NCBI RefSeq assembly: GCF_047555085.1
Contig: NZ_CP180230.1
Coordinates: 210,001-242,000, forward strand
Source of the DNA: Candidatus Saccharimonadota bacterium
GTDB lineage: Archaea > Nanohalarchaeota > Nanosalinia > Nanosalinales > Nanosalinaceae
DNA length: 32,000 nucleotides
Reading direction: 5' to 3'
Shown: piece by piece, positions 1 to 32,000 of the stretch
How positions within the stretch are numbered: position 1 is the first letter of the stretch
How the letters are laid out: each line of letters opens with the position of its first letter
Position numbers and translations under genes: made by a program
The notes under the pieces: model-generated
Told to the model about the DNA's origin: nothing
The model's database searches: none
The model's input: the letters and a program-made list of their open reading frames with translations, nothing else

Positions 1-1665
1 TTCAGCATAGGCCTTGTTGTCATCCGTTACAGGAAGGATACGCACCTGTTCCGGTGCAAGCCATGTCGGGAAGTCTCCTGCAAAGTGTTCGATCATGACT
101 CCCATGAAACGTTCGATAGATCCGAGGATCGCACGATGGATCATGACGGGGTAATGGTCCTCGTTGTCCTCTCCGACGTACTTCAGTCCGTAGTTACGCG
201 GGATGACGAAATCGAGCTGGACTGTACCCAGCTGCCATTCTCTTCCGATCGCATCTTCCACCTCGACACCGATCTTAGGCCCGTAGAACGCTCCTTCTTC
301 CTCGTTAATCACATAGTCATCTACTTTCTCATCTAACGCGTTCTTCAGGGAGCTTTCTGCTTCTTCCCATAATTCATCCGGTCCCTGAGCCTTCTCAGGC
401 TTTGTCTCGAGTATAAAGTTGACATTAAATCCGAACTCATCGTACATCTCGATAATGATCTGGAGATGCTTCTTGATCTCCTCCTCGATCTGATCCTTAC
501 GGATATAGGCGTGGCCATCGTCTTGGGTCATACCTCTAACGCGTAAAAGGCCTGAAAGCTCTCCACTCTGTTCATTCCTGTAAACTGTCCCGAACTCGGA
601 AAGCTTGATAGGCAGCTCTTTGTAACTCCTTTTACCGGAGTCAAATATATGCGAATGGTTCGCACAGTTCATAGGCTTGAGGCCGTACTCTTCATCGTTT
701 TGCTCCCAGGCAAACATCTCGCCTTCCTCCTTGAAGGCCTCGTAGTGCCCCGTTTTCTTCCATAGCTCTGCTTTATTCAGTTCTGGTGTCCAGACTTCCT
801 CGTAGCCGAGTTCTTTATTCTTCTGGCGGATGTATTCCTCGAGCTCTCTTCTCATCTTCATCCCATCTCTGTGGAAATGTGCGGCACCTGGCGAGAAATC
901 AGGGATCGAGAACAGTTCCATCTCCTGTCCGATCCTCCTGTGATCACGCTTTTCAGCCTCTCTGCGCTTCTCCATGAAATCTTCGAGATCTGCCTCGGAG
1001 GAGAAAGCTGTTCCATAAACTCTTGTAAGCATCTCGTTCTCCTCATCGCCTCTCCAGTAGGCGCCAGCGATCTCCAGAAGCTTGAAGGCCTCAACTTCCC
1101 CCGTAGATTCTACGTGAGGGCCTTTACATAAGTCCTTGAACTCTCCCTGCTTGTAAAAGGAAACTTTGTCTCCTTCAGAGGCCTCTTCATCCAGGATCTC
1201 TCGTTTATACTCGTTGTCCTCGAAGAAATCTTCAGCCTCTTCTCGTGGGACTAGTTCACGTTCTATCGGAAGATCTTCTTCGATTATATTCTGCATCTCT
1301 TCCTCGATTTCTTCGAAATCCTCCTGATCCAGATCGACTCCGTCGATATCGTAGTAGAATCCTTCATCAGTCCAAGGTCCGATCGTAAGCTTTACTTCGT
1401 CGCCGTAGATCCTCTTCAAGGCCTGTGCGAATACGTGTGCGGCGCTGTGGCGCAGGACTTCGATGTATTCTTCGCTCTGATCTGTTACTATGTGGACGGT
1501 ATCTCCGTCTGAGACATGTTCCTCTTTGGCTACGAGTTCGCCGTTGATCTTTCCGGCTACTGTATCGTCTCCAAGGCCTGTTCCTATCTCGTAGGCCACA
1601 TCTTCTACTGTCGAGTTTTCTTCTACTTCTAAACTGGAGCCATCTGGTAGTTCTACTTCAATCAT
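1..1665 (-). CDS. thrS: Threonyl-tRNA synthetase, bacterial-type with TGS and editing domains. The C-terminus runs off the window start.
   Basis: I translated the minus strand from the ATG at 1665-1663. The product starts MIEVELPDGS (TGS domain). It carries the editing-domain motifs HSAAHVFAQAL and DLCKGPH, then RDHRRIG and class II core motifs (GLLRVRGMTQDDGH, FYGPKI, MIHRAILGSIERF). The frame stays open to position 1. It is absent from the ORF track because it has no stop in the window. Confidence 0.9.
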   Translation of the reverse strand, partial: MIEVELPDGSSLEVEENSTVEDVAYEIGTGLGDDTVAGKINGELVAKEEHVSDGDTVHIVTDQSEEYIEVLRHSAAHVFAQALKRIYGDEVKLTIGPWTDEGFYYDIDGVDLDQEDFEEIEEEMQNIIEEDLPIERELVPREEAEDFFEDNEYKREILDEEASEGDKVSFYKQGEFKDLCKGPHVESTGEVEAFKLLEIAGAYWRGDEENEMLTRVYGTAFSSEADLEDFMEKRREAEKRDHRRIGQEMELFSIPDFSPGAAHFHRDGMKMRRELEEYIRQKNKELGYEEVWTPELNKAELWKKTGHYEAFKEEGEMFAWEQNDEEYGLKPMNCANHSHIFDSGKRSYKELPIKLSEFGTVYRNEQSGELSGLLRVRGMTQDDGHAYIRKDQIEEEIKKHLQIIIEMYDEFGFNVNFILETKPEKAQGPDELWEEAESSLKNALDEKVDDYVINEEEGAFYGPKIGVEVEDAIGREWQLGTVQLDFVIPRNYGLKYVGEDNEDHYPVMIHRAILGSIERFMGVMIEHFAGDFPTWLAPEQVRILPVTDDNKAYAE

Positions 1666-1802
1666 GAGAGATCTCCTGCAAAGTTTCTAATTTGATAGAA
1701 AAGATTTTGACAGCTAAAGTTAAAGCTGGCTTGGTTGCGAGACATGCGGTCGTGGAGTAGGACGTCCACCTTTCATTGCATCAAAAGTTGAGGCCTCTGC
1801 TC

Positions 1803-1814
1803 TTAATAATTTAT
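1803..1814 (+). promoter_or_regulatory. TATA-box-like element (TTAATAATTTAT) about 24 nt upstream of the trm56 ATG
   Basis: AT-rich box at the archaeal TATA distance from the start codon, consistent with a leaderless transcript. Confidence 0.45.
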
Positions 1815-1831
1815 GCCAGTAAAATCCATGT

Positions 1832-2353
1832 ATGATCAAAGTTCTCCGCCTCGGACACAGAAGAGGCCGCGACGACAGAATATCCACTCACGTAGGCCTC
1901 ACAGCACGCCAATGGGGAGCTGATGAAATAATCTACTCCGGAGAAAAAGACACTAACATACTGGAAAGCCAGAGAGACATCATCGATCGCTGGGGCGGCG
2001 ACATACAAATAAGATACACAGAGGAATGGAAGAAAGAGATCAAGGAATTCGAAGGCCTCAAAGTCCATCTAACGATGTACGGCGAAAAAATCAACGAGAA
2101 AATAGAGGCCCTTGAAGAAAAGTTTGAGGACAGAGATCTACTTGTTATCGTCGGTGCCGAAAAAGTTCCTAGCTGGGTGTACAGAAACGTTGACTACAAT
2201 ATCTCTGTAGGAAACCAGCCTCATTCTGAGATAGCAGCTCTCGCCGTATTCATGGACAGGATACAGGAAGGAGAAATAAAAGAAGATTTCCAGGACGCAG
2301 AAATCCGTGTCAGGCCTTCAGAAGACAGGAAACTGACCGAGGAAACCGGCTAA
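1832..2353 (+). CDS. trm56: tRNA (cytidine56-2'-O)-methyltransferase, SPOUT family, archaeal Trm56
   Basis: The N-terminus MIKVLRLGHRRGRDDRISTHVGLTARQWGADEII matches the conserved aTrm56 signature (LRLGHR..RD.R..THV.L.AR.fGA). The size of 173 aa is typical. Confidence 0.85.
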   Translation: MIKVLRLGHRRGRDDRISTHVGLTARQWGADEIIYSGEKDTNILESQRDIIDRWGGDIQIRYTEEWKKEIKEFEGLKVHLTMYGEKINEKIEALEEKFEDRDLLVIVGAEKVPSWVYRNVDYNISVGNQPHSEIAALAVFMDRIQEGEIKEDFQDAEIRVRPSEDRKLTEETG

Positions 2354-2360
2354 AAATTTT

Positions 2361-2714
2361 TCAGACAGTTTCCCCGAGTTTCTCTCTTACACGTCCTGCA
2401 TAAGCCCTGATCTCGTCGCTGTAACCGAACATCTCAAGATTTCTCAGGTCTTCCTCAAGATCATCAGCATCTTCCAGGCCTTCGCCATCATAGTTTTCAA
2501 GCACGTACTCGGTGAGATGAAGTCCGAACATGTTCAAGGCACTTGTAGTCCTGTCAAAGTTCTCTGAAGCCCTTTCGCTGCCTGCGTTAGGGTCCAGCAG
2601 GTAATCGATCCATCTCTCCGCCTCGTAAAGATCGTCGAACATCGCTCTTTCGTCATCTGTTATGAATCCGTAAAGTTCTTCACCGCCGCGTTCTTCTCGA
2701 GTAAATTCTTCCAT
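2361..2714 (-). CDS. Hypothetical, very acidic cytoplasmic protein (117 aa)
   Basis: ATG-started ORF that fills the gap between trm56 and rnz. Its acidic composition matches the neighbouring genes. I recognise no family. Confidence 0.5.
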   Translation of the reverse strand: MEEFTREERGGEELYGFITDDERAMFDDLYEAERWIDYLLDPNAGSERASENFDRTTSALNMFGLHLTEYVLENYDGEGLEDADDLEEDLRNLEMFGYSDEIRAYAGRVREKLGETV

Positions 2715-2744
2715 GTAGAAACAGTTAAGACCTTAAACTTAACT

Positions 2745-3650
2745 TTATTCCGGTCTGTGAGGCTTAACCTCGAACTCTTTACCATCTTCACCTAGCTCAG
2801 TCTCCCCGAACTTTTCCGAGGCCTCTTCCAGAAGTTTCCGCTCGCTGTTCCTGTATCTACGGGAGAAATGTGTCAGTACAAGCTTCTCGACATCGGCCTC
2901 TTCTGCGATCTCCCCGGCCTGTAGTGCGGATGTGTGTCCGTGTCTTTCTTCAATCATCTCATGCAGACACGTTGATTCATGGATCAGGAGATCAGCGTTC
3001 TCTGCATTATCTATCAGATTGTCGCATTTCTCTGTATCACCGCTGTAAACGATTTTTCTACCCGGCATCTCCTCGATGACTTCTTCAGGCCTGATCTCTT
3101 CGCCTTCCCATTCGATAGTCTCTCCGTTCTTCAGTTTCCCGATCTTTGGCGATGATCCAAGGCCTAAATCCTCCATTTTCTCCTTGTTCGCTTTTTTACT
3201 GGATTCTTCCTCGAAGCTGAAGCCGAAAGCGTTGACTCCATGTTCTACCTCGAAAGGCCTGATTTTGTAGCCGTCGCCGACGATCTCCTCGCCTTCGACA
3301 ATGTCCTCGACAAAGATCTCGTAGCTACGGTTGAAGTATCCGGTGTCAAGAATCCTGTCGGTAAATTCCTCTGTTCTCGGCGGGCCGTAGATGTAAAGCG
3401 GCTCTTCACGGCCTTCAAGCTCCATCGTCTGGATCAGTCCAAGCAGGCCTGAAAAATGATCGGCGTGCCAGTGCGAGATAAAAATCCTGGAAATCTTCAT
3501 GAGGCCCAGTTTCTCCTTCATCAAAGTTCTCTGTGTTCCCTCTCCGCAGTCGAAAAGTATGCGTTCTCCATTGAAATCTATCAGATTGGCGGCGAGGCCT
3601 CTCTCCTCGGTAGGTACTGCGCTTGAAGTTCCCACTGTCCAGACTCTCAT
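2745..3650 (-). CDS. rnz: Ribonuclease Z (tRNA 3' endonuclease), metallo-beta-lactamase fold
   Basis: MRVWTVGTSSAVPTEERG... followed by the HxHxDH motif (SHWHADH) and a C-terminal HESTC / HGHTS region. The track ORF starts at a TTG (3656). The ATG at 3650 gives the canonical RNase Z N-terminus. Confidence 0.9.
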   Translation of the reverse strand: MRVWTVGTSSAVPTEERGLAANLIDFNGERILFDCGEGTQRTLMKEKLGLMKISRIFISHWHADHFSGLLGLIQTMELEGREEPLYIYGPPRTEEFTDRILDTGYFNRSYEIFVEDIVEGEEIVGDGYKIRPFEVEHGVNAFGFSFEEESSKKANKEKMEDLGLGSSPKIGKLKNGETIEWEGEEIRPEEVIEEMPGRKIVYSGDTEKCDNLIDNAENADLLIHESTCLHEMIEERHGHTSALQAGEIAEEADVEKLVLTHFSRRYRNSERKLLEEASEKFGETELGEDGKEFEVKPHRPE

Positions 3651-3724
3651 ATTCAAAACGTTTTGACTGAGTCTTTAATTAGCCTCCCGAAAGGAATAAA
3701 TATTGCTACCTCTATGTAACACTT

Positions 3725-3916
3725 ATGGTTGATGAGGTTTCGTCTCCGAGCAAGGGCTGGCAGGAAGTAAATGCACTGATGCAGAAAGGAGGCCTTTCAG
3801 ATATTGAAGAAGTCATAATGTTTAACAAGGCCCAGTCAGGAGACGCAAGCTACGAAGAGGCCACAGCACAGACACAGCTATCTGATTACCAGGCCTCAGA
3901 GTACACTACACTGTAA
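3725..3916 (+). CDS. Possible small acidic protein (63 aa)
   Basis: The only ORF in the 250-nt gap between rnz and the Trm-G10 gene. An AATAAATATT box lies about 24 nt upstream of its ATG. No family recognised. Confidence 0.3.
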   Translation: MVDEVSSPSKGWQEVNALMQKGGLSDIEEVIMFNKAQSGDASYEEATAQTQLSDYQASEYTTL

Positions 3917-4829
3917 AGATGTACCGTGTCAGATTTTTATGCACATAGACGCTGTAATCTGCCTCGTAGCCGCCTATCGAGGCCTCGTTGTACATAAACA
4001 CTACTTCTCCCTCAAAACTTTCCACGACTTCCAGGAAATCCTCTACAACGTTCGAAGTCTTCTTAGAGGCCTGTCCGTACGGAAGATCAGTTACAATTGC
4101 ATCAAATTTTTCCAGGCCTGAAACTTCACTGATTTCACATCTCTCTATGTCGTAATTGATTATTCCATAATTCTCGAGATTTTCCCCCGCACCTTCGATC
4201 ATCTCCTCGTCGATGTCACGGCCGTGAACTCCAACGCCGCAGAGACCGGCCTCTATCAATATTCCGCCGGTCCCGCAGAAAGGATCAAGCAAATGCTTTC
4301 CAGGCCTGACACCTGAAAGATTCACAAGCACACGTGCCAGGACAGGATCAAGAGAAACAGGCGATGAGAAAGGCCTCCTGTCGTTTTTCCGCTTCATGAA
4401 AAGGCCTCTGTCGATATCCTGTACAAGTTCTGATAGAACAATTTTTTCCTCAAATAGATAGGCCTTGAAAGTTTTCTTCGGATTTTCAAGATCAACAGAA
4501 TTTTTTTCGGATTCAATTTTTCTGCCGAGTTCTTTCTCAATCTTTTTCGTATCTTTTTCCTCTTCTGTAAGATTTTCGGCCCGTACAGCAAAGCTTCCTG
4601 AAAAATCGATGTTTGCATCCAGTTTCTCTGGCTTTGATGCCTCACTGATCTTTCTGGAGACTTCATGCGTCAGGCCGAGACGTTTCAGCTGCATAGGCTC
4701 GGCCTCCGTCTCCGCTAGATTTTTTCTTCTTGAGGCCTTTTCATCTATTTCCTGGCTTTCCAAGAATCCGTTGAGTTCTGCTTCTGCGAGTTCAAGATTT
4801 TCTCCGGCTAGAATGTAGATGTAGCTCAT
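3906..4829 (-). CDS. tRNA (guanine10-N2)-methyltransferase, archaeal Trm-G10/Trm11 type
   Basis: RRPFSSPVSLDPVLARVLVNLSGVRPGKHLLDPFCGTGGILIEAG (SAM motif I) and TDLPYG (motif IV), with a Trm11-like N-terminus MSYIYILAGENLELAEAEL. The track start at 4880 is a TTG. The ATG at 4829 avoids overlap with the upstream gene. Confidence 0.8.
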   Translation of the reverse strand: MSYIYILAGENLELAEAELNGFLESQEIDEKASRRKNLAETEAEPMQLKRLGLTHEVSRKISEASKPEKLDANIDFSGSFAVRAENLTEEEKDTKKIEKELGRKIESEKNSVDLENPKKTFKAYLFEEKIVLSELVQDIDRGLFMKRKNDRRPFSSPVSLDPVLARVLVNLSGVRPGKHLLDPFCGTGGILIEAGLCGVGVHGRDIDEEMIEGAGENLENYGIINYDIERCEISEVSGLEKFDAIVTDLPYGQASKKTSNVVEDFLEVVESFEGEVVFMYNEASIGGYEADYSVYVHKNLTRYIFTV

Positions 4830-4836
4830 TTTTCTA

Positions 4837-5868
4837 TCAGGCCTGTTCTCTGTCTGGTGTGTTGAGTTTAATGAATGCAAGGTATCCGATGATAAGTCCG
4901 GGCCAGTAAGTCGTCAGTCTGAACAGGACTGCTGCGGTAAGCGCTATTGCAAAGTTCAGAGGATAGAAAAGCATCAGTATGCCTGCGAAGGCTGCTTCAA
5001 ATGTGCCTGAGCCGCCGGGAGTCGGTGAGAAAGTTGCAACTCCGGAAAGCATCACGGTGAAGTATATAGCAGGGAAGTTAGGGGTTATAGATAAAGACAG
5101 TAGTATGAAGTACAATGATGCTATCTGCAGAAGGAAAGTTGCATGTGTTAGAGTTGCTGCTTCAAGCAGCATTCTGGGATCGTCTCCGGCCTTGTAGAAT
5201 GCTGCCTTGGTGGATGAAATTCTTTCCTTTATCCTCTGTATGAATTTTTCTCCACGCCCAATCCGGCTCTGTATCCTGTTGAGGATTACGAAAAGGTATT
5301 TCTCAAGTATTTCCTCGTCAAACCATAGAAGATATGCTATCAGGCCTCCAATCAGTGCAAAAATGATTGCAAGATAAGCTGCCTGTGCTACGAGGCCTTT
5401 AACTGACTGGAAGAGGAACATGTAGGCTGCCCCTGCTGTGAGAAAAGTAAGGAAAGGTATGGCATTAATTATATCGGCAGAGATAACGCATGATAGTGAT
5501 TTATCGTAGCTGGCATCTGTGTTACGTGACACGATATATGCCATGAAAGGCTCTCCTCCGAACTGGCCTAGCGGCGTAATAGAGTTCAGGAAGTTCCCTG
5601 CCATAAACATCTCCATAGTTCTCTGGTACTTTAGATCGAAGTCCATGTGCCTGAAGAACATGTGCCAGACGTATCCCCAGATCAGGAATCCGGAGAGGCC
5701 TAGGCCGAGAGCAGGAATGAGATAGTATGGATTGGCGCTTCTCAAGGCCTCTACAAACTTGCTTACATCTGATATGTACACCATGCCTAGAAGGATAATT
5801 AGTGAGATTCCGAACCAGAGGTACTTGTTCTTCTTCAGGGCTGAAAGCTTACTCTTTTTCAGTTCCAT
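4837..5868 (-). CDS. Polytopic membrane protein, UPF0104 / lysyl-phosphatidylglycerol-synthase-TM (flippase-like) family
   Basis: Multiple TM helices. Carries the family-typical core FMAGNFLNSITPLGQFGGEPFMAYIV. This family is commonly linked to glycosyltransferases, as it is here. Confidence 0.65.
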   Translation of the reverse strand: MELKKSKLSALKKNKYLWFGISLIILLGMVYISDVSKFVEALRSANPYYLIPALGLGLSGFLIWGYVWHMFFRHMDFDLKYQRTMEMFMAGNFLNSITPLGQFGGEPFMAYIVSRNTDASYDKSLSCVISADIINAIPFLTFLTAGAAYMFLFQSVKGLVAQAAYLAIIFALIGGLIAYLLWFDEEILEKYLFVILNRIQSRIGRGEKFIQRIKERISSTKAAFYKAGDDPRMLLEAATLTHATFLLQIASLYFILLSLSITPNFPAIYFTVMLSGVATFSPTPGGSGTFEAAFAGILMLFYPLNFAIALTAAVLFRLTTYWPGLIIGYLAFIKLNTPDREQA

Positions 5869-6142
5869 AAACTGTCGTGTCTCCGCATTCCAGGCATCTG
5901 TACAGTATTTTATCTCCCTTCGATTTTATACGTACCTCACAGTTATCTCCAGGCCTGAGAAATGATCCGCAGTTATTGCAGAATTTCCGTTTCAGTCTGG
6001 AGGGAATAGGATTTTCAGACTTCATACTGATCTTCCGGGCCAGTTCAACATATCTGTCCGCAAGTTCTTTTTCATCGGAGTCAAAACGCTTCTCTGCAAG
6101 ATCGAACAGTTTTTCGATCCTCTCCAGAGCAATATTTGTCAT
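5849..6142 (-). CDS. rnp4: RNase P protein component 4 (Rpp21/Rpr2 zinc-ribbon subunit)
   Basis: N-terminal helical region IALERIEKLFDLAEK...ADRYVELARKISMK, then a CNNC...CLEC zinc ribbon. The track start at 6151 is a GTG. The ATG at 6142 lies 5 nt after the GT2 stop. Confidence 0.8.
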   Translation of the reverse strand: MTNIALERIEKLFDLAEKRFDSDEKELADRYVELARKISMKSENPIPSRLKRKFCNNCGSFLRPGDNCEVRIKSKGDKILYRCLECGDTTVYGTEKE

Positions 6143-6147
6143 ACAGT

Positions 6148-6861
6148 TCACCCAACTGTCTCAAAGCTGTATTTATCCTTCATAGCGTCTTTCTTTCCGA
6201 AAAAGTAGTAGATTGATGGAGGAACGTAATCGTTCAGTGTTCCTATAACACCTTTCTCATCGACACGTCTGACAGAGACATAGAACTGATCTTTCAGAGT
6301 TACTATTTTCCCGTGCATGGAGGCCTTCTTCATCAACTCGTGATCCTCGTTGAAAGGTAGAGATGCATCGAACCCATCTACTTCCTCGAAAACTTTTCTC
6401 TCTATGAACAGGAAGTTTCCGACAGCAACACGTCCAAGGCCTGTAAAGTTCATGAACTTCAACATCTTGGAGCCGAGGCCCAATAAAAGTCTTCCTCTGA
6501 TGCTTCCATCGAAGGGAATCCATGAAGAAGTCCCTGCGACAACATCTTCTCTGCTGATCGAGGCCTCTACTCTTGAAAGCACCTTGTCGTCCACGAGCTT
6601 GACATCAGCGTCCAGAAACAGGATGGTATCTCCAGAAGCATGCTCGGCGCCCTCATTTCTTGCTGCACCAGGTCCATCACCTTTATCGCTGAACACTTCT
6701 ACATCGTACTCTTCAAGTATCTCGAGAGTGCCATCGTTGCTTCCGCCATCACATATAATTATTTCATAGTCCTCGAAGTTCTGCGACTTAATGGACTCCA
6801 GAAGAGTTCTGATATAGTCGCTTTCATTGTATGTCGGGACAACTATAGATATCGAAGTCAT
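6148..6861 (-). CDS. Glycosyltransferase family 2
   Basis: SIVVPTYNESDYI...IIICDGGSNDGT...LFLDADV are classic GT-A/GT2 motifs. Confidence 0.85.
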   Translation of the reverse strand: MTSISIVVPTYNESDYIRTLLESIKSQNFEDYEIIICDGGSNDGTLEILEEYDVEVFSDKGDGPGAARNEGAEHASGDTILFLDADVKLVDDKVLSRVEASISREDVVAGTSSWIPFDGSIRGRLLLGLGSKMLKFMNFTGLGRVAVGNFLFIERKVFEEVDGFDASLPFNEDHELMKKASMHGKIVTLKDQFYVSVRRVDEKGVIGTLNDYVPPSIYYFFGKKDAMKDKYSFETVG

Positions 6862-6997
6862 AAAATTGGTTATACCTCTCAGGCCTTTCTATTAGTCCAG
6901 TTCGATTGCAAGATATAAAAAATCAGCTTGGAGAAAATACTAGGCCTGGCTGCGGATATTTAATAAAAATAGATCAGAATATTCTTTTCCGTAAAAA

Positions 6998-7984
6998 ATG
7001 AAGATTTATCATCCTGATTCAATCGAGAGATTTATCGTCGGTGGAGTAAAAGTTTCAGCTCAACAGCAGAGGAAGGCCTTTGAAAAAGTCGGAGTTGAGT
7101 ACACAACAGATTTCACTCTCGACTACGATATCATGCATCTGAATTTTCTCGGGCCTCTGGCTCTGCCCTTGCTGTTTATCTCAAAGCTTCTCGGGAAAAA
7201 AACTGTTGTCCATGCGCATTCCACAGGAGATAATCTTGAGGACACGCTTGCATTCTCCAGTATCTGGGGGCCTATAGGGAAAAAGTACTACCAGTTTATC
7301 TTCAGACACAGCGATCAGGTGATCGCAGTATCAGATTATTCGAAGGAGCTTCTGGAGGAAAGAGAAGTCGGAGATGTAATCACTCTGAGCAACGGCGTTG
7401 ACAACGATGTACTTGATGGATACAACGAAATCGAAGTGCCCGATGAATACTCGGAAGAGGCCTTCAGAGTCGTGAATCTTGCACAGGTATTCGAGCTCAA
7501 AGGCCTTGATACATTTATTGAGGTAGGAGAATCGATGCCTGACGCAGAGTTCACATGGTTCGGTCCAAGACACGAAAAACTGAATCCGAAAGAGACTATA
7601 GAAAAGATCGATGACACTCCTGAGAACGTAAGCTTCCCTGGATTTATCGATGATAAAAGAATACCTTTCAGAATAGGCGATGTCTATCTGTTCCCGTCTC
7701 ATGAAGAAACTCAGGGAATATCTGTTCTTGAGGCGGCCTACTGCGAGATGCCTCTTGTAGTACGTGATATCGAGGCCTTTGAAGGATGGCTGAAGCACAG
7801 GGAGAACTGCTTGAAGGCTGAAACGACAGATGAATTTATAGAACACGTTAAGACTCTTAGAGACGATGAGGAATTGCGGGAAAAAATCGCAGCCAATGCA
7901 CGTGAAATGGCAGAACACCATACGCTGGAGAAAATAGGAGAGAGACTTCAAAAAATGTACAGAGAAGTCCTCAGCAGCGATTAA
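6998..7984 (+). CDS. Glycosyltransferase family 4 (GT-B, group 1)
   Basis: C-terminal group-1 signature FPSHEETQGISVLEAAYCEMPLVVRDI, with GT4-like N-terminal half. Confidence 0.8.
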   Translation: MKIYHPDSIERFIVGGVKVSAQQQRKAFEKVGVEYTTDFTLDYDIMHLNFLGPLALPLLFISKLLGKKTVVHAHSTGDNLEDTLAFSSIWGPIGKKYYQFIFRHSDQVIAVSDYSKELLEEREVGDVITLSNGVDNDVLDGYNEIEVPDEYSEEAFRVVNLAQVFELKGLDTFIEVGESMPDAEFTWFGPRHEKLNPKETIEKIDDTPENVSFPGFIDDKRIPFRIGDVYLFPSHEETQGISVLEAAYCEMPLVVRDIEAFEGWLKHRENCLKAETTDEFIEHVKTLRDDEELREKIAANAREMAEHHTLEKIGERLQKMYREVLSSD

Positions 7985-8027
7985 AAATCCGTCGAGGCCT
8001 GTTTTTCTCTCCTTTTTTCCGGGCCTG

Positions 8028-8037
8028 TTATAAAAAA
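8028..8037 (+). promoter_or_regulatory. TATA box (TTATAAAAAA) about 28 nt upstream of the second GT4 ATG
   Basis: Position and composition fit an archaeal TATA box. The implied leader is very short or absent. Confidence 0.5.
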
Positions 8038-8059
8038 TCTTGATGTATTACTTCTGATT

Positions 8060-9115
8060 ATGAGGATCGGATTCTTCTCCGACAGTTACTTCCCGGAGTT
8101 TGATGGAGTAACTTACACGTTGAAGGCCTGGAAGGAGCGACTGGAGGAGAGAGGTCATGAAGTATACATAATCTATCCTGAGTCGGAGGAGTACGAACCT
8201 CAGGAAAATGAGATACCTGTCCGATCTGTCTCAAATCCTTTCTACAGCGGATACAATATACCGGTACCTGTTTTCAGAGATGAGTATCCTGATCTTGATG
8301 TCGTGCACTGTCACAGTCCGGCAACTCTCGGGATCTCAGGCCTAAGATTTGCACGTAAAAACGATGTGCCTGCGATATATACGCATCACACGCCGATAGA
8401 GGAGTACTTTGAGCAGAGTGTGCACAGCAAGAAAATCTCTGCAGGCCTTGAGAAAATCTATGTTCCTCTGGAGAATTTTTTCCTGGAAAAATTTGACGTC
8501 CTAACCGCTTCTACTCCGGAGCCAAGGAGGCCTGTCGATTTCAGGCAGCTTCCTGTAGGGATTGACATGCAGTTCTTCAGGCCTTCTGAAGAAAAATTCT
8601 TCGATGAAGAGGATGTTGAGAGGCCTGTTGCAGGATACAGCGGAAGGATCAGCATGGAGAAGAATCCCTGTGAGCTTGTGGAGATGGCCGAGAAGTTCGA
8701 TGGTACGGTGGTCGTGGTAGGTGAAGGTCCTCTGAAGGATAAACTTGTTGAAAAAGCACCACAGAACGTTGTATTCCATGATTTTCTTGAAAGAGAAGAT
8801 TTGCCTAAATTTTACTCGGACATAGATGTATTTGTCACAGCATCCACAGGAGACACTCTAGGCCTCTCAACGCTTGAGGCCAACGCATGCGGAACTCCGG
8901 TAGTTGCACCTGATGCAATCCCATTTGAAAACACAATCGAGTCTGAAAACGGCATCCTGTATGATTCAGGCGATGTGGAGGCGTTCAAGAACAAAGCAGA
9001 GAAGGCCTCAGAAAAATCTTTCGACACTCGAAGCGCTGTAGAAGAATATTCCCTCTCAAAAACTATAGACGAGCTTGAAGAGATATATGAGGATAAAAAA
9101 GATGCCAGCAGATAA
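8060..9115 (+). CDS. Glycosyltransferase family 4 (GT-B, group 1)
   Basis: MRIGFFSDSYFPEFDGVTY (GT4 N-terminal domain) and TASTGDTLGLSTLEANACGTPVVAPD (E-x7-E type region). Confidence 0.85.
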   Translation: MRIGFFSDSYFPEFDGVTYTLKAWKERLEERGHEVYIIYPESEEYEPQENEIPVRSVSNPFYSGYNIPVPVFRDEYPDLDVVHCHSPATLGISGLRFARKNDVPAIYTHHTPIEEYFEQSVHSKKISAGLEKIYVPLENFFLEKFDVLTASTPEPRRPVDFRQLPVGIDMQFFRPSEEKFFDEEDVERPVAGYSGRISMEKNPCELVEMAEKFDGTVVVVGEGPLKDKLVEKAPQNVVFHDFLEREDLPKFYSDIDVFVTASTGDTLGLSTLEANACGTPVVAPDAIPFENTIESENGILYDSGDVEAFKNKAEKASEKSFDTRSAVEEYSLSKTIDELEEIYEDKKDASR

Positions 9116-10748
9116 TCTTGAAATCTTCAAAAAAGTTATTTTCCAGCTACCTGATCTAAAGAAGAGCTTTACAGGCCTGATACTTCTTGGAGTGGTTTAC
9201 AGCACACTGCTTTATTTCATGATTTCAGAAGGAACAATATCTGCTTTAAGTCCTGTAGTAATTCCTTTCCTCGCTGTGGCACTTTTTATCGTTCCAGGAA
9301 TCCTTGCTTCGGAGGCCTACAGCTTTTTTCTATCAGGTTATCCGCGCAAATGGGGATACTTTCTATCTCTGGTTAATCAACTTATAATATTTCTCTTTAC
9401 AGTACTTGTAGCTCTTGCAAGTACTTTTACTGAGGCCTGGAATATTATCTGGCTAGGATTAACGACTCTTTACGCCTCGAACTTCTTCGTGCTCGTTCTA
9501 TCCAACGGGCCTGATGTTATGGAGAGGATTTCTGTGTTAAGCATGATACAGCCTGTCATGATTCTCACTGGTTTTCATTTCGTCCTCGGCAGATATCTTG
9601 AGATAGGCCTCATGTCATACCTGTCCAACTTCCTTGTTGTTATAGGTGCAGGAATAGTTTTGCTGCTTGCATTTTATCTTACAGAGTTCCTTGTCGGATC
9701 GAATGTATCTGATATCTCTATGCTATCTCTTGCAACTGCTTTGCTTCAGAACAGGCAGGAAAAACTTGATATCGGGAGAGATGTCAGGCCTGATGTACAG
9801 ACACTGGAGCTGGAGAATTCTTCAGGCCTGAAAAAATTCCTGGTGCCGTGGCTTCATCCTGGGCCTCTGCAGGGATTTGGAGGGGGACAGATAACAAGCA
9901 GGATAATCGAACAGCTCAATAATGACGGGGAGGGATTTTTCCTCCATGTTCCGTCCTGTCACCAGATGGATCCATCTGATCCTGGAGACGCTGAAAAAGT
10001 CCTTGAGGCCTCCAAGTCGCCTGAAAAGTCTTCTCAGGCCTCCAAACTTGTCAAAGGTGATTACGGTTTCTGTACTTTCTACGGTAGGAAGTTAGGAAGT
10101 CAGAAGATTGTGTTCATGGAGGTTGAAGGATTTGATGACTACGATGCAGCAGTTTTCCAGGAGATAATCGACAAGGATGACGTCCTGCTGATAGATCTCC
10201 ATAACCAGCCGAAGACTGTACACGAAGAGGAACTCCGGTATGGTACGACAAAATCAGATGAGATACGTGAGAAACTACAGATGTTCCTGCAAGATCTCGA
10301 AGAGGCCTCCACACAGAGTTACAGTGCAGGATTCGCCATTGATACAAGTCAGAGGCCTGTAATGGCTCTGGTTGAAGAATCAGGGGGTCAGAGGACAATA
10401 CTTTTCGGTGTTGAAGGAAACGATGCTTCGGAAAATCTTCTGGAACTTCAGAGAGAGCTGGAAGATGATTTTGATCGGGCGCTGATGTTTACAACGGATA
10501 CACACGCCAGTATACACGAACTTGCCAGTGAAAGCCAGGTAAGCAAAGAAAAAATCCGTGAGCTTGTCGATGAAGCTGTTGAAGATCTTTCGGAGGCCTC
10601 TGCAGGATTTTCCGTTGGTAAGGCGGAACGGATGAAGTTCCTGACAGATGAATACTTCGGACTGATCTACACGATAAATATACTGGTACGGCTTATACCG
10701 ATAGTACTGGTTGCGCTGTACATACTTCTCGTTGTATGGCTGATCTAG
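9102..10748 (+). CDS. Polytopic membrane protein with a large soluble domain and a C-terminal TM helix; DUF2070-like architecture
   Basis: About 6-7 N-terminal TM helices, an acidic soluble domain of about 290 aa, and a terminal TM (LIPIVLVALYILLVVWLI). The track start at 9075 is a TTG. The ATG at 9102 is preceded by GAGGA (SD-like) 7 nt upstream, and an alternative ATG lies at 9087. The family call is from remembered architecture only. Confidence 0.55.
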   Translation: MPADNLEIFKKVIFQLPDLKKSFTGLILLGVVYSTLLYFMISEGTISALSPVVIPFLAVALFIVPGILASEAYSFFLSGYPRKWGYFLSLVNQLIIFLFTVLVALASTFTEAWNIIWLGLTTLYASNFFVLVLSNGPDVMERISVLSMIQPVMILTGFHFVLGRYLEIGLMSYLSNFLVVIGAGIVLLLAFYLTEFLVGSNVSDISMLSLATALLQNRQEKLDIGRDVRPDVQTLELENSSGLKKFLVPWLHPGPLQGFGGGQITSRIIEQLNNDGEGFFLHVPSCHQMDPSDPGDAEKVLEASKSPEKSSQASKLVKGDYGFCTFYGRKLGSQKIVFMEVEGFDDYDAAVFQEIIDKDDVLLIDLHNQPKTVHEEELRYGTTKSDEIREKLQMFLQDLEEASTQSYSAGFAIDTSQRPVMALVEESGGQRTILFGVEGNDASENLLELQRELEDDFDRALMFTTDTHASIHELASESQVSKEKIRELVDEAVEDLSEASAGFSVGKAERMKFLTDEYFGLIYTINILVRLIPIVLVALYILLVVWLI

Positions 10749-10773
10749 GCTTCCTAGCTGTCCTGTTTCATCC

Positions 10774-10784
10774 AAAAATTAAAT
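10774..10784 (+). promoter_or_regulatory. TATA-like box (AAAAATTAAAT) about 29 nt upstream of the ATG at 10808
   Basis: Supports 10808 rather than 10736 as the true start of the large surface protein. That start yields a clean signal peptide. Confidence 0.4.
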
Positions 10785-10807
10785 GTGTAGGTGCCTCAGT
10801 TATCTGT

Positions 10808-13800
10808 ATGCTCCGTCTCCGGGAACTTTTCTGCCTGGTATTTCTTCTGGGCCTTTTCGCACAATTATCAGTCTCTGCAGGATGGGCTTCACAGGAAACG
10901 GATAAATGCCGTGATATCTGGATTGAAGGCGGCCAGCAGAATCTCCAGGATTTTCCTGTGCCTGTAGGACTGGAGAGTGATCAGCAGATGCTTCAGAGCT
11001 ATCAGGATGTAAGATTTTACAGCAAGAGCTGTGGGAACGGAGGACAGCAGCTTGACTTTGAATTCGAGGAAACAGACAGCTCGGGCATAGAGGCCTGGAT
11101 CAGGGTTCCGGATCTTCCTTCATCAGGTAAAACTGTTTCAGTTTACTACGATAATACGACTGCTGTATCAGATGCCGAAAGCCCGGAGCAGGTCTGGGAT
11201 CAGGATTTTGCAACTGTACAGCACCTTGAAAATGATGTTTCAGGTGACGGAGGAAGTTTTTCAGGATCTACGGAAAATCAGATATTTGGAGAGACTTTAA
11301 ACGGTGTTTCAACTTCTTCAACGGGTATTTTCGATGGAGCATATGATTTTGACGGGAAAGACGATGCCCTGAATTTTTCGAATAGTTTCAGTTACTCTGA
11401 TACAGAGGCCTTCACTTTCACAGCGTTTTTCAACAGGACGGAGGAACTGGACGGTGATGACAGGGTTTTTGGATTTGATTCCGATTCCAGCTGGTCCGTG
11501 TTCCTCGACGGAGGAGGAATTGACGGCGAGGCAGATCCTGTAGTCGGTTTCAATGGATCTCTGCTGCCGTCAAATGTTTCAACTCAGCAAAACAAGTTTT
11601 ACTCGACTACTCTGCGGTATGACGGTGCAGGTACGGCAGATATCTTCGTCAACGGCGTACTGGAAAACTCCACGACAGGTGTTGAATGGGAAAATCCTGT
11701 TGAAGAGTTCCTTCTGGGGGCCTCCGGTGCAACCTCTCTTTCCGGCTCCAATCTGAGTTTTGGAGGCCTTATGGATGAGTTCAGAGTTTCTACTCTGGAT
11801 AGATCGGAGGCCTGGATCGAGGCCTCTAACAGATTCCTGAAAAATGAGAGTGCTGTAGAAACAGGAAATGAGATCGAGTACGTCAATGCAGTGATCCATT
11901 CTCCTAGCAGACAGTACATCGATAATACTTCTGTGCGTCTGGAGGTTTCATGGGAGAATAAAAGCGATTCATGGTTTTACAGTATAGATGATGGGCCTAA
12001 CAGGACGGCAGGCCTTTCGGGTGTTTTCTATACGAATTCGACGAATCATCTGAGAGTCCTGTACGGGAACGGTACTTCGATAAATTTCAGTGAGCAGGCA
12101 AGCGTGGTCGGCGATCAGGCGAATCTGGATTCCGATACATATCTGGAGGTGCCGTTCATCAATACTTCAGGTTATCTGAAGGTGATAGACAGGTTTGGTG
12201 AGACTTCTGTACTTGATACAGGTCAGGATACTTCGATGGAGGTCATCGCTACAGGTGACTGGAATCTGACTGATGACTATGTTTTCTATCCTGATGCAAC
12301 AGCTAGTGACAATCTTAAGCGTGTAAGAGTCGGCGAGCAACCTCAGGCAGTAAGTTCGGGTGTAGGATCGAATGGTGCTCTGGGTGCGGCAGATTTCGAT
12401 GTTGATGGCTCTGAGGAGCTTGTTTTTCTGGGTACATCGAATACTGTGAAGTATCTTGATGAGGGAACTGTAAAATCAACCGGCTTCTCGTCTTTTGGCT
12501 CCAACGAGCAGTACGGGATATCTCAGGTGGCGGATGTGAACAGGGATGGAAAGCCAAGAGTTGCATACGTGACGGGAAGCAACAATCTGGCTTTACTTGA
12601 CTACCAGGGGAACAAAGAGAAAATTAACTCGAACTACGGGCTTGCGGCGAAGACCAGAATTTCACCTGTGGACTGGAAGGGAGATGCCAAAAAAGAAATA
12701 CTTCACATCGGTACGGGCGGAGATATCAAATACCAGTTTTACAACGGAACCACTGAATTCGTTCAACAGGATTCGTCTAACGTGGCCGCGGAACAGTCTG
12801 TAGGCCTGGCATCAGGAAAACAGTTCGAGATAAATACAACTCTGAAAAACTTCTCCGAAGGAAAGCACAACATTACGGTATACGCATTTGAACCGGGAAT
12901 CTATGCACAGGAATCTGTAAGTTTCACTGTCGACGTCTCCGATCCTGAGTTCCAGAACCTCGCTGATAACGTGACCGACAGCTTCTACAGCCCTGATACC
13001 GCAAATATTTCCGCCGAGGCCTACGATCAGTACTCGGGCCTCAGTGAAGTGAAACTTTCCACAAATGAAACAGGAAGTTTCTCGAATAAGACAGTCTATA
13101 ATTCACCTCAGGAGTTTGAAAATATTTCCGATGAATTCGTCCTGTCTGAATTCTTCTGGAAAAACACCAGTTTCACCGGAGAACTTGGATACCGGCTCTG
13201 GGCCTCAGACGCAGCTGACAATACGGCATACACATCTAAAAACTCTTTTGAAGTCCACAGAATCGATCTTGAGGCCTCTAATGTTTCATTCAATACTACT
13301 GAGCCTGTTGAAGGCCAGGACGTGAATCTACAGTTTAACGTCAGCAATGTCGGAGGTGCAAACGCCACCGCCAATATAACTGTCGTTGAGGAGGAGTACA
13401 ACGGTTCTGCATGGGAGTTTGTCTCAAATTCAACCAGGGAGGAAGAGTTAGAGGCCTCTGGGTTCAACATAGTGAACTTCACTGTAACTCCTGATACAGG
13501 GCCTAACAGGTATACGGCCTATGTTGATTCTGATGATTCTATAGATGAGAAGAACGAGTCCAACAACAATATCTCTTCTATGCTGGATGTTTCAAGCTAT
13601 CATCTGAAGTACGGGAACAGTAACTCGGCATTGACTCTGGGAAGCGGACAGAAACTGAAGAGCTGGACACAGTCCGATCCAAGAGGAACGATATTCTACT
13701 CGGATCTTGAGGCCTCTTACAGTGTAGATGACTTGAGGCCTCTCAATGAATCAGGTGATCTCTCTGAGGCTGACAAGGTTCTCGGCATGAAGGGTCACAA

Positions 13801-14122
13801 CGACTCGCTTTCCAGTATATACGACGAGGATCAGGATGGTTTTGCTGATACTACAGGTTGCATAGATATAGCAGGGGAGACACAGTGCCAGATCCCGCTG
13901 GTTAATTCCACAAATACATCTAATTTCCAGACAGGTATTCTGTATGACGGTGCAGGTTCCGGTGATTTCAATGGTTCGCAGGACGTAGTTTTCGCTACTG
14001 AGATAAAGGATGAGAAGCAGGGAAGGTACGGGTTTTACAATTACGAGATAAAGGTGCCTTCGCCGCTTTCAAGCCAGTATTCGCCGAGCGATTTCGTGGA
14101 TCTTCGTGTTGAACTTAAGTAG
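10808..14122 (+). CDS. Large secreted multidomain surface or adhesin-like protein: DUF2341, LamG (Laminin_G_3), FG-GAP-like repeats and CARDB
   Basis: - Signal peptide MLRLRELFCLVFLLGLFAQLSVSA.
- DUF2341-like LQDFPVPVGL...DVRFYS...LDFEFEE...AWIRVPDLPSSGKTVSVYYDN.
- LamG-like GIFDGAYDFDGKDDALNF ... LMDEFRVSTLDRSEAWIEASNRF.
- FG-GAP-like GAADFDVDGSEELVF and VADVNRDGKPRVAYV.
- CARDB-like DLEASNVSFNTTEPVEGQDVNLQFNVSNVGG...DEKNESNNN. Confidence 0.8.
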   Translation: MLRLRELFCLVFLLGLFAQLSVSAGWASQETDKCRDIWIEGGQQNLQDFPVPVGLESDQQMLQSYQDVRFYSKSCGNGGQQLDFEFEETDSSGIEAWIRVPDLPSSGKTVSVYYDNTTAVSDAESPEQVWDQDFATVQHLENDVSGDGGSFSGSTENQIFGETLNGVSTSSTGIFDGAYDFDGKDDALNFSNSFSYSDTEAFTFTAFFNRTEELDGDDRVFGFDSDSSWSVFLDGGGIDGEADPVVGFNGSLLPSNVSTQQNKFYSTTLRYDGAGTADIFVNGVLENSTTGVEWENPVEEFLLGASGATSLSGSNLSFGGLMDEFRVSTLDRSEAWIEASNRFLKNESAVETGNEIEYVNAVIHSPSRQYIDNTSVRLEVSWENKSDSWFYSIDDGPNRTAGLSGVFYTNSTNHLRVLYGNGTSINFSEQASVVGDQANLDSDTYLEVPFINTSGYLKVIDRFGETSVLDTGQDTSMEVIATGDWNLTDDYVFYPDATASDNLKRVRVGEQPQAVSSGVGSNGALGAADFDVDGSEELVFLGTSNTVKYLDEGTVKSTGFSSFGSNEQYGISQVADVNRDGKPRVAYVTGSNNLALLDYQGNKEKINSNYGLAAKTRISPVDWKGDAKKEILHIGTGGDIKYQFYNGTTEFVQQDSSNVAAEQSVGLASGKQFEINTTLKNFSEGKHNITVYAFEPGIYAQESVSFTVDVSDPEFQNLADNVTDSFYSPDTANISAEAYDQYSGLSEVKLSTNETGSFSNKTVYNSPQEFENISDEFVLSEFFWKNTSFTGELGYRLWASDAADNTAYTSKNSFEVHRIDLEASNVSFNTTEPVEGQDVNLQFNVSNVGGANATANITVVEEEYNGSAWEFVSNSTREEELEASGFNIVNFTVTPDTGPNRYTAYVDSDDSIDEKNESNNNISSMLDVSSYHLKYGNSNSALTLGSGQKLKSWTQSDPRGTIFYSDLEASYSVDDLRPLNESGDLSEADKVLGMKGHNDSLSSIYDEDQDGFADTTGCIDIAGETQCQIPLVNSTNTSNFQTGILYDGAGSGDFNGSQDVVFATEIKDEKQGRYGFYNYEIKVPSPLSSQYSPSDFVDLRVELK

Positions 14123-14215
14123 AAATTTTACCTTACAGATCTCGGTTTTTCAGGGGTGGCGTTAAAGTACTAAAAAGATGCTATACAATACAGTGTTAGA
14201 GGTCCAGAAATTCCG

Positions 14216-15895
14216 ATGAATCTTAAGCGACTCGCAATTTTCAGCATCTTTTTGGTGCTTCTATCCGGTTTTGCAACGTCAGCATTAGTAAGTAACTCCG
14301 AAAGCTGGAAGGACAACTCCCTGGTCATAGCCAGAAGCCATTTCGAGGGCGAGGAAGTGCACGCAGTGACCAGTCTATCCGAAGGACAGCTAATCGAGGA
14401 GATGCTCAGAGATAACAGAAGCCATACTGTTTACGAGCCAGAAAACGGCGATGATGCCGTATGGGAGAACTATGCTAACTATCTAAGGAACGAAGGAAAG
14501 CAGGACATCTCGTCCACATTCCTCAACTGGCAGGAAAGCCAGTACGATTACTATTCTGACGTAGAGGAGGAAGTAGAAGGTATCGTAGTCATAAGGCCTG
14601 GATTTGCCATGGATACTCTTTCTGTTTATCCTCAGATAATCAACGGGAATTACTGGCCTATCTACTACAACGGAGATGACACAGATCGATTCCTTCAGCG
14701 TCAGGCCTCTGATAAAGATGTAATTTTCTACGGAGAGTACATTGAGCAGCCTTGGAGAGGCCTCGACTCGAATTATACTATTATATCTGAAGGTTCAAAG
14801 GAGGAGAACAATGTCAGGCTTGTAGGACGTATCGCACAGGAATACGACAGTGAATCTGCGATCGTTGCAGGTGACAGCTATCTTGAGAAAGGTTTCATGA
14901 AGAAAGGAGATCCTATTATCCTCGGTCAGAGTATAGAGGATACTGCACAGGTTATCAGGGCACTTGATGTCTCAACGGTTGAAGTTATCGGTGCAGAGAA
15001 CGTTGGGTTCGGTAACAGTCTTGAAGATCAGGTTGGAGATAGTACTACAATTATAGCAAAGTTTGGAAGACGATTCACAGGAGCACAGGGACTTGACTCG
15101 ACTTATCCTGTTAAACAGATTCCTGCTACGCCTGTAGTACGTGATATCTCTGTTAGTTCCGTCAAGGTATCCGATTCAGGGAACATGGTTGAGCTTGTAT
15201 TCGATAACGAGGGAACTATTGATACTGCGATAAATCTTTCAGCAGTCGCTTTCTCTTCCGGCAACCAGGAAGAGCTTATCAGCCGACAAGATGATATAAT
15301 ATCACGTCCTGGACGAAATATCACGATAGACTTTAACTCAAGTATAGGATTTTCACCTGAAAACGCAGAGGTATCTTTCACGTATCAGGGTTCAGAAGGA
15401 ATAAGCTCTCGTTCATTCAATGTTGAGAACGTTGATTCTTGGGCTGCCTCAGAGATCTCTCTTGAAGATGTATACTACTCTGAGCCTCAGGAAAGGCTTG
15501 CGATAGAGATACGCAATCAGGGAGAAAACACTACTTACGTTGGAGCGCAGATACATGATCTGAAAGTAATCAACAGATCTGTAAATCCTACAACAGATCA
15601 GATAGTTGAGATAACTCCAGGAGATACTGAAACAGTATACGTCGACGCATACATGTCGGAAGAGGCGTTGGAGCGTAACAACCAGCTTGATCTAGCTGTT
15701 ACGGCAGGAGATGCAGTACACACCTCCAAAGATCTCCACAGCTTTGAGGAAGTACAGCTAGAAGTAAGAGAAGGAGGAGTGCTCGTAGTAATTGTACAGT
15801 ATGGACCGTACGTAGTGATCCTGCTGATCCTACTGCTGCTTCTTTACCTCATCAAGAAGAGGAGAGACCAGAAAAAGTACAGAGGCCTGAAGTAA
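14216..15895 (+). CDS. Secreted surface protein with two CARDB/NEW3-like beta-sandwich regions and a C-terminal TM anchor
   Basis: Signal peptide MNLKRLAIFSIFLVLLSGFATSA. C-terminal anchor VVILLILLLLLYLIKKRRDQKKYRGLK. Regions resembling Ig/CARDB (ISVSSVKVSDSGNMVELVFDNEGT and LAIEIRNQGENTTYVGA). Confidence 0.7.
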   Translation: MNLKRLAIFSIFLVLLSGFATSALVSNSESWKDNSLVIARSHFEGEEVHAVTSLSEGQLIEEMLRDNRSHTVYEPENGDDAVWENYANYLRNEGKQDISSTFLNWQESQYDYYSDVEEEVEGIVVIRPGFAMDTLSVYPQIINGNYWPIYYNGDDTDRFLQRQASDKDVIFYGEYIEQPWRGLDSNYTIISEGSKEENNVRLVGRIAQEYDSESAIVAGDSYLEKGFMKKGDPIILGQSIEDTAQVIRALDVSTVEVIGAENVGFGNSLEDQVGDSTTIIAKFGRRFTGAQGLDSTYPVKQIPATPVVRDISVSSVKVSDSGNMVELVFDNEGTIDTAINLSAVAFSSGNQEELISRQDDIISRPGRNITIDFNSSIGFSPENAEVSFTYQGSEGISSRSFNVENVDSWAASEISLEDVYYSEPQERLAIEIRNQGENTTYVGAQIHDLKVINRSVNPTTDQIVEITPGDTETVYVDAYMSEEALERNNQLDLAVTAGDAVHTSKDLHSFEEVQLEVREGGVLVVIVQYGPYVVILLILLLLLYLIKKRRDQKKYRGLK

Positions 15896-15955
15896 AAAAG
15901 TCTGAAAAGTAACGCAGGCTCCACATTTCTCTTTACTTTTATCTCAATCTTTTTT
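15893..15955. terminator. Convergent termination zone with oligo-T tracts on both strands
   Basis: The + strand has a T6 run at 15950-15955, downstream of the stop at 15895. An A6 run at 15893-15898 reads as T6 on the minus strand, downstream of the minus-strand operon end at 15968. Confidence 0.35.
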
Positions 15956-15967
15956 GGAGAGATAGTC

Positions 15968-16318
15968 TTAGAAGAAAGGCACGTACCCAAGCACCGCAAG
16001 TATAAAGTACGTCAAAAGGATTATCTCGACTGAGAAAACTATGAATGTCGGTGTGTCGACTTCTTCCTTCCAGTCGCTCTCTGAATTCGCCTCAAATCTA
16101 TTATCTGTCTCAGATGTCCCGTAACTATCGGAACCCCAGATAGGTGAATCTTCTCCAGTTCGTTTACTGTGGAAGGCATCCAGATTTTTCTCCGTCTCCG
16201 TAAGATGTAACTTTTTCTCTATATCAGTAGCTACTTCCTGTGCTTTATCCTCTATCTTCTCCTTCCATGTTTCATCTTCATCGAAAAAGTCCTTTCCTTT
16301 ATTTCTCCTTTTATTCAT
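15968..16318 (-). CDS. Small tail-anchored membrane protein (116 aa), last gene of the surface-protein operon
   Basis: Charged N-terminal region and a single C-terminal TM (FIVFSVEIILLTYFILAVLGYVPFF). Its ATG overlaps the upstream stop by 8 nt. Confidence 0.55.
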   Translation of the reverse strand: MNKRRNKGKDFFDEDETWKEKIEDKAQEVATDIEKKLHLTETEKNLDAFHSKRTGEDSPIWGSDSYGTSETDNRFEANSESDWKEEVDTPTFIVFSVEIILLTYFILAVLGYVPFF

Positions 16319-18716
16319 AGAACCGCCTCCTTCCCCAGTAAGCCGTGAACACAGTCCATATCAGGACAAGTACTGGCAGTATGTTCGAAGTCAACTCCTC
16401 TGTCAGAGGCCTTTCCATAACTCTTATTTGGACTGGAGCAATAGCAAGATTTTCCTTTTTATCCGAGGAAAACACGAAACTTCCCTCGCACACACCTGGA
16501 TCGCCTGTGACAACTGTGTAATTGACAGGCTTTGACTCTCCTGTATCGAAAGAACTCGATCCTGTAACATCACGGATACAGTTTTCAGCATTCAACACTG
16601 AGGCCTCCACGTTCTCCAGATCGAAGTCTCCAGAGTTAAGCAGATCAAATCTGAGATTTCTAACTGATCCCTCTGTGATATTTACTCTGTACGGGCCTTC
16701 AAGCACGTTAAGATCTCTCACCTTTCCACGCGGAACAACTTCAACATCCACAGTTGCATTAGCCGGTGCGACAAAAGTGCCGTTGATATATGTGAAGGCC
16801 TCTACGGGTATACTGTACTCGCCGATAATTTCGCTCTCATAGACGTCCACTAGGAAGCTTCCGGAAACGTTTTCGCCGGGAAAGATCTCGTCGAAACTTT
16901 CTCTAGAGCTTTTCCATCCATCTCTCATACTTCCATTGACTGTGACGTCATTTGCTGATACATTACCCACTGCGGCAAGCGAAAAGTTCAGCTTGAACGT
17001 TGTTCCCTGCTGAACCCTGATATCCTGACTCGTCACAGTTAACTCAAGCCTTGGAACACCTGCAGGGGAAAGGCCCGCTGGTACCCATGGAGGCCGTCCG
17101 TCTCCTACGCCATCAGGAGGGCCTTCACCAGGTCCTCCGCCTGGAGGCGGACCAGGAGGGAATGCTCCGCCACCTCCGCCCCCGCCGCCGGAGCCACCTC
17201 CACCTTCACCGGGAGATTCCTCTTCATCGTCTTCTTCATCTTCTCTGTACCGGGTGTATGGTGCGAAGACGGAGAAACTGCTTATGCTTTCATCCGTGAA
17301 TATCTCGCCTTCTGAAGTTGTAGCTGAAAGATTCGTGTAACTCCATCCATCACTGTATTCAGACAGGTAGATAAATTGAGGATCTTGATCGCTGTAACTG
17401 AAAGACAGATTCTCGATAAGGCCTTGAGCCGAGGTAGATGAGATATCGATCCACTGGCTGATATTCTCTGTACCGGAAGGATCAGGAGGAATATTATCGA
17501 CATCGTCGATCTCTATATCCAGGCCTTTAACGGAGACATCCGCCGTAGCAAGCTCAGAGTCCTCAAGATTGATACTGGAACCTGAGACTGATTCGATCTC
17601 TGAACCGTTGTTGACAATTTTTACGTTCGATACCGATGCTGTTGAATTATTGGCGTACACTCCAAGACTGTTGCTCTGGATAGAGTCTCCGTTCACTGTT
17701 ACATTTTCAGAGTCCTCGATGCAGAGGCCTCTGCTGAACTCCTGCACTCTAAGATTCTTCACTTCAATGTCCTGAGAACCTGTGATCTTCAAACCACAGG
17801 CCTCTAAGTCGGAGAAGTTTGCATCTCCGTCAAGAGTACTGTTGGCGAAATCGATTACAGAGTTACGGGAGTCCTCGATTTTCAGGCATGAACGTTCTCC
17901 GCCACCTGCTCCGTGAGGATCTTTGTTGAAGCTACTGTCATCCATAATGTAGTACCTGTTATCGCCGGTAAGAGTTTCACAGGGATCAACGGAGATAGCT
18001 TTCAATGCAAGTATGCTGTTGACGTAAACCTCATCGCCGCCCATCAACCTGAGATCAAAACTTCTGGACTCCATAAACGAGGCCTCGTTTTCATCCAGTA
18101 CCGTTCCATCTCTCTGAACTGAGATGAAAAGCCTGTCAGAAAGACCTCTGCTTTCATGTATAACCTCTCCAGAGTTCAGAATCTCTGTAACTTCCAGCTC
18201 TGTAAGGCCCTCTGAATCAAAAACTACAGGCCTCACAGTAAAGTTCCCCTGAAAAATCCCTCCTGATACATCAGTCAGATTTTCTACACCGTTTTCAGAT
18301 TCAAGGCCTGCATAAAGCTTTCCAGGGTACAGAGCTTCAAAGCTCGAGATCTCAACCTCTACAGTCCCGGAGTTCTCCTTCAGCAGAGCAGGCTGTGTAA
18401 GAACAGGCCTCGTGAAGTTTCCTGAAAGAGATCCATAATAGAGCTGAAGCCGCTCACCTGTAATATTAGCTCCTTCTCCATCAAAGTTCAGAAATATGTT
18501 CGGAGACACCAGAGAATTATCTGTAAAGGAGTAGCTTCCTACCTCCTCAGGCCTCTCAAATCCATCCGGAAAATCCGTGTAAAATCCCTGAGGCTCAATT
18601 ACATCGAATCCCGGAGACGAAAGAGTCTCATTGTTATCCACAGTTGAGACATCCAGGCCTGAGACAGTGCTGGCCAGCAGTATCAGCGCCAGGCCTGTCA
18701 AGATTTTTCTATTCAC
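16311..18716 (-). CDS. Secreted right-handed beta-helix (PbH1/NosD-like) surface protein with an acidic and Gly/Pro linker, a CARDB/NEW3-like domain and a C-terminal TM anchor
   Basis: - Signal peptide MNRKILTGLALILLASTVSG, GTG start.
- Beta-helix repeats of about 22 aa (GLKITGSQDIEVKNLRVQEFSRGLCIEDSENVTVNGDSIQSNSLGVYANNSTASVSNVKIVNN).
- Linker EDEEDDEEESPGEGGGGSGGGGGGGGAFPPGPPPGGGPGEGPP.
- C-terminal anchor ILPVLVLIWTVFTAYWGRRRFYE. Confidence 0.8.
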   Translation of the reverse strand: MNRKILTGLALILLASTVSGLDVSTVDNNETLSSPGFDVIEPQGFYTDFPDGFERPEEVGSYSFTDNSLVSPNIFLNFDGEGANITGERLQLYYGSLSGNFTRPVLTQPALLKENSGTVEVEISSFEALYPGKLYAGLESENGVENLTDVSGGIFQGNFTVRPVVFDSEGLTELEVTEILNSGEVIHESRGLSDRLFISVQRDGTVLDENEASFMESRSFDLRLMGGDEVYVNSILALKAISVDPCETLTGDNRYYIMDDSSFNKDPHGAGGGERSCLKIEDSRNSVIDFANSTLDGDANFSDLEACGLKITGSQDIEVKNLRVQEFSRGLCIEDSENVTVNGDSIQSNSLGVYANNSTASVSNVKIVNNGSEIESVSGSSINLEDSELATADVSVKGLDIEIDDVDNIPPDPSGTENISQWIDISSTSAQGLIENLSFSYSDQDPQFIYLSEYSDGWSYTNLSATTSEGEIFTDESISSFSVFAPYTRYREDEEDDEEESPGEGGGGSGGGGGGGGAFPPGPPPGGGPGEGPPDGVGDGRPPWVPAGLSPAGVPRLELTVTSQDIRVQQGTTFKLNFSLAAVGNVSANDVTVNGSMRDGWKSSRESFDEIFPGENVSGSFLVDVYESEIIGEYSIPVEAFTYINGTFVAPANATVDVEVVPRGKVRDLNVLEGPYRVNITEGSVRNLRFDLLNSGDFDLENVEASVLNAENCIRDVTGSSSFDTGESKPVNYTVVTGDPGVCEGSFVFSSDKKENLAIAPVQIRVMERPLTEELTSNILPVLVLIWTVFTAYWGRRRFYE
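17051..17250 (-). repeat. Low-complexity, GC-rich coding tract (poly-acidic, poly-Gly and Pro-rich linker)
   Basis: ggaggcggaccaggaggg...ccacctccgcccccgccgccggagccacctccacc. Locally much more GC-rich than its surroundings. It encodes the inter-domain linker of the 801-aa protein. Confidence 0.85.
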
Positions 18717-20425
18717 GTTACCGCGCCCCAGAACTCTGCGAATACTGTGTAGACTCCGTTCATAACTGCTTTAACGTGCGTATCAAGATTTGGGAGTTCT
18801 GAAGTTCCTTCACCGTCCAGCCGTCCTGGATCAGCTACTTCAAGAGGGTAAGTATCTGTAAGTGAGCCATCGACTATGAAAGTAAGATCGTTTCCGTTGC
18901 TCGATCCTCTGAGGTTTATCGAGTAATCGATGCTGTCCTGTACCGCTGTATTGTCGTACCTTTCTGAAAGAAGGATGTTGCCGGTAGGACTCATAGTTAA
19001 GCTTGCTGTACCGTTGCCATCCGTCTGGAATCTCATGGTTTTTTCCACATCTGTGAAGCTTCCATCACTTATCTCCTGGCTTGGAGCAAATGCAGACATT
19101 CCATCGTTTTCAGTGATGGCGATCTGTGAGTTTTCCAGAGTACTGTTGTCTGAATTCTCCATGACAACAGTAAGATTGTACGGTACACCGGGATCAGGGA
19201 ACTCTACCTCCTTTTCATCCACTTTTTCCCCGTTGACATAGATCTCAGGGAACGTGACAGGCCTCAACTGGAAGGAACGTGTTTCAACATTGTTTTCAGA
19301 TATCTCCTGAACACTGTTCGACGTATCTGCCTCCACTTCGATACTGTAACTACCCGATTCCTCTGAGGCCTCCCACGTGTACTGGAATGCTTCCTGATTC
19401 CCCGGAGAAATATCCTCTGTAACGGTGAAAACTCTGGTGTCGAAAACTTCTCCATTACTTTTTATCTGAGCCTCAACGTAGAAATCAGTTGTCACAGGCA
19501 CGTTACCGGTGTTCCTGACTGAGAAACTTACTGTCTGATTCTGAGAGTAGTAAACAGGATCTCTGCTTGCGGAAAGCCCTGTAACATCCAGATCTGCTCC
19601 TATGCTCACCTGATCGAAACTTTTCCCGTTTGCCAGCGCATAACGCGTGTAAACATTTTGATCATTGACTTCGCTTGCCGAAATATCAAAACTGAATGTT
19701 TCAGGGAATGAATTAGACGTCTTTTTCTTCACAAGGCCGTTGCAGCTTCCACCGTTTGAATCACTACATGCGCCGATTATTAGAGGCCTGGAACTGCTGA
19801 TACCGCGGCCTGAAGCACCGGGATCAAAGCTTCTGGTTCCTATATCAGAGTTTACGGTGATACTGTCAAGATCAACGTTCAAACTGTTGCTGCTGTAATC
19901 ATAGTTTATGTTTCCGGAGTAGGATCCGGAAAGACTTGAACCTGTATCAACAAAACTTGGATTGGAGCCATCCGAGCTTTCAGAGACTATCATTGAGGCC
20001 TCTGCCGGAAAAGCTGCAATCTTGGTTTCTGGAGTACCTGATATTTCTGAAGGTGAGACTGTCAGGCCTCCTATAGAAGTTCTTTTACACGTGTTGCCGT
20101 TAAAGCTTACTTCTGTATCTGCCAGGCCCAGATTCTGATCGCTGCTGTAGCTTACAAGCTGATTTTCTCCATCCATGAAGTACTCCAGTCCTACATAGTA
20201 ATCCGCAGGTACACTTCCTGAAGTATCACAGAGCATCAGTCCTACATCAGGATAGGCCTGAGCATCCTGGTAGTATGCTGTTGTATCAGGTGATCCCCAG
20301 GTATAGATCAGGTTCTGAACTTCGCCGGGTCCTGACTCAACTACGTATCCCTGTAGCTCTGCAGCTCCTCCGGATAAAAGTAGAAATACAGAAAAAGCCA
20401 GCAGTATCTTTCTTTTATCTACCAT
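18713..20425 (-). CDS. Secreted surface protein with a CARDB domain and a module paralogous to the upstream gene
   Basis: Signal peptide MVDKRKILLAFSVFLLLSGGAA. CARDB-like DVTGLSASRDPVYYSQNQTVSFSVRNTGNVPV...EVEADTSNSVQEISENN. Shares the GxPYNLTV module and a C-terminal helix motif with 20434..22050. Its stop overlaps the next gene's start (GTGA). Confidence 0.8.
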   Translation of the reverse strand: MVDKRKILLAFSVFLLLSGGAAELQGYVVESGPGEVQNLIYTWGSPDTTAYYQDAQAYPDVGLMLCDTSGSVPADYYVGLEYFMDGENQLVSYSSDQNLGLADTEVSFNGNTCKRTSIGGLTVSPSEISGTPETKIAAFPAEASMIVSESSDGSNPSFVDTGSSLSGSYSGNINYDYSSNSLNVDLDSITVNSDIGTRSFDPGASGRGISSSRPLIIGACSDSNGGSCNGLVKKKTSNSFPETFSFDISASEVNDQNVYTRYALANGKSFDQVSIGADLDVTGLSASRDPVYYSQNQTVSFSVRNTGNVPVTTDFYVEAQIKSNGEVFDTRVFTVTEDISPGNQEAFQYTWEASEESGSYSIEVEADTSNSVQEISENNVETRSFQLRPVTFPEIYVNGEKVDEKEVEFPDPGVPYNLTVVMENSDNSTLENSQIAITENDGMSAFAPSQEISDGSFTDVEKTMRFQTDGNGTASLTMSPTGNILLSERYDNTAVQDSIDYSINLRGSSNGNDLTFIVDGSLTDTYPLEVADPGRLDGEGTSELPNLDTHVKAVMNGVYTVFAEFWGAVT

Positions 20426-20433
20426 GATTGATC

Positions 20434-22050
20434 TCAGTTTCCAGCTACGAACAGGCTGTTCAGCACAGGCCTGATCGCGTTAACTCTTTTCTTGAAAGAT
20501 TTTGAGTTAGGGACTCCAGCGCTCAATCCATCTGTCGGCGAACCGCATGTAGATCCCTTAACACTGAGATTCGTTTCGCCTAATAAATCACCTTGGGAAT
20601 CAAGCACCTCGATATCAAGCTGATCATCGCCATCCTTGCTGACTGTAGGAGTGAAAACTATACTCGAATCAGCCGCGTAAGGACTTCCTCCTGATTCCAG
20701 ATGCAAAGTATCTGCGTTGCGGGCCGGCAACATCACAAGATGGCTTCCACGTTCCTCAAGACTGAAGTAGGAGGCCTCTGAATCAGTTACATCAACGATA
20801 TACGGTATGCCGCGTACAACTTCGAAACTCTCGTTCCCTGTAACATCCAGTCTGTAGGCCTCGTCGGAGTTTACATTTGAGAAGAGACAGTTGGCTACAG
20901 GCCTCAATCTGTTGACGCCTTTCTTGTAATCTGTTTCAAGATCTTCAAATCCTTTCTCCGCAGGACCTGAATCAGTAAACTCTATATTGCTGTTTTCTAC
21001 ACTCAATGGAACGCTCTGAATTGTTTCGCCGTCGCTGTACACGTCTACTGTCAGATTATAGTTTGAAGGAGAGTTGTATGCTGTAGGTGTATACATCAGA
21101 CTTCTCGAGCCGTTGACTGTCTCTGTTATGATCTGGGCCTCTGAACTGTAGTCCTGGGAGATAGCAGGTGTGAAAAGATTGTTTCCCTCCCGTTCCGTGA
21201 TCCTTATCCCGGTATCCACAGGACTGTAATTATCAAATACGTCTTTAGTGATCACGGTAAGATTGTAAGGCCTCCCGGCATACGGAAAGCTTCGGCTTTC
21301 AACTCCATCTACAAGAGTAGTCACTCTTACAGGATCGGACTCTGAAAGCATATAGAAACTGTAATCATCATCTATCCGGGGCAGCATCAACTGGTAATCA
21401 CAGTCTTCTCCATCATAACAGCTACTGTAAGAATCTATACCAGCAACAAATACCGGCTGAGTGGTGCCATTTATATCATACCCGAGCATGTAATAATTTA
21501 CGCCGCCGTTCAAAGTCGTCTTCAAGGCCTTGAACTCGCTTCCAAGCAATTTGATATTCTCTGTATCCTCAAAAGTTTTCTCCGGATTATCAGTTACCTC
21601 ATCATAACTCGTCCCGTTCGGATAGAAAACAGGGAAATCCTCTTCATCGAAAAGGCCTCCAGCATCAAGATCGGAGAGCGAAAGATTCCCTACTCTCCCT
21701 GATTCAAACTCTTCATCATGAAAAGGCAAAGCACCGAAAAAATGCCTTCCATCGTTCTGGCCTTCAAGAGAAAGATCAGTCACACTCCCGGAACGCGAAT
21801 CTCCTGCATAGAAATAATCGATCGGCGATGCAGTCTCCTCCTGAAAACCACTGATATCTCCTGAAACACCAGCCCAGTTACTGGAAACAGTAGTAGGCCC
21901 GAGTATCGCCTGGACAACATGCCCGGCCTCGAGACTGATACTTCCAGCGATACCTATCCCCAGAAGCACAACAGCTGTAACACCTAAAAACATCAATTTC
22001 TCCGCATCCAGCTCCAGACGCTGATAATCAACATCCTCCTCAATATCCAT
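20434..22050 (-). CDS. N-terminally membrane-anchored surface protein, first gene of the operon, with duplicated modules
   Basis: Acidic N-terminus followed by a TM helix (LMFLGVTAVVLLGIGIAGSISL). The N-terminal domain is homologous to the 227-aa protein at 22191..22874. Two GxPY(N/I)(L/V)(T/D)V beta-sandwich-like modules are each followed by a KKxVNxxRPVxNxLF motif. Confidence 0.8.
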   Translation of the reverse strand: MDIEEDVDYQRLELDAEKLMFLGVTAVVLLGIGIAGSISLEAGHVVQAILGPTTVSSNWAGVSGDISGFQEETASPIDYFYAGDSRSGSVTDLSLEGQNDGRHFFGALPFHDEEFESGRVGNLSLSDLDAGGLFDEEDFPVFYPNGTSYDEVTDNPEKTFEDTENIKLLGSEFKALKTTLNGGVNYYMLGYDINGTTQPVFVAGIDSYSSCYDGEDCDYQLMLPRIDDDYSFYMLSESDPVRVTTLVDGVESRSFPYAGRPYNLTVITKDVFDNYSPVDTGIRITEREGNNLFTPAISQDYSSEAQIITETVNGSRSLMYTPTAYNSPSNYNLTVDVYSDGETIQSVPLSVENSNIEFTDSGPAEKGFEDLETDYKKGVNRLRPVANCLFSNVNSDEAYRLDVTGNESFEVVRGIPYIVDVTDSEASYFSLEERGSHLVMLPARNADTLHLESGGSPYAADSSIVFTPTVSKDGDDQLDIEVLDSQGDLLGETNLSVKGSTCGSPTDGLSAGVPNSKSFKKRVNAIRPVLNSLFVAGN

Positions 22051-22140
22051 GACTCTACAGGCAAAAATGCGTTAAACTCGGCTTTAAAGACTGCCAAAAA
22101 ATCACAGAGAATATCAGCTATAGGCCTCTACTGAGATTTT

Positions 22141-22161
22141 AAGGAAAAAGAAAGAAAAGGG
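22141..22161 (-). terminator. Oligo-T rich terminator downstream of the 227-aa gene (reads CCCTTTTCTTTCTTTTTCCTT on the minus strand)
   Basis: A pyrimidine/T-rich run beginning about 30 nt after the stop at 22191. Archaeal termination typically uses oligo-T tracts. Confidence 0.45.
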
Positions 22162-22190
22162 AATAAGTAAGATTGCTAGTGATGGTTGCT

Positions 22191-22874
22191 TTAACCAAGC
22201 TCTAGGTACATGTTGAATGAGTTGACACTGTCGTCCTCTGCAGGAAGAATCAGCTGGTAATCAGCTGAATCTCCGTTAAAGGCTGTTGCGTCTTCTCCAA
22301 CGATTCCTGTAAATACAGGATTCTTTTCGCTGCTGTTGTCCAGTAGAGCGACTGTAGACCATGCTCCGGAGCCAGCGTCGTTGTTTGTCATTGCTGTTTC
22401 TCCTTTGTAATCCTCTCCGTCTAGAGTGATGGTCGTGTTACCGCTCGTAAAGGTGTTGACTGCATTATCGCTTCCGGATAGGAAGGAGTAGTAGCTATCA
22501 ACATCTTCAGCTGTACCGTTTGTAAGGTTGGTCCAAGTGACTGATGCACTTGAAGCGAAAACGTTCTCAGCAGATGCGTCCCAGTTGTATAGGACACTAC
22601 CGCTGTCTCCGGTTCCCAATACAAGGCTACCGGTTGCGTTTCCGTATAGACCAGCCCAGCTGTCTGTTGACTGTTCAGCAGAAAGATTTGCTGCAGTCAC
22701 GTTACCACCGTCTAGATCAACGCTCTGCTCCTGTGAGTTGAAATACTCATCAAGAGTCTGTCCTTCATCGATCGTTGTTCCAGCCGGTGTGTTGTCCTGG
22801 GCTGCAGCCGCTCCCGCGGCTAGAATTAGTGAAGCAACCATCGCAAGTACTGCGATGCTCTTGTCTAACTTCAT
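22191..22874 (-). CDS. Small secreted protein (227 aa), paralogue of the N-terminal domain of 20434..22050
   Basis: Signal peptide MKLDKSIAVLAMVASLILAAGAAAA. SWAGLYGNATGS matches NWAGVSGDISG in the larger protein. NPVFTGIVGEDATAFNGDSADYQLILPAEDDSVNSFNMYLEL matches QPVFVAGIDSYSSCYDGEDCDYQLMLPRIDDDYSFYMLSE. Confidence 0.8.
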   Translation of the reverse strand: MKLDKSIAVLAMVASLILAAGAAAAQDNTPAGTTIDEGQTLDEYFNSQEQSVDLDGGNVTAANLSAEQSTDSWAGLYGNATGSLVLGTGDSGSVLYNWDASAENVFASSASVTWTNLTNGTAEDVDSYYSFLSGSDNAVNTFTSGNTTITLDGEDYKGETAMTNNDAGSGAWSTVALLDNSSEKNPVFTGIVGEDATAFNGDSADYQLILPAEDDSVNSFNMYLELG

Positions 22875-22900
22875 CTGTATACAAGGATTGGGTTTCCCGG

Positions 22901-22908
22901 TTTATAAA
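22901..22908 (-). promoter_or_regulatory. Consensus palindromic TATA box TTTATAAA about 30 nt upstream of the ATG at 22874
   Basis: Perfect TTTATAAA at the canonical distance for a leaderless mRNA. The same octamer at the same distance precedes the secreted-protein gene at 26966. Confidence 0.6.
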
Positions 22909-23029
22909 TTCTATCCGGATACAATGGGCTTATAACAAAGCTGAACGGGCGTTCTATGAACTTTTCAGGCCTTGAGTTTTTGGCTCTAAAACCTGCATCA
23001 ATAAATCTTTAAGCTTCTACAAAGGAATC

Positions 23030-23365
23030 ATGGACTCAGAGAAAATTAATGAAGAAGCTGTGAGAGAACAGCTGAAGGAAGTTATGGATCCGGAGCTAGA
23101 CATAAACATCGTTGATCTAGGCCTGATATACGAGATAGAAGTCAGAGACGATGAAGTATACATACTGATGACGCTAACTACCCCTGGATGTCCTCTACAC
23201 GGCATATTCGATGAAATGGTGCGAAGAGAAGTAGGAAAGCTAGAAGGCCTCAATGAGTCAGAGATCGAAGTAGAGCTTACTTTTGAGCCGCGCTGGAGCC
23301 CTGAAAAAATTTCTGAGGATGCAAGAGGAGAACTTGGACATCTTCCGGGAATGCAGGGATTCTGA
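23030..23365 (+). CDS. sufT: Fe-S cluster assembly protein, SufT / DUF59 (MIP18) family
   Basis: VREQLKEVMDPELDINIVDLGLIYEIEV...MTLTTPGCPL is the canonical DUF59 signature. Size is 111 aa. Confidence 0.85.
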   Translation: MDSEKINEEAVREQLKEVMDPELDINIVDLGLIYEIEVRDDEVYILMTLTTPGCPLHGIFDEMVRREVGKLEGLNESEIEVELTFEPRWSPEKISEDARGELGHLPGMQGF

Positions 23366-23369
23366 ATTT

Positions 23370-24107
23370 TTATCTGCGGAAAATCTTTTTTTCTATACTT
23401 AGAGGAAGGAAAAGTGTTTCCTTCATCAGCCATCCCGCCTTCATCACCATTGCCTGTCCATAATCCCAGACGCTTAATGCTACAGGCTTCCTTTTGCCGT
23501 ACATGTAGTTAGATCCTGTTTCTATAGCCTGAAGAACGTCTTCGGCTGTGAAATCTTCATCGACGAAAGCAGTATTTATCTCGGTGTAGGCCTTTCCTAT
23601 CATTCCAAGTGAGTGTGCATCGCTTGAGGCCACTTCCGGATAATTATTTTCCTTGGCGAAGCTTCTGGCCTTCCTGTTCTTCCATCCTGTAAAGGCCCAG
23701 GAATTGTATACCTCAAGGGCATCACAGTCCTCCAGCCTGGATTTTTTCACGCCGTGACGTGTCACCTGGAAAGGATGCGGTACAACAGCTATGCCGCCCA
23801 TCTCGCGGACTTCCTCTACAGTCTCCATGAAATCTTTCCCTTTCTCCGGACATTCCTCGACACCTAGCGCAAGTAAATGTCCGTCAGCTGTAGAAACTTC
23901 CACGCCAGGAATACCGATAAGCCCGTATTCAGAGGCCTTTTCAGCTGCTTCAAGAGAGTTTTCGATACTGTCATGATCTGTTATGGCGATAGCGTCGATA
24001 TCTATCTCCTGTGCGTGTTCAAGTATAAGATCCACAGGCTCGTTGCAGTCATGTGATGCATCAGAGTGTATATGGAGATCTACCTTGATGCTGTCGCCGT
24101 CGACCAT
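23370..24107 (-). CDS. PHP-domain metal-dependent phosphoesterase
   Basis: VDLHIHSDASHDC...AIAITDHDS...GVEVS...VVPHPF...SSDAHS are PHP motifs I-IV. Confidence 0.85.
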   Translation of the reverse strand: MVDGDSIKVDLHIHSDASHDCNEPVDLILEHAQEIDIDAIAITDHDSIENSLEAAEKASEYGLIGIPGVEVSTADGHLLALGVEECPEKGKDFMETVEEVREMGGIAVVPHPFQVTRHGVKKSRLEDCDALEVYNSWAFTGWKNRKARSFAKENNYPEVASSDAHSLGMIGKAYTEINTAFVDEDFTAEDVLQAIETGSNYMYGKRKPVALSVWDYGQAMVMKAGWLMKETLFLPLSIEKKIFRR

Positions 24108-24167
24108 AGAAAGACAAAGGAATGCATATACTCAAAAAACCTTTACCGTTTCACGGAAAGAAAGGCC

Positions 24168-24178
24168 TAATAAATAAA
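24168..24178 (+). promoter_or_regulatory. TATA-like box (TAATAAATAAA) about 31 nt upstream of the GTG at 24204
   Basis: Supports the GTG at 24204 as the start of the acetyltransferase gene. Confidence 0.4.
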
Positions 24179-24203
24179 CCGGTACCGTGCCAAAAACTTC
24201 GTT

Positions 24204-24683
24204 GTGGGAGACAGAGAATTCGAATCCGAAAAATACCGGGGAAATCCGCTTCTCCACTGGCAGAGCCAGGCCTCTACAGTCCGGACAGTCTGGAACACAG
24301 CAATCACACAGATCGCAAAAATAATGCCACTAGGCCTGAAAAATACTGTACTGAGGGCTCTCGGCACAGATATAGGAGAGAATACGGCGATAGGCCTCGG
24401 CGTCCAGATCGATATATTTTTCCCGGAGAAAATCTCTATAGGAGAAAATACTACGATCGGATACGGCACGACAATCCTGACACATGAGACAACTCAGGAG
24501 GAATTCAGGAAAGGAGAAGTCAAGATCGGGGACAACGTTTTGATAGGTGCCAATACGACAATCCTTCCTGGCGTAGAAATCGGTGACGGCGCAAAAGTTT
24601 CTGCAAACTCTCTTGTAAACAGAGATATTGAAGAAGATAGTTTTGTCGGCGGAGTCCCGGCAGAGAAAATAGAGGAACAATAA
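24204..24683 (+). CDS. Left-handed beta-helix (hexapeptide-repeat) acyl/acetyltransferase, WbbJ/WcaF-like
   Basis: LRALGTDIGENTAIGLGVQID...ISIGENTTIGYGTTIL...VKIGDNVLIGANTTILPGVEIGDGAKVSANSLV. The start is uncertain: GTG at 24204 or ATG at 24324. Confidence 0.8.
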   Translation: MGDREFESEKYRGNPLLHWQSQASTVRTVWNTAITQIAKIMPLGLKNTVLRALGTDIGENTAIGLGVQIDIFFPEKISIGENTTIGYGTTILTHETTQEEFRKGEVKIGDNVLIGANTTILPGVEIGDGAKVSANSLVNRDIEEDSFVGGVPAEKIEEQ

Positions 24684-24685
24684 AG

Positions 24686-24727
24686 AGAAAATTTCAAGGC
24701 CTGAAATTTTTTCCAGGCCTTTTTTGG
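24686..24727. terminator. Bidirectional terminator-like spacer: an imperfect palindrome centred on AGGCCT, then a T run, then a second AGGCCT followed by T6
   Basis: gaaaatttcaAGGCCTgaaattttttccAGGCCTtttttt lies between the convergent stops at 24683 (+) and 24729 (-). Confidence 0.4.
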
Positions 24728-24728
24728 G

Positions 24729-25265
24729 TTACTCCCAGTTTCTGTAAGCCAGTATCAGGATGATGATGAAGGCTGTAAGCGCCATCATCGGGATTGTGAT
24801 GTAATCGAAGTAGAATGTGTACTTTGTCTCGCATGACACCTGGCTGATGCTGCATCCGCTGCTCTGGATGCGGCTCATCATCTGGATTGCGTAGTGATAG
24901 ATGCTCAGGCCTGCCCCGATAACTGTCATCGGCACGACATAGTCAGAGACGTTTTTCTCATTGAACAGCAGAGAAGCACCAAGCAGTACTACCAGAGGAT
25001 ACATGAAGATTCTCTGGAACCAGCAGAGTCTGCAAGGAGTCCATCCAAGAACGTTCGACAGGAAGAGGCTGCCCAGAGTAGCTACAGTAGCTACAATCAG
25101 GCCTATCTCTCTGTAACGGGAATCAATTTTTTCCTCGAAGGCCTCAACGTAGTCGTCTATAGGTAAAGTGAAGAATCGCTGCAAGGCCTTTATTCCAAGG
25201 TATCCGATTATCGAGATATCAAGTAGTAGTATAACGTATGCCAGGTACTCAACTAGGAATTCCAT
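24729..25265 (-). CDS. DsbB/BdbC-family disulfide bond formation protein with an extra N-terminal TM segment
   Basis: TPCRLCWFQRIFMYPLV matches the BdbC CxxCWxQRxxMYP motif. A second Cys pair lies in SSGCSISQVSCE. Multiple TM helices. Confidence 0.75.
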   Translation of the reverse strand: MEFLVEYLAYVILLLDISIIGYLGIKALQRFFTLPIDDYVEAFEEKIDSRYREIGLIVATVATLGSLFLSNVLGWTPCRLCWFQRIFMYPLVVLLGASLLFNEKNVSDYVVPMTVIGAGLSIYHYAIQMMSRIQSSGCSISQVSCETKYTFYFDYITIPMMALTAFIIILILAYRNWE

Positions 25266-25314
25266 AGAAGGAAATAATCTGTTGTACAGTTAAAAATTCT
25301 TCTGGCAGGAGGCC

Positions 25315-25665
25315 TTATTTTTTGTCCAGTCTGTACAGATGTGAGTTACAGTTGCAGTCAGATGCCCCGAACTCATCTACAGCGACTCCTTTCTCTGCGG
25401 CACATTCTGCAAGGATACACTCGAATCTTGAAGGGAGAGGGAACGCCAGCCAGTATACAGGATCGGCCTCAAGCGAAAAATAGTCGATATGCCAGTGAAG
25501 CTTCTTGTCACTGGAAAAATGTCTCTCAACTCGTTTCTCTATAGAGTTCATCGCCGAGCCTATGTAGACGTAAAGGCCTGCCTGGAATTTTTTCTCTCCC
25601 AGTGCCCCGATCTCTATAATTTTCTCCTCTTCCAGCTGGAAAAATACGGCGTAAACTCCTTCCAT
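25315..25665 (-). CDS. GIY-YIG (Uri) superfamily protein, DUF123 family
   Basis: GLYVYIGSAMNSIEKRVERHFSSDKKLHWHIDYF and a C-terminal Cys cluster (SDCNCNSHLY), typical of archaeal DUF123. Confidence 0.8.
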   Translation of the reverse strand: MEGVYAVFFQLEEEKIIEIGALGEKKFQAGLYVYIGSAMNSIEKRVERHFSSDKKLHWHIDYFSLEADPVYWLAFPLPSRFECILAECAAEKGVAVDEFGASDCNCNSHLYRLDKK

Positions 25666-25696
25666 GTATTTTTTCGAGGCCTCTGAAATCTTTTAG

Positions 25697-25718
25697 CTGT
25701 TCGCTTTCCATCGAACAG
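25697..25718. promoter_or_regulatory. Inverted repeat CTGTTCG-N8-CGAACAG between divergent promoters; candidate operator
   Basis: A perfect 7-bp inverted repeat. It sits between a TATA-like box for the DUF123 gene (about 25688-25699, minus strand) and AGAATAAAAAAT (25727-25738) upstream of the ArsR-like gene. Confidence 0.35.
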
Positions 25719-25759
25719 TCAAAGTTAGAATAAAAAATCAGCGGGCCTAAAGACTTTAC

Positions 25760-26299
25760 ATGGATCTGGATTTCAAATCTGTAAAGGCCTTGGCGTCCCC
25801 GACACGTCTCGAGATTATCAACGAGGTTCTGGATCAGGAAGCCACTACAACAAAGCTTGCTGACAGGATGGGGAAAAGCAAGTCCACGGTCTCGAATCAT
25901 CTGAAAGTGCTGACAGAATCAGGCCTCCTCGAGAAAGATGAAGAGGAAGGCCGCAGAAGAGTAGTCTACAGGCCTACAGACAAGGCCCGCGCTATAGCGG
26001 AAGGAAAGGAAAGAAAAGTCAAGTTCTCAGTTGTTTCATCCGCTCTTACAGGCATAGTAGGAATCTTTTTGCTTTCCAGATCTTTTCTCCCGGATCAAAG
26101 TTTAACAGGAAGCAGCGGTGACTCCGCCGAGGCAATGGGACAGATGACGATGCAGAGTATGGAACAGGCTCCCAGAGCAGCAGAGGCCTCACAGACAGGT
26201 ACGGTAGAGGCAGCACTGGTGGTTCTTGGAGCAGGCCTGATAGTTACAGCAGTTCTCGCACTGGGCTATGCATACGTCTTGAGACAAATCAGATCATAG
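25760..26299 (+). CDS. ArsR-family winged-helix regulator fused to C-terminal transmembrane segments
   Basis: LASPTRLEIINEVLDQEATTTKLADRMGKSKSTVSNHLKVLTESGLLEK (ArsR HTH). Hydrophobic helices VVSSALTGIVGIFLLS and ALVVLGAGLIVTAVLALGYAYVL. Confidence 0.75.
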   Translation: MDLDFKSVKALASPTRLEIINEVLDQEATTTKLADRMGKSKSTVSNHLKVLTESGLLEKDEEEGRRRVVYRPTDKARAIAEGKERKVKFSVVSSALTGIVGIFLLSRSFLPDQSLTGSSGDSAEAMGQMTMQSMEQAPRAAEASQTGTVEAALVVLGAGLIVTAVLALGYAYVLRQIRS

Positions 26300-26390
26300 A
26301 TAATTTTTTCTGGCGTGAAGGTACTGTACTTAGTTTTCTAGGATTTTCTAAGAAAAAAGAAGAAATTTGGTTGGAGACTTTTTCCCGGCT

Positions 26391-26966
26391 TCAGCTGAAG
26401 AGGGATTGCAGGAGGCCTACGAAGAATCCGAATGAAGGGAAGCCTCCCTTATCATTTTCTTCTTCGCCGTATCCTGGTGTCTCCACTTCCTCAACAGTTT
26501 CTCCGTCTTTAACAACTTCAAGCGTGTACTCTCCTTCTGCCGTGAAACTTCCTTCGATCTTTCTAACACCTACACAGCTGACGCAGGTGCCGTTCCCGGA
26601 TTTCTCAACGAGTTCCATGCTGTAGGAATTATCTGAGACTTCTGAGACTTCTGTTTCAATCGTGGCACATGGATTTGCTGTTGAGATAGCTCCGGAGAAC
26701 TCGACTTTCTGGCCTTCCTCGACGTCTTCGAATTCGCCGAATTCAAGGCCTGTAGACATGTTTCCGGACATACAAGAGCTGTTAAGGTTGCTTATCTCCG
26801 AACGCCATTCGGTTCCGTTCGCATCGACCGACGTCGTGGCCGAAGCTGAGGAGCCTCCTGACATTATCGCCATCTCGCCTTCACCGGGCTCAGGTCCGCC
26901 TACTACTGCAAAAGCTGAACCTGTTACAAGTGAAGCCAGTGCGATCAGTACCAAAAACTTTCTCAT
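26391..26966 (-). CDS. Secreted acidic Cys-containing protein (191 aa) with a hydrophobic C-terminus
   Basis: Signal peptide MRKFLVLIALASLVTGSAFA. Five Cys residues. C-terminal GGFPSFGFFVGLLQSLFS. No family recognised. Confidence 0.65.
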   Translation of the reverse strand: MRKFLVLIALASLVTGSAFAVVGGPEPGEGEMAIMSGGSSASATTSVDANGTEWRSEISNLNSSCMSGNMSTGLEFGEFEDVEEGQKVEFSGAISTANPCATIETEVSEVSDNSYSMELVEKSGNGTCVSCVGVRKIEGSFTAEGEYTLEVVKDGETVEEVETPGYGEEENDKGGFPSFGFFVGLLQSLFS

Positions 26967-26991
26967 AAAACATTCATTCCCTCCACTACCA

Positions 26992-26999
26992 TTTATAAA
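26992..26999 (-). promoter_or_regulatory. Consensus TATA box TTTATAAA about 30 nt upstream of the ATG at 26966
   Basis: Identical octamer and spacing to the promoter of 22191..22874. Confidence 0.55.
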
Positions 27000-27059
27000 C
27001 TACTGAAACTGTTCGAACAACACCGAACACCCTGAAAACAGGGAAAATTTTCTGATACA

Positions 27060-27488
27060 ATGGAAGAAATCAAAGACCTCGGAAAACTGGATGAAGGCGA
27101 CAAAATACTTTTCGATGAGAGAAGCCAGCCACTTGAAATACAGGAAACCGATGAGAAAAAAGTGATAGTTGAAGGCCCGAAAGGCGGACAGTACCAGATA
27201 TTCGACGAGGATGCAAAGCATTTTCTCATATCAAAGCCTGGCGACAGAGAATACGCCAGCTACATAAAAAATCTGCGCAGGATCGGAGAATGGATAGAGA
27301 CAGATGAAGACAGCTACAGGCACACTGATACAGAGGCCTCTCTGGAACTTGTGAAGAATAGTGCTGGATTCTGGACTGTAAAGGCCTCAGGGATACAGAA
27401 TCTTGATCTCCCGAAGTACGGATTCTCCGATAAAGAGGCTGCACGTGAACAGCTCGAGAAAATCCTGGATTCAAATCCTGAAGGCTGA
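27060..27488 (+). CDS. Hypothetical acidic cytoplasmic protein (142 aa)
   Basis: ATG ORF with halophile-like composition that fills the intergenic space. No family recognised. Confidence 0.5.
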   Translation: MEEIKDLGKLDEGDKILFDERSQPLEIQETDEKKVIVEGPKGGQYQIFDEDAKHFLISKPGDREYASYIKNLRRIGEWIETDEDSYRHTDTEASLELVKNSAGFWTVKASGIQNLDLPKYGFSDKEAAREQLEKILDSNPEG

Positions 27489-27566
27489 AAATTTTTCTCA
27501 GAGCATTTTTTCAGAGAATTTTTTATTCAACGAGGCCTCTAAATCCTACAGGGTGACAAAATTTTA

Positions 27567-28298
27567 ATGGAACGCTTCGAGGATAAAACGGTGATCGTCA
27601 CAGGAGGAAGCTCTGGAATCGGAAAAGCTATATCACGGAGATTCGCTGAAGAAGGTGCAGCAGTTACTGTGTTCGATATCTCTGAAGAAGGCGAAGAAAT
27701 CGCAGAGGATATTGGATGCGACTACATTGAATGCGATGTCTCCAGCTGGGAGCAGGTGCAGGAAGCAGTCGATAAAGTGGCGGAAAAACACGGAGGCCTC
27801 GATGTAATGGTGAACAACGCAGGTATAGGCGCCCAGTCAGGAATAGAGGAGATGACGAAAGAAGAATGGGATAAAATTCTTTCCGTAGATCTTGACGGAG
27901 TAATGCACGGCACCAAGGCCTCTGTAGAATACCTGAAGGAGTCAGAAGGAACTATAATCAACATCGCATCTATCTACGGCCTTGTAGGAGATGTAGGAGC
28001 AACAGCATACAACGCAGCGAAAGGAGGAGTTGTCAACTTCACAAGATCAGTAGCAGACGATCTTGCACAGGACAATGTCAGAGTCAACAGCGTATGCCCG
28101 GGATTTGTCAAGACTGCTATGACAGAACAGGCCCTTGAAGACGAAGACTTCAGAAATCACGTTATAGGAGAGACGCCGATGGGAAGAGTCGCCGAGCCGG
28201 AGGAGATTGCAGGTGCAGTAGCTTTCCTGGCCTCGGACGATGCAACGTATATCACAGGTGTAAATCTCCCCGTAGACGGTGGCTGGACAAGCCACTGA
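27567..28298 (+). CDS. Short-chain dehydrogenase/reductase (FabG / glucose 1-dehydrogenase-like)
   Basis: TGGSSGIGKA (TGxxxGxG), NNAG, and the catalytic YNAAK. Confidence 0.9.
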   Translation: MERFEDKTVIVTGGSSGIGKAISRRFAEEGAAVTVFDISEEGEEIAEDIGCDYIECDVSSWEQVQEAVDKVAEKHGGLDVMVNNAGIGAQSGIEEMTKEEWDKILSVDLDGVMHGTKASVEYLKESEGTIINIASIYGLVGDVGATAYNAAKGGVVNFTRSVADDLAQDNVRVNSVCPGFVKTAMTEQALEDEDFRNHVIGETPMGRVAEPEEIAGAVAFLASDDATYITGVNLPVDGGWTSH

Positions 28299-28301
28299 AC
28301 T

Positions 28302-29093
28302 CTATTTTTCATCTTCTTTCTTTTCCTCTGCTACAATCTTCTTGCTGACTGCTTCGTCAAGTATATTCCTCGTTACATTGCTTCTGATTTCTTTAACATT
28401 CTCAGAATCTTTAATCCAGTAGTTAAGGCCTATAATAGCTTTATCGTCTTCAAGGCCTTTCACGACAGTTTCTGGCTCAGGATTATCTATAACTCTCTCG
28501 TGGCTTGAGGCCTGTTTTTTACAGATTTCCTCGAATTTCTCAGCTTTTTTAACAGGTATCTTGAACTCTTTGTCGACTTTTGTTCTCCTGCCTTTGGTAA
28601 AGTTTCTTAGAGGCTGTGTTGTCAGCATGGCGTTCGGTAAGACAACTTTTTCACTTGAAGAGCCGTTGATCACGGTGTGACGCAACTTTATTTCTGTTAC
28701 AACCCCTTCAAATTCTTTTGAACTGATGAAATCGCCTTTGACAAACGGATGATCTGTGAATATGAAGAAGCCAGCTACAACATTTCCGATCTGCTCTCTC
28801 ATCCCGAATCCTACTGCTACAGTAAGAGCAGCTGTTATAGCTCCAAGTACTGTAACGAGATTTCCGAGCTGTGCGCCCTGAAGAGCCACTATGAACGAGA
28901 GGAACAGTCCTGCAAGGCCTGCTATATTCTCGAAAGAATGCATGGAGACTTTATCTGCTCCTTTTCGGGAGGCTGCTCTTCTCGCTGCCGGCATCAGAAT
29001 AAGCCGTGTGAATACAACTCCTGCGACCAGAACTACGAGAAAACGCAGCAACTGAACGTATATTCCTGTCTCCGGCAAAAAATTCTCTAGCAT
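28302..29093 (-). CDS. Small-conductance mechanosensitive channel (MscS family)
   Basis: Three N-terminal TM helices, then GNVVAGFFIFTDHPFVKGDFI...GVVTEIKLRHTVI...VVLPNAMLTTQPLRNFT. Confidence 0.85.
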   Translation of the reverse strand: MLENFLPETGIYVQLLRFLVVLVAGVVFTRLILMPAARRAASRKGADKVSMHSFENIAGLAGLFLSFIVALQGAQLGNLVTVLGAITAALTVAVGFGMREQIGNVVAGFFIFTDHPFVKGDFISSKEFEGVVTEIKLRHTVINGSSSEKVVLPNAMLTTQPLRNFTKGRRTKVDKEFKIPVKKAEKFEEICKKQASSHERVIDNPEPETVVKGLEDDKAIIGLNYWIKDSENVKEIRSNVTRNILDEAVSKKIVAEEKKEDEK

Positions 29094-29291
29094 ACAAATT
29101 CAAGGCCTCTATATCTTCAAAAAACTTCTTGATCCGAGAGTTCCTCTTCAGAAAAATCTGGAGAAATTTTTCGTGATGGAATTTATGATGAAAAATTTGC
29201 GGCTTCAGGGATTGAAGTTCTGAAAGTTTCATCATCAGAATGCATGGTACCGGATGAACCATGTCTTGCGTCCCAATTCAGCGTAACGAAT

Positions 29292-29363
29292 TGCGGCGTC
29301 CGGGATTTGAACCCGGGTCACCGGCTTGGAAGGCCGGGGTCTTAGCCACTGGACCAACACCGC
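29292..29363 (-). tRNA. tRNA-Gly (anticodon UCC), no encoded CCA
   Basis: The reverse complement is GCGGTGTTGGTCCAGTGGCTAAGACCCCGGCCTTCCAAGCCGGTGACCCGGGTTCAAATCCCGGACGCCGCA. It has a 7-bp acceptor stem, the anticodon stem CCGGC/GCCGG with loop CTTCCAA, a GGTTCAAATCC T-arm, and discriminator A. Confidence 0.9.
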
Positions 29364-29390
29364 AGTCTACCTGTGTCTTGGAATTGTTAC

Positions 29391-29408
29391 GTTATTTTCT
29401 TAAATAAC
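29391..29408. terminator. AT-rich hairpin GTTATTT-TCTT-AAATAAC immediately after the permease stop and upstream of the tRNA
   Basis: A perfect 7-bp inverted repeat. It could act as the operon terminator and/or overlap the tRNA TATA region. Confidence 0.3.
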
Positions 29409-29416
29409 TCCCTCGC

Positions 29417-30418
29417 CTACAGATCCTGTCTCATGAATAATGTGTATGCGCCTGTGAAGGCCAGCATTGTCTCGCTCAGGAGAAAGATCAGGTAGCCGAA
29501 CGCAGATCGGAGATTCTCCCATACAGTAGGCTTGAGGCCTGTCTCTCCGTCGTAGTCTGTCCCCAGCATAGTTGAGGCGAAGTTCTGGAAGCTTGTCGTT
29601 GCAGAGAATTTTGATACGCTGTCAACGAATTTTTCTCTCCTGTCCAGGATCTGCTGTCTGCGATCCTGTTCGTCCTCCATGCCGGGAGGCCTTGCTACTG
29701 CGACGTCTCCAGAGCTTCCGGATACGGCAACGCTTCTTGCAACGTGGCCTCCTGATGTTCCTGTATCCATTGGATAGATTGTTCCTGCAGCCATATTCGC
29801 CAGTAAAGGAGTTGCAAGGAACAGGAGAAGTATCACGAGGCCTGAGATAAGTGATTTCCAGCTCGAGTTCAGTATGACTGATAGAAGTGTTCCAAGTCCG
29901 AAGAAAAATGCCATGTATACTATACTTCCCTGCCAGAGAAAAATTAAGCGGAAAACCTGTTCTGCACTCGGCAAAACACCTGTAAGGTATATTGCAAGGC
30001 CTGATGATGCTGTAAATGCTATCAGGAGTGCTGTGGCTACTGTGAAAAGGCCTGCGACAAATTTTCCGTTGATTATCTCGTCCCGGTATACAGGATATGA
30101 TAAAAGCAACTCGATTGTTCCCTCCTCTCGTTCCCGTGAGATAGAATCATAGCTCAACAGAAGAGCAAGTATTGCCGCTGCAAGAGGCAAGTTAAGGCCT
30201 ACAAGAGGCCCGAATACATCGATTAGAGATGGCTTTTCCGGTACAGGCCCGTAACTGTTTCCGCCTTCAAAGTTTTCCATCTGCTGATTGTACTCGTCGA
30301 CACCCATGTACACCGATCCCATGGAAAGTGCAAGGAAAAGGCCCAGAATCAACAGAAACTTTTTGCTTGAAAAACTATCCTCGATCTGTTTCCGGCCTAT
30401 ATCCCACATCGAGCCCAT
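29417..30418 (-). CDS. ABC-2 type transporter permease
   Basis: N-terminal cytoplasmic segment, a first TM, a large extracytoplasmic loop and about 5 further TM helices. It directly abuts the ATPase gene stop. Confidence 0.75.
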   Translation of the reverse strand: MGSMWDIGRKQIEDSFSSKKFLLILGLFLALSMGSVYMGVDEYNQQMENFEGGNSYGPVPEKPSLIDVFGPLVGLNLPLAAAILALLLSYDSISREREEGTIELLLSYPVYRDEIINGKFVAGLFTVATALLIAFTASSGLAIYLTGVLPSAEQVFRLIFLWQGSIVYMAFFFGLGTLLSVILNSSWKSLISGLVILLLFLATPLLANMAAGTIYPMDTGTSGGHVARSVAVSGSSGDVAVARPPGMEDEQDRRQQILDRREKFVDSVSKFSATTSFQNFASTMLGTDYDGETGLKPTVWENLRSAFGYLIFLLSETMLAFTGAYTLFMRQDL

Positions 30419-31327
30419 TTATCCGCCACCTGTCAACTTCAGATAAGTTGTCTCCAGAGTTTCCTCCTCCATCTCGAAAGCTTCAACATCAATATCTTCC
30501 TCCATCAATCGATCGAAGAGCTTACTTCGGATATCATCCTCCGCCAGGATCTCCAATTCTTTCTTCCCGGCCTCGTACTCCACGTCCATCTCATCAAGAA
30601 TTTTCTCCGAGGCCTCCCGATCTTCAGTCTTCAAACGGATATAGGAGTCTGTATCTGTCTCACTGCTCAACTCGTGTCTCGTCCCACAGGCCTCGACTTT
30701 TCCGTCACTGAGAATGGCAAATCTGTCGCATAAAGTATCAATTTCGGTGGTGATATGAGATGAAATTATGATGGTCTTGCCACGTTCTCTGTTAATCTTC
30801 TTCACCAGATCCTTGAAGGCCTTTTTTCCCTGTGGATCAAGGCCTGTAGTCGGCTCATCGTAGATGATGATCTCCGGATCCTTGATCATCGACTGTGCGA
30901 TCCCCAGACGCTTCTTCATCCCTGTGGAAAAATCTCCTACAGATCTATCCGCATCGTCCTCAAGGCCTACAAGATCGAGAAGATCATCCAGATCAGGATC
31001 CGTCCCGGCAAGCTCTGTAAAGAACTCAAGATTCTCCCGCGCACTCATCCCCTCGTAGAAGCTTATATCAGAGGGAAGATAGCCGATCTTCTCCTTTATC
31101 TCCTTCGACTGCGTATGCTCAGTCCCTTTGATCTTCACAGTGCCACTATCCTGCCTTAAAAGGCCTAGAACAGTCTGGAAAAGAGTAGTCTTCCCAACAC
31201 CGTTAGGCCCCAAGATGCCGAAGATCTCTCCTTCCTCTACAGAAAAATCTATACCTTTCAGTACTTCAAAATCTCCGTAGCTTTTCTCAACGCCTTCCAG
31301 TTCGATTATATCTGTCAAAAAATTCAC
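30419..31327 (-). CDS. ABC transporter ATP-binding protein (ABC-2/CcmA-like)
   Basis: Walker A GPNGVGKTT, signature FSTGMKKRLGIAQ, Walker B IIIYDEPTTGLD, and H-loop SSHI. The GTG start overlaps the upstream stop (GTGA). Confidence 0.9.
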   Translation of the reverse strand: MNFLTDIIELEGVEKSYGDFEVLKGIDFSVEEGEIFGILGPNGVGKTTLFQTVLGLLRQDSGTVKIKGTEHTQSKEIKEKIGYLPSDISFYEGMSARENLEFFTELAGTDPDLDDLLDLVGLEDDADRSVGDFSTGMKKRLGIAQSMIKDPEIIIYDEPTTGLDPQGKKAFKDLVKKINRERGKTIIISSHITTEIDTLCDRFAILSDGKVEACGTRHELSSETDTDSYIRLKTEDREASEKILDEMDVEYEAGKKELEILAEDDIRSKLFDRLMEEDIDVEAFEMEEETLETTYLKLTGGG

Positions 31328-32000
31328 CTTCTGCTGAACTTCCTGTAGACGAATATCAATGCTGCAAGACTCAAAGCCATCAAAACAAGGCCTACACTGC
31401 TCATCCCGCTCTCCTCTCTCACATTGATCCTTATCTCGGAAGGACTCTCTATAGAGGCCTTGTCTGAAGATGCAGAAATCTCTACAAAGTAGTCTCCTGG
31501 CGAGGCCTCAGCAGGTACGTCCAGAGTCAGCATGGATCTCTGACGCTCTCTTGTATCCAGCTCGCTGAATCCTTCAGGATTTAAATCGTATTCCCAGCTA
31601 TCCGGCGCAGTCACCTCTATCTCAACGTTTTCAAGGGCTGCACCGGTGCTATCATCCCTGTATCCGAATCCGGCGCTGTTCCTGACTGTTATAGGAATCT
31701 CCTTTGTCTCATCAGGATTTGACGCCATATAATTTTCTCTTATATTCAGAGACATCTCTCTTTCAACTTCTGCACCACGTATCTCCATCTGGAACTCTTC
31801 TGAAAGCTTTTCTCCGTTCTGAGCGATCAAACGGACTTTGTATGTTCCCAACTCTGCGTTTTCAGGGACTTCAAGATTTGCAGTAACGGATTCCTCTTCA
31901 CCTGCCTCCACGTAGACCTCTGTAACGTTGAAATCCTGAAAACTGAAGGAGGCCTCTACAGAGGCGTTAGTATCCACGGAAAGATTATAGGTTTGATTCA
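31324..32000 (-). CDS. Surface protein with NEW3/CARDB-like beta-sandwich repeats and a C-terminal TM anchor (COG1470-like). The N-terminus lies beyond the window.
   Basis: The frame stays open to position 32000 upstream of the GTG reported in the track. Contains VTANLEVPENAELGTYKVRLIAQNG and LTLDVPAEASPGDYFVEISA, typical of NEW3 domains. Anchor SVGLVLMALSLAALIFVYRKFSRR. Confidence 0.7.
   Translation of the reverse strand, partial: NQTYNLSVDTNASVEASFSFQDFNVTEVYVEAGEEESVTANLEVPENAELGTYKVRLIAQNGEKLSEEFQMEIRGAEVEREMSLNIRENYMASNPDETKEIPITVRNSAGFGYRDDSTGAALENVEIEVTAPDSWEYDLNPEGFSELDTRERQRSMLTLDVPAEASPGDYFVEISASSDKASIESPSEIRINVREESGMSSVGLVLMALSLAALIFVYRKFSRR

Follow-up and report, generated by a model that had tools for sequence, protein, structure and literature searches.

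AGGCCT, a palindromic hexamer near saturation in nanohaloarchaeal DNA

AGGCCT copies in the window

The stretch of DNA analysed here (the window, 32,000 bp, GC 46.1%) belongs to the DPANN nanohaloarchaeon Candidatus Nanosalina sp. VS9-1, which bears out an earlier note that placed the motif in a halophilic archaeon. AGGCCT occurs 158 times by exact scan, precisely the approximate figure that the note had obtained by hand, with a mean spacing of 203 bp. The copies are dispersed and, the motif being palindromic, identical on both strands. The features referred to in the text are the following:

1..32000, both strands (palindrome): AGGCCT field, 158 copies by exact scan, starting at 9, 548, 735, 1086, 1179, 1419, 1574, 1791, 1894, 2053, 2312, 2476, 2819, 3087, 3160, 3255, 3445, 3595, 3790, 3891, 3980, 4067, 4114, 4302, 4371, 4402, 4460, 4733, 4839, 5342, 5393, 5696, 5745, 5951, 6321, 6437, 6561, 6881, 6942, 7074, 7458, 7501, 7773, 7995, 8124, 8338, 8443, 8528, 8579, 8621, 8860, 9003, 9173, 9313, 9433, 9605, 9786, 9824, 10006, 10036, 10303, 10353, 10594, 11091, 11406, 11764, 11808, 11820, 12010, 12802, 13017, 13272, 13452, 13710, 13736, 14594, 14703, 14758, 15883, 16407, 16601, 16796, 17419, 17521, 17725, 17798, 18080, 18228, 18304, 18405, 18549, 18655, 18691, 19259, 19366, 19784, 19996, 20064, 20254, 20467, 20772, 20856, 20899, 21268, 21525, 21653, 22122, 22967, 23119, 23245, 23588, 23933, 24163, 24268, 24332, 24392, 24697, 24715, 24907, 25099, 25139, 25184, 25310, 25574, 25677, 25785, 25921, 25970, 26184, 26233, 26413, 26746, 27334, 27382, 27533, 27794, 27916, 28426, 28453, 28508, 28915, 29103, 29535, 29687, 29838, 29997, 30048, 30195, 30610, 30688, 30817, 30840, 30963, 31161, 31388, 31455, 31503, 31950
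1791..29108 (span): 15 AGGCCT copies not wholly within a called gene, starting at 1791, 3790, 3891, 6881, 6942, 7995, 22122, 22967, 24163, 24697, 24715, 25310, 25677, 27533, 29103
14764..15882: longest AGGCCT-free stretch in the spacing list, a gap of 1125 bp within gene 14216-15895
24696..24721: inverted AGGCCT pair between two convergent genes, copies 18 bp apart in an 11-pair inverted repeat (AAGGCCTG...CAGGCCTT) with T runs
25315..25665, minus strand: DUF123 / GIY-YIG nuclease-family gene (Pfam PF01986)

Base composition predicts 6.6 copies and a dinucleotide (order-1 Markov) model 7.6, within the range of about 6-8 given earlier, and the motif thus stands approximately 20-fold above chance. 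Markov models of order 2 and 3 expect 25.7 and 71.5 copies (simulated sd ~7 for the latter); the 155 expected at order 4 are trivial, because the constituent pentamers occur solely inside the hexamer. AGGCCT is the top hexamer of the window, twice as frequent as the next, and the remaining top hexamers are its overlaps. The earlier description of the GGCC tetramers was likewise accurate: 158 of the 238 (66%, or about two thirds) are preceded by A and followed by T, and of the 80 that are not, 68 differ from AGGCCT by a single mismatch. The bases flanking the hexamer add almost no information, the scarcity of T at -1 and of A at +6 arising largely because TAG is a stop codon; it is therefore the hexamer that constitutes the unit.

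The 143 coding copies are distributed over all three codon phases (24 as AGG-CCT, 60 as xAG-GCC-Txx and 59 as xxA-GGC-CTx) and over genes of both orientations, with 57 copies in 12.1 kb on the plus strand (4.7 per kb) and 86 in 17.9 kb on the minus strand (4.8 per kb). The spacers are denser: their 2.1 kb hold 15 copies, or 7.2 per kb, where coding DNA has 4.8 per kb, the opposite of what a coding artefact predicts. Per-gene synonymous codon shuffling leaves 21.7±4.3 coding copies (maximum 33), and a shuffle that preserves protein, codon usage and dinucleotides leaves 62.9±4.8 (maximum 79). Neither of the two tests set beforehand, an exact count near expectation and a synonymous or dinucleotide-preserving shuffle, refutes the enrichment; the earlier note was also right that phases, orientations and spacers leave selection on protein sequence no explanatory role, since both shuffles fall far short of the 143 observed. 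For these same reasons, it is a force on double-stranded DNA, rather than on proteins or codons, that drives every position toward AGGCCT.

The inverted pair at 24696..24721 looks like a putative bidirectional terminator: its inverted repeat is the best terminator-like match in our scan, and the fold of the plus-strand RNA is not exceptional (z = -1.3). It is among the few AGGCCT pairs less than 30 bp apart.

Saturation of permitted positions and interference between sites

In the window, 143 of the 177 coding positions that are compatible with the amino-acid sequence (81%) carry AGGCCT. Six other motif-rich loci realise 73-81% of such positions and an independent motif-rich contig (L222) 77%; three intermediate loci reach 31-53%, and the range across 17 motif-poor relatives is 5-8.5%. 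Gene 14216-15895, which holds the longest gap, realises four of its seven compatible positions and hence gives no sign of being a foreign, unameliorated island. The odds ratio favouring the motif is ~30-60, which corresponds to a scaled advantage S of ~3.5-4 per site. Amino-acid sequences have been shifted so as to create more sites: the Arg-Pro dipeptide has an observed/expected ratio (O/E) of 2.12 in motif-rich and 0.89 in motif-poor genomes, and compatible positions number 17.1 versus 11.1 per 1000 amino acids. In comparison with motif-poor relatives, residues at AGGCCT sites are less conserved than the background.

The sites suppress one another within ~30 bp. Of 49 compatible positions lying 6-30 bp from another AGGCCT, 14 are realised, as opposed to 449 of 563 beyond 30 bp (p = 4e-13), and at 30-60 bp the fraction still amounts to 81-88%. 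Nine gaps shorter than 30 bp are observed where 59 are expected.

Sporadic distribution and GGTC/GACC depletion

The AGGCCT-rich trait is present in eight independent assemblies from different studies, at 3.5-5 copies per kb (4.9 in the window), and is sporadic among Nanohaloarchaea. Motif-rich L006 is sister to motif-poor L043 (bootstrap 94) and has 11 of 18 sites in common with the window, as against 1 of 26 with L043; common sites track phenotype, not phylogeny. Synonymous sites between the compared genomes are saturated (~0.48 identity), yet motif-rich relatives have an exact AGGCCT at 48% of the window's sites, compared with 11-12% for other hexamers; relative to L222, the closest relative, 71-82% of sites are exact as against 24%. 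Site sharing despite such divergence suggests maintenance or convergence of the motif. In orthologous alignments the sites arise through substitution, without indels, and motif-poor relatives show all kinds of one-off and multi-off variants at these positions, not mainly AGGTCT. Haloarchaeal contigs (65-70% GC) contain 12 copies in ~125 kb (~0.1 per kb), a 50-fold contrast with the symbiont at ~5 per kb. The protein encoded at 25315..25665 matches WP_414838029.1 of Ca. Nanosalina sp. VS9-1 with 100% identity and ties the window to that genome. This DUF123 / GIY-YIG gene was considered as a candidate nicking enzyme, but it has close homologues on motif-rich (L222) and motif-poor (L218-L221, L225) contigs alike and is therefore not the determinant of the trait.

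A C-to-T change at the inner C of GGCC yields GGTC/GACC. With AGGCCT masked, this is the tetramer most depleted in motif-rich relative to motif-poor genomes, with an order-1 O/E of 0.26 in the window, 0.14 in L222 and medians of 0.67 and 0.94 in rich and poor loci, respectively (p = 0.0003). The window holds 46 copies where codon usage predicts 126±8.6, and on the sense strand GGTC and GACC are symmetric (24 versus 22). None of the five other one-off variants of GGCC shows such depletion when rich loci are compared with poor ones: three show no difference, and GGGC/GCCC and GGCG/CGCC are slightly higher in the rich. In a tally of one-off variants between motif-rich genomes, C5 transitions number ~20 and C4 transitions ~5. 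A second, tetramer-level process thus removes GGTC/GACC. Its footprint, accompanied by a mild rise of non-motif GGCC (only 1.2-1.55-fold), is confined to motif-rich genomes. Because the depletion is independent of flanks while the enrichment is specific to the hexamer, a single enzyme specificity fails to explain both; and because the depletion varies from 0.14 to 0.80 across motif-rich genomes while AGGCCT density barely varies, T:G repair is not the driver.

Candidate explanations and known systems

We tentatively favour a HIP-like element, a methylation target that either a directional ratchet of short-patch repair or weak selection keeps saturated. A cytosine methyltransferase would target AGGCCT or its GGCC core and modify the inner C, where Vsr- or Mig-like short-patch repair would restore C:G from T:G mismatches. 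The methylation mark may in addition bias short-patch repair of any mismatch within a near-cognate site (Elhai's ratchet), favouring whichever strand holds a complete methylatable site or has just formed one. With a repair tract of ~30 nt, a new AGGCCT would be unable to fix beside an existing one, and the density ceiling would lie far above that of cyanobacterial HIPs, roughly 1 per kb. The identical equilibrium pattern would also be expected under weak selection for a function of each site. A mobile module that combines methyltransferase and repair is the probable determinant and would explain why the trait is patchy; no methyltransferase, Vsr, Mig or MutS/L gene was found in the window or across ~140 kb from motif-rich relatives. 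It counts against this reading that MutS/MutL may be missing from DPANN archaea and that we know of no organism in which the ratchet has been demonstrated. As a precedent, the nanohaloarchaeon SVXNc encodes two Dcm-like methyltransferases, but SMRT sequencing detected only one motif (PMC11001535).

That AGGCCT is a self-DNA watermark, or a tag for DNA uptake and recombination, seems unlikely to us. A receptor or methylation-dependent step would here prefer AGGCCT DNA, and uptake and recombination would raise tag density, as for USS (Haemophilus), DUS (Neisseria) and, by a recent proposal, HIP1. The 50-fold contrast between symbiont DNA and that of the haloarchaeal host agrees with such a tag, whose drive would start from any neighbouring sequence, change proteins and be lineage-specific, all of which is observed, and the inverted pair resembles the terminator-like hairpins that uptake sequences form. 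However, interference reaches only ~30 bp, a fragment-level benefit should saturate well below 5 sites per kb, a 6-mer discriminates weakly, and flank-independent GGTC depletion is not predicted. We are similarly doubtful that AGGCCT is bound by an abundant dimeric protein (for example a nucleoid, chromatin or segregation factor), where weak selection in a very large population would fill the permitted positions through a small fitness gain per site. The palindrome (one of 64 among 4096 hexamers) implies a symmetric protein reading double-stranded DNA, the sharp ~30-bp exclusion zone has the size of a protein footprint, and for HIP1, Xu et al. made a case for selection and for a role in chromosome structure (PMC5861425). 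Yet individual sites appear to have no importance of their own: saturation fully explains their conservation, because the probability of a site in a relative, given a compatible context, approximates the realised fraction. GGTC depletion would also go unexplained, every sporadic gain would require a new protein, and no candidate gene is specific to motif-rich loci.

Very-short-patch repair, proposed in the earlier note, survives as a contributor in so far as GGTC/GACC is depleted in motif-rich genomes only. As the sole cause, with inner-C methylation and T:G to C:G correction turning AGGTCT into AGGCCT, it is effectively refuted: a Markov-chain bound limits infinitely efficient correction to 3.6-3.9-fold enrichment (~3.7) against the 20-fold seen, so that T:G correction cannot be the entire mechanism. 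The depletion regardless of flanks, the small rise of non-motif GGCC and the variety of orthologous sequences in motif-poor genomes argue against it as well. It is hardly more credible that AGGCCU acts in mRNA as a processing, modification or ribosome-pausing signal, identical from either strand. Independence of strand and phase fits an RNA word and the exclusion zone is near a ribosome footprint, but an RNA signal needs no DNA palindrome, the symmetric GGTC/GACC depletion points to double-stranded DNA, and Xu et al. saw no RNA-level role for HIP1 (PMC5861425). An artefact of codon or amino-acid usage, of a dispersed repeat family (miniature mobile element or extragenic repeat) or of assembly has in its favour solely that most copies lie in genes. 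We regard it as refuted by the codon shuffles, the nearly information-free flanks, the origin of sites by substitution and the eight independent assemblies.

Very-short-patch systems are exemplified by Dcm/Vsr of E. coli and by the GGCC methyltransferase M.MthTI with the T/G glycosylase Mig.Mth of Methanothermobacter. They share with our genomes a depleted T-bearing deamination product, GGTC, and a mildly raised methylatable core, GGCC. However, they shift words a few-fold at most, with no 20-fold enrichment and no conversion of other near sequences, and none of their genes was seen in the DNA covered here. The USS of Pasteurellaceae and DUS of Neisseriaceae are likewise over-represented genome-wide and present in genes in all frames, constrain proteins, form lineage-specific dialects, are spaced more evenly than chance and can pair as terminators; but they are non-palindromic, 9-12 nt long and found at ~1 per kb, and the interference seen here ranges over ~30 bp instead of the length of a DNA fragment. 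StuI-type restriction-modification, as in Alcanivorax borkumensis, recognises the same AGGCCT, and nearly all 1674 genomic copies are methylated there (PMC12128166). Among published work we came across no other characterised AGGCCT methyltransferase, and this one acts on the outer C (PMC12128166), which counts against our preferred reading, as the footprint described here points to the inner C. Restriction-modification targets are, moreover, normally avoided or neutral in the host (~0.5 per kb in Alcanivorax), whereas here the target is driven to saturation.

The nearest analogue, as the earlier note had proposed, is HIP1 (GCGATCGC) with its alternates, which include the hexamer GGCGCC of Calothrix PCC 7103 and the octamer CAGGCCTG of Synechococcus PCC 6312, the latter itself containing AGGCCT (PMC4390886, PMC5861425). 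Each of the sporadic alternates examined by Elhai, GGCGCC among them, co-occurs with a cognate methyltransferase (PMC4390886); for CAGGCCTG, Xu et al. reported enrichment but no methyltransferase test (PMC5861425). Like AGGCCT, these elements are short GC-rich palindromes, at least 15-fold enriched, that occur in all reading frames and spacers, spread via substitution rather than insertion and are conserved between genomes beyond control motifs, the alternates being sporadic. In contrast to them, AGGCCT resides in an archaeal (DPANN) rather than a cyanobacterial host, is denser (3.5-5 versus 0.2-2.5 per kb; PMC4390886, PMC5861425), nearly saturates its permitted positions with measurable remodelling of dipeptide content, and shows ~30-bp interference, and its cognate methyltransferase is only putative. 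We found no description of AGGCCT hyper-abundance of this kind in the literature, and near-saturation, proteome remodelling, sporadic spread and ~30-bp interference are new over the earlier note. The HIP1 repeats of cyanobacteria are themselves unexplained; in a tiny salt-loving symbiotic archaeon, a HIP1-like but denser motif now occupies nearly every position that the proteins permit, in another domain of life.

Abundance and dispersal of AGGCCT

The hexamer AGGCCT occurs 158 times in the 32,000-bp window (GC content 46.1%) against a zero-order expectation of 6.6, an exact scan that bears out the earlier note's manual estimate of about 158 copies where some 6–8 would be expected. The excess amounts to 21–24-fold (158 versus 6.6–7.6 expected) and to 18-fold in the pooled motif-rich loci, and a genome-wide excess of at least about 15-fold for a short GC-rich palindrome is a hallmark of the highly iterated palindromes (HIPs). 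AGGCCT heads the hexamer ranking of the window by a factor of two, the runners-up being overlaps of AGGCCT itself. The two thirds of GGCC tetramers said to carry A and T flanks correspond to 158 of 238, and 68 of the remaining 80 lie a single mismatch away from AGGCCT, again as originally described. Under Markov models the expected number of copies is 7.6 (order 1), 25.7 (order 2) and 71.5 (order 3); an order-4 model matches the count because the constituent pentamers occur almost solely within the hexamer. The flanks of the motif in the window are almost devoid of information and yielded no longer consensus; the scarcity of T at −1 and of A at +6 arises largely because TAG is a stop codon.

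The 143 coding copies make use of every codon phase (24, 60 and 59), the density is equal in genes of the plus strand (4.7/kb) and the minus strand (4.8/kb), and it is highest in spacers (7.2/kb), which upholds the claim that the motif is found in all phases, both orientations and spacers alike; dispersal over three frames and non-coding DNA is also characteristic of HIPs. Synonymous codon shuffling yields 21.7±4.3 copies in coding sequence versus the 143 observed, and a shuffle that preserves protein, codon usage and dinucleotides yields 62.9±4.8. Thus, neither a count near expectation nor its reproduction by shuffled codons, the two outcomes that the earlier note named as fatal to its proposal, was found, and the AGGCCT excess is not a coding artefact. 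Orthologous motif positions differ by substitution alone, the mode of origin by substitution rather than insertion that is typical of HIPs.

Source, saturation and distribution among Nanohaloarchaea

The window derives from Candidatus Nanosalina sp. VS9-1, class Nanohaloarchaea. It carries archaeal genes (aTrm56, DUF2070 and CARDB surface proteins), its tRNase Z gene is 75–83% identical to Nanohaloarchaea MAGs, and its DUF123 protein matches WP_414838029.1 of this strain at 100% identity. As the lineage is not cyanobacterial, AGGCCT is filed as a HIP-like variant outside the cyanobacterial family. The following features of the window are referred to here:

10736–22050: gene cluster for large proteins (538–1128 aa), secreted or at the surface, with CARDB, DUF2341, NosD-like and NPCBM-associated domains
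23370–24107 (−): PHP-domain protein
24696–24721: paired AGGCCT in an inverted repeat (11 pairs, T runs), terminator-like, between convergent genes
25315–25665 (−): DUF123/GIY-YIG nuclease-family gene, conserved from Thermococcus to Nanohaloarchaea

The surface-protein cluster is syntenic in relatives, and its products could plausibly serve the symbiont in interaction with its host. A metagenome query with the PHP-domain protein returned one short nanohaloarchaeal contig (81% identical) and many haloarchaeal contigs; the next-closest relatives (51–56% identical) reside on the haloarchaeal contigs L202–L214 (65–70% GC), which suggests transfer of this gene between the lineages of host and symbiont.

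The earlier note had proposed that motif density be compared with related genomes and hosts, and this comparison separates four groups of contigs.

AGGCCT density in the window and in fetched comparison contigs (L numbers)
Motif-rich (window, L001, L002, L003, L004, L006, L010, L222): 3.5–5 per kb
Intermediate (L008, L015, L017): 0.9–2 per kb
Motif-poor (other fetched Nanohaloarchaeal relatives, including Nanosalina J07AB43; comparison set of 17): at most 0.5 per kb
Haloarchaeal contigs (L202–L214, 65–70% GC): about 0.1 per kb

The motif-rich MAGs comprise JAWOFP01, JBKHHG01, JALDAN01, LKMQ01, LKMX01, JBDGSM01 and ENA ERZ28435095; CAZSAB01, JBEQAY01, JBDGSN01, JACOQA01 and GL982576 are among the motif-poor ones. 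The trait is lineage-specific and sporadic among Nanohaloarchaea. A bootstrapped neighbour-joining tree has a weak backbone, and motif-rich L006 and motif-poor L043 are sisters with 94% support within a motif-poor clade. L006 nonetheless has 11 of 18 aligned sites in common with the window, its more distant relation, and only 1 of 26 with its sister; shared sites therefore track phenotype and not ancestry. In the intermediate L008 (CP046106, the complete genome of strain M3_22), about half of the positions able to carry the motif do so, and the AGGCC pentamer is common with every 3′ base (AGGCCT 41, AGGCCG 27, AGGCCC 21, AGGCCA 20); M3_22 may be gaining or losing the trait, or the specificity behind it may be relaxed.

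Saturation was gauged at compatible positions, i.e. the dipeptide Arg-Pro, Glu/Lys/Gln-Ala followed by a residue with a T-initial codon, or a residue with an A-ending codon followed by Gly-Leu, where synonymous codons permit AGGCCT. The window realises 143 of 177 such positions (81%), with 24 of 27 Arg-Pro pairs encoded AGG-CCT; its closest relative L222 replicates this saturation at 77%, and the fraction is 73–81% in motif-rich, 31–53% in intermediate and 5–8.5% in motif-poor loci. Foreign islands within the window were rejected, the realised fraction being uniformly high in all genes. The proteome itself is affected: rich genomes hold 17.1 compatible positions per 1000 aa versus 11.1 in poor genomes, and the observed/expected ratio (O/E) of Arg-Pro is 2.12 versus 0.89. 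Residues at motif sites are less conserved relative to motif-poor relatives than the background in the AGG|CCT phase (27% versus 42%) and in the xAG|GCC|Txx phase (14% versus 31%), which together cover 84 of the 143 coding copies; the force favouring AGGCCT therefore fixes amino-acid changes too. The odds of motif to non-motif at synonymous positions are about 4:1 in the window and rich genomes versus about 1:15 in poor ones, from which we infer a bias towards AGGCCT of roughly 30–60-fold (S ~3.5–4), in agreement with the spacer density.

Motif hexamers are conserved between genomes at 39–60% versus 11–12% for other hexamers; where the amino acids are conserved, 61–94% are kept versus 24%, and in comparison with L222 (76.8% nucleotide identity) 71–82% versus 24%. 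Conservation above that of control motifs, and above what codon conservation would account for, is another property of HIPs, and saturation alone accounts for the level seen here: motif conservation equals the realised fraction, and the rule is therefore 'wherever possible' rather than particular sites.

Other short words also distinguish these genomes. In the motif-rich pool (window, L001–L004, L006 and L010) several palindromes are 3–9-fold depleted, including CTTAAG (5 versus 44 expected), TCGCGA, CAATTG, TGCGCA, GGGCCC, GCTAGC and TCTAGA; this depletion, gauged against expectation within the pool, looks like restriction avoidance. The outer-position transition variant GGGCCT/AGGCCC shows an enrichment of about 3-fold when rich genomes are set against poor ones, TGGCCT/AGGCCA shows none, and GGGCCC is underrepresented. 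The motif-poor relatives L014 (JACOQA01), L037 and L020 display the opposite signal, a strong avoidance of GGCC (9 copies in 20.9 kb at 44% GC; 0 in 6.7 kb) that hints at restriction pressure directed at GGCC in the habitat they share. Viral contigs were scanned for three AGGCCT copies in a row, and among the matches listed the dense ones, L188, L181 and L177 (IMG/VR), were rejected as motif-rich viruses: they are long tandem arrays (periods of ~73, 63 and 54 bp) with AGGCCT inside the repeat unit (the unit of L188 contains AGGCCTAGGCCT), and they are unrelated to the dispersed motif.

Site interference and the GGTC/GACC footprint

AGGCCT sites interfere with each other within about 30 bp. In seven pooled motif-rich sequences, gaps below 30 bp number 9 versus 59 expected, and gaps of 150–300 bp are in excess (183 versus 120 expected). 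With opportunity controlled, 14 of 49 compatible positions 6–30 bp from a realised site are themselves realised (29%) versus 449 of 563 beyond 30 bp (80%; Fisher p = 4e-13), and the window alone gives 8 of 18 versus 135 of 159 (p = 0.0003). The spacing periodicity that the earlier note had wished to see checked is hinted at by peaks near 50 and 150 bp in the pair distances, in a sample too small to establish it. The paired sites at 24696–24721 form the top terminator-like match within the scanned part (20000–32000); the fold of the plus-strand RNA is unexceptional.

The tetramer most depleted in rich versus poor loci, with the motif masked, is GGTC/GACC. Its order-1 O/E is 0.26 in the window, with medians of 0.67 in rich (range 0.14–0.80, the minimum in L222) and 0.94 in poor loci (p = 0.0003); no such loss in rich relative to poor loci is seen for the five remaining one-off variants of GGCC. 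Against a codon shuffle with motif sites fixed, the window holds 46 copies versus 126±8.6, the O/E is 0.83 in the other rich loci and 1.01 in poor loci, and non-motif GGCC is elevated in motif-rich genomes, 1.55-fold and 1.22-fold. The depletion is alike in all eight flank classes and on both strands, and one-off variants tallied between rich genomes comprise about 20 C5-to-T and about 5 C4-to-T changes. The C-to-T product is thus lost and the site gained, the compositional signature of very-short-patch (VSP) repair, and the loss of GGTC/GACC is what m5C methylation of GGCC at its inner C would be predicted to leave in combination with T:G to C:G short-patch repair. Dcm/Vsr is one known pair of this kind, and a methanogen has another in M.MthTI and Mig.Mth.

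Candidate mechanisms and comparison with known palindromes

The earlier note had offered VSP-like repair, a binding signal or a self-recognition tag as causes. The first is favoured by the GGTC/GACC depletion in rich genomes and is rejected as the sole cause: in a 4096-state Markov chain, even T:G correction of unlimited efficiency raises AGGCCT or GGCC by no more than 3.6–3.9-fold, and the positions orthologous to motif sites in motif-poor relatives hold neighbouring sequences of every kind. The enrichment therefore calls for a force that is specific to the hexamer and can start from any neighbouring sequence. Our preferred reading, at somewhat less than even odds, is a ratchet of short-patch repair linked to methylation, in which the length of the repair tract would set the ~30-bp range of interference between sites. 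An effect of repair tracts on neighbouring divergence was sought and rejected, synonymous identity being independent of the distance from a site, in genomes whose synonymous sites are saturated (~0.48 identity).

Two live rivals are that AGGCCT serves as a watermark for self-DNA or uptake, and that it is bound by a protein. In one form, the former would make AGGCCT a methylation-dependent mark by which a DPANN symbiont recognises DNA as its own rather than its haloarchaeal host's, and could sort DNA to be recombined or protected from DNA to be broken down for nucleotides, while the machinery that uses the mark would also write it into every permitted position. The contrast between about 5 sites/kb in the symbiont and about 0.1/kb in the host fits such a role, and AGGCCT differs from DNA uptake sequences, which are non-palindromic, 9–12 nt long and occur about once per kb, in being a palindromic 6-mer at ~5/kb with uninformative flanks. 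We consider this form improbable; if true, it would be the first archaeal counterpart of the uptake and watermark role proposed for HIP1, and would amount to self/non-self discrimination peculiar to an intimate symbiosis. HIP-carrying genomes are expected to encode a cognate, usually orphan methyltransferase; regular-expression and Pfam scans found no DNA methyltransferase in the window or fetched loci, and no C5-cytosine methyltransferase or Vsr- or Mig-type T:G enzyme in the loci scanned. The 120 best matches listed for M.HaeIII were all bacterial, close relatives. An N6/N4-like ORF of the intermediate contig L017 was rejected as a DNA methyltransferase, being the orthologue of a tRNA m2G methyltransferase, as was the DUF123/GIY-YIG gene (25315–25665) as a nicking enzyme, because it is present on rich and poor contigs alike.

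The target of a StuI-type system, which pairs a linked endonuclease and methyltransferase, should be avoided or neutral in its host, and AGGCCT is instead 20-fold enriched; no such gene pair was seen. In one characterised restriction-modification system for AGGCCT, the methylated base is the outer C (PMC12128166). The sole nanohaloarchaeal methylome, that of strain SVXNc, reports GDGcHC, and the genome encodes a second Dcm-like enzyme without an assigned motif (PMC11001535, PMC10266531). In cyanobacteria, every one of the sporadic alternate HIPs described by Elhai, the hexamer GGCGCC among them, co-occurs with a cognate methyltransferase, and he proposed a methylation-directed mismatch-repair ratchet for HIPs (PMC4390886); Xu et al. 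(PMC5861425) found HIP1 to be conserved and gave a density of 0.37/kb (O/E 14.7) for CAGGCCTG in Synechococcus PCC 6312, and a 2026 preprint ties HIP1 to methylation-dependent transformation (10.64898/2026.06.24.733823). No paper pairing AGGCCT with nanohaloarchaea was found in the literature collection searched, and as far as we can tell this real and extreme HIP-like element in DPANN archaea is undescribed.

In these genomes a DNA word partly dictates codon choice and even dipeptide content, with consequences for studies of codon usage, selection and phylogeny in Nanohaloarchaea. AGGCCT density is a strong feature for genome binning and the separation of host and symbiont. The HIPs of cyanobacteria have been a puzzle for thirty years, with selection, biased repair or DNA uptake as the proposed causes. 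AGGCCT is an independent and more extreme case from another domain of life, and it offers handles that HIP1 does not: ~80% saturation with a measurable per-site S of ~3.5–4, a sharp ~30-bp interference, a linked T:G repair footprint, and sister lineages with and without the trait, which in genomes of ~1 Mb permit a straightforward gene-presence screen for the determinant.

Follow-up and report, generated by a model that had tools for sequence, protein, structure and literature searches.

A conserved four-gene surface operon of nanohaloarchaea and its relation to a new domain family, D1

Four tightly packed minus-strand genes, located within a 32,000-nt stretch of nanohaloarchaeal DNA (the window), are conserved as an operon in related loci and may specify a membrane base complex of the Nanosalina lineage that docks proteins carrying a domain designated here as D1. 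This prediction is tentative, with slightly less than even confidence. At issue are the ways in which DPANN archaea present and hold their large adhesin-like proteins, which often lack an anchor, and the make-up of their envelopes, a gap in knowledge that limits understanding of how these symbionts attach to their hosts. The genes described below offer a conserved surface locus of five to seven genes, and D1 is a very large unannotated family that occurs in three settings: as a small secreted protein, as a membrane-proximal domain, and as the C-terminus of adhesin-type proteins.

Gene organization and conservation of the operon

The genes, all on the minus strand, are g538 (20434-22050; 538 aa, the product being identical to NCBI protein ACK3SF_01325), g570 (18713-20425; 570 aa), g801 (16311-18716; 801 aa, GTG start) and g116 (15968-16318; 116 aa). 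The homologue search with g538 assigns the DNA to Candidatus Nanosalina sp. VS9-1. An earlier, sequence-only reading of this DNA had placed the four ORFs at exactly these coordinates, and had described their junctions as an 8-nt gap, a 4-nt GTGA overlap and an 8-nt overlap. Direct reading agrees in all three cases: the tga of g538 is followed by 8 nt (gatcaatc) and the atg of g570, the stop and start codons of g570 and g801 overlap by 4 nt (acGTGAat), and g801 and g116 overlap by 8 nt (ATGAATAA). Gene overlap is common in the compact genomes of archaea and is not proof of stoichiometric assembly. A TATA-like box (ctttaaag, 22082-22089, minus strand) lies some 36 nt 5' of the start codon of g538 and, as read by eye, is a candidate operon promoter. 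Further upstream, 3' of the stop codon of the preceding gene (g227), a T-rich tract on the minus strand (22141-22170) is a candidate archaeal terminator between that gene and the operon.

The four ORFs did not arise by chance, since all of them have orthologues in seven other nanohaloarchaeal loci (L001, L002, L003, L004/L005, L006 and L035), and the order 538-570-801-small is kept in 7/7. Gaps or overlaps between the operon genes do not exceed 35 nt in these loci, where the g538 orthologues are 29-64% identical to the g538 of the window. The g570/g801 overlap is 4 nt in all loci except L035, for which a 29-nt gap has been called. Rates of divergence are unequal, as seen in L006, where identities to the window are 64% (g538), 59% (g570), 42% (g801) and 34% (g116). 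Each of the seven related loci has an orthologue of the last, of 65-115 aa, in the corresponding place.

The sequence-only reading had named a lack of synteny in relatives as grounds for its refutation. It is not refuted in this way, as the order is kept in the seven nanohaloarchaeal loci. A DPANN-wide or haloarchaeal spread did not emerge. The distant D1-family loci examined contain no detectable homologue of g538, g570, g801 or g116, and sequence searches found g538 relatives in only 22 clusters and two GTDB genomes, the GTDB scan saying little on absence elsewhere because a single narrow peptide pattern was used. For these reasons the operon is regarded as lineage-specific. Since the distant loci lack detectable homologues of all four proteins, D1 proteins do not in general need the operon. 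No description of the operon cluster or of the D1 domain was found in the literature.

Topology and domains of the four products

The topologies proposed earlier for all four products were found again using Kyte-Doolittle 19-mer windows. g538 is a type II surface protein with an N-terminal TM helix. Its one hydrophobic segment (aa 20-38) is probably a signal anchor, as it is preceded by a conserved acidic tail (LE.D.EK) within the cytoplasmic residues 1-19. Beyond the membrane are a g227-like D1 domain (~55-237), an Ig/MG-like domain D2 (241-351), a helix (369-394), a beta domain D3 (398-511) and a C-terminal helix (516-537). The D1 domain (aa 55-237) is encoded at 21340-21888 on the minus strand and has paralogues in g227 and at the C-terminus of a further neighbour, g1128 (blastp 3e-7, hmmsearch 1.9e-15, hhalign 98.7%). 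An AF2 monomer model of g538 has a pLDDT of 81, with aa 34-54 disordered. Pfam and PDB sequence matches were absent in profile searches, and the best Foldseek match of the model in the PDB (E 1e-3) is to an unrelated protein.

The second protein, g570, has a single, N-terminal, signal-like hydrophobic segment (aa 7-25) and no TM helix. An N-domain (27-270) is followed by a CARDB domain (277-380), a segment (394-482) paralogous to D2 of g538, and a conserved C-terminal amphipathic helix (~545-570). The CARDB domain, recognised already in the sequence-only reading, scores above the Pfam threshold (PF07705; 38.7 bits vs a cut-off of 22.7, E 1.2e-9), and the g570 orthologue profile matches the solved CARDB domain 2l0d (E 1.6e-5). 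It is the sole secure family assignment among the operon products. g570 and g1128, which also has such a domain, are in this respect like known CARDB surface proteins (2l0d, 3idu, 2kl6), but in g570 it is one of at least four modules and gives no hint of function, and none of the other operon products gives a significant CARDB match. Judging by profile comparison of g538 aa 244-324 with g570 aa 394-482 (hhalign 97%, E 7e-11), these two proteins share a paralogous domain.

g801 begins with a signal-like segment (aa 5-23), followed by a variable distal region, a Gly/Pro-rich linker (aa ~497-555, nt 17052-17228), two Ig-like domains, a C-terminal TM helix (aa 775-793) and a basic tail (GRRRFYE). 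The sequence contains 22 N-x-S/T sequons along with 6 invariant Cys, and the TM motif ILP..VLIWT is conserved among orthologues. The protein had been described as a beta-helix with a C-terminal TM anchor. The anchor is confirmed, while the beta-helix is plausible and not established, the region in question (aa 278-380) scoring below threshold against NosD models (22.0 bits vs a Pfam cut-off of 23.6; 18.9 vs 300 for NCBIfam). An NPCBM_assoc-like match at aa 569-640 is also sub-threshold, and a search of PDB sequences with the g801 profile gave nothing meaningful. A homologue search returned six matches, probably due to swamping of the word index by the Gly/Pro linker, and the loci themselves supplied the orthologues. 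Of the large proteins in the set, g801 evolves fastest, and it carries large lineage-specific insertions. The smallest product, g116, has one TM helix (aa 92-110), six residues short of the C-terminus; this helix is strongly conserved (VEIILLTYFILAVLGYVPFF), while the charged N-terminal part is poorly conserved.

Mean pairwise identity is higher in certain helices than elsewhere: 65% in the C-terminal helix of g538 vs 45% for the whole protein, 53% in that of g570 vs 44% overall, and 51% in the TM helix of g116 vs 22% in its N-terminal part. These best-conserved segments are of the kind that subunit contacts would be expected to use. Counts of invariant Cys are even (4, 4 and 6) and, together with signal peptides, many sequons and a nearby DsbB gene, were taken in favour of an extracellular location. 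Searches of Pfam and NCBIfam found no match to type IV pilin or class III signal peptide models in any of the five proteins, and no VirB4/TraG-like ATPase domain in any operon protein; long Ig-repeat arrays are likewise absent from the operon proteins. Profile searches (Pfam, NCBIfam, PDB) show no characterised enzyme among the four, in keeping with the earlier view that they belong to no characterised family beyond generic folds.

The D1 family and the surrounding locus

The operon is one part of a conserved surface locus of ~12 kb. The sequence-only reading had missed this larger locus; the order and coupling of the four genes stand, but the unit is not self-contained, as the locus adds g227 upstream, related by domain to g538 and g1128, and a convergent pair, g1128-g559. 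The first of these, g227 (22191-22874, minus strand), encodes a secreted D1-domain protein of 227 aa. It has its own TATA box (tttataaa, 22901-22908, minus strand) and the T-rich tract past its stop codon, which suggests that it is expressed separately from the operon, and it is probably strongly expressed. The signal peptide is of the Sec/SPI type and nearly invariant among orthologues. A type IV pilin reading of this signal peptide was considered and rejected, as leaders across the wider D1 family have AxA-type SPI sites (AFA, ALA, VSA) at their ends and there is no pilus machinery in the window. The mature N-terminus is conserved (P30, G32, A33), ~40 N-terminal residues have no confident fold in a monomer model, and conserved sequons sit in the motif GGN[IV]T..NL[ST]....T..W.G.YGN.[TS]G.

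The D1 domain family is defined here and is in no database. Its profile scores 3e-66 for g227, 1.9e-15 for g538 and 3e-9 for g1128, and the g227 family aligns with g538 aa 16-234 (hhalign 98.7%, E 4e-16). By the same profile comparison, g570, g801, g116 and g559 were rejected as members. There are 1,205 cluster representatives, including non-halophilic members, one of them named Micrarchaeota, and the sequence profile has no match in Pfam, NCBIfam or PDB. The family signature is GGN[IV]T...T..W.G.YG...G..L plus a C-terminal DYQ..VP....Y.[FLW][YW].EL. Its most conserved motif comprises G57 (in 113/114 members), N58, T70, W73 and G78. Among the best 150 matches, 22 are multidomain proteins, and D1 ends no more than 4 residues from their C-terminus. 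Ten multidomain proteins were scanned and eight had Pfam matches, with surface-type domains in all eight: LamG (3), beta-helix/NosD (4) and PKD (2), plus F5/8-type C and PLD.

In the g227 monomer model, pLDDT is below 50 up to residue 69, covering part of the most conserved D1 motif. With this motif in a low-confidence strand, and the equivalent segment of g538 disordered, the pattern would fit a possible intermolecular contact in D1. The best Foldseek match of the model in the PDB, where thread, ABP/TasA and cannula structures were included, has an E of 0.024 and is to an unrelated protein.

The convergent pair lies on the plus strand. g1128 (10736-14122; 1128 aa) is a secreted adhesin-like protein with DUF2341, FG-GAP and CARDB domains (Pfam). 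The signal peptide is its sole TM-type segment, so that it has no TM anchor, and its C-terminus (aa ~924-1108) is a D1 domain (blastp; hmmsearch 3e-9). g559 (14216-15895; 559 aa), convergent with the operon, is an ORF with a signal peptide and a C-terminal TM helix according to Kyte-Doolittle analysis; neither it nor its family members match Pfam, NCBIfam or PDB. PGF-CTERM motifs are absent from the C-termini of both g801 and g559, which end in a TM helix and basic tail instead. In distant, non-halophilic loci, where D1 genes occur as tandem paralogues, the conserved partner is the g559 family (E 1e-57 to 1e-97). In L001, a protein of >3,041 aa with a g1128-like C-terminus takes the position of g227, its gene sharing 4 nt with the g538 orthologue.

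Possible roles of the operon

From the gene structure, synteny, domain relationships and topology described above, we infer D1-D1 docking, together with the co-assembly of the four products and the possible role in host contact that the sequence-only reading had suggested. The four genes would form one transcription unit with translationally coupled products, which in nanohaloarchaea of the Nanosalina lineage would come together within the cytoplasmic membrane and on its outer side. The anchors would be the N-terminal helix in g538, the C-terminal helix in g801 and the tail anchor in g116, while the secreted g570 may be kept in place by a conserved helix at its C-terminus, similar to the two conserved helices of g538. 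Such a complex would be a membrane base holding D1-domain proteins at the cell surface. In g538, D1 would lie directly above the membrane, and D1-D1 contacts, as a homotypic oligomer or a donor-strand-type polymer, could tether g227 and D1-tailed adhesins to the cell; the fast-evolving distal beta-helix region of g801 would be shown on a flexible Gly/Pro stalk. If D1-D1 docking occurs, the anchoring of such proteins is explained; if not, the operon is one more lineage-specific set of archaeal surface glycoproteins. A still broader proposal, in which D1 is a new DPANN-wide surface-building module (Sec-exported, ATPase-independent, and self-associating as a polymer or homotypic oligomer) that tethers anchorless LamG, PKD and beta-helix adhesins, with the operon as a Nanosalina-lineage membrane socket and hence part of the nanohaloarchaeal grip on haloarchaeal hosts, is considered doubtful.

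The non-D1 folds are generic Ig-like, CARDB and beta-helix modules that also occur in independent surface proteins, which counts against a base complex. The products could be surface glycoproteins or adhesins that share a transcript and nothing more, each acting on its own (for example, on different host or environmental glycans) and forming no defined complex. This is unlikely, though far from negligible. It would account for recognisable modules that are all generic (CARDB, MG/Ig-like, and sub-threshold NosD and NPCBM_assoc) and for unequal divergence, with the large lineage-specific insertions in g801, and small archaeal genomes often have overlapping genes. It is harder to reconcile with the retention of gene order and of overlaps or gaps of ≤35 nt in seven loci, down to 29% identity, or with conservation that peaks in TM and helical segments and not in exposed domains; moreover, g116 has almost no extracellular part, and so cannot be an adhesin on its own.

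A less probable alternative still is a thread-like, Sec-dependent and ATPase-independent filament, with g227 as major subunit (donor-strand exchange via its N-terminal tail), D1-tailed large proteins as tip adhesins, g538 as membrane-anchored terminal subunit, and g570, g801 and g116 as accessory or base proteins. The model here is the thread cluster of Sulfolobus acidocaldarius (Saci_0404-0408), with subunit Saci_0406 and paralogue Saci_0405 (PMC9715654). In that cluster a small, beta-rich subunit is Sec/SPI-processed and heavily N-glycosylated, and its mature N-terminus is conserved; a gene beside it encodes a structurally related paralogue, accessory membrane proteins belong to the same conserved neighbourhood, and no ATPase is dedicated to the system (PMC9715654). 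Parallels are found in the Sec/SPI-type signal peptide of g227, its conserved mature N-terminus, the ~40-residue N-terminal stretch with no confident fold and the conserved sequons, in the paralogous D1 of the adjoining gene and the tandem D1 paralogues of distant loci, and in the lack of any secretion or pilus ATPase or platform gene in the 32-kb window. D1 also forms the C-terminal end of adhesin-type proteins, an arrangement that recalls two-domain tip adhesins. A difference from the thread genes is that D1 is here joined, in g538, to a TM anchor and additional domains, and also ends large adhesin-like proteins, and g227/D1 has no detectable sequence or fold similarity to the thread: a Foldseek search of the PDB, with thread, ABP/TasA and cannula structures included, matched neither g227 nor g538, and no PDB sequence is hit by the profile of the D1 family. 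The filament itself is hypothetical.

An S-layer or envelope lattice, with g801, g559 or an abundant g227 as lattice protein and the others as stalk or anchor, in the manner of SlaA/SlaB, is improbable: the basic-tailed TM anchors at the C-termini of g801 and g559, the 22 sequons of g801, the near-invariant signal peptide of g227, the glycosyltransferase genes, and an S-layer-like pattern on nanohaloarchaeal cells in cryo-ET (for which the available part of the source names no protein) would suit it, but NCBIfam and Pfam give no S-layer family match, PGF-CTERM is absent, g801 evolves fastest of the large proteins, g227 is small for a lattice protein, and in cultivated nanohaloarchaea the S-layer annotation falls on other genes (PMC10266531). 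SlaA/SlaB of Sulfolobales and the C-terminally anchored S-layer glycoprotein of haloarchaea are similar in being glycosylated, Ig-like-rich proteins, held by one TM helix, either a partner's or one at their own C-terminus, and such envelopes can include a secreted partner without an anchor. They differ in that the present locus shows no homology to Pfam or NCBIfam S-layer families and no PGF-CTERM/archaeosortase signal, and has four to five different subunits, a tail-anchored mini-protein among them.

A further comparison is with the giant surface proteins of these archaea. SPEARE-type giants combine a VirB4/TraG-like ATPase domain with an Ig-repeat ectodomain of great length (PMC10266531). 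SPEARE-type and LamG giants occur in the same organisms and have the same presumed host-contact role, and the L001 giant directly precedes the g538 orthologue. In contrast to SPEARE-type proteins, the operon products have neither that ATPase domain nor long Ig-repeat arrays; they are candidates for holding giant surface proteins on the cell, while standing outside that class themselves.

Other genes in the neighbourhood include glycosyltransferase genes at 6148-9115, and a DsbB gene at 24729-25265 that is also present in L003 and L004.

The four-gene operon and the gene ahead of it

Four minus-strand genes, named here by product length in amino acids (g538, g570, g801 and g116), occupy positions 15968–22050. 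The open reading frames proposed in the sequence-only reading are found exactly there, and the junctions read as tga + 8 nt + atg (538/570), acGTGAat (570/801) and ATGAATAA (801/116). A hypothetical protein encoded on a 1.05-Mb contig of Candidatus Nanosalina sp. VS9-1 has the same sequence as g538. Hydropathy backs the proposed topologies of all four. The g538 protein has one hydrophobic segment (aa 20–38), g570 a signal peptide only, g801 a signal peptide plus a C-terminal TM helix (aa 775–793), and g116 a single TM helix (aa 92–110) that stops six residues short of the C-terminus. The position of the g538 segment behind an acidic tail with a conserved LE.D.EK motif favours a signal anchor over a cleaved leader. 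The CARDB assignment for g570 is secure in Pfam and agrees with matches to solved CARDB domains; for the suggested beta-helix of g801, Pfam gives only a sub-threshold NosD match. A Gly/Pro-rich low-complexity linker in g801 (aa ~497–555; 17052–17228, minus strand) occurs in every orthologue, with differing length and sequence, and is flanked by an acidic run containing the sole tandem repeat of the region (17221–17244). Plus-strand ORFs of 82–106 aa antisense to g801 and g570 (16522–16842, 17051–17299 and 18930–19241) lie wholly within these two genes, which are conserved, and should most likely be regarded as shadow ORFs rather than genes.

The operon belongs to a larger unit. About 140 nt upstream lies g227 (22191–22874, minus strand), encoding a 227-aa secreted protein. 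By eye, a TATA box (tttataaa, ~30 nt ahead of the ATG) and a T-rich tract downstream of the stop codon can be assigned to g227 itself, and a second TATA-like box stands ahead of g538. The g227 signal peptide (MKLDKSIAVLAMVASL.LA.G.AAAQ) is near-invariant among orthologues that are only 40–65% identical overall.

Related loci are represented by contigs traced from g538 orthologues at 29%, 35%, 46%, 50% and 64% identity (L001–L006), and by one further locus reached via a g227 homologue (L035). All of them show the order ~535 aa, ~575 aa (CARDB), 770–950 aa and 65–115 aa. The overlap of the 570/801 type is 4 nt throughout, save for a called gap of 29 nt in L035, and the last, small gene always overlaps the one before it. 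A g227 orthologue precedes the g538 orthologue everywhere but in L001, where its position is held by the C-terminus of a >3,041-aa protein whose gene shares 4 nt with the g538 orthologue. A flanking FeS-assembly gene is likewise retained in syntenic loci. With order and coupling kept throughout, the loss of synteny named earlier as the main evidence that would count against a joint assembly is not seen within the Nanosalina lineage. The g538 family is narrow: a search among 5.8 billion proteins gives 22 clusters of relatives, and a scan of GTDB species genomes with one narrow pattern gives two matches.

D1, a widespread domain

The g227 protein is homologous to aa 16–234 of g538 (hhalign 98.7%, E 4e-16) and to the C-terminus of g1128 (3e-9), a convergent 1128-aa protein with DUF2341, FG-GAP and CARDB domains and no membrane anchor. 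We call the common domain D1. A second paralogous domain is common to g538 and g570 (97%), the conserved helices of which are also alike.

A g227-orthologue profile searched against 1.84 billion cluster representatives recovers 1,205 proteins at E<=1e-3, of which 788 reach E<=1e-10. The majority are 215–255 aa long with ordinary Sec/SPI leaders, and many are of non-halophilic composition. The hallmark is GGN[IV]T..NL[ST]....T..W.G.YGN.[TS]G..L, with up to three conserved sequons, followed by a terminal DYQ..VP....Y.[FLW][YW].EL; G57, T70, W73 and G78 each vary in at most one of 114 members. Among the 150 best matches, 22 are multidomain proteins (353–3,167 aa) in which D1 ends no more than 4 residues from the C-terminus, and 8 of 10 scanned carry LamG, PKD, GLUG, F5/8-type C, PLD or beta-helix domains. 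One named member comes from a Micrarchaeota MAG, another from a MAG labelled Omnitrophota. Two distant loci contain a tyrosine-tRNA ligase that scores far higher on PRK08560, which we take to be the archaeal-type model, than on the tyrS model, a hint that both loci are archaeal. The family has no match in Pfam, NCBIfam or PDB sequences, nor the fold by Foldseek against PDB and BFVD, and we found no paper describing the domain or the four-gene cluster.

In distant metagenomic loci, D1 genes occur as tandem paralogues. Clear homologues of g559, the 559-aa C-terminally anchored protein convergent with the operon (14216–15895, plus strand), adjoin them, strongly conserved, in four such non-halophilic loci (E 1e-57 to 1e-97; among them L008 3716–7147, L009 13076–14761 and L018 8182–9921), the exception being a truncated 181-aa ORF in L013 (5e-22). 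The layout of the g559 family consists of a signal peptide, a ~300-aa N-terminal half, two Ig-like domains and a C-terminal TM helix, without a Pfam or PDB match; such proteins may partner D1 proteins generally. In the distant loci, g538 (beyond D1), g570, g801 and g116 have no detected homologues. Since D1 is paired there with g559 homologues and not with operon homologues, D1 and g559-type proteins appear to form a widespread core, to which the operon is, on these comparisons, a lineage-specific addition.

Predicted structures and possible assemblies

The g538 model (pLDDT 81) shows, in order, the TM helix, a disordered linker, D1, an Ig/macroglobulin-like domain, a long helix, a beta domain and a C-terminal helix; its only Foldseek matches are generic Ig/MG ones. 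Conservation peaks in the C-terminal helices of g538 (65% vs 45% overall) and g570 (53% vs 44%) and in the TM helix of g116 (51% vs 22%). From synteny, domain sharing and these conservation patterns, we tentatively read the products as a co-translated, membrane-embedded base complex, somewhat short of an even chance but the best supported of the readings weighed. It would present D1 at the membrane surface and dock g227 and D1-tailed adhesins such as g1128, with g801 as a stalked, fast-evolving, exposed subunit. Given a nanohaloarchaeon, a role of the putative complex in host attachment is plausible. The alternative that these are co-transcribed but independent surface proteins is rather unlikely.

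The g227 model (pLDDT 71) is confident from residue 70 on; residues 1–69, including the strand bearing the invariant GGN[IV]T motif, fall below 50. If g227 were the major subunit of a thread-like donor-strand filament, the structure would be analogous to Saci_0406/0405, though without fold similarity; this reading is improbable. An S-layer or stalk system is the least probable. Archaeal envelope assemblies of Ig-like modules with single-helix anchors are already known in kind; new are the subunit set and the D1 family, and it is chiefly D1, through its connection to anchorless DPANN adhesins, that makes the locus interesting, more than the four genes alone.

Accessory and neighbouring genes

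Some relatives have a second convergent module, comprising a D1 protein (212/227 aa), two g559 paralogues and a ~160-aa protein (L002 7685–11718 and 11832–12470; L003 16476–21230); its counterpart in the window is reduced to g1128, with D1 fused at the C-terminus, and g559. VWA, DUF58 and MoxR (AAA_3) genes adjoin the convergent D1/g559 module in relatives, and DUF5752 proteins also occur near the locus (L001 15555–16857, L002 12747–13071, L003 21338–21617, L004 18075–19112, L009 14688–15872); the window has none of them. In L008 and L009 the D1/g559 genes have DUF5752-domain proteins on their flanks, including a tail-anchored one (L008 7156–7653). AT-rich distant loci (L021, L026, L032, L033 and L020) show a giant protein (1,100–2,300 aa), two D1 paralogues and a ~320–335-aa protein with an N-terminal hydrophobic segment and no detectable relation to the operon proteins.

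At 9075–14122 (plus strand), the gene for a DUF2070 membrane protein runs 13 nt into the beginning of g1128. Upstream are two GT4 and one GT2 glycosyltransferases and an LPG_synthase_TM protein (4837–9115), which suggests a glycosylation/envelope gene neighbourhood. A DsbB-like gene (24729–25265, minus strand) lies near the locus, 2.7 kb away, and is also present in the syntenic L003, L004 and L005; taken with the even-numbered invariant cysteines of g538, g570 and g801, this gene points to disulfide bonds outside the cell. An ABC-2 permease, an ABC ATPase and an NPCBM_assoc/MG2-domain surface protein follow in a row (29417–31977, minus strand), resembling the arrangement of SalXY transporter and 'S-layer' protein in cultivated nanohaloarchaea (PMC10266531).
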